64,000 bases of DNA, from positions 229,390 to 293,389 of the forward strand of contig CAVZNA010000004.1 in the NCBI GenBank assembly GCA_963776585.1, written 5' to 3'. The DNA is from an uncultured Actinomycetota bacterium. GTDB lineage: Bacteria; Actinomycetota; Actinomycetes; Actinomycetales; Dermatophilaceae. Position numbers and translations under genes: made by a program. Below are positions 1-64,000 of the stretch, piece by piece. Within the stretch, counting starts at the first letter, position 1; each line of letters starts with the position of its first letter. The notes under the pieces are model-generated. The model was not told the DNA's origin, ran no database searches, and saw only the letters and a program-made list of their open reading frames with translations.

Positions 1-492
1 GTCGGACTCGCCGCGGCGGCCCTGTCCGTGCGCACGCATCGACTGTCCGGGGCGATCCGGCTGGTGCTGGTCGTGACCGTCGGCTGGGCCAGTGTGATGG
101 CGCTGAAGCCGGTCTTCGGCCGCGACCGGCCCTCGGTGGCGATGGCAGACGTCCTGGGGGTCGAACCGCTGGTGGCCGAACCGGTGGGGGCGAGCTATCC
201 CAGCGGGCACACCGCGTTGGCCACCGGGCTCGCCCTGGCCCTGCTGTGGGCCGGCCGCTACGCCGCGTCCGTGACCCGGTGGTCCATCGCCGTCGTGGGG
301 GTGCTGCTCGTCCTGGTCGTCGGGCTGTCGCGGGTCTACCTCGGCGTGCACTACCCGACGGACGTGGCTGGGGCGGTGATGACCGTCGCCGCGACCACCC
401 TGCTCCTGACGGGTCTGCTGCTCGGCCCGCAGCGAGCCTCTCAGCCCGCACCCCCGGGGCCGGGCGCCGGCTCTGCGATGCTCGGGTCGTGA
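1..492 (+). CDS. PAP2-family phosphatase (5' end outside the window)
   Basis: Frame is open from base 1; PAP2 motifs KPVFGRDRP, SYPSGH and SRVYLGVHYPTDV. Confidence 0.9.
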   Translation, partial: VGLAAAALSVRTHRLSGAIRLVLVVTVGWASVMALKPVFGRDRPSVAMADVLGVEPLVAEPVGASYPSGHTALATGLALALLWAGRYAASVTRWSIAVVGVLLVLVVGLSRVYLGVHYPTDVAGAVMTVAATTLLLTGLLLGPQRASQPAPPGPGAGSAMLGS

Positions 493-494
493 CG

Positions 495-2045
495 ATGGAA
501 CCCAGGACTCCTGCGGGCGACCACCCCGACACCGGTCATCCGCGCGCCTCGACCGGTCGCCACACGCTGGGTTCCCGGGCTGCTGCGGTGCTCGTGTTCG
601 GCTCCTCGGCGGCCGTGCTGGTGGTCGAGCTCGTCGCGCTCCGGCTGCTCGCGCCCTACCTCGGCCTCACCCTGGAGACCAGCACCCTGGTGATCGGGCT
701 GGCGCTCAGCGCGATCGCCGCGGGCTCGTGGCTCGGCGGGCGGGCCGCCGACAGGGTGCCGCCTCGACGCGCCCTCGGGCCGCTGCTGGCGGTCTCGGGT
801 GTCGCCGTCGCGTTGACCCCGATGAGCGTCCGCACCGCCGCCGAGGTGGGGTCCGGGTCGCTGCTGCTGCCGGTGGCTGCGCTGTCGATCGTGGTGCCGG
901 GCGCCCTGCTGTCGGCGGTCACGCCGATGGTGACCAAGCTGCAGCTCACCGACCTGCACGAGACGGGCACCGTGGTGGGGCGGCTGTCCGGCATCGGCAC
1001 CGCAGGGGCGATCGCCGGCACGGTGGTGACCGGCTTCGTCCTGATCTCCACGGTGCCGGTCAGTGTCATCCTGGTCGGCCTCGGCGTGGCCCTGCTCCTG
1101 GCGGCGCTGGTCGTCGACCTGCGGGTGCGCGGTCCCCGGCAGGCGGTCGTGCCGGCACTCGTGGTGGCACTGGCGGGCCTCGGGGCCACCGTGGCGCCCG
1201 GCGGCTGCGATGTCGAGACGACCTACCACTGCGCGCGCGTCGAGGTTGACCCGCAACGTGAGAGTGGCCGGGTGCTGGTGCTCGACACGCTCCGTCACTC
1301 CTACGTGGACCTCGACGACCCGACCTACCTCGAGTTCGCCTACATGCAGGCCATCGCGTCCGCCGTCGACACGGGATGGCCGCCGGGGGAGGCTTTGCGG
1401 GCCTACCACCTGGGGGGCGGCGGGCTGACCTTCCCGCGTTACCTCGCCGAGGTCCGGCCGGGCACGCAGAGCCTGGTCTCCGAGATCGACCCCGGTGTCG
1501 TCGAGGTCGATGTCGACCGCCTGGGACTGCAGACCGGTCCGGACCTGGAGGTGCGTGTCGAGGACGGCCGGCTGGGGCTTCGCGCTCTCGAGGATGACAG
1601 CCGTGACCTCGTCGTCGGCGACGCGTTCGGCGGCGTGAGCGTGCCCTGGCACCTGACGACCCGCGAGGCCGTGGCCGACGTGCGCCGGGTGCTGGTCGAC
1701 GACGGTGTCTACGTCGCCAACCTCATCGACAACGGACCGCTGGCCTTCGCCCGCGCCGAGGTGGCGACGTTCGGTGCCGTGTTCGAGCACGTGGCTGTCG
1801 CGGCCGAGACGGCGACCTTCACCGGCGGACCCGGAGCCGGCGGCAACCTCGTGGCCGTCGCGTCCGACCGCGCCATCGACGTCGAGGCGATGCAGCGGGT
1901 CATGGACGACCGTGGGTTGGAGTGGTCCGTCATCACCGGTGCAGAGCTGGACACGTGGGTGGGTGACGCCCAGGTGCTGACCGACGACTTCGCCCCCGTC
2001 GACCAGCTGCTCACCCCGTATGCCGTGCTCACCCCCGCCGCCTGA
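495..2045 (+). CDS. Fused MFS-like membrane domain / spermidine synthase-like SAM-dependent domain
   Basis: ATG at 495 (MEPRTP). About 7 hydrophobic helices, then YHLGGGG, SEIDP, EDGR, VGDAF and C-terminal LTDDFAP. Confidence 0.85.
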   Translation: MEPRTPAGDHPDTGHPRASTGRHTLGSRAAAVLVFGSSAAVLVVELVALRLLAPYLGLTLETSTLVIGLALSAIAAGSWLGGRAADRVPPRRALGPLLAVSGVAVALTPMSVRTAAEVGSGSLLLPVAALSIVVPGALLSAVTPMVTKLQLTDLHETGTVVGRLSGIGTAGAIAGTVVTGFVLISTVPVSVILVGLGVALLLAALVVDLRVRGPRQAVVPALVVALAGLGATVAPGGCDVETTYHCARVEVDPQRESGRVLVLDTLRHSYVDLDDPTYLEFAYMQAIASAVDTGWPPGEALRAYHLGGGGLTFPRYLAEVRPGTQSLVSEIDPGVVEVDVDRLGLQTGPDLEVRVEDGRLGLRALEDDSRDLVVGDAFGGVSVPWHLTTREAVADVRRVLVDDGVYVANLIDNGPLAFARAEVATFGAVFEHVAVAAETATFTGGPGAGGNLVAVASDRAIDVEAMQRVMDDRGLEWSVITGAELDTWVGDAQVLTDDFAPVDQLLTPYAVLTPAA

Positions 2046-2185
2046 ACCACTCCGCCGCCTGAGTCACTCCCGACCCCCGAAGTGGCACTGTCTCCGGTCC
2101 TTCGGCCGCTCAGCAGCCGGCGCGCTGCCGCTGTCCAGCCACCCACCGGCGCAGCGACTGCGCTCAGGAGGGGTGGCCCGGGGGA

Positions 2186-2351
2186 GGCTACGACACTGCC
2201 CCCGGTGTCGGGGCAGCCTGACCGCCGGACCACGCGGGGCTACGACACTGCCCCCGGTGTCGGGGCAGCCTGACCGCCGACCACGCGGGGCTACGACACT
2301 GCCCCCGGTGTCGGGGCAGCCTGCCCCCGGATGTGGGGCAGTGCCGTAGCC
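2186..2351. repeat. Three tandem 51-52 bp hairpin units plus one inverted degenerate copy (REP/BIME-like)
   Basis: GGCTACGACACTGCCCCCGGTGTCGGGGCAGCCTG starts at 2186, 2238 and 2289; an inverted copy ends ...GGGGCAGTGCCGTAGCC at 2351; lies between convergent genes. Confidence 0.9.
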
Positions 2352-2422
2352 TCTGGCGACCGACCCTGGGGGGATGGATAGCCCCGGGTCCTCGGGACCT
2401 GGAGGACCCGCGGGTTGTCGGC

Positions 2423-3901
2423 TTAGACGCCGGCGGGTGCCTCCGCCTCTGCCGCATGCGCCAGGCCACGGTGCATCGCCAGGAACGAGGCGGTGTGTGC
2501 AGGCCACATGCTGCCCCAGTAGGCCAGGCCGGCCAGCCCCGACGGTGTGAACCGGGCCGTCTGGGTGAGGACAGAGGTGCCGGGCCGCGGACCGGGCTCG
2601 ACCCGGAGGATGAGCAGAGCGTCCCCGGGCAGCCGCATGAGGGAGCGGAGGGCCACCTCCCCACCGTGCTCGTCGCGTCGGACGTAGGCCACGACCCAGG
2701 AGTCGACCTGCATACCGACCTCGAGTGGTCCGGGGCCGCGGTGCCTGACGTGACCTCGACCTCCGACGGCACGGTCGATGAGCCCGCGGGTCTGCCACAG
2801 GATGTCGGGCACGTGCCAGCCGTGGTCACCGCCGAGCTGCTCGACGTGTGACCAGACGACCTTGGCGGGTGCCGCGACCTCCGCCTGGTGGCGGTCGTGG
2901 AAGACCGTGGCTCCGGCCCACTCGGGGTCGGCCGCACTGAGGCGCCCCGGGTGGTCGATGTCGACCTCCGGCCGCAGCGGCCGGGCCTGCGGGCCCTCCT
3001 GCGCCTCGAGGACGGCCGCGTCGAAGCTCACGAACCCGCCCTCGGGGTCCGGCACGTAGTCGGCGATGTCGTGCTCCTTGCAGACGACCTCGTGGATGAG
3101 CGAGCCGACCAGGGGCTTCGCGATGCCCGCGGGCACCGGGGTCACCAGGCCCACCCAGTGGCTGGCCAGTCCGGGTGTCATCACCGGCACCGTGCGCACG
3201 CGACGCTTGACGAGGTGGCTCTGCGCGGCATACCGGCCGATCATCTGGCGGTAGGTGAGCACCTCCTCGGCACCGATGTCGAAGCCCCGGTTCACCTCCG
3301 GCGGGAGGTCGGCGACCCCGACGAGGTAGCGCACGACGTCGGCGATCGCGATGGGCTGGATCCGGGTGTCCAGCCACCGCGGCGCGATCATCACCGGCAG
3401 CCGCTCGGTGAGGTGGCGCAGCATCTCGAAGGAGGCCGAGCCGGCGCCGAGGATGACCGCTGCCCGGAGCACCACGGTCGGCACCGGCGAGGACAGGAAG
3501 ATGTCCTCGACCTCCTTGCGCGAGCCCAGGTGGGTCGAGAGCTCCTCGTCCGGCGGGTAGAGCCCGCTGAGGTAGACGATGCGTCCCACGTGCTGCTCCC
3601 CAGCGATGCGGGCGAAGTGCTGCGCGAGGTTGCGGTCCCGCTCGACCCAGCCGGGCTTGCCGTCCATCGAGTGGATGAAGTAGTAGGCCACGTCGACATC
3701 GGTCATCGCGGCGGCCAGGTCCTCGGCGTCGTCGGCGTTGCCCTCGGAGACCTCGACCCGGTCGGCCCAGTCACGGTCTGCGAGCTTGGAGCCGTCGCGG
3801 GTGAGGACCCGGACGGTCCAGCCCTCACGGAGCAGGGCGGGCACCAGACGGGAGCCGATGTATCCGGTGGCGCCGGTGACCAGTGCGCGTCGTGCGGTCA
3901 T
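2423..3901 (-). CDS. Atypical SDR NAD(P)-binding protein with C-terminal DUF2867-like domain
   Basis: VTGATGYIG Rossmann motif, AYYFIHSM, ASFEMLRHL, C-terminal GLAGLAYW. Start ATG 3901 preceded by GGAG. Confidence 0.85.
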   Translation of the reverse strand: MTARRALVTGATGYIGSRLVPALLREGWTVRVLTRDGSKLADRDWADRVEVSEGNADDAEDLAAAMTDVDVAYYFIHSMDGKPGWVERDRNLAQHFARIAGEQHVGRIVYLSGLYPPDEELSTHLGSRKEVEDIFLSSPVPTVVLRAAVILGAGSASFEMLRHLTERLPVMIAPRWLDTRIQPIAIADVVRYLVGVADLPPEVNRGFDIGAEEVLTYRQMIGRYAAQSHLVKRRVRTVPVMTPGLASHWVGLVTPVPAGIAKPLVGSLIHEVVCKEHDIADYVPDPEGGFVSFDAAVLEAQEGPQARPLRPEVDIDHPGRLSAADPEWAGATVFHDRHQAEVAAPAKVVWSHVEQLGGDHGWHVPDILWQTRGLIDRAVGGRGHVRHRGPGPLEVGMQVDSWVVAYVRRDEHGGEVALRSLMRLPGDALLILRVEPGPRPGTSVLTQTARFTPSGLAGLAYWGSMWPAHTASFLAMHRGLAHAAEAEAPAGV

Positions 3902-3924
3902 GGGATCTCCTGGGGAGGTGGGCG

Positions 3925-4659
3925 TCAGCCGGCGGGCGTGAACGCCGCGATGAGCGGAGGAAGGATGAAGAGCATCGACAGGGACCACGTCAGATGGGTG
4001 ATGATCGGTCCCAGCACACCACCGGTCACGCGCCGCTGCAGCCCGACGATGGTACCGAGCACGAGCGCGGCGAAGACGAGCATGATGTTGAGCGTCGCGG
4101 CCGTGGCCAAGGCGTAGAGGAGCGTGGAGACCAGCACGGCGTGCGTGCGGCCGATGGCGGCAAACAGCGCACCACGGAAGAACAGCTCCTCCGCCACCCC
4201 GTTGATGAGGGTGATGACGGCCACGACCGGCAGGGAGGCGAACCGGGCGTAGTCCAGGACGTCGTTGACCAGGTCACGCAGGAAGGGCACCTGCCCGACC
4301 AGCAGCGCGCCCGCGGAGAAGACGGCCACGGCCAGCACGCCGAGCAGGAACGGCTGGAGCACCGGCCGGGCGTGCCGCTCCCCGGCGCGGGTGTGCGCCC
4401 ATCCCAGGTGCAGCGGCCCGGAGAGGAAGGCCCCGACCGCCCACACACCCGCGAGCAGCACCGTCAGGACGTAGAAGTCGGTGGAGCCGGGCTCGCGGGT
4501 CAGGCCGATCCCCAGGACCACCGAGCCGACGAGCAGCGTGATGCCCGCGGCGATGCGACGCCGGAGGAACTCGCGGTCGGTCTGCTGGTGGTCCCGGGGG
4601 ACCGGCGTGACCAGAGATGCCTGCAGGAAGCGCAGGATCTCAGCGGGAGGCTTCAGCAG
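3925..4659 (-). CDS. CPBP (Abi/CAAX) intramembrane glutamic endopeptidase
   Basis: AEELFFRG and ITHLTWS motifs with multiple TM helices. Start uncertain, possibly CTG at 4659 or 4656. Confidence 0.8.
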   Translation of the reverse strand: MLKPPAEILRFLQASLVTPVPRDHQQTDREFLRRRIAAGITLLVGSVVLGIGLTREPGSTDFYVLTVLLAGVWAVGAFLSGPLHLGWAHTRAGERHARPVLQPFLLGVLAVAVFSAGALLVGQVPFLRDLVNDVLDYARFASLPVVAVITLINGVAEELFFRGALFAAIGRTHAVLVSTLLYALATAATLNIMLVFAALVLGTIVGLQRRVTGGVLGPIITHLTWSLSMLFILPPLIAAFTPAG

Positions 4660-5179
4660 CGTCCTCCTCGGTCGTGGCGCCGGCGTTGGCCAGGCTGCCG
4701 CCCATGTCCTCCAGGTGGGCGCGGACGAACCACTGGAACTTCTCCAGCTCCGCGGTCTGTCCGATGAGCATGTCCTCGGTGACCGGGTCGATCTCGCCGG
4801 CCATCTCGATGGCCTTGCGGTTGTCCTCGACGACCCCGACGTAGACGAGGTCGAGGGCACCGAGGTGGGCCAGCGCGGTGTCGCGGCCGATCGAGTAGTC
4901 GTCCCAGGTGCGGTCGGCGGCGATGGCGCCGACGGTGCCCTTGGGAGAGCCGCCCATCGTGGCGATGCGCTCGGCCACCTCGTCGGCGTAGCCGCGCACC
5001 ACCTCGACCTGTGGGTCGATCATCTCGTGCACGCTGATGAAGCTCGGACCCACGACGTTCCAGTGGACGTGCTTGAGGGTCAGGTGCAGGTCGTTGTAGG
5101 CCGAGAGACGCTCCTGCAGCGTGCCGATGACCTGTGTGCTCTGCTCGTCCGACAGGCCTGGGACCGTGTAGGACACCAT
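4640..5179 (-). CDS. dps: DNA starvation/stationary phase protection protein Dps
   Basis: KHVHWNVVGPSFISVHEMID, DEVAERI, LEKFQWFVRAH; AAGGAG RBS before ATG 5179. Confidence 0.95.
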   Translation of the reverse strand: MVSYTVPGLSDEQSTQVIGTLQERLSAYNDLHLTLKHVHWNVVGPSFISVHEMIDPQVEVVRGYADEVAERIATMGGSPKGTVGAIAADRTWDDYSIGRDTALAHLGALDLVYVGVVEDNRKAIEMAGEIDPVTEDMLIGQTAELEKFQWFVRAHLEDMGGSLANAGATTEEDAAEASR

Positions 5180-5268
5180 CGTGCGCTCCTTCGTGTCGAC
5201 GTATCGTTGCAGGTCCGACGCTACTCGCAGGTTCCGACAGACGCGCCCCCACCCCACAGGAGGACCCG

Positions 5269-5763
5269 ATGGCACCACCGAACGAGCAGGCTCCCGACCG
5301 GCCGGAGTCGGTGTGGGACTACCCGCGCCCGCCGGCCGTCCGGCCCACCGGCGAGACCGTGGAGGTGCACCTGGGCGGACAGCTGGTGGCACGCACGACC
5401 GAGGCGCTGCAGGTGCTCGAGACGAGCCACCCACCCACCTACTACCTCCCGCGGGCGTGCTTCGCCGACGGGGTGCTCCACGCGGTGCCGGGCAGCACCG
5501 TCTGTGAGTTCAAGGGCCGCGCCGACTACTTCGACATGCGTGCCGGGGACCGCGTGGCCCGGCGCGCCGCCTGGCACTACCCCGAGCCGGTCGCCGGCTA
5601 CGAGGCGCTGGTCGGCCACGTCGCCCTCATGCCCGGGATGATGGACGCCTGCTACGTCGACGGCGAGCGGGTGGTCCCACAGGAGGGGTCCTTCTACGGT
5701 GGCTGGGTCACCTCCAAGGTCGCTGGCCCCTTCAAGGGCGGTCCCGGCACGCTGGGCTGGTGA
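5269..5763 (+). CDS. DUF427 domain protein
   Basis: ESVWDYPRPP, LETSHPPTYY, CEFKG, FYGGW, GPFKGGPG; AGGAGG RBS. Confidence 0.9.
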   Translation: MAPPNEQAPDRPESVWDYPRPPAVRPTGETVEVHLGGQLVARTTEALQVLETSHPPTYYLPRACFADGVLHAVPGSTVCEFKGRADYFDMRAGDRVARRAAWHYPEPVAGYEALVGHVALMPGMMDACYVDGERVVPQEGSFYGGWVTSKVAGPFKGGPGTLGW

Positions 5764-5958
5764 CCTGGGAGGGCCGGGGAGAGGCACGCAGGAGGTCGGA
5801 CGCAGGTGCCGCGCACAGGTGTTCCCCGGAGATTCCCAGCGGACTCACAACATCTCATCCCTAGTAATATTTGAAAATTGAACTACTCTGGGAGGTGCTC
5901 GGGGACCCACACACGTGGCGTCGTGACCAGCGGCGCCGGGGACGACCAGGAGGACTCT

Positions 5959-6267
5959 ATGAAGAAGATGCTCGCCGTTGTCGCTGCCGCAGGGCTCACG
6001 CTCGCCGCAGCTCCCGCCGCCACCGCCGGCGGCCACAGCAAGCCGGACACCGAGTGCATGCAGGCCGGGATCGCGTTCCTGAAGGAGAACGAGCTCTTCA
6101 GCACGGTGGCCAAGGAGGGCCTGCCGGTCGCCACTGCCGTGGCGGTCGGCGTGACCCCTCGTGACGAGGACATGGAGGTCGACCTCGACGCCGTCCTGCC
6201 GCTGTCCGTCGTGCTGGCCGACCACCGCGCCGGCGACGACAGCCTCTTCGTCTACCCCTGGTGCTGA
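5959..6267 (+). CDS. Small secreted hypothetical protein (102 aa)
   Basis: AGGAGG RBS, Sec-type signal peptide MKKMLAVVAAAGLTLAAAPAATA, GC3-biased codons. Confidence 0.8.
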   Translation: MKKMLAVVAAAGLTLAAAPAATAGGHSKPDTECMQAGIAFLKENELFSTVAKEGLPVATAVAVGVTPRDEDMEVDLDAVLPLSVVLADHRAGDDSLFVYPWC

Positions 6268-6302
6268 GGCAGGCGCCCAGCGCGCGCTGACCTTCCGATG
6301 AC

Positions 6303-6342
6303 TCGGCCCCCGTCCGGCGGACAGCTCCCGGACGGGGGCCGA
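6303..6342 (+). terminator. Perfect 15-bp stem-loop
   Basis: TCGGCCCCCGTCCGG-N10-CCGGACGGGGGCCGA downstream of the secreted-protein gene and just before the photolyase GTG; no U-tail. Confidence 0.55.
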
Positions 6343-6348
6343 ACAGGT

Positions 6349-7809
6349 GTGCGGCTCGTCTTCCCGCACCAGCTCTTCCTCCAGCACCTCGAGGCGCCCC
6401 CGGACACCCGCTTCGTGCTCGTCGAGGACGACCTCTTCTTCCGCCACTACGCCTTCCACGCCCACAAGCTGGTGCTGCACCGTGTCTCGATGCGGCGCTT
6501 CGCAGCCCGGCTGCGTGAGGCCGGCTTCGTCGTCGACGTCGTCGAGACCGACGCACGCGCCTCCAGCGGCGTCCGGCTCACCGTCCTCCTGCACGAGCTG
6601 GCCCCCGAGCGCGTCACGGTCTACGACCTGGTCGACGACTGGCTCGAGCAGCGCACCCGCCGCCTGCTCGACGACGTCGGCTGCCCGCTGGGGGAGGAGG
6701 ACGTGCTGGAGTCGCCCGGCTTCCTCACCACGCGTGCCCAGGTCGCGCAGTGGTCGCGCACCGGCTCGGCCCGGATGCAGCACTTCTACACCTGGCAGCG
6801 CCGACGGCTCGGGATCCTCCTGGACGGTGACGGCCCCCTGGGGGGCCGGTGGTCCTTCGACACGGACAACCGCAGGAAGCTGCCCCGAGGGCACCCGGTG
6901 CCGCCGGTCGCGCCGCCGCGCCGGCATACGGAGGTGGAGGCCGCACTCGCCTGGGTCGGCGAGGAGTTCCCGGACGCTCCGGGCCGGGCGCACACCTTCT
7001 GCTGGCCGACCTCGCACGAGGAGGCCGCCGAGGCCTACGAGACCTTCCTCACCGAGCGCTTCGCGGAGTTCGGGCCCTACGAGGACGCGCTCAGCACGGA
7101 GCATCCCTACCTCTTCCACTCCCTGCTGACGCCTGGGCTCAACATCGGCCTGGTCGACCCGGGGTATGTCGTGCGCCGGGCCCTGGAGGTCGGCGAGGAG
7201 ACCGGCGTGGGGCTGGCCTCGGTCGAGGGCTTCGTGCGGCAGGTCATCGGCTGGCGGGAGTACATGCGGGCCACCTACGTGCTGTGGGGACGGCAGATGC
7301 GCACCGCCAACCACCTGCAGCACACTCGGTCGCTGGACCCGGGCTGGTGGACCGCGCAGACCGGGCTGGAGCCGGTCGACCTGGTCCTCGAGCGGGTGCT
7401 CGAGCACGGCTACGCCCACCACATCGAGCGACTCATGGTGCTCGGCAACGCGATGTGCCTGCTGCGCACCGACCCCGTCGAGGTCCACGAGTGGTTCATG
7501 GAGATGTTCGTCGACGCCTACGACTGGGTGATGGTGCCCAACGTGCACGCCATGAGCCAGTTCGCCGCGGGTGCGGCGATCACCACCAAGCCCTACGTCT
7601 CCGGGAGCAACTACCTTCGGAAGATGTCCGACCTTCCGAAGGGCGACTGGGCCGCCGACTGGGACGGGCTCTACTGGGCCTTCGTCGCCGACCACCGCGA
7701 CGTGTTCGAGACCAACCCACGCTCGCGGATGATGACGCGGGTGTGGGACGGCTTCGACGACGCCACGCGCGCGGCGCACCGTGAGCGCGCTCAGCGATGG
7801 CTGCGGTGA
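6349..7809 (+). CDS. Photolyase-related protein (PhrB/CryPro-type bacterial (6-4) photolyase family)
   Basis: LVFPHQL, HKLVLH, GGRWSFDTDNR, EGFVRQVIGWREY, YAHHIERLM, DAYDWVMVPNV, KPYVSGSNY. Start GTG 6349 or ATG 6298. Confidence 0.9.
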   Translation: MRLVFPHQLFLQHLEAPPDTRFVLVEDDLFFRHYAFHAHKLVLHRVSMRRFAARLREAGFVVDVVETDARASSGVRLTVLLHELAPERVTVYDLVDDWLEQRTRRLLDDVGCPLGEEDVLESPGFLTTRAQVAQWSRTGSARMQHFYTWQRRRLGILLDGDGPLGGRWSFDTDNRRKLPRGHPVPPVAPPRRHTEVEAALAWVGEEFPDAPGRAHTFCWPTSHEEAAEAYETFLTERFAEFGPYEDALSTEHPYLFHSLLTPGLNIGLVDPGYVVRRALEVGEETGVGLASVEGFVRQVIGWREYMRATYVLWGRQMRTANHLQHTRSLDPGWWTAQTGLEPVDLVLERVLEHGYAHHIERLMVLGNAMCLLRTDPVEVHEWFMEMFVDAYDWVMVPNVHAMSQFAAGAAITTKPYVSGSNYLRKMSDLPKGDWAADWDGLYWAFVADHRDVFETNPRSRMMTRVWDGFDDATRAAHRERAQRWLR

Positions 7810-8276
7810 GCGGGCCGAGCCAGGGCCCCTCGGGCTGGGGGCTGACCCGGCTGTGGCACGAGTTCAGCACGTTCCTGCTCTACGTCTTCTGGGTGCTGGC
7901 GCTGCTGTCCCTGCCGCTGGTCTACGTGTCGGTCGACACCGGCCGGCTGTCGGCGACCGTGGCGGTCCTCGGCCTGGGACTGCTGGCGCCGCTGGTCACC
8001 TGGGCGATCGGCGTCCACCTGGAGCGGGTGGCCGGGCGGCAGGAGCGCCGGTGGTGGTGGCGCTACACCCAGTGGCCGCACCTGTTGCGCTCCGAGCCGC
8101 TCGACCAGGCCGGCTGGGACCGATGGCGGCGCGCCAGCAGCATCGCCGTCGCGGTCGGCAGCCTGGCCACCGCGTGGACCGTCTATGCCGGGTCGGTGGT
8201 CACTGCCGCCCTGGTGCCGGTCGCGGTGTGGGTGCTCGTCTTCGCGCGGCTGCGTCGCTCGGCTCCCTGGCCGTGA
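7806..8276 (+). CDS. Hypothetical 4-TM membrane protein (paralog A)
   Basis: GTGA overlap with the photolyase stop; four hydrophobic segments. Confidence 0.7.
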   Translation: MSGPSQGPSGWGLTRLWHEFSTFLLYVFWVLALLSLPLVYVSVDTGRLSATVAVLGLGLLAPLVTWAIGVHLERVAGRQERRWWWRYTQWPHLLRSEPLDQAGWDRWRRASSIAVAVGSLATAWTVYAGSVVTAALVPVAVWVLVFARLRRSAPWP

Positions 8277-8323
8277 CCCCGGGGGGGTCGACCCGGCGAC
8301 CTGTCCCGGCGCACCATGGAGGG

Positions 8324-8800
8324 GTGACCGACCGCCCCGACGACGCCTGGCGCCTCAACCTGAGCTTTGCGGTGCCCGGGTGGCTGCGCCGCGAGGCGGT
8401 GTCCTTCCTGCTGGCCGGGGTCTGGGTCGTCTACGGCCAGGCGCTGGTCATCGTCGTGCTGAGCAGCCGGGCAGGCAGGTTCGGCGACCTGCAGCAGGTG
8501 CTGCTGGTGATGGGGTTCGTGGGCGCCGCACCGCTGGTGGCGATGGCACTGCGGGCGCACGTGGAGCGGCACGGGGGTCGCCGGTCCGGGCGGCTCTGGG
8601 ACCTCGGGCGCCGACAGACCGACATCAGCCCCGAGGACGCCGCCGGCCGACGCGACCGCATCGGCAACATCGCGGTCGGGGTGGTCAGCGTGGCGACCTT
8701 CTGGGCGTTCTACGCCGGCTCCCTCATCGCCGCGGCTGCGGTGCCGGTGGCGGTGTGGTGGGTGGTGCTCGACCGGCTGCGGTGGCGAGAGACCCCCTAG
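8324..8800 (+). CDS. Hypothetical 4-TM membrane protein (paralog B)
   Basis: GTG after GGAGG; four hydrophobic segments; visibly similar to paralog A. Confidence 0.7.
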   Translation: MTDRPDDAWRLNLSFAVPGWLRREAVSFLLAGVWVVYGQALVIVVLSSRAGRFGDLQQVLLVMGFVGAAPLVAMALRAHVERHGGRRSGRLWDLGRRQTDISPEDAAGRRDRIGNIAVGVVSVATFWAFYAGSLIAAAAVPVAVWWVVLDRLRWRETP

Positions 8801-8828
8801 CGCCGGGCGCCGGAGGTCGACCGGTGGC

Positions 8829-9269
8829 TCAGCCCCGGGGCAGGCGCTCCAGGGTCCGGGTGAGGTCGCGGACGGTGTCGCGGGCCAGCTTCTGGAACAC
8901 CAGGAAGAGCAGCGGCTCGGCATACTTCGCCTTGCCCTTCAGGGTGACGTTCGCGTCATACGTCACGCGCACACCGTCGTCGGCCGGCAGCACGTCGATG
9001 GTGTCCACCGACCGTGACCCCTCGTTGGTGCCGACGAAGACGACACCGTTGTCGCGCAGCTCCACCAGCTCGTACTCCAGCTCGGCCTTGACCACGATGA
9101 GCTTGCTGACGTTGTGCCAGCGCGACCCGACCTGGACGGGCCCGGAGTCGAGCCGCGTGCACGAGACCGTGCCGGGGTCCCACTCCGTGGCGTGGGAGAA
9201 GTCCTTCAGGTAGTCGACGACGGTCGCCTGGTCGGCGCGGACGGTGAACTGACGGGTGACATGCACCAT
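8829..9269 (-). CDS. SRPBCC (polyketide cyclase/START-like) protein
   Basis: VVDYLKDFSHATEWDPGT, GPVQVGSRW; AGGAG RBS. Confidence 0.85.
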   Translation of the reverse strand: MVHVTRQFTVRADQATVVDYLKDFSHATEWDPGTVSCTRLDSGPVQVGSRWHNVSKLIVVKAELEYELVELRDNGVVFVGTNEGSRSVDTIDVLPADDGVRVTYDANVTLKGKAKYAEPLLFLVFQKLARDTVRDLTRTLERLPRG

Positions 9270-9403
9270 GGGCGAGATCTCCTGTGCTGGTCGGGCGGGT
9301 GACGGGCGGGTGCGCCCTCACCTCGACGGTAGGTCAGGTCAACACACGCCGCCTCTCCGGTATGCCGTGAGCCCGCTCCCGCGGTGCCGTCTAGCCTGGG
9401 ACG

Positions 9404-10774
9404 ATGCCGACGACCGTGCTCTGGCTCAGACGTGACCTGCGGCTCCACGACCTGCCCGCCCTCGGTGCCGCCTGCGAGGCGGCCGCCGGAGGCCGGGTGC
9501 TGCCGCTCTTCGTGCTCGACCCGACCCTGCTGGAAGCCTCCCCGGTCCGCACGCACTGCCTGCTCGACGCCCTCGAGGGGCTGCGGCGGTCCTACGACGG
9601 GGCGCTGGTGCTGCGCACCGGCCACCCGGAGCAGGTCGTGCCCGCCGTGGTGCGCGAGGCCGGCGCCGCAGGCGTGCACATCTCCGCCGAGTCCACCCCG
9701 TTCGGGCGGCGCCGGGACGAGCGGGTGCGCCGGGCCCTGCCCGAGGACGTGCCCCTGGTGGCCACCGGGAGCGCGTATGCGGTGGGGCCGGGCACGGTCC
9801 GCAACGGCTCGGGCGCCCCCTACCGGGTGTTCACGCCGTTCTCCAAGGCGTGGCGGGCGCACGGCTGGCCGGAGCCCGCGCAGGTGCCCGACGGTCTGCG
9901 CTGGCACCGCCAGGTCGCGTCGGAGGATCTGCCGGACCGCCCGCCGACCGACCCCGAGGCCGACCTGCCGGACGTCGGGGAGGAGGCCGCGCTGCGCCGC
10001 TGGGAGGAGTTCCTCGACGCCGGTGTCACGGCATACGACCAGGAGCGTGACCGACCCGACCACGACGGCACGAGCCGCCTGTCCGTCCAGCTCAAGTACG
10101 GGACGATCCACCCGCGCACCCTCTTGGCCGACCTGCACGGCCATCGGGGCAAGGGGGTGCACACCTATGTCACCGAGCTGGCCTGGCGGGAGTTCTACGC
10201 CGACGTGCTGTGGCACCACCCGGCCTCGGCGTGGGCGGACCTGCGGCCGGCGCTGACCGGCATGGCCTACGACGACCCGGACCGCGACGAGACCGTGGCC
10301 GAGGCCGTCGAGGCGTGGCGACAGGGGCGCACCGGCTATCCCTTCGTCGACGCGGGGATGCGTCAGCTGCTGGCCGAAGGGTGGATGCACAACCGGGTGC
10401 GGATGGTCACCGCGAGCTTCCTCGTCAAGCACCTGCACGTGTGGTGGCCGGTCGGTGCACGGCACTTCCTCCGGCATCTGGCCGACGGCGACATCGCCTC
10501 CAACAACCATGGCTGGCAGTGGGTCGCCGGCACCGGCACCGACGCCGCCCCCTACTTCCGGGTGTTCAACCCGGTCACCCAGGGGCAGCGGTTCGACCCC
10601 GACGGTGACTACATCCGACGCTACGTGCCCGAGCTGAGGCACCTGACGGGCAAGGCGGTCCACGAGCCGTGGACGGCCCTCGACGGCCATGCGCAGGGTT
10701 ATCCCGAACCCGTGGTGGAGCACAGGCAGGCCCGCGAGGAGGCCCTGAGGCGCTACGAGCAGGCCCGCACGTAG
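9404..10774 (+). CDS. phr: Deoxyribodipyrimidine (CPD) photolyase
   Basis: WLRRDLRLHD, TSRLSVQL, ELAWREFY, GRTGYPFVDAGMRQL, WMHNRVRM, SNNHGWQW, RVFNP. Confidence 0.95.
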   Translation: MPTTVLWLRRDLRLHDLPALGAACEAAAGGRVLPLFVLDPTLLEASPVRTHCLLDALEGLRRSYDGALVLRTGHPEQVVPAVVREAGAAGVHISAESTPFGRRRDERVRRALPEDVPLVATGSAYAVGPGTVRNGSGAPYRVFTPFSKAWRAHGWPEPAQVPDGLRWHRQVASEDLPDRPPTDPEADLPDVGEEAALRRWEEFLDAGVTAYDQERDRPDHDGTSRLSVQLKYGTIHPRTLLADLHGHRGKGVHTYVTELAWREFYADVLWHHPASAWADLRPALTGMAYDDPDRDETVAEAVEAWRQGRTGYPFVDAGMRQLLAEGWMHNRVRMVTASFLVKHLHVWWPVGARHFLRHLADGDIASNNHGWQWVAGTGTDAAPYFRVFNPVTQGQRFDPDGDYIRRYVPELRHLTGKAVHEPWTALDGHAQGYPEPVVEHRQAREEALRRYEQART

Positions 10775-10814
10775 CGGTGCGCCGTCCGGAGTCTGCCGAT
10801 GCCAAGTGCGGGGT

Positions 10815-10880
10815 TGTCTGACAGGTGCTGCCCTGCAGCGCAGCACCCACCGCACCCAGCGACACCGACCAGACGACACG
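10815..10880. repeat. Degenerate copy of the CTGCAG-centred palindromic element also at 44076
   Basis: TGTCTGACAGGTGCTGCCCTGCAGCGCAGCACC...CCAGAC between convergent genes. Confidence 0.6.
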
Positions 10881-10935
10881 GCACGGTGCGCCCCCGGCCA
10901 GAGCTCAGGCGGCAGGGGAGGCCGGGCAGGTCAGG

Positions 10936-12132
10936 TCACAGGGAGCGGCACCGCTGCAGGGCGACCTCGGCCAGCCAGGCCGCCCCGTCCGGCACCACGG
11001 AGTCGTCGAAGGCCGCCCGGGGTGAGTGGTTGTCCGGGGCGTCCTGCGGGTCGACCCCCTCGGGGCAGGCACCCAGGAAGAGGTAGGCCCCCGGCACCTC
11101 GTTCATCACGAACGACATGTCCTCGGACCCCATCTCGGGACGCTCCCGCTCCCGATAGCGGCCCGGCCCGAAGAGCTGCGTCACCACGTCGCGCCCGAAC
11201 GCCAGCTCGGCGTCGTCGTTGACCGTCGCCGGGTAGCCCTCCCCGAACCCGACGGTGCAGGCCAGGCCGTGGGCCGCGCTGACCCCCTCCGCGACGCGGC
11301 GGATCGAGCGGTGCGCGAGCTCGCGCTGCTCGACCGAGAACGTGCGCAGTGTCGCCGACAGGTCGGCGGTGTCGCCGATGATGTTGTCCTTGGTGCCGGC
11401 GCTGACCCTGCCGACGGTCAGCACGACGGGGTCGAACACGTCGAAGGTGCGGGTCACCATGGTCTGCAGGGCCAGCACGATCTCGCACAGCACCGGGACC
11501 GGGTCCAACGCCCGGTGCGGCGCCGAGCCGTGACCGCCTGCGCCGGTGACGGTGATGTCGACGGTGTCGGCACCGGCCATGAGCTCGCGGGGCCGGGACT
11601 CCCACTGACCCAGCGGGATCTCGGAGGAGAAGACGTGCAGCGCGTAGGCGGCGTCGACCCGTCGGCCCGCGGCCTCGAGCAGGCCTTCGTGGAGCATCGG
11701 TTCCGCACCTCCCGGGCCCTCCTCGGCGGGCTGGAACATGAACACCACGTCGCCCGCCAGCTCGTCGCGCCGCGCATGCAGGATGCGCGCTGCGCCGACC
11801 AGACAGGCCATGTGCAGGTCGTGGCCGCAGGCATGCATGGCACCGGCGTGCTCCGAGGCGTAGTCGACGTCGACCTCCTCGGTCACCGGCAGGCCGTCCA
11901 TGTCGCCTCGCAGCAGGACGACGGGGCCACGTCTGCGGCCCCGCAGCACCGCTACGACCGAGGACAGGCCGCGTCCGGTGGTGAGCTCCAGGTCGAGACC
12001 GCCCAGCGCGGTGAGCACCCGCTGCTGGGTGCGTGGCAGGTGCAGCCCGACTTCGGGGATGCGGTGCAGCTCGCGGCGCAGGTCGACGAGGTCGCCGGCC
12101 AGCTGGCGGGCGAGGTCCAGGCTGGTGGTCAT
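10936..12132 (-). CDS. M20 family amidohydrolase (hippurate hydrolase-like)
   Basis: LRGDMDGLP, MHACGHD, FQPAEEG, GGHGSAPH, MGSEDMS, NHSP. Confidence 0.93.
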   Translation of the reverse strand: MTTSLDLARQLAGDLVDLRRELHRIPEVGLHLPRTQQRVLTALGGLDLELTTGRGLSSVVAVLRGRRRGPVVLLRGDMDGLPVTEEVDVDYASEHAGAMHACGHDLHMACLVGAARILHARRDELAGDVVFMFQPAEEGPGGAEPMLHEGLLEAAGRRVDAAYALHVFSSEIPLGQWESRPRELMAGADTVDITVTGAGGHGSAPHRALDPVPVLCEIVLALQTMVTRTFDVFDPVVLTVGRVSAGTKDNIIGDTADLSATLRTFSVEQRELAHRSIRRVAEGVSAAHGLACTVGFGEGYPATVNDDAELAFGRDVVTQLFGPGRYRERERPEMGSEDMSFVMNEVPGAYLFLGACPEGVDPQDAPDNHSPRAAFDDSVVPDGAAWLAEVALQRCRSL

Positions 12133-12420
12133 GCGCTCATCTTCCACCCGGCGCCGGTCCATCGAGCCGCGACCATGACGGACTTGACCCGGCGAAGAGT
12201 CAACCTAGCCGATTCCTGACGAAGTCTTTGCCCACGGCATACACAACGTCGCTCACCATGGAAGGAGGATGTTTCCGCAGGCCAGGCGGCATGAGGTCCT
12301 GAGTTCAGCCGCGCGTGACCGGCCCGCAGAGGGGTCCTAAGCCCTGTTTCGCGCAGCCCGCAGAGACGAGCCCGGCATCCGCCGTCGCCCGCAGGTGGGC
12401 AGTGACCCACGAGGAGCGAC

Positions 12421-15400
12421 ATGACACATCAGAGAAGGCACCGCCTGCCGGCGGTGCTCGCCGTGGCTGCCCTGGCTTCGGCCGGAGCGGTCACCGGGGC
12501 CACCGGTGCCCCGGCCCAGCCCGGCGGCGGCGGTGACGTCGACCGCTGGTCCGACCTACGTCTCGACACCCCGATGACCGGCCAGGCCCCGCCGGAGGTC
12601 GACCAAGGACTGGTCGGCACCGAGGGCGACGTGAGGGTGAGCATCCGGCTCACCGAGCCCTCGCTCGCGCTCGGCGGTGACGCCGCGACGCTGCAGGCCG
12701 AGCAGGCCGCGGTGGTCGACGCGGTCGAGGCGGCCGGTGGCACGGTCGACGGCACGGTCGACACCGTCCTCAACGCGGTCTTCGCCACGGTCGACGGCGC
12801 GGAGGTCGACGGGCTCGTCGACACCGGGGTGATCCTGTCCGTCAAGGAGGTCGCCGACTACGAGCTCGACCTGAGCGGGACGGTGCCCTACATCGGCGCG
12901 ACCGCCGTCCAGGAGTCGGGCAACACCGGTGAGGGCATCACGGTGGCCGTGCTCGACTCCGGCATCGACTACACGCACGTCGGGCTCGGTGGTGGCGGCA
13001 CCCTGGCCGACTACGACGCGGCCTACGCCGACCCGGAGGACCGAGACGGGCTCTTCCCGACCGACAAGGTCGTCGAGGGCTTCGACTTCGTCGGGGAGAC
13101 CTGGCCCAACGGCCCGCGCACCGAGGACGACGACCCCATCGACTTCGAGGGTCACGGCACCCACGTCGCCGACATCATCGCCGGTGACCAGGGGGTCGCG
13201 CCCGGGGCCAGCCTCGTCGGCGTCAAGGTCTGCTCGGCGGTCTCGCCGTCCTGCAACGGCGTGGCGCTCATCCTCGGCATCGAGTATGCCGTGGACCAGA
13301 AGGTCGACATCATCAACATGTCGCTCGGCTCCAACTACGGCCAGGCCTTCGACGACGACCTCGCCGCCGCGACCGACGGTGCCACCGAGGAGGGCATCCT
13401 CACGGTCGCCTCGGCGGGCAACGGCTCGAACAAGCCCTACGTCACCGGCACCCCGGCCGCTGCCCCGACCGCGCTCAGCGTCGCTCAGACGCAGGTGCCC
13501 GGCGCGGTCCTGCCGCAGCTGACCGTGCAGGACGCGAGCGGCGAGACCGCACTCGTCATCAACGGCGTGTTCCAGGAGTGGTCCGCCGAGCCCGAGGGTG
13601 TCCTCACGGGCGACCTCGTCTACGGCGACGGCGACGGCGGCAACCTGCTCGGCTGCAACGCGTTCGACGAGGAGTTCGCCCCCGGCACGATCGTGTTGGT
13701 CGACCGAGGGGCCTGCTCGTTCACCCAGAAGATCGCCACGATCGCCAACGCCGGCGGCGTCGCCGGCATCATCGGGCTGGTCACCCCGGAGGCCCCGTTC
13801 AGCGGTGCCTACGACCCGGTGGCGTGCGACCCCGACAACGACGGTTCGCTGGACTGCCAGGAGATCCCCGGCTACATGATCAGCCAGGCCGACAGCGACG
13901 TCCTCAAGGAGGGCATCCCCGGAGGCCTGAGCGTCAGCATCGACCCGACCGACGGCCTGGCGCTCGTCGGCACCGTCGTCGGCTCGTCCTCGCGCGGTCC
14001 GTCGATGAACTTCAACAACGCCATCAAGCCCGAGATCGGCGCCCCCGGTGCCTCGGTCTCCGCGGTGGCGGGCACGGGTGACGACACCGCTCCGTTCGGC
14101 GGCACCTCCGGCGCCGCTCCGATGGTGGCCGGTTCGGCCGCTCTGGTGCTCGCCGATGACCCGGGGCTCATCCCGCAGCAGGTCAAGGCCAAGCTGGTCA
14201 ACACCGCCGAGACCGACATCGACACCGAGCCCGGCGCGGGCCTGGCGCCGATCACCCGCATCGGTGGCGGCGAGGTGCGGGCCGACCGCGCCGTCGCGGC
14301 CGACGGCGCGGCGTGGGAGACCGAGGGGGTCACCCCGACCCTCTCCTTCGGTTTCGCCGACGTGCCGGACACCTGGACGGCCACCAAGACGGTGACCGTG
14401 GAAAACTACGGGGCCTCCGCGGCCTCGTACTCGATCGCTGCGTCCTTCCGCTATGCGGATGACGAGGCCACCGGCGCGGTCGCCCCGAGCCTGTCGACCA
14501 GTGAGCTGACGGTGCCTGCCGGCGGGTCGGCCACGTTCGACGTCACCCTGACTGTCGACGGCAGCAAGCTGCGCGAGTGGACCGCCAACTCCGGTGCCGC
14601 CGGCGCCGACCCGGCATGGCTCGACCTGCTGGAGTATGACGGCTATGTCACCCTCACCGGTGACGGCGCGTCCGACCTGCACCTGCCGTGGCACGTGCTG
14701 CCGCGCAAGGCCGCGGACATCGACGTCACCCAGGGTCGCGGACAGGCGTTCACGCTGAGCAACGAGGCCGCCAACCCGGCGTCGCTGGAGATCTACAACC
14801 TGCTCGCGACCAGCGAGGACCTCCCTGAGGGGCCGCGCGGCGGTCAGTCCCCGACGCCGGACTTCCGGGCCGCGGGTGTGGGCTTCTACGAGGTGCCGAC
14901 GACCTTCTGCGAGAGTGGCCTGCTGACCAGCTTCGCGGTCAACACCTGGGAGCGGCAGACCCACGCGGTCGCCCCGGCTCTCTTCGAGTTCGACATCGAC
15001 ACGAACAACGACGGGACGCCGGACTACGCCGTCTTCAACGTCGACCAGTCGTTCCTCGGTGGCGCCAACACCCTCGGCGACGGCCGCAACCTCGTCGTGG
15101 CCCAGGATCTGGCGACCGGTTCGATCTCGGTGTTCTTCTACACCGACCACGAGACCAACAGCGCCAACACGGTGCTGAACGTCTGTGGTGAGCAGGTCGG
15201 TCTCGACGCCAAGACCATCAAGAAGCGCCAGGTGGGCATCGCGTTCGCAGCGGACATCTACTTCGGTGGCCCCGGCGACAGCGTCGAGCTCGACTTCGGC
15301 GCGGGCAAGACGCAGCCCCCGCTGCGGGTCGGGAACACCCCGGTGCAGTTCCTGCAGCTGGACGCTGGTGAGAGCGTCAACGCCCGGCTGTTCGCCAACA

Positions 15401-15480
15401 ACGCCTCCACGAAGGGCGCCATGGTGATGGTGCGCGGTGGTGCGCCGGAGGGTGAGGAGACCTTCCTGCTGCAGCGCTGA
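12421..15480 (+). CDS. Secreted S8 subtilase, Vpr-like, with PA domain
   Basis: Signal peptide; triad VLDSG, HGTHVA, GTSGAAP; oxyanion SAGN; PA motif VLVDRGACSFTQKI; GAGGAG RBS. Confidence 0.93.
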   Translation: MTHQRRHRLPAVLAVAALASAGAVTGATGAPAQPGGGGDVDRWSDLRLDTPMTGQAPPEVDQGLVGTEGDVRVSIRLTEPSLALGGDAATLQAEQAAVVDAVEAAGGTVDGTVDTVLNAVFATVDGAEVDGLVDTGVILSVKEVADYELDLSGTVPYIGATAVQESGNTGEGITVAVLDSGIDYTHVGLGGGGTLADYDAAYADPEDRDGLFPTDKVVEGFDFVGETWPNGPRTEDDDPIDFEGHGTHVADIIAGDQGVAPGASLVGVKVCSAVSPSCNGVALILGIEYAVDQKVDIINMSLGSNYGQAFDDDLAAATDGATEEGILTVASAGNGSNKPYVTGTPAAAPTALSVAQTQVPGAVLPQLTVQDASGETALVINGVFQEWSAEPEGVLTGDLVYGDGDGGNLLGCNAFDEEFAPGTIVLVDRGACSFTQKIATIANAGGVAGIIGLVTPEAPFSGAYDPVACDPDNDGSLDCQEIPGYMISQADSDVLKEGIPGGLSVSIDPTDGLALVGTVVGSSSRGPSMNFNNAIKPEIGAPGASVSAVAGTGDDTAPFGGTSGAAPMVAGSAALVLADDPGLIPQQVKAKLVNTAETDIDTEPGAGLAPITRIGGGEVRADRAVAADGAAWETEGVTPTLSFGFADVPDTWTATKTVTVENYGASAASYSIAASFRYADDEATGAVAPSLSTSELTVPAGGSATFDVTLTVDGSKLREWTANSGAAGADPAWLDLLEYDGYVTLTGDGASDLHLPWHVLPRKAADIDVTQGRGQAFTLSNEAANPASLEIYNLLATSEDLPEGPRGGQSPTPDFRAAGVGFYEVPTTFCESGLLTSFAVNTWERQTHAVAPALFEFDIDTNNDGTPDYAVFNVDQSFLGGANTLGDGRNLVVAQDLATGSISVFFYTDHETNSANTVLNVCGEQVGLDAKTIKKRQVGIAFAADIYFGGPGDSVELDFGAGKTQPPLRVGNTPVQFLQLDAGESVNARLFANNASTKGAMVMVRGGAPEGEETFLLQR

Positions 15481-15490
15481 GCCGTCCGTC

Positions 15491-15525
15491 GTGAGCGGGG
15501 GTCCCGGACCGGGGCCCCCGCTCAC
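15491..15525. terminator. Stem-loop between convergent genes
   Basis: GTGAGCGGGGG...CCCCCGCTCAC, 10 nt after the protease stop. Confidence 0.75.
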
Positions 15526-15572
15526 TCGCGTCGGCAGGCCAGGCATCGGCAGGCCCTCGCGGCGGCAGGCAC

Positions 15573-16856
15573 TTAGCGGCGCAGGTGCATGCGCCGCAGC
15601 GCGGAGGTCTTGTGCACGTGCTCGCGGGTCTCGTATCCCACGATGAGCACCACGGGAGACAGGCAGGCGACGCCGAGCGCCCAGGCGGGCGGTGCGCCGG
15701 CGGCGGCCAGCAGCCCGCCGGCCGCCAGCACGGCTGCCGTGCCGAGCACGAGGCGGAGGTAGCCGGGGCCCACGGGTCGCACCAGGTAGGCGTACAGACC
15801 GAACAGCCCGAGGTTGTAGACCGCCAGAGGCAGCACGACGGTCACCACGGCCCCCAGGCCGCCGATCACGACGGGGAAGCCGGCGTCCTCGGCGTCCAGG
15901 TAGTAGGCGAAGACGTGCAGCCCCGCCCCGACGGCGGCGATCGCTGTGTACAGGACGATGTGACTGTAGGCCCACACCCCCACCCGGTCACGGTGCACCA
16001 GCAGCACCTCGCCCGAGGGGAGCAGGAAGTAGATCCACCACATGCCGAAGGTGACGCCGATGCCGCAGACCAGCAGCAGGGTGGCGTCGGGGCTCCAGCC
16101 CGCCGAGTCGATCAGCACGCTGATGGCACCGATCGTGCCCACGACCCCCTCACCCAGGGCGATGATCGCCAGGAGGCCGTAGCGCTCGGCGACGTGATGC
16201 GCGTGCCACGGCACCCCACCGCGCCGGGAGACGGCCAGTGGACCGGCCAGCTCGACGGCGAAGAGGACGGCGGCCAGGGTGAGAGCGACCGGCAGTGGGG
16301 GGGCGATGAGGATCGCGGTGACCCACCCGACCTGCGCCAGGAGCAGGACGGTGATGTTGGTGCGGATGCCGGCCCGGTGGTCAGCCGCCCCGCGGTAGGC
16401 CCGCAGCCACTGGGCGATGAGGCCCGAGCGCATCACGACATACCCCATCACCAGGATGTTGCTGTCCAGGCGGTCGCCCTCCTCGATGGAGGCGAAGACG
16501 TCGGAGATGCCGAGCGCCAGCAGCGCCACCCCGAACATCTGCACCATCGAGACCACGCGGTAGAGCCAGTCGTTGGTGTCGAACGCCGACGCGAACCAGG
16601 TGAAGTTCACCCATGCCCAGATGACCGCGAACATGCACAGCGCGAAGGCCACCAGCCCCTCGACAGGGTGTCCCGCCGCCAGGGAGTGAGCAAGCTCACT
16701 CGCCGCGACTCCGAAGGCGACGACGAAGACGAGGTCGTAGAGCAGCTCGAGCGGTGTGGCGCTGCGTCCCTGCTCATCGGGGTCGCGGCCGGACATGACC
16801 TGGCGCCCGTGCGCGTAGGGGCTCGGGTCGTCCAGGGGACCGGTCGGCTCGCTCAT
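15573..16856 (-). CDS. ltrA: Low temperature requirement protein A family membrane protein
   Basis: ATPLELLYDLVFVVAF, WAWVNFTWFASAFD, HVAERYGLLAIIALGE, MWWIYF. Confidence 0.9.
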   Translation of the reverse strand: MSEPTGPLDDPSPYAHGRQVMSGRDPDEQGRSATPLELLYDLVFVVAFGVAASELAHSLAAGHPVEGLVAFALCMFAVIWAWVNFTWFASAFDTNDWLYRVVSMVQMFGVALLALGISDVFASIEEGDRLDSNILVMGYVVMRSGLIAQWLRAYRGAADHRAGIRTNITVLLLAQVGWVTAILIAPPLPVALTLAAVLFAVELAGPLAVSRRGGVPWHAHHVAERYGLLAIIALGEGVVGTIGAISVLIDSAGWSPDATLLLVCGIGVTFGMWWIYFLLPSGEVLLVHRDRVGVWAYSHIVLYTAIAAVGAGLHVFAYYLDAEDAGFPVVIGGLGAVVTVVLPLAVYNLGLFGLYAYLVRPVGPGYLRLVLGTAAVLAAGGLLAAAGAPPAWALGVACLSPVVLIVGYETREHVHKTSALRRMHLRR

Positions 16857-16917
16857 ATCGACGGCATCGTCCCACGCGGACGGCACGACGCACAGGGCAT
16901 GGGACGATGAAGAGGTC

Positions 16918-18138
16918 ATGGCGACTCCCACACACCTTTCCCCTGGCACTCCTGTGTCCGCCACCGACCCACGGGTGGCGATGTTCGCGGGCTTCGCCCT
17001 GATCCTGGGCGGCTTCGGCATCGGCGTGGCCGAGTTCGTGACCATGGGGCTGCTGCCCCAGATCGCCGAGGGCACGGGCGTGGACATCCCCACCGCCGGT
17101 CACACGATCTCCGCGTATGCCGTGGGGGTCGTCATCGGCGCGCCGCTCATCGCAGCGTGGGGGGCGAAGTTCCCGCGGCGGGCCCTGCTCATCGGCCTGA
17201 TGGCGGTGTTCGCCCTGGGCAACCTGCTCGCAGCGCTCGCCCCCGGCTACGGCACGCTGCTGGCGGCACGCTTCCTGTCCGGGCTGCCGCACGGCGCCTT
17301 CCTCGGCCTGGCCGCGCTCGTGGCCATTACCCTGGCCCCGCCCGGCCGGGCCGGCCGGGCCGTGGGCACCGTCATGCTCGGCATCCCGATCGCCACCGTC
17401 GTGGGGGTCCCCATCGCGACCTGGGTCGGCCAGGCGCTCGGCTGGCGCACCGCCTACGTCGCCGTGGCCGTCATCGGCCTGCTCACCGTGCTGCTCATCC
17501 GCCTCTGGGTGCCCGACACCCCCGGCGACGCCGACCAGTCCTGGCGCCGCGAGCTGCGCGCCTTCGCCAGCCTGCAGGTGTGGCTGACGATGGCGGTGGG
17601 GGCGATCGGCTTCGGTGGCATGTTCGCGATGTACTCCTACATCGCCCCGACCGTCACCGAGGTCACCGGCCTGTCCGAGGGCTGGGTGCCGGTCTTCCTC
17701 TTCGCGTTCGGCGTCGGCTCGATCGCCGGCACGGTCATCGGTGGCCGGCTGGCCGACTGGTCCGTGCTGCGGGCACTGGTGCTCAGCGGGGCCGTGATGG
17801 CGGCCCTGCTGCTGACCTTCAGCGTCACCTCGCAGTGGACGGTCCCGGCCCTCGTCACGATCTTCGCCGTGTCCGCCACGACGGGGACCTTCGTCATCGG
17901 GCTGCAGCTGCGCCTGATGAGCGTCGCAGGTCCGGCCAGGACCCTCGGGGCGGCGATGAACCACTCCTCGCTCAACGCTGCCAACGCGCTCGGCGCGTGG
18001 CTCGGGGGCCTCGTCATCGCGGCGGGCTACGGCTACACCGCCCCCAGCATCGTCGGTGCCGTCCTCGCCCTCGGCGGCCTCGCCGTGCTCGGCATCTCGC
18101 TGCTGGTGCACGTGCGAGACACCCGGCTCGCGACCTGA
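16918..18138 (+). CDS. MFS transporter (DHA1, AraJ/YdhP-like)
   Basis: GVAEFVTMGLLP, ARFLSGLPHGAF, GGRLADW, NAANALGAWLGG; 12-TM pattern. Confidence 0.9.
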   Translation: MATPTHLSPGTPVSATDPRVAMFAGFALILGGFGIGVAEFVTMGLLPQIAEGTGVDIPTAGHTISAYAVGVVIGAPLIAAWGAKFPRRALLIGLMAVFALGNLLAALAPGYGTLLAARFLSGLPHGAFLGLAALVAITLAPPGRAGRAVGTVMLGIPIATVVGVPIATWVGQALGWRTAYVAVAVIGLLTVLLIRLWVPDTPGDADQSWRRELRAFASLQVWLTMAVGAIGFGGMFAMYSYIAPTVTEVTGLSEGWVPVFLFAFGVGSIAGTVIGGRLADWSVLRALVLSGAVMAALLLTFSVTSQWTVPALVTIFAVSATTGTFVIGLQLRLMSVAGPARTLGAAMNHSSLNAANALGAWLGGLVIAAGYGYTAPSIVGAVLALGGLAVLGISLLVHVRDTRLAT

Positions 18139-18244
18139 CCTGCGGGTCGAGGTCGACGCGCCGCCCGCCCGGCGCCAGGATGTCCTGGGAGACGTCCGTT
18201 CCGCCATGCGCTTCTCCGGCGCCGTCGACAAGGAGCCCCCTGCG

Positions 18245-19237
18245 ATGACGACGATCCACCTCAGCGGCTACACCACCGACCAGCCGGAGCCGTGTGGGCT
18301 CGGCGTCACCACGCTCGAGGAGTCAGGCTTCGGCCCCGTGCGAGCGTTGTGCGGCCTGGCCGAGCCGTCCTTCGCCGTCCTGTCCCGCGACCGGCGGTGG
18401 CTGTATGCCGTGAGCGAGGGGGCGCAGGGGCGGGTCGCCGCGCTGGACGCCGACACCGGTGAGATCGCCTGCATCGTCGAGGGGATGGGCGCCGACCCCT
18501 GTCACCTGGCCCTGTCCGACGACGGCACCCGGCTGGTCGCCAGCGCCTACTCCAGCGGGTCGGTCGCGCTGCTGGAGGTCGACGGGCCCCGGCTGAGGCG
18601 CGTCGACACGCTGCACCTGTCAGGTGAGGGCCCGCACGAGCGGCAGGACGAGTCGCACGCGCACCAGGCCACCTTCCTGGACCGCGACCGGCTGCTCGTC
18701 TGCGACCTCGGCAGCGACCGGGTGGTCGAGGTGCGGGCCGGCGCGGAGGGTCTGCGCGAGGTGGGGCACGTGCTGCTGCCCCCGGGCACCGGCCCCCGCC
18801 ACCTCGCGCTCGCCCCGGACCGGCAGGCGTTCTGGGTGGTGGGGGAGCTCGACTGCACCGTGCACCCCGTCGTGCTGACCGACCACGGGTGGCGGCCGGC
18901 CAGGCCGGTGACCCTGCTCACGCCGCAGGACCGCGTCGAGGACAACACCGCCGCGGGCATCGTCGTCGACCGGACCGGACGGCACGTGTATGTCACCGTC
19001 CGGGGTGTCGACACCCTGACCCATCTCCGCGTCGACGAGGGGTCAGCGCTGGTCCCCGTGGAGGTGCACGCGACGGGCCCGTGGCCGCGCTTCCTGGGCC
19101 TGCTGTCCACCGGAGACCTCGCCGTGGCGGCAGAGCAGGGTGACGCCGTCGCGCTGTGGCGCCCGGATGAGGACGGGCGGCTGCGGCATACCGGCATCGA
19201 GCTCGCCTGGCCGGCGCCCACCTGGGTCGCCGGCTGA
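18245..19237 (+). CDS. Beta-propeller lactonase (6-phosphogluconolactonase family)
   Basis: DPCHL, YSSGSV, GPHERQDESHAH, CDLGSD, GTGPRH, WPRF; AAGGAG RBS. Confidence 0.88.
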   Translation: MTTIHLSGYTTDQPEPCGLGVTTLEESGFGPVRALCGLAEPSFAVLSRDRRWLYAVSEGAQGRVAALDADTGEIACIVEGMGADPCHLALSDDGTRLVASAYSSGSVALLEVDGPRLRRVDTLHLSGEGPHERQDESHAHQATFLDRDRLLVCDLGSDRVVEVRAGAEGLREVGHVLLPPGTGPRHLALAPDRQAFWVVGELDCTVHPVVLTDHGWRPARPVTLLTPQDRVEDNTAAGIVVDRTGRHVYVTVRGVDTLTHLRVDEGSALVPVEVHATGPWPRFLGLLSTGDLAVAAEQGDAVALWRPDEDGRLRHTGIELAWPAPTWVAG

Positions 19238-19307
19238 GCCGCCGACCGCGGGTGAGCCCAGCCTCACCTGCCTGGACGCTGCCGCCGGCGAGCGGGACAG
19301 TGGGGAC

Positions 19308-20018
19308 ATGGACGAAGTCCACACCCACCACGAGCCTCAGCGCGTCATGTCATCCCGCCTCAACTGGCTCCGAGCCGGGGTGCTCGGGGCCAACGACGGC
19401 ATCGTCTCCACCGCCGGCCTGGTGATCGGTGTGGCCGCGGCGACCACGTCCAGCCAGGCGATCGCGACCGCCGGCATCGCGGGCCTGGCGGCCGGGGCGA
19501 TGAGCATGGCCGTCGGGGAGTACGTCTCCGTCTCCACCCAGCGTGACAGCGAGCGCACGATGCTGGCCAAGGAGCGGCGCGAGCTCGAGGAGATGCCCGA
19601 GGAGGAGCTCGCCGAGCTGACCTTGCTCTACCAGGCCAAGGGGCTCGACTCCGACCTGGCCGCGGCGGTGGCCCAGCAGCTGACCGACCGTGACGCACTC
19701 GCCGCCCACGCCGAGGCCGAGCTGCACATCGACCCCGACGAGCTGACCAACCCGTGGCATGCCGCGTGGGCCTCGATGATCGCCTTCACCGTGGGCGCGA
19801 TCCTGCCCCTGGTCGCGATCCTGGTCGCGGGGGTCTCCTGGCGCATCCCGGTGACCGCAGCCTCGGTGCTGGTGGCGCTGGCCCTGACCGGTGCCGTGAG
19901 TGCCCGGCTCGGCGCCTCCGCGGTGCCCCGAGCGGTCGCCCGCAACATCGCCGGCGGGGCCCTGGCGATGCTCATCACCTACGGCATCGGCGCCCTGGTC
20001 GGGGTGCAGATCGGCTGA
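19308..20018 (+). CDS. VIT1/CCC1 family Fe/Mn transporter
   Basis: LNWLRAGVLGANDGIVS, AGAMSMAVGEYVSVSTQRD. Confidence 0.93.
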   Translation: MDEVHTHHEPQRVMSSRLNWLRAGVLGANDGIVSTAGLVIGVAAATTSSQAIATAGIAGLAAGAMSMAVGEYVSVSTQRDSERTMLAKERRELEEMPEEELAELTLLYQAKGLDSDLAAAVAQQLTDRDALAAHAEAELHIDPDELTNPWHAAWASMIAFTVGAILPLVAILVAGVSWRIPVTAASVLVALALTGAVSARLGASAVPRAVARNIAGGALAMLITYGIGALVGVQIG

Positions 20019-20113
20019 TCGCTCGCCGCGGGAACGTCTCGCGGCCACGCGGCGTTGACCGATCACGTCGACGCCACTCCGGGTGTCCGACAGCCACCTC
20101 GGAGAGGACGGGT

Positions 20114-22798
20114 ATGACGCGCGTGCCACGCCTGCTGGCCGCGGCAGGCGCCGTGCTCGCGCTGCTCGGTGCCCCCCACGCGGCGGTGGCGGCCCCGGTG
20201 GCTGGGGTCACGGCTCAGCGGGTCCTCCCCGCTCAGGACTCCGCGGTCGAGACCCGGGAGGTGCCGGTCGGCCCCGAGGCCGACGGCACCCCGGTGAGCC
20301 TGGACGTGGACCTCTACCGTCCCGACGGCGACGGCCCCTGGCCTGCCGTGGTGCTGGCCCACGGGTTCGGGGGCAGCAAGGCCGATCTGGTCGACCAGGC
20401 GCAGACACTGGCCGGGGAGGGCTACCTGACGGTGGCCTACTCGGCCCGCGGTTTCGGCGGCTCCGGTGGGCTGATCCACCTCAACGCTCCCGACTACGAG
20501 ATCGCCGACGCCCTGGTGCTGCTCGACGAGCTGGCCGAGGAGCCGGGCGTGCAGCTCGATGCCGAGGGCGACCCGCGGGTGGCCTTCGCCGGGGGCAGCT
20601 ACGGCGGCGCGGTGTCGCTGATGGCCGCCGGCGCCGACCCCCGGGTCGACTCGGTCGTGGCCCTCATCACCTGGAACGACCTGGGCGACGCGTTCTTCCC
20701 CCAGCATGCCGTCACCTCGACGGACGGCCCGGCGGAGCAGGTGGACCAGCCCGGGCCGTTCGCCTCGTGGTGGGCCTCCACCTTCTACTCGGGCGTGGCT
20801 GCCGGCAGCCTGGGCGGAGCAGACGGTGCAGGGCCCGGCGCCGCTGGGGTGCCGCCGGCCGGTGACCCCTTGTGCGGAAGGTTCGCCCCCGACGTCTGCG
20901 ACCTGTTCCTCACCGCCGCCGAGACCGGCCAGGCCGGCCCCGAGGTGCTGGAGCTGCTCGCCGAGCACAGCCCTGCCCCGACGCTGGCCGACATCGACGC
21001 CCCCGTCCACCTCGTGCAGGGCATGTCCGACTCCCTCTTCGGCATCGACCACGCCGATGCCAGTGCCCGTGCGCTGACCGAGGCCGGGGTGCCGGTCGCG
21101 GTCACCTGGTTCAACGGTGGCCATGACGGTCCGACCCAGGTCACCGTCGCCCAGCCCCAGGAAGGTCCGCCCGGCGACGTCGAGGACCCGGTCGGCTCCG
21201 ACGCCGACACGCTCGCCGACCAGCAGACGGCCGACCTGCTCACCTGGCTCGACGGCACGTTGCGCCCTGACACCGAGGTGACCCAGGAGAGCCTGCCGCT
21301 GCCGGCCTTCAGCTATGCCCTGCCGCCCACCCGGGGCGTGGAGGGCGAGCGCGTCGTCACCACCGACCGCTATCCGCAGGACGGAGCCGACCAGGCGCTC
21401 CAGGAGGTCCCGCTCGGCCTCTCCGGTGCTCCTGCCCTGGTCAACCCACCCGGTGGGGTGCCGCAGGCCACGACGGCTGCGCCCGGGTTCGGTGGGCTGC
21501 TCGCCGGCCTGCCCACCTATGCACTCTCGGCACTGCCCGGTCAGGCGGTCACCTTCGACACCCAGCCGCTGGAGACCGACCTCACCGTCGTCGGCGCCCC
21601 TCGCATCGGCCTGCAGGTCACCTCCACCGCAGCGTCGACCACGCTCTTCGCCTCACTCTGGGAGGTCCGCGGCGGTGAGCCCCGGCTGCCGCGTCGGCTG
21701 GTCGCGCCGGTGCAGGTCGAGGTCACCCCCGGTGAGCCGACGCCCGTCGAGGTGGCGCTGCCCGGGGGCACCTGGGAGATGGAGGCCGGCTCGACCTGGC
21801 GCGTCCTGCTGACCGCCACCGACTCGGCCTACCGGGGGCCCACCCAGACCCGTGCCGACCAGGTCAGCCTGTCCGCACCGGTGCTGCGCCTGCCCACCGG
21901 GGTCGGCGCCGAGGCGGTGGGCCGGTCGGTGTGGGACACCGAGACGGTCGCGGTCGCCGTGGGCCTCGGTGTGCTGCTGCTCCTGCTCGGCCTGGGCGCG
22001 CTGCGGCGCAGCACCCGCCCGCACCCCGTGGTCGAGGACCTCGTGGACGTGCCGCTGGTGGTCTCCGGCCTGGTCAAGTCCTATCCGGACGGTCACCGTG
22101 CCGTCGACGACGTCACCTGGCGTGCGGAGAAGGGCCAGGTCGTCGGGCTGCTCGGGCCCAACGGGGCCGGCAAGACCACGACGTTGCGCATGGTGATGGG
22201 GCTGATCCGCCCCGACTCGGGCACCGTGCACGTGCTCGGTGAGCCCGTGTATGCCGGGGCGCCGGTGCTGGGACGGGTCGGCGCCCTCGTCGAGGGGCCC
22301 GGCTTCCTGCCGCACCTCACCGGGCTGCAGAACCTGCACGCCTACTGGGCGGCGACCGGCCGTCCTGCCGAGGAGGCGAGGTTTGCCGAAGCCTTGGAGA
22401 TCGCCGCCCTCGGCGACGCGGTGGACCGGCCGGTGCGCTCCTACAGCCACGGCATGCGTCAGCGTCTGGGCATCGCCCAGGCCATGCTCGGCATGCCGGA
22501 GGTGCTCATCCTCGACGAGCCGACCAACGGTCTGGACCCGCCGCAGATCGCCGCCATGCGACCGATGCTGCGCCGGTATGCCGAGGGCGGGCGGACCGTG
22601 GTCGTCTCCAGCCACCTGCTGGCCGAGGTGGAGATGACCTGCTCGCACGTGGTCGTCATGCACGCCGGCCGGGTGCTGGCGGCCGGGTCGGTGGCTGACG
22701 TGGGCGTCGCGGCCGACCGGAACCTCGAGTCGGTCTTCCTGACGACGATCGCCGGCGCCGCCGACCCCGAGCACCTCAACCAGGTGAGGCCCCGATGA
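20114..22798 (+). CDS. Secreted CocE/S15-like alpha/beta hydrolase fused via one TM helix to an ABC ATPase
   Basis: Signal peptide, HGFGG, GGSYGG, DSLF, GGHD; TM helix; GPNGAGKT, YSHGMRQ, LILDEP, SSH; one continuous frame. Confidence 0.9.
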   Translation: MTRVPRLLAAAGAVLALLGAPHAAVAAPVAGVTAQRVLPAQDSAVETREVPVGPEADGTPVSLDVDLYRPDGDGPWPAVVLAHGFGGSKADLVDQAQTLAGEGYLTVAYSARGFGGSGGLIHLNAPDYEIADALVLLDELAEEPGVQLDAEGDPRVAFAGGSYGGAVSLMAAGADPRVDSVVALITWNDLGDAFFPQHAVTSTDGPAEQVDQPGPFASWWASTFYSGVAAGSLGGADGAGPGAAGVPPAGDPLCGRFAPDVCDLFLTAAETGQAGPEVLELLAEHSPAPTLADIDAPVHLVQGMSDSLFGIDHADASARALTEAGVPVAVTWFNGGHDGPTQVTVAQPQEGPPGDVEDPVGSDADTLADQQTADLLTWLDGTLRPDTEVTQESLPLPAFSYALPPTRGVEGERVVTTDRYPQDGADQALQEVPLGLSGAPALVNPPGGVPQATTAAPGFGGLLAGLPTYALSALPGQAVTFDTQPLETDLTVVGAPRIGLQVTSTAASTTLFASLWEVRGGEPRLPRRLVAPVQVEVTPGEPTPVEVALPGGTWEMEAGSTWRVLLTATDSAYRGPTQTRADQVSLSAPVLRLPTGVGAEAVGRSVWDTETVAVAVGLGVLLLLLGLGALRRSTRPHPVVEDLVDVPLVVSGLVKSYPDGHRAVDDVTWRAEKGQVVGLLGPNGAGKTTTLRMVMGLIRPDSGTVHVLGEPVYAGAPVLGRVGALVEGPGFLPHLTGLQNLHAYWAATGRPAEEARFAEALEIAALGDAVDRPVRSYSHGMRQRLGIAQAMLGMPEVLILDEPTNGLDPPQIAAMRPMLRRYAEGGRTVVVSSHLLAEVEMTCSHVVVMHAGRVLAAGSVADVGVAADRNLESVFLTTIAGAADPEHLNQVRPR

Positions 22799-23604
22799 CC
22801 CGACCGCTGACCCTGCCCGTCGAGGCCGCACGCCAGGTGCGCCGGCCTCGCACGCGGTGGACCTTCCTGATCCTGGTCGTGCTGCCGCTCATCGTCGTCG
22901 GCGCGTTCGCCATCGGCGGCGAGAACGAAGGGGGTCAGAGCTTCTCCGACCTCGCCACCCAGGGGTCGGGCAACTTTGCCGTCTTCATGCTCCTGGTGAG
23001 CGCCGACCTGCTGATCCTGATCGTCGCCGCGCTGTTCGTCGGTGACTCCATCCCGGCCGAGGCCTCGTGGTCCTCGCTGCGCTACCTGCTCATCGCCCCG
23101 GTGCCGCGCAGCCGCCTGCTGACCAGCAAGCTGCTGGTGGGGCTGGCCTCGGCGGCCCTGGCGGTGGCCGTGCTGCTGGTGTGGGTGCTGCTGGTCGGGG
23201 GCGTGTTCTACGGCTGGGAGGCGCTGAACCTGAGGGCGGGGGGTGCACTCGACTGGCCGACGACCGTCGGCCGGCTGGCGCTGGCCGGGGCCTACATCCT
23301 GCTCGCGCAGCTGCCCTTCGCGGCGCTCGCGTTCTGGGTCGGCGTGCGCACCGACGCACCGCTGGGTGCGGTCGGGGCAGCGGTCATCGCGGCCATCGTG
23401 TCCTCGATCCTCGACGCCCTGCCGGCGCTGGGCGAGTGGCGGCAGGGGCTGCCCAACCACTACTCCCGGGAGTGGGTGGGGCTGTTCGGCCAGGACGCCG
23501 ACTATGCCGCGCTGCTGCCCGGCGCCCTGTGGGCCTCGCTCTACACGGTGGTCTTCCTGGCTCTGGCCTTCCGGCACTTCAACCGCAAGGACATCCTCAG
23601 CTGA
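22795..23604 (+). CDS. ABC-2 type transporter permease
   Basis: ATGA overlap; GDSIPAEASWSSLRYLLIAPVPRSRLL; C-terminal FNRKDILS. Confidence 0.9.
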   Translation: MTRPLTLPVEAARQVRRPRTRWTFLILVVLPLIVVGAFAIGGENEGGQSFSDLATQGSGNFAVFMLLVSADLLILIVAALFVGDSIPAEASWSSLRYLLIAPVPRSRLLTSKLLVGLASAALAVAVLLVWVLLVGGVFYGWEALNLRAGGALDWPTTVGRLALAGAYILLAQLPFAALAFWVGVRTDAPLGAVGAAVIAAIVSSILDALPALGEWRQGLPNHYSREWVGLFGQDADYAALLPGALWASLYTVVFLALAFRHFNRKDILS

Positions 23605-24106
23605 CGACAGTGGCCCGGCGGGCGCGCACCCGGCGCGACACCGAGGTCGCCAGGACCACCACCGCGATGGCGACCAGCCCGGCCAGCGACCACGGGGAGC
23701 CGGCGGCGGCCGCCAGAGCCGCCTGCCAGACGGCGAAGCCGATCGTGGCATAGATCGTCGCCCACGCCGCCGCTCCCGGCACCTGGGCCAGCGTGAACCA
23801 GGGCCACGCGATGCGCATCACCCCGGCCGCCGCCAGCACCATCGTCTGGAAGCCCACGGTCAGGTAGCACAACGGCACCATCGCCAGCCCCCAGCGCTCG
23901 ATGGCGCGTCGCCCTCGGGCCAGGCCCTCGCCCTGCAGCCAGGCATGCACCGACGCCTGCCAGCCGCCGGTGGGGTGGGTGTGCGCCAGCGTCTGCTCGG
24001 TCACGACACGAGCGACCCAGTAGGTGCCCTGGCCCCGCCCCATGGCCACCACGAAGAGTGCCGCGAACGTCAGCCAGAAGCCCTGACCTTCCCACCACTG
24101 CGGCAT
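23597..24106 (-). CDS. DedA/VTT-like membrane protein
   Basis: RGQGTYW, IERWG, YLTVGFQT, AAGVMRI, WATIYATIG. Confidence 0.75.
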   Translation of the reverse strand: MPQWWEGQGFWLTFAALFVVAMGRGQGTYWVARVVTEQTLAHTHPTGGWQASVHAWLQGEGLARGRRAIERWGLAMVPLCYLTVGFQTMVLAAAGVMRIAWPWFTLAQVPGAAAWATIYATIGFAVWQAALAAAAGSPWSLAGLVAIAVVVLATSVSRRVRARRATVVS

Positions 24107-24245
24107 GCCGTCATGGTCCCACGACCGCCTGCCGTCCCGGCCGGCTGCTGACACACTGGGCGACGGCATACCGCCGGCACACCCCGGCCCACGCGGCTGG
24201 ACCGGCCGGCATACGCACCCGCATCCCCGAGACGAGAGGCCGCCG

Positions 24246-25635
24246 ATGAGCGACCAGCCCACCACCACCCTGCTGATCCTGGGCGCCTCCGGCGACCTCA
24301 CCAGCAGGCTGCTGCTGCCCGGCCTGGGCACCCTGCTGCGCGTCGAGCCGGAGCGGCGCGTGCGGGTGGTCGGGGCCGACCGGGCTCGAGCTGACGCAGG
24401 AGGCGTGGCACGACAAGATGCGCGACAGCGATGGCCGGCGCGGAGGTGCCGGACGAGCGCGCCGAGGCGCTGGTGAGCGAGCCGACTACCAGCAGGCCGA
24501 CCTGCTCGAGCCGGAGCAGCTGCGGCCTGCTGATGGCCGAGGTGCAGGGGCCGCTGGTGCATCTACTTCGCGCTGCCGCCGTAGATGACGGTGAAGGTGT
24601 GCGCGCTGCTGGAGACGATCGAGCTGCCCGAGGGACCCGGCTGGCCTTGGAGAAGCCGTTCGGCCACGACAGCCGAGTCGGCCCGCGCAGCTCAACGCCA
24701 GCTGCTGCGGGTCGTGCCGGAGGAGCGGATCATCCGCGTCGACCACTTCCTCGGGCGTCAACACGTGCTCAACCTCATCGGCGTGCGGTTCGCCAACCGC
24801 ATGCTGCTGCCGGTCTGGTCCGCCGAGCACATCGAGCGGGTCGACATCGTCTACGACGAGGACCTCGCGCTGGAGGGGCGCGCCGGCTACTACGACCACG
24901 CGGGCGCGCTCAAGGACATGATCCAGTCGCACCTGCTGCAGATCCTGGCCCTGTTCGCGATGGAGGAGCCCGCGTCGCTGGACGCCGGTCGAGGTCGCAG
25001 GCGCTCAAGGCGCAGGCGCTGCGGGCGACCCAGCTGTGGGGTCAGGACCCGGTCACCGCGTCGCGGCGGGCGCGCTACACCGCGGGCCGGGTCGGGGACC
25101 GCGAGATCCCCGACTACGTCGCCGAGGAGGGCGTGGACCCCGGCCGCGCGACCGAGACCCTGGCCCAGCTGGTCGTGAGGTGCGCAACTCGCGCTGGGCC
25201 GGGGTGCCCTTCGTGCTGCGCAGCGGCAAGGCGCTGGGGACCAGGAGAAGCGGGTCGTCGTCACCTTCCGCGCAGCCCGCCCACGTGCCCACCGGGCTCA
25301 CGGACACGGCCGAGCCCGACCGGCTCATCCTGGAGCTCAAGCCGGGTGCGGTGACCCTGGACCTGTCGATCAACGCCGAGGGCGACCCCTTCGAGCTGGA
25401 GCAGAAGGAGCTGCGGGCCACGCTGGGCAAGCCACGCATGCTGCCCTACGGCGAGGTGCTGGCCGGCATCTTCGACGGTGACCCGCTGCTGTCGCTCCGC
25501 GGGGACGTCGCCGAGGAGAGCTGGCGCATCGTCGAGCCGGCGCTGGCCGCCTGGAGCCGCGGGGACGTGCCGCTGCAGGACTACCCCGCGGGGTCGATGG
25601 GCCCGGACGGCTGGGGGGCCGTCCCCGGGGCCTGA
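24246..25635 (+). pseudogene. zwf: Glucose-6-phosphate dehydrogenase with many frameshifts (likely sequencing error)
   Basis: Motifs spread over frames: GASGDL, LALEKPFG, RVDHFLG, GRAGYYDHAGALKDMIQSHLLQ, RWAGVPFVLRSGK, DYPAGSMGP. Confidence 0.85.
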
Positions 25636-25671
25636 CAGCCCGCCTGCTCGCAGATCACGGTGTCAGGCCGA

Positions 25672-25745
25672 GCAGCCGAACGGGCACAGTGACCTCTCTG
25701 TGCCGCGTCTTACGGGTGGCCCGCCCGGTGTGCCCGTTCGGCTGC
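25672..25745. repeat. 74-bp element with 17-bp terminal inverted repeats
   Basis: GCAGCCGAACGGGCACA...TGTGCCCGTTCGGCTGC; sibling at 51700. Confidence 0.8.
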
Positions 25746-25783
25746 ACGCGCTGAGGGGCCGCACGGTGCGCGCCAGGCCCCGC

Positions 25784-28700
25784 TCAGACCAGCTCGGCCA
25801 CCGGCTCGTCCGTCGGCGCCGCCTCATGCTTGCCGCGGCGCGCCTTGCGACGCTGGGCCAGGCGCTCCTTGGCCCGCTCCACCAGCAGGTAGAGCACGGG
25901 CACCAGGACGAGCGTCAGCGCGGTGGAGCTGACCAGGCCGCCGATGACGACGAGGGCCAGGGGCTGCGAGATGAACGCCCCGCCGCCGGTGACCGCGAGC
26001 GCCAACGGTGTCAGCGCCCCGATCGTGGCCAGCGCCGTCATCACGATCGGCCGGAAGCGGTGCCGGGACCCCTCGATGACCGCCTCGGTGATGCCGGCGC
26101 CGCGGCGGCGGTACTGGTTGACGAGGTCGATCAGCACGATCGCGTTGGTCACGACGATGCCCACCAGCAGCAGCATGCCGATCATCGCGGCAACGTCGAG
26201 CGGGGTGTCGGTGAGCAGCAGCATCGCCAGCGACCCGGTCGCGGCGAAGGGCACCGACACGAGCAGCAGGAAGGGCTGCAGGAGGCTGTTGAAGGTCGCC
26301 ACCATGACCAGGTAGACGATGGCGATGGCGGCGAGCAGGGCCAGGCCCAGGCTGGCGAAGGCGTCTGCCTGGTCCGAGCTCACCCCGCCCAGCTCGACCT
26401 GCACGCCCTCGGGCAGCTCGAGCCCGTCCAGCCGCTCGGTGAGGTCGGCGGTCAACGCCCCCAGGTTGTCGCCGCTCGGGCTGGCCTCGGTGACGGCGCT
26501 GCGCTGGCCGTCGACCCTGGTGATCTGGGCGAGCTCGTCGACCTGCTGCCAGCGTGGCGACGTCCCCGAGGGTGACCGGGCCTTCGGGTCCGGCGCCGAC
26601 GACGACGGCGGCCAGCTCCTCGAGGGTCTGGGGTGCCTCACCCTGCTCGACCAGCCACCGGCAGGATGTCGGCCCCGAGGTCGACCTGCCCGACGGTGCT
26701 ACCCGTCGAGACCGCCGAGACGACCTGTCCCACCTGGGTCTCGGTCAGCCCGGCCTCGGCCGCGGCCTCGCGGTCGACCGTCACCCGGAGGGAGAGCGCC
26801 GTGTCAGCGAGGTTGTTGCTCACATCGGTGCCACCGGCCGCCTGCACGGCCTCGACCACGTCGGCGGCGGCTGCCGCCAGGTCGTCGGGGTCGGCGGCCG
26901 ACACGATGACCTCGAGGTTGGACGCGCCGGGCTGCTGGGTGGACCCGGCCACGGCCAGCCGGCCACCCTCGGGCTCGGGGATCTGCGCCTGCAGCTCCTC
27001 GCCGAAGACGTCACCGTCGGTGCCCTCGTCCAGGCTGACGGCGAAGGTCGCGGTGCTGCCGCCCCCGCCGAGGAAGATCGTCTCGAAGCCACCCGAGCTG
27101 CCGACCACCACCTGGTAGGACTCGACGTCCGCACGGCCGGCCAGCCACGCCTCGACCTCCTGCGCAGCGGCGTCGGTGTCGTCGAGGGTGGTGCCCGTGG
27201 GCATCTCCAACGTGACCGTCAGCGTGTTCTCGCCAGAGCTGCCGATGAAGTCGGTCTTGAGCTGGGTGGCCGCCGACACCGGTGGCGACCAGGACGAGCC
27301 CGGCCAGGGCGAGGGTGAGCACGGGGTGTGCCAAGGCGCGGCGGAGCACCGGCAGGTAGGCCCGCTGCAGGCGGTCGGGCCGGTCGGCGCGCTCGAGCGT
27401 CCGAGGCCGACACCCCGCCGCTGCGGCCGCAGGAACCAGTAGCCGAGCACCGGGATGATGGTCAGCGCCACGAAGAGCGAGGCGAGCATGGCGATGGCGA
27501 CGGTGAACGCGAAGGGGCGGAACAGCTCGCCCACCTGGCCGCCGACGAGCCCGAGCGGGAGGAACACCGCGACAGTGGCGGCGGTGGCCGAGGTGATGGC
27601 GCCGGCCACCTCCCGGACCGCGGTGACGATGGACGTGCATCCGGTCCTGGCCCAGGGCCATGTGCCGTTTGATGTTCTCGATGACGACGATGGAGTCGTC
27701 CACCACCCGGCCGATCGCGATCGTCAGCGCGCCCAGCGTGAGGATGTTGAGGGTGTAGCCGAAGACCTGCAGCCCGAGCAGCGCCACGAGCAGCGACAGC
27801 GGGATCGACAGGGCGGTCACCAGGGTGAGCCGCACCGAGAGCAGGAAGACGAGCACGACGAGGATCGCGAAGCCGAGTCCCAGCAGACCCTCGGTGGTGA
27901 GGTCCTCGATCGACTGCTCGATGAACGGGGCCTGGTCGAACACGACGACGAGCTCGCCCCCGGCCAGCACGGTCTCGAGCTCGGGGACGAGCTCGTCGAG
28001 GTCGCGGGAGATCTCGACGGCGTTGCCGTCCGGGGTCTTGGTGATCTGCAGACCCACGCTGGGCTCACCGTTGGTGCGGGTGTATGCCGTCGGCGCGCGC
28101 TCGGAGAGCTCCACCTCGGCCACGTCCCCCAGGGTGGCGGAGGTCGGGGTCACGGGCTGGGCTGTCGGGTCGGTGCCCGGCTGCTGGCTCGATCCCTCGG
28201 GCGGGGCCGTCGGGTCGGTCGCCGGCTTGGTCAGGGGCCGCCGGGAGCACGAGGGGCAACGCGGCGATGTCCTCGACGCCGGCGAGCCGGGCGCCGACCT
28301 GGACCGGCAGCTCGGTGGAGCCGTCGAGCACGGTGCCGGCGTCGACGACGACCCCGTTGGCCTGCAGCAGCTGGGCGACCGTGCCCGCGTCGACCCCCGC
28401 GGCCAGGGCGGCCTCCTCGTCCAGGTCGATGCGCACCAGGCGGTCGGCGACACCGGTGAGCTGCACGCCGCGCACCCCGTCGATGTCCTCGACATCGGGG
28501 ACCACCAGCTGCTCGAGGCGCCGCACCAGGTCGGCGGCGTCCTCCCCGCCGGTCGCCGACAGCTGGATGATCGGGAAGTCGTCGATGCTGCCGGCGAAGA
28601 CCTGGGGTTCGGCCCCCTCGGGCAGGTCCTGCACCGACAGCACCGAGCGCTGCAGGTCGGTCTGGGCGTTGCCCAGGTCGGTGCCGTAGTCGAGCTCGAT

Positions 28701-28979
28701 CGTCACCGCGGAGAAGCCGTCGCCGGAGGTGGAGGTCACCTCGACGACCCCGCTCAGCCGTTGCGCCGCGAACTCCATCGGCGCGGTCACCCGCTCCTCG
28801 ACCACCGCAGCGCTGGCGCCCGGCACCGGCGTCGCGACGGCCAGGATCGGGAACTCCAGGGAGGGGAACAGCTCGCGTGGCAGCGCGTTGGCCGACCATA
28901 GCCCCGCCAGCACGGCAAACACGGTGGTCAGCGCCACCAGTGCGCGGTTGCGCACGCTGAACAGGGTCAACTTCGTCAT
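25784..28979 (-). pseudogene. AcrB/SwrC-family RND efflux permease, frameshifted (likely sequencing error)
   Basis: ELFPSLEFP, LNILTLGALTIAIGRVVDDSIVVIENI, AVFLPL..FRPFA, GIVVTNAIVLID, RFRPIVMTALAT spread over at least 4 ORFs. Confidence 0.88.
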
Positions 28980-29038
28980 GGGTCGCGTCCTCGACGGTGA
29001 TGCGGGCACTTCGGTCACGACTAGTGTGCCTCAAACAG

Positions 29039-29053
29039 TTAGTCTGAGACTAA
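29039..29053. promoter_or_regulatory. Putative MarR operator
   Basis: Perfect 7-1-7 inverted repeat TTAGTCT-G-AGACTAA in the AT-rich divergent region. Confidence 0.7.
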
Positions 29054-29078
29054 TAACTAGATCATATGAGGAGTCTGC

Positions 29079-29558
29079 ATGGTCGCGTCGGACCGCTCCG
29101 AGCTCGTCGCCCGCATCGCAGCGACCGACACCCGGCTGCGCCATCTCATGCTGCGGTGGGCCGGGCCGATGCCGGTGCCCAGCGACCTGACGCTGCGGCA
29201 GCTCCAGGTGCTCGGCCTCCTGCACGGGGCCACCGCCCTGACCGGGCACGACCTCGCGCAGTCCCTCGATGTCTCCACGGCGACCGTGAGCGGTCTGGTC
29301 GACCGCATGGTCACCAAGGGCCTGGTGCAGCGGGCTCCCGACCCGGACGACCGGCGCCGGGTCCTGCTGTCGGTGACGCATCAAGGGCAGTCGGTCCTCG
29401 AGGGGCTGGACGCCGCCGGTCGTCGGGGCCGGGACGCGCTCCTGGTCCGGCTCGATGTGGCTGACCTGGCTGAGCTGGCGAGACTCTTCGACGTGCTGCT
29501 CCAGACCGCCCAGGACCTGGACGCCACCGGCGGCACCCCGCATACCTGCCCCGACTGA
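29079..29558 (+). CDS. MarR family regulator
   Basis: LTLRQLQVL, ATVSGLVDRMVTKGLV, DPDDRR; GAGGAG RBS. Confidence 0.92.
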   Translation: MVASDRSELVARIAATDTRLRHLMLRWAGPMPVPSDLTLRQLQVLGLLHGATALTGHDLAQSLDVSTATVSGLVDRMVTKGLVQRAPDPDDRRRVLLSVTHQGQSVLEGLDAAGRRGRDALLVRLDVADLAELARLFDVLLQTAQDLDATGGTPHTCPD

Positions 29559-29650
29559 ACGCTTCTGCTCCGGGCGTAACGCTCCTCGCGCGCGGCAGGC
29601 GCCTGGCTGCTAGCGTCCGAGGAGGTTCACACGACGGCGTGGGGGGCATC

Positions 29651-31279
29651 ATGAGCGAGACGTCCGGCGGCGTGGTCCGCGAGCAGGGTGAGTTCGACTA
29701 CCAGCCCTCCGACCGGGAGCAGCCCAGGCCCGCGCGACGCACCTGGGTCTTCCGAGGCGCCGGCATCGCGCTCGCGCTCCTGGTCTACCTCGCGCTCGGC
29801 AGTGCCGACCTGTCGGCCGATGCCCGGGTGGTGGCCTCCGTCGGCGCCCTCATGGCCGTCTGGTGGATGACCGAGGCCGTGCCGCTGTCGGTGACCTCGC
29901 TGCTGCCGATCGTGCTCTTCCCGGTGCTCACCGAGACGTCCGTGGCCGACGCCACGGCGCCCTACGCCAACTCCATCGTCTTCCTCTTCCTCGGTGGCTT
30001 CCTCATCGCCATCGCGATGCAGAAGTGGAACCTGCACCGGCGGATCGCGCTGCTGACCCTGCGCCGGGTGGGCACCCACCCGCGGCAGATCATCCTCGGG
30101 ATGATGATCTCCACGGCGTTCCTGTCGATGTGGGTCTCCAACACCGCGACGACCCTGATGATGCTGCCGATCGCGCTGAGCGTCCTGGCGCTGGTGGTCG
30201 AGAGCAGCCACCGTGGCTCCGACGCCGCCGGTGCCGCTGCGGGTGAAGACGCCCGGGAGCGGCTGCACGCGGGTCACGCCGTCAGCGACATCGTCGAGGA
30301 CAAGGACGTGCGCATCTTCGGTGTCGCCCTGGTGCTCGCCATCGCCTGGTCGGCCTCGATCGGCGGGCTGGGCACCCTGCTGGGCTCGCCGCCCAACGCC
30401 ATCGTCGCGGGCTACATCAGCGACGAGCTGGGCGAGACCGTCGGCTTCGTCCAGTGGATGATGCTGGGCCTGCCCATCGTGGTCACGTTCATCGCCCTGG
30501 CCTGGCTGCTGATCACCCGGGTGATGTTCCGGTTCGACCTGGACGAGGTGCCCGGCGGCAAGCAGATGATCGACGGTGAGATCGCCAAGCTGGGGCCGAT
30601 GAGCAAGGGCGAGCGGACCGTCCTGGGGGTGTTCGTCGCTGCTGCCTTCTGCTGGATCGTGCCCGGCCTGCTGGCGAGCATCGGCGACATCGGCGAGCGG
30701 TTCGGCTGGCTCGAGCTGTTCGACGACACCGTGATCGCCATCGCTGCGGGCGTCCTGCTCTTCATCCTGCCCGGTGACAAGGACGGCCGGATGACCCTGG
30801 AGTGGGAGGACGCCGAGGAAGGCCTGCCCTGGGGCGTGCTGCTCCTCTTCGGCGGTGGCCTCAGCCTCGCCGCGGCCGTCGCCTCCACCGGCCTGGACGA
30901 GTGGTTCGGTCAGCAGGTGACCGGTCTCGGTGCGCTGCCGGTCATCCTGCTCATCGCCGCCGTCGTCACGATCGTGCTGCTGCTGACGGAGGTCACCAGC
31001 AACACGGCGACCGCCGCGACCTTCATCCCCGTGCTCGGCGGCGTGGCGCTGGGCATCGGGGTCGACCCGATGACCCTGCTCATCCCGGCGGCGCTCGCCG
31101 CGACCTGTGCGTTCATGCTCCCGGTGGGCACTCCGCCCAACGCCATCGTGTTCGGCACCGGAGCGGTCAAGATCACCGAGATGGCCCGTGGCGGCGCCGT
31201 GCTGAACGTGGCCGGCATCCTGCTCGTCACGGTCTTCACCGTGCTCATCGGACCGGTCGCGCTCGACCTGGTGATCTAG
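29651..31279 (+). CDS. DASS/SLC13 sodium:dicarboxylate symporter
   Basis: WWMTEAVP, SMWVSNTAT, GSPPNA, LTEVTSNTAT, AFMLPVGTPPNAIV. Confidence 0.93.
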   Translation: MSETSGGVVREQGEFDYQPSDREQPRPARRTWVFRGAGIALALLVYLALGSADLSADARVVASVGALMAVWWMTEAVPLSVTSLLPIVLFPVLTETSVADATAPYANSIVFLFLGGFLIAIAMQKWNLHRRIALLTLRRVGTHPRQIILGMMISTAFLSMWVSNTATTLMMLPIALSVLALVVESSHRGSDAAGAAAGEDARERLHAGHAVSDIVEDKDVRIFGVALVLAIAWSASIGGLGTLLGSPPNAIVAGYISDELGETVGFVQWMMLGLPIVVTFIALAWLLITRVMFRFDLDEVPGGKQMIDGEIAKLGPMSKGERTVLGVFVAAAFCWIVPGLLASIGDIGERFGWLELFDDTVIAIAAGVLLFILPGDKDGRMTLEWEDAEEGLPWGVLLLFGGGLSLAAAVASTGLDEWFGQQVTGLGALPVILLIAAVVTIVLLLTEVTSNTATAATFIPVLGGVALGIGVDPMTLLIPAALAATCAFMLPVGTPPNAIVFGTGAVKITEMARGGAVLNVAGILLVTVFTVLIGPVALDLVI

Positions 31280-31315
31280 CGGCTCCAGAGACCAGGAGCA
31301 CCGGGGCGGCTCGGG

Positions 31316-32599
31316 TCAGGCCCGCACGTCCCAGGGCATGTCGCGCATGATCTCGCGGGGCCGAGCCAGGGTCCAGAAGAAGACCAGCGAGGCACTGGTG
31401 CAGGCGACCATGATGACGGCCATGGGCACCGCGCTCGAGGCGCCGAACGCGCCGGAGATCGGCGAGATCAGCGCGCCGAAGACGAAGTTGCTGGCGCCCA
31501 GCACCGCCGCGGCGGAGCCCGCTCGGTCGCCGTGGTCGTTGAGCGCGATCACCGGCGAGTTGGGCATGATGAAGCCGACGACGCCCATCACACCGACGAC
31601 GCCGGCGGTCACCGCCCATACCCCCAGGTCGAGCAGCGAGGCGACCAGCAGGCTGCTGGACATCAGGACGGCAGTGGGCAGGGCCACGGTGAGGATGCGG
31701 GCGGGGTGGATGCGCTTGACCAGCGAGCCGTTGACCTGGCTCGCGATGGTCAGGGCGCCGGCACCCCCGGCGAAGACCAGGGCATACTGCTGGGTCGTCA
31801 TGCCGTAGAGGTCCTGGAAGATGAACGTGGCGCTGGAGATGTAGGCGAACAACGCGCCCATCGCCGTGGCGGCGGTGAGCACCAGGCCGACGTAGCGCCG
31901 GTCGCGCAGCAGCACGCCGTAGGAACGGAAGGCCGGCCCCGGGCCTCTGGCGGAGCGCCGCTCCAGGGGCAGGGTCTCCTTGGCGAAGGCGAAGGACAGG
32001 GCCACCAGTGCCAGCCCGAAGGCCGCCAGGCCCCAGAAGATGCTGCGCCACTCCCAGAAGACCAGGAACTGGGCACCCAGCGTCGGAGCGATGATCGGGG
32101 CGACGCCCACGATGAGGAAGAGCCGGGAGATGAACGTCGCCATCTGCGAGCCGCTGTAGAGGTCGCGCACCATGGCCTGGCTCAGCACCATGCCGGCGGC
32201 TGCCGTGAAGCCCTGCACGAAGCGCAGCACCAGCACGGCGGTGATGGTGTCGGTCAGGGCGATGGCCACGGAGGCCAGCACGTATGCCGACAGCGCCGCC
32301 ACCAGGGGGATCCGGCGGCCGACCGTGTCGGAGACGGCACCGAGGGTCAGCTGGCCGAGGGCCAGCCCCACCAGGGTGGCAGTGAGCGTCAGCTGCACCA
32401 CGGCCTCGGTGGTGCCGAAGTCGGCCACGACGGTCGGGAAGGCCGCGAGGTACATGTCGATGGTGAGCGGACCGATCCCGACGAGCGCTCCGAACAGGAG
32501 CAGACGGGACAGCATGCGGGGCTCGCGGCGCACGACCGCAGCCCCGCTGTCGGTGATGCCGACAGGCGGGGCCGCGGTCAAAGTTTCGGTAGTTGACAC
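31316..32599 (-). CDS. Bcr/CflA family multidrug MFS transporter
   Basis: GPLTIDMYL, VQLTLT, SDTVGRR, LRFVQG, VRDLYSG, KETLP. Start approximate (GTG). Confidence 0.9.
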   Translation of the reverse strand: MSTTETLTAAPPVGITDSGAAVVRREPRMLSRLLLFGALVGIGPLTIDMYLAAFPTVVADFGTTEAVVQLTLTATLVGLALGQLTLGAVSDTVGRRIPLVAALSAYVLASVAIALTDTITAVLVLRFVQGFTAAAGMVLSQAMVRDLYSGSQMATFISRLFLIVGVAPIIAPTLGAQFLVFWEWRSIFWGLAAFGLALVALSFAFAKETLPLERRSARGPGPAFRSYGVLLRDRRYVGLVLTAATAMGALFAYISSATFIFQDLYGMTTQQYALVFAGGAGALTIASQVNGSLVKRIHPARILTVALPTAVLMSSSLLVASLLDLGVWAVTAGVVGVMGVVGFIMPNSPVIALNDHGDRAGSAAAVLGASNFVFGALISPISGAFGASSAVPMAVIMVACTSASLVFFWTLARPREIMRDMPWDVRA

Positions 32600-32679
32600 G
32601 TCATGCACAAGGACGGCTGCGGGGTGGGGTATTCCGTGACCTCGCTCACGGGGCAGGCGCGCACGCCCACTCCACGACC

Positions 32680-33636
32680 TCAAGACGGGACGACCTCGGT
32701 CACCGGCTCCGCCTCGTGCGGCACCGGCAGGGGCCGCTCGTCGAGCTTGACGGCCACGACGCCGGCCAGGATGAAGAGCCCACCCAGTGCCTGGACGGGT
32801 GCGGGCAGCTCACCGAGCAGCACCCACGCGAAGAGCACGGCGAAGATGACCTCGCTGAGCCCCACGAAGGAGGCGAGCTTGGAGCCCAGGCGTCGGGTGG
32901 CCGCCACACCGAGGCCGTAGGCGACCGCCGCCGCGGCGAGGCCGAGCGCGAGGACGTCGACCCAGGCCGGCACGACCTGCCCGGCGAGCACGACCTCGAC
33001 CTGCAGGTCCGCCTCCCAGGCCATCACACCGGTGGCACCGGCAGCCGCGAGCACGAGCGCCCCGACAGCCAGGCCTCCGCTGGCGATCGCGATCGGTGGC
33101 ACCTCGACGGTCTCGTCACCGGAGATCACGAAGTAGCCGGCCAGGCCGGTGGCGGCCAGGAGTCCCCAGAGCACGCCGACCAGGTTGATGTCGAGGGCGC
33201 CGAAGACGTCGAGGACGAAGGCCAGGCCGACTGCGGCGAGCGCCGCACCCAGGAGGGTCAGCGGCCGGGGCCGCTCGCCGTGGCGCAGCCAGAGCCAGGC
33301 CACCACGAGGATGATCCCCAGATACTCCAGCAGCAGCGCGACGCTGACCGGGATGTACTGCACCGACTGGAAGTAGGCGAGCTGCGCCGTCGCGACGCCG
33401 AGGAGGCCGAAGAGGACGACCGCCGACCACCCCGTGCGCAGGGTGTGCCAGCGGCCGCGCATCACGTAGGCCGCGGGTCCGGCGAGCAGCAGCGCGCCGA
33501 GGGCCACGCGGGCGCAGACGGCGGCGGCAGGGCTCCAGCCCGCCTCGAGCAGGGGCTTGCCGAGAGCGCCGGAGCTGCCGAAGGTCAGTCCGGACAGGAG
33601 GGCAAGGATGAGGCCAGTGCGCAGCGTGCGGTCCAT
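32680..33636 (-). CDS. EamA/DMT family transporter
   Basis: FGSSGALGK, VALLLEY, ASFVGLSEV, LLGE; 10-TM pattern. Confidence 0.9.
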   Translation of the reverse strand: MDRTLRTGLILALLSGLTFGSSGALGKPLLEAGWSPAAAVCARVALGALLLAGPAAYVMRGRWHTLRTGWSAVVLFGLLGVATAQLAYFQSVQYIPVSVALLLEYLGIILVVAWLWLRHGERPRPLTLLGAALAAVGLAFVLDVFGALDINLVGVLWGLLAATGLAGYFVISGDETVEVPPIAIASGGLAVGALVLAAAGATGVMAWEADLQVEVVLAGQVVPAWVDVLALGLAAAAVAYGLGVAATRRLGSKLASFVGLSEVIFAVLFAWVLLGELPAPVQALGGLFILAGVVAVKLDERPLPVPHEAEPVTEVVPS

Positions 33637-33763
33637 GGCGGCGGTCCTCCCTTCGAGGGGTCGATGCTGGATGTCGGGTGCGAGGATCACCGGCGATCCT
33701 CGCGTCAGGTGTCATCAGCGGGTACAGTCATGACGCTACGTGACCCTGACGTCAGGAGTCAAC

Positions 33764-34294
33764 ATGGTCTTTGCTCATGACACAGAAGAGGCGCTGCGGG
33801 CTGCGGCCGCACTGGTGAACACCGCCGAGGACCCCGACTCGCTCACCACCACTGACGAGCTCGCCGGCTTCTACGCCGAGCTGGGGTGGAAGGGCAGGCG
33901 CGACGGGACAGCGCAGGAGCTGGCCGAGGTGCGCGCCCTGCGGCCGCGGTTGCGTCACCTGTGGACCGCCGACCTCGAGGAGCAGGTCGAGCAGGTCAAC
34001 ACCCTCCTGCGGGAGGCGCGGGCGCTGCCCCAGGTGGTGCGGCACGACGGCTTCGAGTGGCACCTGCATGCCACCACCCATGACGAGCCGCTCGCGACGC
34101 GCATGGCGGTCGAGGCTGCGATGGGGCTCGTCGACGTGCTGCGGATGGGGGAGACCGTGCGGCTGCGCGTGTGTGAGGCCGTGGAGTGCGACCGGGTGTT
34201 CGTGGACCTCTCACGCAACCGGTCTCGTCGATACTGCGATGTGACCTGCAGCAACCGGATGGCCGCGGCGGCATACCGAGCCCGGCAGACCTGA
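33764..34294 (+). CDS. CGNR zinc finger / ABATE domain regulator
   Basis: LVNT, WHLH, CEAVEC...DLSRNRSRRYC..CSNR; AGGAG RBS. Confidence 0.92.
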   Translation: MVFAHDTEEALRAAAALVNTAEDPDSLTTTDELAGFYAELGWKGRRDGTAQELAEVRALRPRLRHLWTADLEEQVEQVNTLLREARALPQVVRHDGFEWHLHATTHDEPLATRMAVEAAMGLVDVLRMGETVRLRVCEAVECDRVFVDLSRNRSRRYCDVTCSNRMAAAAYRARQT

Positions 34295-34307
34295 GGAGAG
34301 ATCGTTC

Positions 34308-35447
34308 GTGAACCCAGCGCACCAGGCCGGTGACAGACAGCCCGGCCATGCCCACGCCGACGCGCTGCACCCGGACAGCCGGGTGGTGGCCCTGGGCCGG
34401 CCGGACCGCGTGGCCGGAGGGTCGGTCAACGAGCCGGTGACGTTCACCTCCACCTATCTGGCGGACGGGCCCGTCACCTACGCGCGCGTCGGCAACCCCA
34501 CCTGGACGGCCCTCGAGGAGGTGCTGGGCGGCCTGGAGGGCGGGCAGGCGCTCGCCTTCGCCTCCGGGCTGGCCGCGATCTCGGCCGTGGTGGCCCAGGT
34601 GCCGCACGGCGGGGTGGTGGTCACACCGCGGCACGCCTACAGCGGCACCACCGCCCTGCTGGCGGACCTGGCCGCGTCCGCAGCGGTGCAGGTGCGCACG
34701 GTGGACCTGGACGACACCGGCCAGGTGATCGAGGCGCTCGAGGGTGCGGCGCTGCTCGTCGCCGAGTCGCCGACCAACCCGATGCTCGAGATCGCCGACA
34801 TGCCGGCGCTCGTCGGCGCCGCCCACGCGGCCGGCGCCGTGGTCATGTGCGACAACACCTTCGCCACGCCGATCCACCAGCAACCGCTGTCCTGGGGGGT
34901 GGACGTGGTGGTCCACTCGGTGACCAAGTACCTCGCCGGCCACTCGGACGTCGTGCTCGGAGCGGTGGTCACCCCGGACACTGCGGCAGGAGCAGCGCTG
35001 CATGCCCGGCTGCACGCACACCGCTCCAGCCGGGGCGCCATCCCGGGGCCGATGGAGGCCTGGCTGGCCCTGCGGGGCATCCGCACCCTCGCCCTGCGGG
35101 TCGAGCGCTCCGGCGAGACGGCCGCCGAGCTGGCCAGGCGACTGGGGTCGCACCCGGCGGTGAGCCGGGTGCGCTATCCCGGGTTCGGCGCCATCGTGGC
35201 CATCGAGGTGGTCGGCGGGGCGGAGGCCGCAGAGCGCGTCTGCGCCGCCACCACGCTGTGGACCCACGCGACGAGCCTGGGGGGCGTGGAGTCCCAGATC
35301 GAGCGCCGACGGCGGCACGCGGCGGAGGTCGCCAGCGTGCCCGAGGCCCTGCTCCGGCTCTCCGTGGGCATCGAGCACGTGGACGACCTCTGGCGTGACC
35401 TCAGCCGGGCCCTCGACGCGCTGGCCGCTGCCCCGACGCGCCCCTAG
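34308..35447 (+). CDS. PLP-dependent trans-sulfuration enzyme (cystathionine gamma-synthase-like)
   Basis: YARVGNPT, FASGLAA, ESPTNP, DNTFATP, HSVTKYLAGHSD, TSLGGVES, RLSVGIE. Confidence 0.92.
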   Translation: MNPAHQAGDRQPGHAHADALHPDSRVVALGRPDRVAGGSVNEPVTFTSTYLADGPVTYARVGNPTWTALEEVLGGLEGGQALAFASGLAAISAVVAQVPHGGVVVTPRHAYSGTTALLADLAASAAVQVRTVDLDDTGQVIEALEGAALLVAESPTNPMLEIADMPALVGAAHAAGAVVMCDNTFATPIHQQPLSWGVDVVVHSVTKYLAGHSDVVLGAVVTPDTAAGAALHARLHAHRSSRGAIPGPMEAWLALRGIRTLALRVERSGETAAELARRLGSHPAVSRVRYPGFGAIVAIEVVGGAEAAERVCAATTLWTHATSLGGVESQIERRRRHAAEVASVPEALLRLSVGIEHVDDLWRDLSRALDALAAAPTRP

Positions 35448-35457
35448 GGTGAGGGAC

Positions 35458-35742
35458 ATGCCGCTGTATGCCGTGGAGTACACCTACTCGGACGACGCCT
35501 CGGCCCGGGACGAGCACCGGCCGGCCCACCGGGAGTTCCTGGGTGCCCTCGCGCAGGAGGGGACCGTGCACCTGTCCGGGCCCCTGGAGTCCGAGCCCCC
35601 GGCCGCGCTGATCGTGGTCGAGGGCGATGGTGTCGAGTCGGTGCGCCAGCTGATGGGAGAGGACCCGTTCCAGCAGCAAGGACTGGTGACCACCGTCACC
35701 GTGCGAGCCTGGACGCCCGTGCTGGGGGACTGGCTGCCGTGA
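35458..35742 (+). CDS. YciI family protein
   Basis: RPAHREFL, SGPL, EDPF. Confidence 0.88.
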   Translation: MPLYAVEYTYSDDASARDEHRPAHREFLGALAQEGTVHLSGPLESEPPAALIVVEGDGVESVRQLMGEDPFQQQGLVTTVTVRAWTPVLGDWLP

Positions 35743-35801
35743 CGTCGTCGCAGGCCGGCGCCCGCTGACCGGCTCCCCCGCAGGCGGGGGCCCGGGGGGA
35801 T

Positions 35802-35939
35802 TTGGACCAGCCCCCGACCCCTGGTAACGTTGACCCTCGCCGCTGGAGCACAGTTCCACGGCACGCCGAAGCAGACCTCACCCACTCCAACAAGCGCGAC
35901 AGCGTGGATTTGGAGGGTGGGCGCGGGCTTGTGTAGGCT
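35802..35939 (+). promoter_or_regulatory. Tandem rRNA promoters
   Basis: TTGGAC-N17-TAACGT (35802-35830) and TTGGAG-N18-TAGGCT (35910-35939), both with extended -10 TG and both beginning GGATTTGGA. Confidence 0.65.
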
Positions 35940-36001
35940 GGAGAGGTTGCCCCGGATGGGAGCGTGCTGAATCAGCGCGGGTCCTGGCGGTGTGTGTCCG
36001 A

Positions 36002-36019
36002 TTCTTGAGAACTCAACAG
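36002..36019 (+). promoter_or_regulatory. boxA-like antitermination/processing element in the rRNA leader
   Basis: TTCTTGAGAACTCAACAG; second copy TGTTGAGAACTGCACAG at 38225-38241. Confidence 0.7.
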
Positions 36020-36213
36020 CGTGCCAAAAATTGATGCCAAGTTTGTTTGCCTGGGGCATTGGTCGTGTGCTGGTCCTGCTGTGGTGGGGTTGGTGTGTGG
36101 TTGGTGTTTCCGGGTTTTGAGTGGGCTGGCCGGGTCTGTCGTGGGCGCATGTTTGTGTGTTTGTGGTGGGTTTGGTTGGTTTGCTGGGTTTGGACCCTTT
36201 GTTAGGGATTTTT

Positions 36214-37743
<1,530 letters not shown>

Positions 37744-38261
37744 AGCACCTGGCTCGACCTGTTGGTGTCTGCCCGTTGGGGTGGGTGCTGGTGGGGTGCG
37801 GGCTGGTAGCGCCCTTTCGCGGACGAGTGTTCCGTGGGGGTTGCTCAGGGTGGAACATCGATTAGTTGGCTCACGCGTTGCGTGGGGCATGGCTAGTACG
37901 ACCATCACCTGGATGACAGGTGGTGGTGTGGAACGTCGGTCCTGGTGGCGGGTGGGCTTGGCACGTTGTTGGGTCCTGAGGGCTCGGCCGCGCACTCCCC
38001 CTTGGTGGGGGGTGGGTGGTTGGTGTTTTCAGACCACGGGTTGCCGGGAAGCTGTTCCTCCACGTTGGTGGGGGTGGGGCCAGTACGGTGGCTGTTGGTG
38101 GTGGGGCCCAGGTGGTGACCGGACCGCGCACTGAGCGTGCATGTCCTTGCCCTGTTTTTGCGGGGTGGGGGTGTGTGGGTGGGTGTGGGCTGGCGGTCAA
38201 GAGACATCTGGGTGGCCGGTCGTATGTTGAGAACTGCACAGTGGACGCGAGCATCTTTGTT

Positions 38262-41385
<3,124 letters not shown>

Positions 41386-41503
41386 CAACAAACATGCTAC
41401 GCGTCCACTGTGTGGTTCCCGAGATACGACCGGGAAACACAACACAACACCGCAACACGCGATGACGTGTCGACACATCCTGTGACCAACAGATCTCGAC
41501 AAC

Positions 41504-41621
41504 GTTACGGCGGCCATAGCGAAAGGGAAACGCCCGGTCACATTCCGAACCCGGAAGCTAAGCCTTTCAGCGCCGATGGTACTGCACTGGAGACGGTGTG
41601 GGAGAGTAGGACACCGCCGGA
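41504..41621 (+). rRNA. rrf: 5S rRNA
   Basis: GTTACGGCGGCCATAGC...CCGAACCCGGAAGCTAAG...GAGAGTAGGACACCGCCGGA. Confidence 0.97.
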
Positions 41622-41634
41622 CCACCATTACCCA

Positions 41635-41673
41635 CCAGCCCCGATGACCCCCACCAAGGGTCACCGGGGCTGG
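41635..41673. terminator. Terminator hairpin after the rRNA operon
   Basis: CCAGCCCCGATGACCC...GGGTCACCGGGGCTGG between 5S and convergent arcC. Confidence 0.7.
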
Positions 41674-41722
41674 CGGCATTTCCGGGTCATTCACGACGAC
41701 ACAGCCGCTGCCGGCGGTCCGC

Positions 41723-42643
41723 TCAGCGGTCCTCCGGCACCACGAACGTCCCTGCCGCGCCGGTCAGCAGCTGGTCGGCCTCGGCGAGGTTGCCGATAGC
41801 GGCGGCGGTGCCCCGGCCGCCGACCTCCACGAAGCGGCATACCGCCTCGACCTTCGGGCCCATCGAGCCGGCCGGCAGGTCGAGGGCGCGCAGCGCGGAC
41901 GGGGTGGTGCGCCCGATCGGGCGCGCCTGGTCGGTGCCGTACCCGTCGACGACGTTCTCCACGTCGGTGAGCACCAGCAGGCGGTCGGCCTTCAACCGGT
42001 GCGCCAGCACCGCCGCGGACAGGTCCTTGTCGATGACGGCTTCGACGCCCTTGAGGTCCCCGGTCTCGGTGCGGACCACAGGCACGCCTCCGCCGCCGGC
42101 GCAGACCACGATGATCCCTTCGTCGAGCAGGTGGTCGATCAGCTTGGTCTCGATGATCTCGCGGGGCCGCGGTGAGGGCACCACGCGCCGCCAGTGCCGG
42201 CCGTCGGCCTTCACCTGCCAGCCGTGCTTGGCCGCCATGGCCTTGGCCTCGTCCTCGGCGTAGACCTCGCCGACGAACTTCGTGGGGTCGTCGAAGGCCG
42301 GGTCGTGGGCGTCGACGAGCGTCTGGTTGATGATCGAGGCGAACTGGCGGTAGGGACGTTCGTTGCCGATGGCCTGCAGGATCCAGTAGCCGATCAGGCC
42401 CTGGGTCATGGCCCCGAGCGCGTCGAAGGGGTAGGACTTGGTCAGCCGTGGGTCGGCGGCGCTCTCCATCGCCAGCACGCCCACCTGCGGACCGTTGCCA
42501 TGGGTGATGACCACCTCGTGGTCGTCGGTCAGCGGTGCCAGGGCCCTCATCGCCAGCCGGATGTTGTCGGTCTGCGCCTCGGCGTCCGGCACCTGTCCGC
42601 GCTGCAGGAGGGCATTGCCACCGAGGGCCACCACGATTCTCAC
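41723..42643 (-). CDS. arcC: Carbamate kinase
   Basis: VVALGGNAL, THGNGPQVG, PTKFVG, RRVVPSP, GGGGVPV, EAVIDKD, GSMGPKV. Confidence 0.95.
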   Translation of the reverse strand: MRIVVALGGNALLQRGQVPDAEAQTDNIRLAMRALAPLTDDHEVVITHGNGPQVGVLAMESAADPRLTKSYPFDALGAMTQGLIGYWILQAIGNERPYRQFASIINQTLVDAHDPAFDDPTKFVGEVYAEDEAKAMAAKHGWQVKADGRHWRRVVPSPRPREIIETKLIDHLLDEGIIVVCAGGGGVPVVRTETGDLKGVEAVIDKDLSAAVLAHRLKADRLLVLTDVENVVDGYGTDQARPIGRTTPSALRALDLPAGSMGPKVEAVCRFVEVGGRGTAAAIGNLAEADQLLTGAAGTFVVPEDR

Positions 42644-42731
42644 AAGGGTGAGCGTATGCCGTGCCTCGCCAGGCTCCCAGGCTGCCCGGCCGGGACAGCC
42701 GCCTGGCAACGGAACCGTGGAGGATGGTGGC

Positions 42732-43316
42732 ATGCGGGCTTTCGTTGCGGTGGTGCCACCTCGCCAGGTGGTGGAGCATCTGGTGGAGCACGTCGAGCCC
42801 CGGCGGCTCGGGGGCGACCCGGGCGCCCACTGGCGTTGGACGCGCCCGGAGCACCTGCACCTCACGCTGGCGTTCCTGCCCGACCTGCCGGCCCACGCCG
42901 AGGAGCTACTCGTCCACGAGGTCGAGGACTGGGCCGGCCGGCACGCTCCCGCCGAGCTGCGTCTCGCCGGGGCGGGGGCCTTCCCCGACCCGTGGTCGGC
43001 GCGGGTGCTGTGGCTGGGCGTCGCGGACGACTCGGCTCAACGGGAGAGTCTGGCCCGCTGGGCGCGAGGTATCCGCGCGGTGGCGAGCCGAGCCGGGGTG
43101 CGGGTGCAGGGCCGGACGTTCCACCCGCATGTGACGCTGGCCCGGGCGCGGGGTGGCCGGGCGGCACCGGCGAGCCGCCTGGTGCAGGCGCTCGACCCCT
43201 ACGTCTCGCCCACCTGGACGGCCGAGGAGATCTGTCTGGTCGCCTCGCATCTCGGGCAGGGGCCCGGTGGCACGCCGCGCTATGAGGTGCAGCACCGGTG
43301 GGTGCTGCGCGCGTGA
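42732..43316 (+). CDS. thpR: RNA 2',3'-cyclic phosphodiesterase (2H family)
   Basis: MRAFVAV, HLTLAFL, GAFP, RVLWLG, PHVTLAR. Confidence 0.92.
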   Translation: MRAFVAVVPPRQVVEHLVEHVEPRRLGGDPGAHWRWTRPEHLHLTLAFLPDLPAHAEELLVHEVEDWAGRHAPAELRLAGAGAFPDPWSARVLWLGVADDSAQRESLARWARGIRAVASRAGVRVQGRTFHPHVTLARARGGRAAPASRLVQALDPYVSPTWTAEEICLVASHLGQGPGGTPRYEVQHRWVLRA

Positions 43317-43374
43317 TCGGCCCCCGCCCCGTAGCGTGGGCCATCGACCCCACCGCGACACGAGGAGACGACCC

Positions 43375-44040
43375 ATGGCACGCATCACACTCATCGGCGG
43401 ACACGGCAAGGTGGCTTTGCTGGCCACGCCGCTGCTCGTCGAGGCCGGTCACGAGGTGATCTCGGTCATCCGCAACCCCGACCACGCCGCCGAGGTCGCT
43501 GCCGCCGGCGCCCGGCCCCTCCATGCCGACATCGAGCACCTGGACCTGATGGGTTCGGGGCACCTGGTGTCCGGCAGCGACGTCGTCGTCTGGGCGGCCG
43601 GAGCCGGTGGCAGTGACCAGCGGCGGACGTATGCCGTGGACCGGGACGCCGCGATCCGCACCATCGACGCCGCGCAGGATGCCGGGGTCGGTCGCTGGGT
43701 CATGGTGTCCTACTTCGGCGCCGGCCCCGACCACGGTGTGCCGGAGGACAACGCCTTCTTCGCCTACGCCGAGGCGAAGGCAGCCGCCGACGAGCGGCTG
43801 CGCGGCAGCGAGCTCGACTGGACGATCCTGGGCCCCAGCGGGCTGACCGAGGACCCACCGACCGGCCGCATCGAGCTCGGCGGCGAGGGCGTGGAGGCCG
43901 GGAAGGTCAGCCGTGCCGACGTCGCCGCGGTGATCGCTGCCGTCGTCGACCGCTCGGACCTGGGCCGGACGACGATCGAGTTCAACAACGGTGACACCCC
44001 GATCGCCGAGGCGCTGGACACGGTCGCTGCCCACCGTTGA
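43375..44040 (+). CDS. Atypical SDR NAD(P)H-binding protein
   Basis: IGGHGKVA, WAAGAGG, VDRDAA, YAEAK, DWTILGP, VSRADVA. Confidence 0.9.
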   Translation: MARITLIGGHGKVALLATPLLVEAGHEVISVIRNPDHAAEVAAAGARPLHADIEHLDLMGSGHLVSGSDVVVWAAGAGGSDQRRTYAVDRDAAIRTIDAAQDAGVGRWVMVSYFGAGPDHGVPEDNAFFAYAEAKAAADERLRGSELDWTILGPSGLTEDPPTGRIELGGEGVEAGKVSRADVAAVIAAVVDRSDLGRTTIEFNNGDTPIAEALDTVAAHR

Positions 44041-44075
44041 CTCCCCGGTGCTGTGAAGTCCGGCGGGTGACGTCG

Positions 44076-44117
44076 TGTCTGGCAGGTGCCGTGCTGCAGC
44101 ACAGCACCTGCCAGACA
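44076..44117. repeat. 42-bp near-perfect palindrome
   Basis: TGTCTGGCAGGTGCCGTGCTG|CAGCACAGCACCTGCCAGACA, one mismatch. Confidence 0.85.
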
Positions 44118-44152
44118 GAGCGGCATCCAGGGGCCAGCGTTCACGGCGCCCG

Positions 44153-44207
44153 TGGCCGGGCGTCAGGCACCCTGGCCGGGCGTCAGGCGCCCGGGGTCAG
44201 CGTCAGG
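44153..44207. repeat. 20-bp-period direct repeats
   Basis: TGGCCGGGCGTCAGGC at 44153 and 44173; CGTCAGG again at 44201. Confidence 0.7.
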
Positions 44208-45837
44208 GGGCCTCGGTGGCACGGGCGCCGTCACCGGCCGGGTCGTCCGGCAGGGGCACGACCGGGGTCAGCCTCACGTCCCCACTGCCCCCGCAGGTGC
44301 GACCCTCCGGCGGGGTCGGGTCCAGCAGGGCACCGTTGATGAGCGAGACGTCGTCATACTGCGGCCGTCCGGAGACCAGGTTGCGGTAGGAGTAGCGGGC
44401 CAGCTGCGAGATGCGGCAGTCGTCGGCGATGGTCAGGATGTCGAAGGCGTAGGGCTGCCCGGCGATCTCGCCACCGGTCTCCTCGTTGACGTCCTCGGGG
44501 ATGATGAACTGGTTGAACAGGCCGCCGCCGGTGAACGAGCCGACCCCGATGTGCTGCCCGTCGAGGGTCGGGGTGTGCAGGTGACCGTTGACCGTCACCC
44601 CCTCGGCCTCGGCGCGCACCATGCCCCATGGCTGGTGGCTCAGCACGATGTCGGAGGGGGCACGCCCGGCTGTGGCCGCGCGGTAGTCCTCCAGGGCTTC
44701 GGCCTGGGCGGCCGCGAAGTCGTCGCTCTGCTCGGCGAAGTAGCGCACGTCGTTGTAGCCGGAGATGCGCACACCGGCGATCTCGGCCTCGACGAACTGC
44801 CCGTCGGTGGGCTCCACGAGCACGACGTTGGGCAGCTCGGCCATCCGGGCCAGCAGGGCCTCGTCGGTCGTCGACACCGCGTCGTGGTTGCCGCGCACGA
44901 ACACGTAGGGCACCCCGAGGGAGGCGATGCCGTCGAAGATCCCGGCCACCTCGCCCTCCCGCACCAGCCCGAAGTTGACCAGGTCGCCGGTGTCGATCAC
45001 GGCGGTGATGTTGCTGGAGCGGATGATCTCCCGCACCAGCGCGTAGTAGTTCTGGCCGTGGATGTCGGAGACGAGCAGGAACCGTGCGGCCACCTCGCCG
45101 GCGGGCTCCGGCGCGGCATACTCCTGCCGCAGCGCCTCGGTCAGCGCCAGCAGGTTCTGCACGTAGGGGGCGGCCTGCTCGGCCTGGCCGCTGATGTCGG
45201 TCAGCAGGCTGCCGCTGGCCTGCACCCGGCCGAGCAGGCTGGTGGTGCGGAACTCCAGCAGGTTGTCCGCGCGGTAGGTGGTGAAGGCGGCCAGCCCGGG
45301 CAGCACCACCGCCAGGGCGGTCGCGGACAACGTCGCCACGCCGGCCCGCCCCCACGAGCCCCGGCGCCGGCCCAGCACCCAGAGCGCACTGCATACCGAC
45401 GCAGTGGCGAGCGCCCCGAGGCCGAACTTCCACGCGACCTCGCCGAGTGCCTCGTTGACGGCCTGGCGCAGCTCGTCGGGCTGGGGCTGGAAGTCGTCGA
45501 CCGTCAGGCGGCCTCCTGACAGCAGGTCGGTGACCTGGTCGCGGACCTGCACCTGGGCCTCGATGCCCGGCGCCGGCAGCAGGCCGTCGAAGGACAGGTC
45601 GATGTCGCCGACCACCGTGGGGGTGTGCACGGTGGACACGTGCTGCGGTGAGACCGCCAGCGACAGCTGGGCCGTGAAGTACTGCGTCTGCGCCGTCACC
45701 GGCAGCATCCGTGTCATCCCGATGCCGCCCAGCACGGCCGCGACGACCAGCAACACCATGAGCACGGTGCGGCGTAGGACCGTCGGCCACCGGAGGTGGC
45801 CGACGCTGCTCGTCACGGGAGCTGGTGCCGACGCCAT
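44203..45837 (-). CDS. Membrane-anchored calcineurin-like metallophosphoesterase
   Basis: SDIH, TGDL, RGNHD, SHQP, GHLH after N-terminal TM segments. Confidence 0.88.
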   Translation of the reverse strand: MASAPAPVTSSVGHLRWPTVLRRTVLMVLLVVAAVLGGIGMTRMLPVTAQTQYFTAQLSLAVSPQHVSTVHTPTVVGDIDLSFDGLLPAPGIEAQVQVRDQVTDLLSGGRLTVDDFQPQPDELRQAVNEALGEVAWKFGLGALATASVCSALWVLGRRRGSWGRAGVATLSATALAVVLPGLAAFTTYRADNLLEFRTTSLLGRVQASGSLLTDISGQAEQAAPYVQNLLALTEALRQEYAAPEPAGEVAARFLLVSDIHGQNYYALVREIIRSSNITAVIDTGDLVNFGLVREGEVAGIFDGIASLGVPYVFVRGNHDAVSTTDEALLARMAELPNVVLVEPTDGQFVEAEIAGVRISGYNDVRYFAEQSDDFAAAQAEALEDYRAATAGRAPSDIVLSHQPWGMVRAEAEGVTVNGHLHTPTLDGQHIGVGSFTGGGLFNQFIIPEDVNEETGGEIAGQPYAFDILTIADDCRISQLARYSYRNLVSGRPQYDDVSLINGALLDPTPPEGRTCGGSGDVRLTPVVPLPDDPAGDGARATEAP

Positions 45838-45906
45838 CCAGAGCAGCCTACGACCCGACCGGCGGGTAGGTTGGGGACCCTGGACGTGTTCGAAGGGGAG
45901 AAGACC

Positions 45907-47572
45907 GTGGATGCAGACGTCGTCGTGGTGGGCGCCGGGCTCTCGGGGCTGGTGGCCGCGAGCGAGCTCGTCGCGGCCGGGCGCTCGGTGGTCCTGCTCG
46001 ACCAGGAGTCCGGCGAGCACCTTGGTGGCCAGGCCTGGTGGTCCTTCGGTGGTCTCTTCCTCGTCGACACCCCCGAGCAGCGCCGGATGGGCATCCGGGA
46101 CAGCTATGACCTGGCCTGGTCGGACTGGGCCGGCACCGCAGGCTTCGACCGGTTGGAGGGGCCGGCTGCCGAGGACACCTGGGCCCGGCAGTGGGCCCGC
46201 GCGTATGTCGACTGGGCCGCCGGGCGAGAAGCGTGCGTGGCTGCGCAGCAAGGGCATCTCGTTCTTCCCCGTCCCCGGCTGGGCTGAGCGCGGTGACGGC
46301 ACGGCGACCGGGCACGGCAACTCCGTCCCTCGCTTCCACGTCACCTGGGGCACCGGGCCCGGGGTCGTCGAGCCTTTCGAGCGCGCCTGCCGCGAGGCTG
46401 TGGCGACGGGCCGGCTGACCGTCCGCGGGCGCCACCGGGTCACCGCCCTAATCACCGACGGGGGCACCGTGAGGGGTGTGCGGGGTGAGCTGCTGGCCAC
46501 CGACGGTGTGGGCCGGGGGGCGCGGAGCACCCGCAGCGTCGTCGGCGCCTTCGAGATCGAGGCGCAGGCCGTGGTCGTCACCAGCGGTGGCATCGGGGCC
46601 AACCACGCCCTCATCCGGCAGTTCTGGCCGCAGCGGCTGGGCACCCCGCCCACCGACCTGCTGACCGGGGTGCCGGCCTACGTCGACGGCTCGATGCTGG
46701 CCGTCACCGAGGAGGCCGGCGCCCGGCTGGTCAACCGTGACCGCATGTGGCACTACACCGAGGGCCTGCACAACCACGACCCGGTCTGGCCGCGGCACGG
46801 CATCCGCATCCTGCCCGGGCCTTCCGGGATGTGGCTGGATGCCACCGGGGCTCGCCTGCCGGCACCCTTCTTCCCCGGGTTCGACACGCTCGGCACGCTG
46901 CAGCACCTGCGGACCACGGGTCACGACTACTCCTGGTTCGTGCTGAGCACCACGATCCTCGGCAAGGAGTGGGCCCTGTCGGGGTCCGAGCAGAACCCCG
47001 ACCTGACCGGACGGTCGGTGCCGGCGGTGCTGGACCGTGTCCGTCACGACATGCCGGCGCCGGTGCGGGCCTTCCTGGAGGCCGGCATCGACATCGTGAC
47101 CGGCACGTCGGTGCCGGCTCTGGCGGCCGAGATGAACGCGTTGTCCGGGGACGACCTGATCGACGCCGAGGGGCTGCAGCGTGAGATCGTGGCGCGCGAC
47201 CTGCAGGTCGGCAACGAGTTCGGCAAGGACGCCCAGCTCAACGCCGTCCGTGGAGCCCGGCGCTACCGAGGCGACCGGCTCCTGCGCACTGCCGCACCGC
47301 ACCGTCTCCTCGACCCCGCTCACGGGCCGCTCGTCGCCGCCCGGCTCCGGGTGCTGACCCGCAAGACGCTCGGCGGCATCCAGACCGACCTGGGCTCGCG
47401 GGCCCTCGACGGCTCCGGCAAGGCGATCCCCGGCCTGTATGCCGCGGGTGAGGTCGCCGGGTTCGGCGGTGGCGGGATGCACGGCTACCGCTCGCTGGAG
47501 GGCACCTTCCTGGGTGGCTGCCTGTTCTCGGGGCGGGCTGCCGGACGCACCGCTGCCGCGGACCTGGCATGA
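45907..47572 (+). CDS. FAD-binding dehydrogenase (KsdD-like), one frameshift near 46223
   Basis: VVGAGLSG, GGQAWWSFGG; continues in another frame EKRAWL..VPRFHVTWGTG..KTLGG..LEGTFLGGC; apparent extra G in GCCGGGCGAG. Confidence 0.88.
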
Positions 47573-48471
47573 CCGACGTGCACGTCCAGGAGCAGATGCT
47601 GGACCTGCTGGGCGCCCGGGTGCACTGGGCCGACTTCGGCGGCCCCGCAGACCCGGAGGCGCTGTGCGTCATGGTGCACGGGATGGGTGGGGCGACCGTC
47701 AACTGGGAGGCACTGGCCGCTCATCTGACCGACCGTTTCCGCTGCGTCGCCCTCGACCTCGTCGGGTTCGGCCGCACCCATCCGGGGGACCGACGCGGTG
47801 GCGTGCTCGACAACACCGACCTGCTCGGCGCGTTCGTGCAGCGGGTGCGGCCGGCAGGGCTGCCGTTGCTGCTCGCGGGCAACTCGATGGGTGGGCTGAT
47901 CACGGCAAGGTATGCCGTCACGCGCCCCGACGACCTCGCCGGCGTGGTGCTGCTGGACCCGGCGCTGCCGCCGCCCCGGCCGGTGCCCGGCCCTGGCGCG
48001 CTCGCCGCGGTCGGTGTCTACGGCATACCGGCGGTGGGCACGGCGTTCGCCCGGGCCCGGCGGCAGCTGCGCACCCCCGAGCAGTCGGTGCTCGACACCC
48101 TGCGGCTGTGCACCACGGACCCGTCCGGGATCGGGTCCGACGTGATCGACCGGCACGTGGGTCTGGCGAAGGTGCGCCAGGACCACCCTGAGCTCGACCG
48201 CTACTACGCCGACGCGGCACGTTCTCTCTTCGGGCTGCTGGCCCGCCGGGAGCAGGCCGATGCGGTGTATGCGGACATCCCGGCCCCCGTGCTGCTGGTC
48301 CACGGCACCCACGACCGGCTGGTGCCCTTTGCGTCCGCCCTGCGCACGGCCCGGCTCAACCCCGGCTGGCGTTTCCGGCCGGTCGGTGGGCGCGGGCATC
48401 TGCCGATGCTGGAGGAGCCGCGCTGGCTCGCGGCGCAGGTGCGGTCGTGGTGGGACGACGTCCGTGCCTGA
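47569..48471 (+). CDS. Alpha/beta fold hydrolase
   Basis: VHGMGG, DLVGFG, GNSMGG, HGTHDRLVP, GHLPMLE; ATGA overlap. Confidence 0.92.
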   Translation: MTDVHVQEQMLDLLGARVHWADFGGPADPEALCVMVHGMGGATVNWEALAAHLTDRFRCVALDLVGFGRTHPGDRRGGVLDNTDLLGAFVQRVRPAGLPLLLAGNSMGGLITARYAVTRPDDLAGVVLLDPALPPPRPVPGPGALAAVGVYGIPAVGTAFARARRQLRTPEQSVLDTLRLCTTDPSGIGSDVIDRHVGLAKVRQDHPELDRYYADAARSLFGLLARREQADAVYADIPAPVLLVHGTHDRLVPFASALRTARLNPGWRFRPVGGRGHLPMLEEPRWLAAQVRSWWDDVRA

Positions 48472-48976
48472 CCTGCACCTGGCGACCCTGAGGCGCAAGG
48501 CCGGGACAGCGGCACTCCTGGCCTTCCGGTCGCTCCCGGGGCCGCTCAAGCGCCGTCTGGTGCGCGTGGGCACTCCCAACTACACGGTCGGGGCCGTCTG
48601 CGTCCTGGAGCACGATGGTGAGGTGCTGATGCTCAGCCAGCCGCACCGGCGGGGCTGGAGCCTGCCCGGTGGGCTCGTCGAGCCGGGTGAGGCTCCGGCC
48701 GACGGCGTGGCTCGCGAGGTGCGCGAGGAGGTCGGGCTCGACATCGACCCCGGAGACCAGGTGGCCGTGGGCTTCCACCCGGACTCCCAGAGCATCGACG
48801 TCATCTATCGCGTCGTCCTGGACGAGCGGCCCGAGATCAGCCTGTCGTCCGAGCCGCGCCGCTTCCGCTGGTGGGACCTGGACGACCTCGACGACGCCGA
48901 CCGCGAGACCCGCCAGATCGTCGCACTGCTCCGGCGGGCCGGCCAGCCCCCGCGGCCGGGGCGGCTGCTGTCCTGA
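48464..48976 (+). CDS. NUDIX hydrolase
   Basis: Nudix box GGLVEPGEAPADGVAREVREEVG. Confidence 0.9.
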   Translation: MPDLHLATLRRKAGTAALLAFRSLPGPLKRRLVRVGTPNYTVGAVCVLEHDGEVLMLSQPHRRGWSLPGGLVEPGEAPADGVAREVREEVGLDIDPGDQVAVGFHPDSQSIDVIYRVVLDERPEISLSSEPRRFRWWDLDDLDDADRETRQIVALLRRAGQPPRPGRLLS

Positions 48977-49063
48977 CCGCGCACCTCCCAGGGGTGGCAG
49001 GGGTGGTCGGGTGGGACGGGTAACGTGAGGGGGTCCTGCTGTCGTCTCCCGGGGGTGTTCCCG

Positions 49064-50008
49064 ATGTCGGTGCGCGCCGTCGCGTCTGTGGTGTGCGCTG
49101 CCCTGCTGCTGTCCGCCTGCGCGGCAGACTCCACGGGCGAGCCTGCCGACCAGGTGGCGCGCACTGCTTCCCCTGAGGAGGGGGCCCAACAGACACCGGC
49201 CGAGCCCGAGGTCCTCGAGCTGCCCCGTGGCGGCACCGAGCTCTTCCCGCGCTACCGGCTCTTCGGCTACTCCGGTGCGCCGGGCTCGGAGGCCTTCGGC
49301 CGTCTGGGCATCGGCGACCTCGACGAGCGCGTCGTCGAGATGCAGGAGCGGGGCGCGGAGTATGTCGGGTCACGCGAGATCATGCCGGTGCTGGAGCTGA
49401 TCGCCACGGTGGTGCACCCGGTGCCCGGCGACGACGGCATGTTCCGCACCTACATGGACGACCAGGTGGTGGACGACTATCTCGCTGCCGCCCGGCGGCA
49501 CGAGGGCATCCTGCTGCTCAACATCCAGCCCGGTCGCGCCGACTTCATCGACGAGGTGAAGCGGTGGGAGGACTATCTCGTCGAGCCGGACGTGGGCGTG
49601 GCCCTGGACCCCGAGTGGGCCGTCGACGACGACCAGATCCCCGGGCGGGTCTACGGCTCGACGACGGGCCAGGAGCTCGACGAGGTCGCCGCCTACCTGT
49701 CCGACCTGGTGGACGAGCACGACCTGCCCGAGAAGGTCATGGTCTACCACCAGGTGCACGCCGCGGTGGTGGAGGACGAGGGGGACCTGCGGCCGCACGA
49801 GGGCGTGGCCATCATCAAGTCGGTCGACGGCATCGGCCCGCCCCAGGACAAGATCTGGACCTACGACCGGGTCAACGAGAACAAGCCCGACCACGTCGTC
49901 GCCGGCTTCAAGCTCTTCTACGAGGAGGACGGGGTCTACGGTCCGGTCATGACCGGCGACGCCGTGCTGGACCTGCAGCCGCGCCCGCAGTACATCCTCG
50001 TCGAGTAG
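49064..50008 (+). CDS. Uncharacterised lipoprotein
   Basis: Lipobox LSAC; acidic globular domain (LDPEW, SVDGIG, GFKLFY); GC3-biased codons. Confidence 0.8.
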   Translation: MSVRAVASVVCAALLLSACAADSTGEPADQVARTASPEEGAQQTPAEPEVLELPRGGTELFPRYRLFGYSGAPGSEAFGRLGIGDLDERVVEMQERGAEYVGSREIMPVLELIATVVHPVPGDDGMFRTYMDDQVVDDYLAAARRHEGILLLNIQPGRADFIDEVKRWEDYLVEPDVGVALDPEWAVDDDQIPGRVYGSTTGQELDEVAAYLSDLVDEHDLPEKVMVYHQVHAAVVEDEGDLRPHEGVAIIKSVDGIGPPQDKIWTYDRVNENKPDHVVAGFKLFYEEDGVYGPVMTGDAVLDLQPRPQYILVE

Positions 50009-50581
50009 CTACAGGTACTGCCCCGTGGGATGCCCCTCGCTGTCGGTGCCGGGGCCGGGCATGGTCGGGGCGCCCGCCCCGGGGTGTCCCTGCGGCAGGC
50101 CCCGACGCATCTGCTGCAGCTGGGCCTGGGCGGCCATCTGCTGCGCGACGATGGCGGTCTGGATGCCGTGGAACAACCCCTCCAGCCAGCCCACGAGCTG
50201 AGCCTGGGCGATGCGCAGCTCGGCCTCGCTCGGGGTCGCGTCCCCGAACGGCAGTGTGATCCGGTCGAGCTCGTCAGCCAGGTCGTCGGACAGACCCTCC
50301 TTGAGCTCGGTGATCGAGCGACGGTGGATCTCCGCCAGGCGCAGCCGGCCGGCCTCGTCCAGGGGCGCACTGCGCACCTCCTCGAGGAGCTGCTTGATCA
50401 TCGAGCCCAGCCGCATCACCTTTGCCGGCTGCTCCACCTGGTCCGCCGGGTTGGCCGGGCGCGAGCCCTCCTCGGGAGGGTGGGCGACCCCCATGCCGGC
50501 GTCGGTCACGACCACGACCCGGCGCTGGTCGCCACCCTCGGGCGGGGGCTGGCTCGCTGGCTGCTGCGGCTGGTCCGTCAT
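50009..50581 (-). CDS. bpa: Bacterial proteasome activator Bpa/PafE
   Basis: VEQPAKVMRLGSMIKQLLEEVR, ELRIAQAQLVGWLEGLFHGIQ, C-terminal GQYL. Confidence 0.95.
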   Translation of the reverse strand: MTDQPQQPASQPPPEGGDQRRVVVVTDAGMGVAHPPEEGSRPANPADQVEQPAKVMRLGSMIKQLLEEVRSAPLDEAGRLRLAEIHRRSITELKEGLSDDLADELDRITLPFGDATPSEAELRIAQAQLVGWLEGLFHGIQTAIVAQQMAAQAQLQQMRRGLPQGHPGAGAPTMPGPGTDSEGHPTGQYL

Positions 50582-50648
50582 CCCCCCATCATGCCCATCC
50601 CCCCTGACACGGCGAACGCGACCGCGTCGAGCGGCGGCGTCGACCCGG

Positions 50649-51635
50649 CTACGGGGTGCTGACGTCGAGGAGGATCTTGCCGATGTGGCCGCCGTCCTCC
50701 ATCGCCTGGTGCGCCGCTGCCGCGTCGGCGAGCGGGAAGCGCGCGTGGACCACCGGACGCACCCGACCGTCGGCGAGCATCGGCCACAGCTGCTCCCGGA
50801 CCGCGCCGACGATGGCGGCCTTGTCGTCGGCGGCACGGGAGCGCAGCGACGTGGCGATCACGCGGCCGCGCAGCGTCAGCAGCCGGCCGAGGTTGAGCTC
50901 GGCCTTCACCCCGCCCTGGAGCCCGATGACGACCAACCGGCCCCCGGTGGCCAGGGTGCGGAGGTTGCGGTCCAGATACTTCGCCCCGATGACGTCGAGG
51001 ATGACGTCGGCGCCGTGACCGTCGGTGCTGTCGTGGACCTCCTCGACGAAGTCCTGCCGGCGGTAGTCGACCAGGATCTGCGCGCCGAGGTCACGGCAAG
51101 CCTCGAGCTTGGCGGGGCTGCCGGCGGTCACGGCGACCCGGGCACCCAGGGCCCGGGCCACCTGGATCGCCATGGTGCCGATGCCGCTCGACCCTCCGTG
51201 CAGCAGCACCACCTCCCCGGCCGACAGTCCGGCCTCCAGGACGAGGTTGCTCCAGACGGTGCAGGCGACCTCCGGCAGCGCCGCGGCGTCGGCGACAGCG
51301 ACCCCCTCGGGCACCGGCAGCAGCTGCCCGGCCGGCACGGCGACCTGCTCGGCATACCCCCCGCCCTCCAGCAGAGCGCACACCGGGTCGCCGACCGCCC
51401 AGCCCTCGACTCCGTCGCCGAGGGCGGCGATGTGCCCGCTGACCTCGAGCCCGGGCAGCTCGCTGGCGCCTGGTGGCGGCGGGTAGTGCCCCAGCCGCTG
51501 CAGCACGTCGGCGCGGTTGACCCCGGCCGTGACGACGTCGACGAGCACCTGGCCGGGGGCGGCTTCCGGAGCGGGCACGTCGGCGAGCACGAGGGCCTCG
51601 GGTCCGCCGGGGGAGTCGATCGTGATGGCACGCAT
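50649..51635 (-). CDS. NAD(P)H-quinone oxidoreductase (PIG3-like MDR)
   Basis: GVNRADVLQR, PGLEVSG, GGGYAE, LPEVACTVWSN, HGGSSGIG, HIGKILL. Confidence 0.93.
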   Translation of the reverse strand: MRAITIDSPGGPEALVLADVPAPEAAPGQVLVDVVTAGVNRADVLQRLGHYPPPPGASELPGLEVSGHIAALGDGVEGWAVGDPVCALLEGGGYAEQVAVPAGQLLPVPEGVAVADAAALPEVACTVWSNLVLEAGLSAGEVVLLHGGSSGIGTMAIQVARALGARVAVTAGSPAKLEACRDLGAQILVDYRRQDFVEEVHDSTDGHGADVILDVIGAKYLDRNLRTLATGGRLVVIGLQGGVKAELNLGRLLTLRGRVIATSLRSRAADDKAAIVGAVREQLWPMLADGRVRPVVHARFPLADAAAAHQAMEDGGHIGKILLDVSTP

Positions 51636-51699
51636 CCCCGCACCCTACGAGCCCTGTCCTTCGGCCGCAGCGTCGCGTGGCTCGTCAGTCCACCGACGC

Positions 51700-51773
51700 G
51701 CAGCCAGACGGGCACAACGCAGGCCGCTCTCGCGCGACGAGCCCGTCCGGGCTCGTTGTGCCCGTCTGGCTGC
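51700..51773. repeat. 74-bp element with 20-bp terminal inverted repeats
   Basis: GCAGCCAGACGGGCACAACG...CGTTGTGCCCGTCTGGCTGC; sibling at 25672. Confidence 0.8.
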
Positions 51774-51830
51774 ACAGGGACCAGGTGGGGGCGGGAACGA
51801 CCGGCGACCGGGCGGACGGCGGACGGGGCG

Positions 51831-53210
51831 CTAACTGATGAGGATGCCCGCGATGGCGGCGCTCATCAGGTTGGCGAGCGTGGCGGCGAGCACGGCGCGG
51901 ATGCCGAGCTCGGCGATCTCGCGGCGCCGGCCAGGAGCGATGCCGCCCAGGCCGCCCAGCAGGATGCCGAGCGAGCCGAGGTTGGCGAAGCCGGTGAGCG
52001 CGAAGGTGATGATCGCCGCCGTCTTGGGGGTGAACTCCTCGATCATCGGCGCGAAGTTGGAGAACGCCACGAACTCGTTGACCACGATCTTCTGCCCGAC
52101 GAAGCTGCCCGCCCCGGTCGCGCCGACGGCCTCCTCCCAGGGCACCCCGATCAGGAACATCAACGGTGCGAACACCCAGCCCAGGATGGCCTCGAAGGTG
52201 AGGTCAGGGTAGCCGAACCACCCACCGACGACGCCGATGATGAGGTTGATGAGCGCGATCAGCGAGATGAAGGCCAGCAGCATCGCGCCGATGTTGAGCG
52301 CCAGCTTCAAGCCGTCGGAGGCACCGGAGGCCGCGGCGTCGATGACGTTGCGGTAGTGCAGGCCCTGGTCGACCCCGTCGTCGTCCGTCTCCTCGGTGGG
52401 TGCCTCGTCCTCGGCCGGCTCTGCGGTCTGCGCCCGGTCCGTGCTGTGGGGGTCGCCCGTGGCGGGCACGACCCGCCCGGTGGCGGCGTCGGTGCCGGTG
52501 TCCTCGCTGCGGGCCCCGACCCGGGACACGGCGAGGGTGCCCTCGTCCATGTGGTCGGGGTCGGTCTCGGGGAGCACGATCTTGGCCATCAGCAGCGCAC
52601 CGGGCGCGGCCATGAAGCTGGCCGCGATGAGGTACTCCAGCGGGGCACCGAGCAGGGAGTAGCCCACCAGCACCGAACCGGCGACGGTCGACAACCCACC
52701 CACCATGACCGCGAAGAGCCCGGAGCGGGTGAGCTTGTCGATGTAGGGCCGGATGACCAGGGGCGCCTCGGTCTGCCCGACGAAGATGTTGGCGGCGGCG
52801 TTGACCGACTCGGCTCGACCGGTGCCCACAACCTTCTGGATGCCGCCACCGAGCACCGACACCACCCGCTGCAGGAGGCCCCAGTGGTAGAGCACGGCCG
52901 TCAGCGAGGCGAAGAAGATGATGACCGGCAGCACCTGGAAGGCGAAGATCAGCCCCTCCTCGGGGATGACCGGCCCGAAGACGAAGGCGATGCCTTCGCC
53001 GGAGGAGTTGATGATCGCCTGCACCCCCTCCGAGGCGATCCTCAGGGCCTCCTGGCCGGCCGTCCAGTAGAGGACGATCACGCCGAAGCCGAACTGCAGC
53101 GCCAGGGCTGCCACGACCGTGCGTGGCCGGATGGCGCGGCGGTCGGTCGACAAGGCCAGGGCCAGGACCAGCAGGACGACCATGCCGCCGAGTCCCCACA
53201 GCACGTCCAT
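51831..53210 (-). CDS. nupC: CNT/NupC nucleoside transporter
   Basis: FAFQVLP, ANIFVGQTEAP, TVAGSV, ASFMAAP, NEFVAF, GFANLGS. Confidence 0.93.
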   Translation of the reverse strand: MDVLWGLGGMVVLLVLALALSTDRRAIRPRTVVAALALQFGFGVIVLYWTAGQEALRIASEGVQAIINSSGEGIAFVFGPVIPEEGLIFAFQVLPVIIFFASLTAVLYHWGLLQRVVSVLGGGIQKVVGTGRAESVNAAANIFVGQTEAPLVIRPYIDKLTRSGLFAVMVGGLSTVAGSVLVGYSLLGAPLEYLIAASFMAAPGALLMAKIVLPETDPDHMDEGTLAVSRVGARSEDTGTDAATGRVVPATGDPHSTDRAQTAEPAEDEAPTEETDDDGVDQGLHYRNVIDAAASGASDGLKLALNIGAMLLAFISLIALINLIIGVVGGWFGYPDLTFEAILGWVFAPLMFLIGVPWEEAVGATGAGSFVGQKIVVNEFVAFSNFAPMIEEFTPKTAAIITFALTGFANLGSLGILLGGLGGIAPGRRREIAELGIRAVLAATLANLMSAAIAGILIS

Positions 53211-53308
53211 GGGTGCTCCCTCCGTCGGGTCCGCAACACGGTAGTGCCTGGGCGCGGCCGGGGGAGGGCGAAGTCGGCGACACGCTCCGCGGGTGACACC
53301 ATGCGCGT

Positions 53309-54109
53309 ATGCAGCGCACCGTCACCGCCCGGATCACGTCCACCGTCACCAGCCCCTGCGAGATCTCGCTGAGCGTGGTGGTGGCGCAGTCGACCTCACC
53401 CGTGCAGGAGCAGCTGTTCGTCACCGTCGACGGGGTCGACGTGCGGGTGCAGGAGGTCACCGGGCCCGAGGGTGCCCGGCTGCATCTGCTGCCGCACGTG
53501 CCGACCGGTGAGCTCCTCGTCGACTACCACGCCACGGTGCCGGGGGGCGGTGCTGCCGGCGAGCTCACGGCATACGACCGGATCCGCTTCCTGCGACCGA
53601 GCCGGTATGCCGACGTGGACCGCCTCGAGAGCACGGCGCGAGCGCTCTTCGGTGGGCAGGACGGTGGCGCCCTGGTCACGGCGGTGGCCGACTACGTCGC
53701 CGACCAGACCGCCTACGTGGTGGGCTCCTCCCGGGTGACCGACGGTGCCTCGGACACCTACCTGGCGCGCACCGGGGTGTGCCGCGACTTCGCGCACCTG
53801 ACCATCGCACTGCTGCGCGCCCGTGGGGTGCCCGCCCGGATGGTCAGCGCCTACGCACCCGGGCTGGACCCGATGGACTTCCACGCCGTGGTCGAGGCCC
53901 ACGCCGAGGGTGCCTGGCACGTGGTCGACCCGACCCGGCTCGCGCCCCGGCACTCCCTGGTGCGCATCGGCACCGGTGCCGACGCCGCCGACACCGCCTT
54001 CATGACCACGCACACCGGCGCCATGCAGTTCGGCGCGCTCGAGGTCACCGCGACCACGGCGGGCAGCCTGCCGGTGGACGACCACACCGGCCTGGTCCGC
54101 CTCGCCTGA
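53309..54109 (+). CDS. Transglutaminase-like protein
   Basis: LRPSRY, GVCRDFAH (Cys), DFHAVVE (His), VDPT (Asp). Confidence 0.92.
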   Translation: MQRTVTARITSTVTSPCEISLSVVVAQSTSPVQEQLFVTVDGVDVRVQEVTGPEGARLHLLPHVPTGELLVDYHATVPGGGAAGELTAYDRIRFLRPSRYADVDRLESTARALFGGQDGGALVTAVADYVADQTAYVVGSSRVTDGASDTYLARTGVCRDFAHLTIALLRARGVPARMVSAYAPGLDPMDFHAVVEAHAEGAWHVVDPTRLAPRHSLVRIGTGADAADTAFMTTHTGAMQFGALEVTATTAGSLPVDDHTGLVRLA

Positions 54110-54123
54110 GCGGCACCCGCGGC

Positions 54124-54963
54124 TCAGTTGAGGCGGGTCAGCTCCACCTCGACGAACATCTGCGAGGTGCCGGAGCCGGTGAAGATGCCGCGCAGCGGCG
54201 GGACGTCACCGTACTGGCGGCCCTGGGCCACCTCGACGTGCCGGTCGCCCGGCTGGATGTTGTTGGTCGGGTCGGCCCCGACCCACACGCCGTCCCACCA
54301 GCGCACCCAGGCGTGCGACTCACCGGTGTAGGGCACGCCCACCTCGGGCTCCCGAGGCGGCATCAGATATCCGGAGACATAGCAGGTGGGGATGCCGACC
54401 GAGCGCAGGCAGCCGATCGTCAGGTTGGCCATGTCCTGGCACACCCCCTTGCGCTGCTCCCACGCCTGGCCGGCCTGGGTGTGCACGCCGGTCGCGCCAC
54501 TGACGTAGTTCATCTCCTCGTGGACCAGCTCGATGACCTTGCGGGCGCAGTCTCCCGGGGTCGGCGACCCGGCCGCGATGTCCTGCACCCGGGCGAGCAG
54601 GTCGGCAGGGGGACGCACCTGGTCACTGATCTGGAGGTACTCACTGTGCTCGGCCTGCAGCGCGGGGTCACGCACCTGCTCCCAGGTCAGCTGTTCTCCC
54701 TCGATGGCGGGGCGCTGCACGTCCACCGTCGCCGAGGAGGTGACGATCAGCTCCTCGTGCCGCTCGTGCACCTCGAACGCGGTGACCGCGGTGCCCCAGT
54801 AGTCGTTGTAGGTGTGGGTCCACGCCGACGGGCTGATCTCGACCCGGGTATGCAGCACCTGCTGGTGCAGGGTGGACCGCGGGGTCATCCGGGCCTCGTT
54901 GTAGGAGGCGCTGGCGGCCCCGGCGTAGGTGTAGCCGGTCTTGTGCACGATCCGCAGCATCAT
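54124..54963 (-). CDS. Transglutaminase family protein with Bact_transglu_N domain
   Basis: IVHKTGYTY..SYNEARMTP, DYWGT, GVCQD, YVSGY, SHAW, DPTN, DVPPLRG. Confidence 0.93.
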   Translation of the reverse strand: MMLRIVHKTGYTYAGAASASYNEARMTPRSTLHQQVLHTRVEISPSAWTHTYNDYWGTAVTAFEVHERHEELIVTSSATVDVQRPAIEGEQLTWEQVRDPALQAEHSEYLQISDQVRPPADLLARVQDIAAGSPTPGDCARKVIELVHEEMNYVSGATGVHTQAGQAWEQRKGVCQDMANLTIGCLRSVGIPTCYVSGYLMPPREPEVGVPYTGESHAWVRWWDGVWVGADPTNNIQPGDRHVEVAQGRQYGDVPPLRGIFTGSGTSQMFVEVELTRLN

Positions 54964-54965
54964 GG

Positions 54966-55892
54966 TCAGCGCACCCCCGCGTGCCAGGTGACCGGGTTGG
55001 CGCCCTCGAAGTAGCGCTGGGCCACCGCGTCGTTGGCCTCGCTGCAGGTGCGCTGCAGCGCGGTCATCCGGCCCGGCAGGTCGCTGAGGATCTCGGTCAA
55101 GGGTTGGTACTCCAGCTCGGCTCGGGCGCGGCCGATCAGGCGCATCGCATCTCCGGTGAACCCGGCGCGGCGCTCGCCGACGTCGAGGTTGATCAGGGCC
55201 GCCTCCGCGCGGTTGAGGGAGAAGAGCAGGGACCGCGGGAAGAGCCGGTCGAGCAGCAGGAACTCGGCCGCGTCCCGCTCGGAGTCCGCGCCCCGGTACG
55301 TGCGCACGAACGCGTGGTGCGCACCGCAGGCCCGCAGCGTGGTCAGCCAGGCCTGCGGGGAGTCGGCGGTGTAGGCGGCGGCCTCGATCATGCGGGCGGT
55401 CATGTCGATGCGCTCCAGGCTGCGTCCGAGCACCAGGAACTGCCAGCCCTGGTCGTGGCTCATCGTGGAGTCGGCGATGCCGGAGATGACGGCGCAGCGC
55501 TCCCGGATCGTCTGGCAGGCCTGGGCGGGTCGGGCGCGCTCGATGTGGCCGCGCTGGATGATGTTCCAGGTGGTGTTGATGGCCTCCCACATCTCGGTGG
55601 AGACGATCTCGCGGGAGCGTCGGGCGCTCTCCCGGGCGCCCCAGAACGCCGCGACCATCGAGGCGTGGGAGCTCTGCTCCCACCCCAGCAGGCGCATGAC
55701 CGACCCCTGGTCGGTCTGGCCCTCCGGCTCCACCCCCATGACGGTGAGCAGGGCCCGGGAGGCGGCCTCCTCGTCGACGACGGGGTCCTCCAGCAGCAGC
55801 TGGAGATGCACGTCGAGCAGCCGGGAGGTGTCCTCGGCCCGCTCCAGGTAGCGCCCGATCCAGAAGAGCGACTCGGCGATGCGGCTCAGCAC
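54966..55892 (-). CDS. Alpha-E domain protein (DUF403)
   Basis: MLSRIAESLFWIGRYLERAE, LGRSLERIDMTAR, FPRS. Confidence 0.93.
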   Translation of the reverse strand: MLSRIAESLFWIGRYLERAEDTSRLLDVHLQLLLEDPVVDEEAASRALLTVMGVEPEGQTDQGSVMRLLGWEQSSHASMVAAFWGARESARRSREIVSTEMWEAINTTWNIIQRGHIERARPAQACQTIRERCAVISGIADSTMSHDQGWQFLVLGRSLERIDMTARMIEAAAYTADSPQAWLTTLRACGAHHAFVRTYRGADSERDAAEFLLLDRLFPRSLLFSLNRAEAALINLDVGERRAGFTGDAMRLIGRARAELEYQPLTEILSDLPGRMTALQRTCSEANDAVAQRYFEGANPVTWHAGVR

Positions 55893-57484
55893 GGGGTGAC
55901 CTCCTGTTCGGCCTGCTGCTGTTGCTGCTGCTCCTGTTCGGCCTGGGTCGCGGTGACCTGCGACTCCTGCAGGCGCACCTGCGGCTCGCTGAGCTGCTCC
56001 ACCGGCCGGGGGCGGGCGGCGATGCGGCGCCGTCGTCCGTCGCCGGCCAGCACCCAGGTGTCCTTCGAGCCGCCGCCCCGGCTGGAGTTGACGATCAGCT
56101 CACCCTCGCCCAGGGCGACGCGGGTGAGGCCGCCGGGGAGCACCCATACCCGGTTGCCGTCGTTGATCGCGAAGGGGCGCAGGTCGACGTGGCGGGGCTG
56201 CATGGTGTCCCCGATCATCGTCGGCACCGTCGACAGCTGCACCACCGGCTGCGCGATCCACCCGCGCGGGGCTCGTTGCACCGTGCGCCGCAGCTCCTCC
56301 AGCTCGGCCGGACTGGCCTGGGGGCCGATCACGATGCCCTTGCCGCCGGCGCCGTCGACCGGCTTGACCACCAGCTCGTGCAGCCGGTCCATGACCTCCT
56401 CGCGGTGCGTGGGGTCCTCCAGGCGCCAGGTGTCGACGTTGGGCAGGATGGGCTCCTCGCCGAGGTAGTAACGGATGATCTCGGGCAGGTAGGTGTACAT
56501 CAGCTTGTCGTCGGCCACCCCGTTGCCGACCGCGTTGGCGATCGTGACGTGGCCGGCCCGGGCGGCGTTGAGCAGGCCCGGGCAGCCCAGCGCGGAGTCG
56601 GAGCGGAAGTGCACCGGGTCGAGGAAGTCGTCGTCGACCCGGCGGTAGATGACGTGCACGGGGTGCAGACCATGCGTGGTGCGGATCATCACCCGGCCGG
56701 CCTGGGCCACCAGGTCACGGCCTTCCACCAGCTGGCAGCCCATCATCCGGGCCAGCAGCGAGTGCTCGAAGTAGGCCGAGTTGTAGGGACCCGGGGTGAG
56801 CACGACGACGGTCGGGTCGGAGACACCGCTGGGGGCCGCGGCGCGCAGGGCCGCGAGCAGCCGCTGCGGGTAGGCGGCCACCGGCCGGATGCGATGGGTG
56901 CTGACCACCTCGGGCAGGGTCTGGCTGAGCGCGCGGCGGTTGGTGAGCACGTAGGAGACACCCGAGGGGATGCGCACGTTGTCCTCGAGCACCCGGAAGT
57001 CGCCGTTGCCGTCCCGGATGAGGTCGATGCCGGAGACGTGGATGCGCACCCCGTTGAGCGGGGTGATCCCGAAGGCCGCCCGGTGGTAGTGGCTGGAGGA
57101 GGTGACGACGTGGCGCGGCAGGATGTTGTCGGCAAAGATCTCGCCGGCACCGTAGATGTCGTCGAGCAGCCGCTCCAGGGCCTGCACCCGCTGGCCGACG
57201 CCGGCCTCCACGTGGGCCCACGACTCGGCGTCGATGATGCGGGGCATGATGTCGAGCGGGAAGGGCCGCTCCTCGCCGCCGATGTCGAACGTCACACCTT
57301 GGTCGCGGTAGGTCGAGGAGAGATAGTCCGAGCGTGACTGCAGGTCCTCCGAGCCCACCTCCTCGACGGCCTCGGCGAGGTGCCGGTATGCCGAGCGCAC
57401 CGTCTCGTCGGGCTCGGCCTCCCAGGCGAACATCTCGTCGTGCTTGTCCGGCGCGAGCGGGTAGTCCTCGAAGAGTCCGGGCAT
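55886..57484 (-). CDS. Circularly permuted type 2 ATP-grasp protein
   Basis: GIDLIR, VLEDNVRIPSGVSY, TPGPYNSAYFEH, IYRRVDDDFLDP, GNGVADDK, HVDLRPF, NSSRGGGSKDTW. Confidence 0.95.
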   Translation of the reverse strand: MPGLFEDYPLAPDKHDEMFAWEAEPDETVRSAYRHLAEAVEEVGSEDLQSRSDYLSSTYRDQGVTFDIGGEERPFPLDIMPRIIDAESWAHVEAGVGQRVQALERLLDDIYGAGEIFADNILPRHVVTSSSHYHRAAFGITPLNGVRIHVSGIDLIRDGNGDFRVLEDNVRIPSGVSYVLTNRRALSQTLPEVVSTHRIRPVAAYPQRLLAALRAAAPSGVSDPTVVVLTPGPYNSAYFEHSLLARMMGCQLVEGRDLVAQAGRVMIRTTHGLHPVHVIYRRVDDDFLDPVHFRSDSALGCPGLLNAARAGHVTIANAVGNGVADDKLMYTYLPEIIRYYLGEEPILPNVDTWRLEDPTHREEVMDRLHELVVKPVDGAGGKGIVIGPQASPAELEELRRTVQRAPRGWIAQPVVQLSTVPTMIGDTMQPRHVDLRPFAINDGNRVWVLPGGLTRVALGEGELIVNSSRGGGSKDTWVLAGDGRRRRIAARPRPVEQLSEPQVRLQESQVTATQAEQEQQQQQQAEQEVTPC

Positions 57485-57541
57485 GCAGGGAGCCTACCGA
57501 CCCCGCGCGCCAGGGGTCGGCCCCTGGTCACCGGGCCCGCT

Positions 57542-57558
57542 TCACCCGGGCTGGGTGA
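57542..57558. promoter_or_regulatory. Palindromic operator-like site
   Basis: TCACCC-GGGCT-GGGTGA, 22 nt upstream of a TAGCGT -10 box. Confidence 0.6.
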
Positions 57559-57592
57559 GGGCCGGGGGTAGTGCCGGGCCTAGCGTCGAGAG

Positions 57593-58252
57593 GTGACCGC
57601 TTCCGGGGCCAGGCAGGGAGAGCGGCGGCTGCCCATGGCGGTCGCGGTCCTGGCGGCGGGCGTCATGTCCACGTTCATCCCGGCGGACTTCCGGGTCTCG
57701 GAGGTCACCCGCTACGGCTATCCCCTTCTGGTTCTGGCCTTCCTCCTGGTGCTCGTCGTGGGTGACCCGGGGCGCATCGACAAGGAGAACCGGTGGCTGC
57801 GCGTGACCACCGGGGTCATGATCGTCGTCATCACCGTGGCCAGCGCTGCCGCGGCGGTGCGCGTCGTCGTCGGGATCCTGCAGCAGGCCCCGTTCGCGAG
57901 TCCGGTGGAGCTGCTGGTCCTGGGGGTGGTCGTCTGGACGACCAACGTGATCGCCTTCGCCCTCTGGTTCTGGCACCTCGACGGGGGCGGCCCCGCAGCG
58001 CGGGCCCACGGCAGAACGACCAGCCGGCCGGCTTTCCGCTTCCCCGAGCACGACATCCCCGAGCTCCAGGCGGCGGGGTGGCGCCCGGAGTTCATCGACT
58101 ACTTCGCCCTGTCCTTCGGCACGTCGACCGCGTTCAGTCCCGCCGACGTGTCCGGCATCCGGCACTGGTCCAAGCTGCTGATGATGGTCGAGTCGTCCTT
58201 CTCCCTCGTCCTCGTCGCCCTTGTCGTGGCCCGTGCCGTCAACGTCCTGTAG
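57593..58252 (+). CDS. DUF1345-like membrane protein
   Basis: WTTNVIAFALWFWHLDGGGP, FRFP, FIDYFALSF..STAFSPAD, VARAVNVL. Confidence 0.82.
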   Translation: MTASGARQGERRLPMAVAVLAAGVMSTFIPADFRVSEVTRYGYPLLVLAFLLVLVVGDPGRIDKENRWLRVTTGVMIVVITVASAAAAVRVVVGILQQAPFASPVELLVLGVVVWTTNVIAFALWFWHLDGGGPAARAHGRTTSRPAFRFPEHDIPELQAAGWRPEFIDYFALSFGTSTAFSPADVSGIRHWSKLLMMVESSFSLVLVALVVARAVNVL

Positions 58253-58272
58253 AGCGAGCAGAGGAGAGGGTC

Positions 58273-58953
58273 ATGGACCCGGAGTCGGTCAGAGAGGCGG
58301 TCAGGGAGTCGGTGCGCGGGCCCGCCTCGGCAGCCATCGCCGGGCTGGTGTTCGGCGGGATCTTCGGGACGGTGATCCTGCTCTTCCACAGGGTCAGACC
58401 CGCGGTCGTCGCGGACTCCGCGACCTGGGTGAGCAGCGCCGACAGCCGGGCCGCCGTCGACCTCGCGCTGGGTCTCATCCCTTTTGCGGGGATCGCGTTC
58501 CTCTGGTTCATCGCCGTCATCCGGGCCCGGGTCGGGTCCCGTCAGGACCGCTTCTTCGAGACCGTCTTCCTCGGTTCGGGCCTGCTCTTCGTGGCGATGC
58601 TGTTCACGACGGCCGCGGCGGCACGGGGCGTCCTCGTGCTGCTCGAGGCCGGGGTGACGCTGCCGGACGAGACGGTCGCGTATGCGTGGGTGTTCGCCTC
58701 GACCCTGACCGGCGCCTTCGGTGCCCGCATGGCAGCCGTGTTCATGATCACCACGACGACGATGGGCCTTCGCACGGGTGCGGTGCCCCGCTGGCTCGCG
58801 GTGCCCGGCTACCTCGCCGCCGTGCTGTTGCTGCTCACGCCGCCGCTGCCCAACCTCATCCAGTTCCTCTTCCCGGCGTGGGTCGTCGCACTCAGCCTGT
58901 ACGTGCTGGCTCAGCGACGGGTCGCTGCACCCGGCTCGGCAGGTCCCGGGTGA
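58273..58953 (+). CDS. Hypothetical multi-pass membrane protein
   Basis: About 6 TM; PFAGIAFLWFIAVIR, DRFFETVFLGSGLLF, RMAAVF; GAGGAG RBS. Confidence 0.8.
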   Translation: MDPESVREAVRESVRGPASAAIAGLVFGGIFGTVILLFHRVRPAVVADSATWVSSADSRAAVDLALGLIPFAGIAFLWFIAVIRARVGSRQDRFFETVFLGSGLLFVAMLFTTAAAARGVLVLLEAGVTLPDETVAYAWVFASTLTGAFGARMAAVFMITTTTMGLRTGAVPRWLAVPGYLAAVLLLLTPPLPNLIQFLFPAWVVALSLYVLAQRRVAAPGSAGPG

Positions 58954-60493
58954 AGGGGATCGACAGCAGGGCCAGCAGCGCCGCACCCAGCAGGCCGGCC
59001 TTGAGCGATCGGAGCTGCGCCTGCTCGTAGTCCTCGACCAGGGCAGCGACCGTCGTCTCGTCCAGGCCTGCCTGCGTCGCGACGGTCTCGACCTGGTTGG
59101 AGGGCATGAAGTCGATGCCGGACTCCAGGGCCTCGCTGAGCTGCACGGAGACCTCGTCGCTGACCTCCGGGCTGTCCTGGACGTTGGCGACGAACGCGGT
59201 GGTCAGACCGGACAGCACGACGGCGCCGATCAGCGCCACCCCGAGGGAGGACCCGAGCTGCTGTCCGGTGAACTGCAGCCCACCGGCCTCGCTGCGGCCG
59301 GAGGAGTCCACCGAGGCCTGCACGACCTTGCCGAGCTGAGAGGCGAGCAGACCCATGCCGACACCGAGGCCCGCCATCGCCACGGCGAAGGCCACATCGG
59401 CCAGCTGTGGGCGGACCGTGGCGAGCAGGAGCAGCACCGAGGCCAAGGCGACCCACAGCCCGGTGCGCACCAGCGTGCGGATCGCGAAACGGGTGGCCAG
59501 GCGTGCCCCCACGGCCGACGCGACGAACATCGCGATCGAGACGGGCAACATCCGGATACCGGTCTCCAGCGCGTCATAGCCCAGCACGAGCTGCAGGTAG
59601 AGCGGCACCGTGAAGAACACGCCCATGAGCACGAGGTTCTGGCTCACGAGGCCGAGCAGTCCGGCCCGCAGTGGTGGGATCCTCAGCAGGTCGAGGTGCA
59701 CGAGCGGGTCCCTGCCGGTGTCCTCGCGATGCCGCTGCCAGGCGACGAAGGCCCAGACCAGCACTCCACCGAGCGCGATGAGGAAGATCGACAGCGAGAA
59801 GCCGAGCGGCTCGACCGGGGAGTCCTTGGGTAGGACCCAGCCCCAGGTGCTCGACTGGAGCACGCCCAGCACGATGACCCCCAGGGCCGTCGCGGACAGC
59901 ACCGTGCCGACCACGTCGAGGCGCGGGACCGGCCCAGGGCGGTCGGCGTCGCGGATCAGCCGGGTCATCGCCAGGATCAGCAGCACGAGCACGACCTCGC
60001 CCACGAACACGACCCGCCAGGACAGCGCGGTGGTGGCCCAGCCGCCGAGGATCGGCCCGATGGCGATGCCCGCACCCGCCACCCCGCCGATGACGGCGTA
60101 GGCGACGTTGCGCTCCTTGCCCTCGTAGTTGCCGGCGATGAGTGCGACCAGAGCAGGCATCACCAGGGCCGCGCCGACGCCCTCCAGGATCGACCACCCC
60201 AGGGTGAGGACCAGCACGTTCGGGGCTGCCGCCGTCACCGCGGAGCCGAGGCCGTATATGACCAGCCCGACCGCGAACGCGCGACGGCGTCCGATGATGT
60301 CGCCGATCTTGCCGCCGGTGAGCATGAACATCGCCATGGTCAGGCAGTAGAGAGTGATCACGGTCTGGATGGTCGTGACGGTCGTGTCGAAGTCGACGAC
60401 CAGGGTGCTGATCGACACGTTCATCACGGACTGGTCGAGCACCATGACGAACTGTGCTGTCGCGAGCGCGACCAGCGGCCACCACTTCGTCAT
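58892..60493 (-). CDS. 14-TM MFS transporter (EmrB/QacA-like)
   Basis: QFVMVLDQSVMNV, GKIGDIIGRR, GPILGG, SWR; AGGAGG RBS. Confidence 0.92.
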   Translation of the reverse strand: MTKWWPLVALATAQFVMVLDQSVMNVSISTLVVDFDTTVTTIQTVITLYCLTMAMFMLTGGKIGDIIGRRRAFAVGLVIYGLGSAVTAAAPNVLVLTLGWSILEGVGAALVMPALVALIAGNYEGKERNVAYAVIGGVAGAGIAIGPILGGWATTALSWRVVFVGEVVLVLLILAMTRLIRDADRPGPVPRLDVVGTVLSATALGVIVLGVLQSSTWGWVLPKDSPVEPLGFSLSIFLIALGGVLVWAFVAWQRHREDTGRDPLVHLDLLRIPPLRAGLLGLVSQNLVLMGVFFTVPLYLQLVLGYDALETGIRMLPVSIAMFVASAVGARLATRFAIRTLVRTGLWVALASVLLLLATVRPQLADVAFAVAMAGLGVGMGLLASQLGKVVQASVDSSGRSEAGGLQFTGQQLGSSLGVALIGAVVLSGLTTAFVANVQDSPEVSDEVSVQLSEALESGIDFMPSNQVETVATQAGLDETTVAALVEDYEQAQLRSLKAGLLGAALLALLSIPFTRDLPSRVQRPVAEPARTG

Positions 60494-60565
60494 GTCGCCT
60501 CCTGTCGCCGGCTGCGTGGACGTCGTGTCCCCCCGCATTGAACCGCGTGCACGACCCGGTGCGAC

Positions 60566-60582
60566 TCACCCTGTCCGGGTGG
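60566..60582. promoter_or_regulatory. Second copy of the operator-like palindrome
   Basis: TCACCC-TGTCC-GGGTGG upstream of the MFS gene. Confidence 0.5.
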
Positions 60583-60639
60583 CTCCGGCGAGGAGGTCAC
60601 GTGGCGCCAGCGGTGCACCGGCCCACCTAGTCTGAAGGC

Positions 60640-61593
60640 ATGCACGATCTCACCGACCGGCTGGTGCTGGGCACGATGTACTTCGGCACCACGACCGATG
60701 ACGCCACCTCGCGGAGGTTGCTCGACCGGTTCGTCGAGGCAGGGGGGCGCACCCTCGACACCGCCAACTGCTATGCCTTCTGGGCCTCCGGCACCGGGGC
60801 CGGTGGGCAGAGCGAGTCCACGATCGGGGCCTGGCTCGCGGACAACCCGGGCCTGCGGACCGACCTGGAGATCGCGTCCAAGGTGGGCCAGGAGCCGCTC
60901 ACTCCGGGGGTCTTCCTGCCGCCGTGGGAGGGGCTGGGGCGCCGGGTCATCGAGCGGGAATGCGTGCGCAGCCTCGACCGGCTCGGCATCGAGAGCCTCG
61001 ACGTCTACTGGGCGCACGGTGAGGACCGGTCGGTGGACCTCGCCGAGGTGGTCGCGACCTTCGGCGAGCTCGTCGACCAGGGTGTCGTCGGGTCGCTGGG
61101 CATCAGCAACCATCCCACCTGGCGGGTCGAGCGCGCCCGGTCCCTGGCCCACGCGGCAGGCACCGAGCCGTTCACCGCGCTGCAGCTCACCACCTCCTAC
61201 CTGCAGCCCCGGCCCGGGGTCCAGGTGCCGGGCAAGGACCACCGGTTCGGCTTCGTCGTGGACGAGACCTGGGACTACCTGGTCGAGAACCCGGAGGTGG
61301 AGCTGTGGGTCTACAGCCCGCTGCTGCAGGGTGCCTACGACCGCACCGACCGTCCGCTGCCCGAGGTCTACGACCACCCCGGCACCACCCGGCGGCTCAC
61401 GGTGCTGGGCGAGGTCGCCGGCGAGGTCGGCGCCACCCGTGGCCAGGTGGTGCTGGCCTGGCTGCTGCACCGTGGCAGCCAGGTGCGGCCGATCGTCGGC
61501 GCGAGCTCCGTGGCCCAGCTCGACGAGGCGCTCGCGGCGGCCCGGATCGACCTGTCGCCGGAGCAGATGGCGCGCCTGGACACCGCCGGCTGA
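60640..61593 (+). CDS. Aldo/keto reductase
   Basis: LGTMYFG, DTANCY, SKVG, SLDRLG..LDVYWAH, GISN, YSPL, PIVGASS. Confidence 0.92.
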   Translation: MHDLTDRLVLGTMYFGTTTDDATSRRLLDRFVEAGGRTLDTANCYAFWASGTGAGGQSESTIGAWLADNPGLRTDLEIASKVGQEPLTPGVFLPPWEGLGRRVIERECVRSLDRLGIESLDVYWAHGEDRSVDLAEVVATFGELVDQGVVGSLGISNHPTWRVERARSLAHAAGTEPFTALQLTTSYLQPRPGVQVPGKDHRFGFVVDETWDYLVENPEVELWVYSPLLQGAYDRTDRPLPEVYDHPGTTRRLTVLGEVAGEVGATRGQVVLAWLLHRGSQVRPIVGASSVAQLDEALAAARIDLSPEQMARLDTAG

Positions 61594-61611
61594 CCCCGCA
61601 TACGCGGGCGC

Positions 61612-62376
61612 TCAGCGCGGCGGTCGTCGCCCCAGCCGTCGGGAGACCTCGGCGGCACACGTCTGCACCGCAGCCACGAGGTCGGCCGGCGGGTGCGGGT
61701 CCTCGGAGATCGGGAAGGTCGCGGCCACCCCCGCCACGGGGTGGTCGGCATGGTCCAGCACGGCGGCGGCCACGGAGGCCAGCCCGGGGGTGACCGAGCC
61801 GACCTCCAGCGCGTAGCCCCGGGTGCGGGTCTGCACCAGCAGTGGACGGAGCGTGGTCAGCGATGTCGGTCCGGTGCCGTGCCGCTGCACGAAGGCGTCG
61901 GCGGAGGGGAACAGGGCCCGCACCTGCGCCGCGGGCAGGGCCGCGAGGATGGCCAGCCCGCTGGCCGTCAACGAGGCCGGCAGCCGGACCCCGACATCGC
62001 TGACCAGTGACGGCCGTCCGGACACCCGCTCCTCGATCACGTAGACGACGTCGCGCCCGTGCAGCACCACCAGGTGCGCGTTGTGGCCGGTGCGGTCGGC
62101 GAGCCGGGTGAGCAGCGGCCGCGCGATGCGCTGCAGCGCGCCCTGCCGCGAGTAGGCGGACCCGAGCTCGAAGGCCGCGACCCCCAGCCCGTACCGCCGC
62201 TCCTCGGGCAGGTGCACGACGAAGCCGCGGTCCACCAGCACGCCGAGCAGCCGGTATGCCGTGGAGCGCGGGATCCCCAGCTCGCGGGCGATCGTGGCCG
62301 CCGGCAGCGGGCCGGCGTGCCGGGAGAGCAGCAGCAGCAGCGCCAGCGCATGGTCGGCGGCTGGAGCGGCACTCAT
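61612..62376 (-). CDS. IclR family regulator
   Basis: HTH IARELGIPRSTAYRLL, RYGLG, VGVRLPASLTASG, RGYA, ASVAAAV. Confidence 0.93.
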   Translation of the reverse strand: MSAAPAADHALALLLLLSRHAGPLPAATIARELGIPRSTAYRLLGVLVDRGFVVHLPEERRYGLGVAAFELGSAYSRQGALQRIARPLLTRLADRTGHNAHLVVLHGRDVVYVIEERVSGRPSLVSDVGVRLPASLTASGLAILAALPAAQVRALFPSADAFVQRHGTGPTSLTTLRPLLVQTRTRGYALEVGSVTPGLASVAAAVLDHADHPVAGVAATFPISEDPHPPADLVAAVQTCAAEVSRRLGRRPPR

Positions 62377-62442
62377 CGACGGCCCGGCCGGCTGGGGGTG
62401 CTCACAGGATCAGTATCCCCACCTGCGGCTATGGTCGGGCGC

Positions 62443-62955
62443 ATGGATCAGCGCGAGGTCGACGCCTTCTGGGAGGACGCCCGGGTGCGGGCCGGTCTCA
62501 ACCCTGCCGGGGTCTACCTCGGCCGCAACGTCGAGGAGACGCTGCAGCCGCCGGCGTGGTCGTTCGGGTCCGACCCGGTGCACGCCGACCGCATGGTCGA
62601 GCTGGTGCTGGCCGGCACCAAGACGGCCATGGCCAGCGCGCGCTCGGAGTACGACGCCGACGGCCAGGACCTGCCCGAGCCCGGTGACCTGTCCATCGTC
62701 CTGGACGGCGCGGGGCGTCCCCGGGCTCTCATCCGCACCACCGACGTGCGGGTCGTGGCCTTCGGGGACGTCGACGCCGAGCACGCCCGCGCCGAGGGTG
62801 AGGGCGACGGGTCGCTGCAGCACTGGCGTGCCGCGCACCGCGACCTGCTCGGTCGCAGCGCTGCGGTGGACGAACCCGGTGAGGTCGTGCTGGAGCGTTT
62901 CCGGGTGCTGGTGGGGCACGGCCGCGAGGCGCACGACTCCGTCACCGCAGGGTGA
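62443..62955 (+). CDS. ASCH domain protein
   Basis: WSFG, VLAGTKTA, AEGEGDGSL..WR..H, VVLERF. Confidence 0.9.
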   Translation: MDQREVDAFWEDARVRAGLNPAGVYLGRNVEETLQPPAWSFGSDPVHADRMVELVLAGTKTAMASARSEYDADGQDLPEPGDLSIVLDGAGRPRALIRTTDVRVVAFGDVDAEHARAEGEGDGSLQHWRAAHRDLLGRSAAVDEPGEVVLERFRVLVGHGREAHDSVTAG

Positions 62956-63001
62956 CCGCAGCAGGGCACACCTCGGTCGTCCCCACGGCGGGGCGGAGCC
63001 G

Positions 63002-63868
63002 TCACTCGTCCGGCTGGACCGGGAGCATCTGCTCGTAGGTGAGCTCGCTCGTCGTGCCGTCGGCCAGCTCGACAGTGGCGCTGAGCGCCCCGTGGTCCAT
63101 GTCGGCCCCGGGGTCGACGTCGGCCGGCCACCAGGCGGCCCAGGAGCCGCCGGACAGCGTTGCGGTGACGTCCTGGCCGTCGGGGGCGTGCACCGTGACG
63201 GCGGTGACGTCGGTGCCTGCTCGGCCGGTGATGGAGGAGTGGCTGCCGGCGGGCCCCGACCCCGTGAACCCGCCGTAGCTGTCGACCCTGTCCGCAGCGA
63301 GCGCGGGCAGGTCGTCGACGACGCCAAGGCTCCCAGCGCCGTTGTCGTAGCCGCCGAACAGGCCGAGCAGCCCCGGCGCGTCGTGCAGCAGGCACTCTCC
63401 GACGGCCCCGCCGTCGACGGCGACGACGGTGAAGGTCCACTCCCCGCGGCGCTCGGCGAGCACGAGCTCCGCGGCCGTGAGCTCAGCAGCGGTGGGCAAC
63501 CCTTCTGCATCGCTGGGCGCTGGTCCGCCAGGCACGCTGAGGAAGTCCACACACTCCCGGAGGGCGGCCTCCTGGTCCTCGATCGGCACACCCGTAGGCA
63601 CGGCGCTCCACGACGCGTAGGCGGTGTCGCTGCCCAGCAGGTCGGGGCCGACGACGAGCAGCCCCGTCACACCGGCGGCGACAGGTAGCAGCCAGGCCAG
63701 GCGGCGCCGAGGGGTCCGTGCCGGCCGGGTCGGGGTCGGCGACCCGGTGGGTGCCGCGAGGATCCGGTCGAGGTCGGCTGCGGCGCGTTCGGCGTCACCA
63801 CCTGTTCCGCGGGCGGGGTCCATCGCGCGCAGGAGGTCGTCGAGGTCGCGGTCGTCCAGGCGGGTCAT
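63002..63868 (-). CDS. Putative membrane-anchored anti-sigma factor
   Basis: ATGA-coupled to a sigma gene; short N-terminal DLDDLLRAMDP helix, one TM helix, extracellular domain with two Cys. Confidence 0.65.
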   Translation of the reverse strand: MTRLDDRDLDDLLRAMDPARGTGGDAERAAADLDRILAAPTGSPTPTRPARTPRRRLAWLLPVAAGVTGLLVVGPDLLGSDTAYASWSAVPTGVPIEDQEAALRECVDFLSVPGGPAPSDAEGLPTAAELTAAELVLAERRGEWTFTVVAVDGGAVGECLLHDAPGLLGLFGGYDNGAGSLGVVDDLPALAADRVDSYGGFTGSGPAGSHSSITGRAGTDVTAVTVHAPDGQDVTATLSGGSWAAWWPADVDPGADMDHGALSATVELADGTTSELTYEQMLPVQPDE

Positions 63869-64000
63869 GAGGTGGCTCCAGTGGCCGAGGGTGTGGTGGC
63901 GACCCGGTGGGCGGTCGCGGGGGCGGCGTCGAGGTGACGACGCAGGGCGCGGCGTGCGCGCGAGAGGCGCAGGCGGTATGCCGTGGGAGTGATCCCCAGC
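63865..64000 (-). CDS. ECF RNA polymerase sigma factor, 3' end only
   Basis: Manual translation LGITPTAYRLRLSRARRALRRHL resembles sigma region 4.2; stop at 63865-63867. Not in the ORF track. Confidence 0.8.
   Translation of the reverse strand, partial: LGITPTAYRLRLSRARRALRRHLDAAPATAHRVATTPSATGATS

Follow-up and report, generated by a model that had tools for sequence, protein, structure and literature searches.

The window, i.e. the whole 64-kb stretch of DNA analyzed here, originates from genome G000, an 88% complete member of the Ornithinimicrobium group of the Dermatophilaceae. It harbors 32 copies of the octamer GTATGCCG, 18 on the + strand and 14 on the - strand, whereas about 1.3 are expected (dinucleotide shuffles: mean 1.34, maximum 4). 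All 32 positions listed in an earlier note on this DNA were reproduced exactly. According to our own gene calls five copies are intergenic (9360, 12235, 24164, 24207 and 42654), the number that had been stated, and the other 27 are located inside open reading frames. The frames quoted at that time, CGG CAT AC (6922, 19184), GTA TGC CGC (41835) and GGC ATA CCG (48021), are correct, and the rRNA operon (36215-41622) does indeed lack the word. The copies are:

2018..2025, + strand, CCG TAT GCC GTG (PYAV)
3226..3233, - strand, CGG TAT GCC GCG, gene on the - strand
6922..6929, - strand, antisense reading CGG CAT ACG (RHT)
8918..8925, - strand, AAG TAT GCC GAG
9360..9367, + strand, intergenic
10029..10036, - strand, antisense reading ACG GCA TAC (TAY)
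12235..12242, - strand, intergenic
13284..13291, + strand, GAG TAT GCC GTG
17115..17122, + strand, GCG TAT GCC GTG
18403..18410, + strand, CTG TAT GCC GTG
19184..19191, - strand, antisense reading CGG CAT ACC (RHT)
22249..22256, + strand, GTG TAT GCC GGG
22576..22583, + strand, CGG TAT GCC GAG
24164..24171, - strand, intergenic by our gene calls
24207..24214, - strand, intergenic by our gene calls
28082..28089, + strand, antisense reading GGC ATA C (rare ATA Ile)
32282..32289, + strand, antisense reading TCG GCA TAC
34269..34276, - strand, antisense reading GCG GCA TAC
35466..35473, + strand, CTG TAT GCC GTG
41835..41842, - strand, GTA TGC CGC (rare GTA Val), first copy past the motif-free rRNA operon
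42654..42661, + strand, intergenic
43629..43636, + strand, ACG TAT GCC GTG
45114..45121, - strand, GAG TAT GCC GCG
47437..47444, + strand, CTG TAT GCC GCG
47910..47917, + strand, AGG TAT GCC GTC
48021..48028, - strand, antisense reading GGC ATA CCG (rare ATA Ile)
51350..51357, - strand, GGG TAT GCC GAG
53568..53575, - strand, antisense reading ACG GCA TAC
53605..53612, + strand, CGG TAT GCC GAC, gene shared with the copy at 53568
57386..57393, + strand, antisense reading TCG GCA TAC
62254..62261, + strand, antisense reading ACG GCA TAC
63976..63983, + strand, within a - strand ORF extending beyond the window end

Throughout the source genome GTATGCCG occurs 1,144 times (590 + / 554 -). It is the top 8-mer, at 12.6 times the order-3 Markov expectation, with an extended preference for gGTATGCCGtg. 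The flanks of the copies are heterogeneous and thus form no longer common body, unlike those of REP or small mobile repeats. Coding DNA contains 958 copies, whereas per-gene synonymous shuffling yielded 126 and shuffling of codons given the next amino acid 134 (five shuffles each). The earlier note had regarded a loss of enrichment under codon-preserving shuffling, or its limitation to the window, as evidence against a signal (codon-pair-preserving in its wording); the enrichment persists under both shuffles and is genome- and family-wide. Among the one-off variants said to recur, GTATGTCG (215 in coding sequence versus 46 and 33 in the two shuffles), GTATGCGG (187 versus 88 and 83) and GTATGACG (68 versus 37 and 20) are enriched, whereas CTATGCCG is not enriched as a word (98 versus 95 and 272). 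The two-strand symmetry was also borne out, as replichore skew is absent (three contigs of net positive GC skew carry 402 + and 366 - copies). Like Chi and KOPS, GTATGCCG is an over-represented non-palindromic octamer, but identity with these elements was rejected, as leading-strand skew is lacking and the recognition helix of FtsK gamma is invariant across the spelling variants (dialects) of the word. The Illumina P7 adapter contains the same octamer, a coincidence of sequence and nothing more. Its 13-nt context surrounds 1 of the 1,144 copies, and intact reading frames, copies shared with a relative, occurrence in single-contig genomes and the dialects likewise contradict leftover adapter, the probability of which is practically nil.

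At silent sites all eight positions of the word are pushed toward the consensus. Context-matched odds ratios are mostly 26-54 at positions 1-4 (range 10-155), and high ratios hold on the sense and the antisense strand and for transitions as well as transversions; positions 6-7 are more tolerant. As read from the sequences, this pattern is that of a putative binding site under drive or selection and not of a mutation hotspot. A comparison of 230 genes of G000 with those of its relative G297 (84% amino-acid identity) yielded 50 sites common to both, 41 specific to G000 and 40 to G297. Hence 50 of 91 G000 sites are kept, although four-fold sites are near saturation. This retention contradicts the origin by C-to-T decay of GTACGC that the earlier note had considered, and simple decay is ruled out because every position is driven, on both strands and through both transitions and transversions. 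The word accounts for 57 of the 155 ATA codons of G000. Tripeptides are affected correspondingly: in canonical genomes YA[VADEG] has an O/E of 1.35-1.98 and [TAPS]AY of 1.46-2.85, whereas the values are 1.04 and 1.07 in genomes without a detected word. GTATGCCG overrides normal codon choice and marks the proteome.

Occupancy is almost independent of the distance to the neighboring copy, and no periodicity was detected up to 60 kb (pair-distance bins 0.92-1.16 of expectation in one genome of six contigs). The density per kb is alike in genes and spacers. A perfect inverted partner accompanies 16 of 180 intergenic copies versus 6 of 964 coding copies, and all eight head-to-head pairs in the sampled canonical loci are intergenic; genomes with the dialect GGATGCCG form such pairs from their own spelling. 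Hairpin stems near stop codons are predicted to have about -35 kcal/mol, and a longer hairpin pattern fits only 10 copies. In some inverted intergenic pairs the arms mismatch each other, yet both follow the dialect. The word is absent from recent islands. Lower GC marks the five largest motif-free gaps. Among the gaps listed are islands rich in IS/integrase genes, others for sugar catabolism and others for surface polysaccharides, judging by gene names assigned from the sequence. Tetrasphaera phage TJE1, the one phage considered, irrespective of the motif status of its host, contains 2 copies in 49 kb. Closely spaced motif pairs in viral contigs amounted to at least 120 stretches in one scan (80 with their flanks), 38 in another and 29 in a third; no motif-rich high-GC phage was among the matches listed, a weak null since the collection may contain few phages of Dermatophilaceae. 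No Dermatophilaceae plasmid was among the plasmids listed in the plasmid searches.

All 24 congeners are enriched for GTATGCCG, and 147 of 250 Dermatophilaceae genomes (counted by eye) contain at least 350 copies, with a maximum of about 5,400. None of 188 genomes from other families of the same order is enriched (each at most 174 copies), nor was enrichment detected in a draw of 120 genomes from the phylum. Several apparently negative lineages of the family carry the dialects GGATGCCG (70 versus 11 and 47 versus 7), GAATGCCG (39 versus 2), GTACGNCG or CGATGCGG (52 versus 10), and GTATGACG also serves as one. A3, G5 and G8 are common to all dialects. The view that genera with low counts lack the system was therefore partly wrong, since many of them carry dialects. 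No dialect was detected in 80 kb of G080 or in 40 kb each of G050, G056, G072, G090, G093, G094 and G246, where a GC-rich dialect could hide in the background. Complete loss and respelling of the word occur repeatedly across the family tree. Confinement to a single family, with dialects built on a conserved core, is also what characterizes DNA uptake sequences (DUS) and uptake signal sequences (USS). No description of GTATGCCG was found in the literature searched, which comprised few subscription papers. Confined to its family and symmetric between the strands, GTATGCCG is a putative recognition word maintained at a constant per-site advantage.

The host possesses the com/tad gene set for transformation (Tad/ComEA/ComEC), most of which is also carried by motif-free relatives; in each of 80 genomes comEC is intact or almost so, whether or not the word is present. 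In G000, comEA and comEC contain no copy of GTATGCCG, and a 14-kb insert separates tadC from flp in the tad-2 locus. Among 26 low-motif genomes, in which no dialect was found, the dialect was weak or typing was lacking, 11 have a broken tadA1 or lack the gene; among 54 genomes with the motif or a dialect this holds for 6. Seven of the 11 low-motif cases belong to, or are congeners of, one clade. The gene tadA1 is missing from G060 (717 copies/Mb) and from G048, which has a strong dialect. Elements with a serine recombinase are inserted within tadA1 of G080 and comEC of G106; insertion of mobile elements into competence genes is reported for transformable species (PMC12378983). Residues that track the dialect were sought in about 25 candidate genes from 16-60 genomes, several judged by eye, the set being composed of candidates other than ComP/ComN homologues, Lsr2, mIHF and HupB. 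None stood out in ComEA, ComEC, the pilins and ATPases of tad-1 and tad-2 and the tad-linked DEAH helicase, nor in YraN, ComM, DprA, NucS and FtsK-gamma. Covariation with the dialect was likewise negative for DegV, LeuS, LysR, LexA, sirtuin, NrdR and NrdJ (some gene names read from sequence), and the few columns flagged mostly tracked phylogeny. The literature searched on the word yielded no report of competence in Dermatophilaceae.

We see about an even chance that GTATGCCG is a DNA uptake-like self tag driven by biased transformation via the Tad/ComEA/ComEC system. A candidate protein of this pathway would favor DNA fragments bearing the word, which would then spread, by round after round of uptake and recombination, to all positions that the proteins tolerate. 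A changed specificity of the reader would give rise to a new dialect, and the word would decay to background where the bias is lost. On this view, we infer, these bacteria would be competent, have a bias in uptake or recombination and encode a reader. The tag is favored by the drive at all positions, the near-equal numbers of G000-specific and G297-specific sites, the confinement to one family, the dialects, the imprint on proteins, the inverted intergenic pairs, the scarcity in islands and phage TJE1, the insertions in tadA1 and comEC and the more frequent defects of tadA1 in low-motif genomes. It is disfavored by the failure to find this reader, by comEC occurring regardless of the word, by the two tadA1-deficient genomes and the concentration of tadA1 defects around one clade, by the insert in tad-2 of G000, by the low number of hairpins, by an occupancy that hardly varies with the distance to the next copy, by the lack of copies in comEA and comEC of G000 and by the avoidance of GTAC.

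A family-specific chromosomal protein, either a nucleoid organizer or a protector of self DNA acting with a defence nuclease, might instead bind the word with a small benefit per site, and selection would fill the tolerated positions. This agrees with a per-site advantage that is uniform on both strands, with occupancy nearly independent of neighbors, with the scarcity of the word in recent islands and phage TJE1 and with the missing link to comEC; the inverted pairs with mismatched arms, both in the dialect's spelling, might serve as sites for a dimer. However, the flat spacing argues against it, and repeated complete loss and respelling is hard to square with an essential architectural role, so that we consider such a protein rather unlikely. 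Transfer of chromosomal DNA by a host-encoded, conjugation-like process, either distributive or through a TraB-like FtsK translocase reading 8-mers, would leave the same genomic signature and exert the same drive as uptake, with the word marking the donor DNA. TraB reads 8-bp repeats. An FHA-FtsK protein adjoins tad-1 in G080, and in M. luteus, too, tad-1 is reported to have an FtsK-family gene as its neighbor (PMC8467076). Nevertheless, Pfam detected no gamma domain in the tad-linked FtsK protein, and the gamma domain of the housekeeping FtsK has one and the same recognition helix in 21 of 21 genomes covering all dialects, which makes this mode of transfer very unlikely.

The word could also be functionless if sequence-directed repair or gene conversion resolved mismatches toward it, as in an Elhai-type ratchet without methylation. 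The drive is per-site and density-independent, with gain and loss in balance, as such a ratchet would predict. The avoidance of GTAC extends past the context of the motif (0.10-0.21 for G:C preceding TAC, versus 0.59), resembling the depletion of CTAG that Vsr causes. Yet a single mismatch nuclease is unlikely to give similar odds ratios at all positions and for both mismatch classes. Vsr was found in only 1 of 5 motif-rich genomes, NucS does not track the dialect and is truncated in G126, the densest genome sampled, and divergence beside the sites is not lowered between G000 and G297 in a flank-protection test of low power. We regard the ratchet as improbable. Loss of nucS as the cause of the densest genus was dropped, since the gene is full length in four of five congeners of G126 and split into two frames in the fifth. 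The low GTAC content of canonical genomes and the depletion of GTACGCCG (92 versus 381 and 136 in the coding shuffles) would suit a methylation-linked site like HIP1 or a decay product of methylated GTACGC. This model is already largely refuted and has very little probability left: C5, N6/N4, D12 or type I methylases were not found in G000 or in G075 (99% complete), both motif-rich, the word is not palindromic, and codons with ATA, GTA and CAT are recruited at other positions. Uptake does not explain the avoidance of GTAC outside the motif context. The earlier suggestion of a DNA-level signal is upheld. Among the identities then offered, an uptake sequence fits best, as a still unproven candidate, and a nucleoid-protein site is conceivable, whereas a modification site is unlikely, as methylases were not found in two motif-rich genomes and no link to Vsr was found.

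To our knowledge, Neisseriaceae and Pasteurellaceae are the only families for which sequence-tagged uptake of self DNA has been described; the other hyper-abundant octamer that is well known is HIP1. GTATGCCG resembles DUS in being non-palindromic and present in thousands of copies, on either strand and inside genes, and further in its restriction to a family, its dialects with an invariant core, its inverted pairs in intergenic hairpins and its scarcity in foreign DNA. The letters ATGCCGT common to GTATGCCG and AT-DUS we take to be coincidental. With USS, which decays in some lineages, it shares a short core with tolerant flanks, the imprint on proteins and such decay, but it differs in sequence, lacks AT-rich 3' tracts and occurs in another phylum with another type of pilus. 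The Neisseriaceae DUS are reported to comprise eight dialects around a short core (PMC3630211). Their reader is ComP, and ComN is the predicted reader of the Pasteurellaceae USS (PMC12616744). In contrast to the 10-12 bp of DUS, the word has 8-11 bp, its host is a monoderm with Tad/Flp pili, its density is similar in genes and spacers, losses and convergent dialects recur, and it is known from sequence alone with no reader found. Hairpins involve about 9% of intergenic copies, far below the approximately half of DUS/USS copies reported in predicted terminators (bioRxiv 2025.10.24.684340). Like the cyanobacterial HIP1 (GCGATCGC), for which an open function and lineage-specific replacements are reported (PMC4390886; PMC5861425), GTATGCCG is an octamer at about one copy per gene with both of these features; unlike HIP1, it is not palindromic, has no cognate methylases that we could find and shows no periodicity to 60 kb. 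Tentatively, and with slightly less than an even chance, it would add to DUS and USS a third family of uptake sequences of independent origin, previously known neither from a monoderm nor in connection with Tad/Flp pili, with a reader unrelated to ComP or ComN and convergent dialects acting as species barriers.

With its hundreds of genomes, its several dialects and its losses on repeated occasions, this additional case provides natural replicates for studying whether such words originate by drive or by selection. If GTATGCCG is an uptake tag, it predicts natural competence, so far unrecognised, in a family to which phosphate removers of wastewater belong, and addition of the word to donor DNA could help their genetic tractability. 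Should the word rather be a chromosomal binding site, a new sequence-specific protein would have shaped whole proteomes.

All 32 octamer positions listed in the earlier note for the window (G000:C4:229390-293389, on contig C4 of the source genome G000) proved exact, with 18 on the forward and 14 on the reverse strand, compared with 1.34 expected copies and a maximum of four in 100 shuffles. Our own gene calls (3,123 genes) placed 27 copies in coding and five in intergenic DNA, the intergenic number given before, and the reading frames quoted there were correct. The rRNA operon (36215-41622) is indeed devoid of copies. In G000 the octamer is the top 8-mer with 1,144 copies, 12.6 times the order-3 Markov expectation, and shows a weak flank preference (extended form gGTATGCCGtg). 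Illumina adapter contamination was ruled out: the 13-nt adapter context was found once among the G000 copies. Separately, an RND-like transporter gene at 24107-28979 of the window appears to be in several pieces (28065-28979, 26638-27609, 25784-26455) and leuS (C1:218272-221203) is likewise in two frames, each representing a pseudogene or an assembly error.

The enrichment persisted in codon-preserving shuffles, with 958 coding copies versus 126 and 134 in two synonymous shuffles. Coding DNA contains fewer copies of GTACGCCG than the shuffles predict (92 versus 381 and 136). Each octamer position testable at silent sites is driven towards the consensus. Against controls matched for two neighbours on either side, odds ratios at positions 1-4 are mostly 26-54 (range 10-155) and hold on sense and antisense strands and for transitions and transversions alike; change is tolerated at positions 6-7. 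The octamer contains 57 of the 155 ATA codons and 27 of the 414 GTA codons of G000, and the tripeptides encoding it are used in excess in canonical genomes, those rich in this word. Synonymous opportunities are filled in 953 of 3,329 cases. The excess of sense over antisense coding copies (678:280) is in line with protein-level tolerance. Occupancy hardly varies with how far away the nearest other copy lies (O/E 0.86-1.12 over 51 bp-6.4 kb), falling to 0.5 under 50 bp and 0.59 beyond 6.4 kb. A comparison of 230 genes with G297, at 84% amino-acid identity and with 59% of four-fold sites identical, gave 50 sites present in both genomes, 41 specific to G000 and 40 to G297. GTACGCCG (2/6), CTATGCCG (0/5) and GTATGCGG (1/13) are kept less often, and common-codon words such as CTACGCCG (16/28) as often. 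We infer a recognition site whose GTAT(G) core is essential and which a selection-like force, roughly ln 35 for each site, maintains in dynamic equilibrium.

Among named genomes, most of those nearest to a window protein belong to Ornithinimicrobium and Serinicoccus, some of these nearest records carrying only a family-, order- or phylum-level label, and 28 loci from them hold 0.07-1.11 copies/kb. Five loci from Propionibacteriaceae, Gordonia and Rhodococcus contain 0-1 copies in about 20 kb. The octamer is enriched in 24/24 congeners of G000. In an even draw of 250 Dermatophilaceae, counted by eye, 147 genomes reach 350 copies or more, with a maximum of about 5,400, and 103 have fewer, mostly consistently within a genus. 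Across 20 other families of the order, none of 188 genomes exceeds 174 copies. In a phylum-wide draw of 120 genomes the density is no higher than about 60 per Mb, also without four unpublished genomes.

Low-count genomes are nested among octamer-rich ones in a FastTree phylogeny of six genes and 61 genomes, which has weak deep branches and only a midpoint root. Typing of 62 family genomes (18-80 kb sampled from each) revealed that many low-count genomes have another spelling, a dialect, recurring across separate loci.

Dialects of the octamer (observed versus expected copies)
GGATGCCG: G097, 70 versus 11; G076, 47 versus 7; G041, 26 versus 9
GAATGCCG: G052, 39 versus 2
CGATGCGG: G048, 52 versus 10
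GTACGNCG: G105, G073, G102 and G078; weaker in G243, G049 and G069
GTATGACG, alongside the canonical word: G043, 21 versus 2; G077, 18 versus 1
GTATGCGG: G065, 11 versus 1

A3, G5 and G8 are invariant across all dialects, and the GGAT and GTAC spellings turn up on separate branches. No word was found in eight genomes (40-80 kb sampled each), and three others show a faint GGAT excess without a convincing word. The top word in 80 kb of the octamer-free genome G080 is a palindrome, GACGCGTC (62 strand-counts versus 23).

Perfect inverted partners no more than 45 nt away accompany 16/180 intergenic versus 6/964 coding copies in G000. Four of these stems, located near stop codons, have folding energies of about -35 kcal/mol. 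Head-to-head pairs are intergenic in 8/8 cases in canonical relatives and in 3/4 cases in GGATGCCG genomes, which form them from their own word. An excerpt of bioRxiv 10.1101/2025.10.24.684340 places about half of DUS/USS copies in predicted terminators; the share of the octamer in inverted-repeat hairpins is far lower. A small family of intergenic hairpins in G000 (C2:73244, C4:38780, C6:21218) has the octamer as outer arms around a common inner stem, with 10 copies fitting a longer pattern, and is terminator- or REP-like.

G000 harbors comEC, dprA, yraN and comM, together with a ComEA-like gene and a pair of tad clusters. In Micrococcus luteus, transformation requires both tad clusters according to a passage of PMC4322843. 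Its tad-2 cluster also has a 14-kb block of glycosyltransferase-, kinase- and ABC-like genes between tadC and flp (C2:183499-197906). Transformation genes are present almost throughout the family (comEC match in 80/80 genomes). tadA1 is broken or absent in 4/40 canonical genomes (6 counting two partial matches on short contigs), 2/14 dialect genomes and 11/26 low-motif genomes with no clear dialect or untyped, a contrast inflated by kinship; tadA1 is missing from G060 and G048 even though their words are strong. In G080, G046, G051, G123 and G101 matches to tadA1 of the tad-1 cluster stop near residue 140-167, a pattern resembling a hotspot for integration into a competence pilus gene. A serine-recombinase element splits tadA1 in G080 (L260:6547-7248 and L279:8460-10446); this 33-kb element carries serine-recombinase-like and primase-helicase-like ORFs. 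Another lies in the 5' part of comEC in G106 (L058:9387-12437), a locus with no comEA match. In transformable species, competence genes are a target of mobile elements, as described in part of PMC12378983; this lends indirect support to the putative competence of these bacteria.

Several readings were weighed. That the octamer is linked to methylation is most improbable: neither G000 nor G075 yielded a C5, N6/N4, D12 or type I methylase. Maintenance by a repair ratchet is improbable. Vsr was found in 1/5 octamer-rich genomes. As separate observations, canonical genomes avoid GTAC also at places without resemblance to the octamer on either strand (G:C ratio before TAC 0.10-0.21 versus 0.59; control before TTC 0.57-0.76 versus 0.68), with no matching increase of GTAT. 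Coding DNA of G000, G297 and GGAT-dialect loci is 3-6-fold poorer in the 4-mers AATC and ATTC than that of octamer-free relatives, and nucS lacks its N-terminal half in G126 (L281), the densest genome sampled, and is whole in 4/5 congeners.

A site for a chromosomal protein is unlikely, if the best of the alternatives; a conjugal tag is very improbable. The proposed strand-skew check gave no replichore skew (402 + and 366 - on C1, C2 and C5), and no periodicity appeared up to 60 kb. The five largest octamer-free gaps of G000 span 22-42 kb at 67-69% GC, and IS, integrase or polysaccharide genes lie in several of them; core regions have gaps of 15-17 kb too, and phage TJE1 has two copies in 49 kb. 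The octamer behaves most like a DUS, a reading with about an even chance of being correct, in which a role in DNA uptake is putative; covariation tests of genes with dialect yielded no reader, and 21/21 genomes have the same FtsK gamma recognition helix. Because no reader was found and uptake is putative, it cannot be filed as a DUS. Literature searches found no paper describing the octamer, and the comparisons with HIP1 and DUS draw on PMC4390886, PMC3630211, PMC5861425 and PMC12616744. The octamer is real and family-wide, and belongs to the DUS/USS/HIP1 class of hyper-abundant words.
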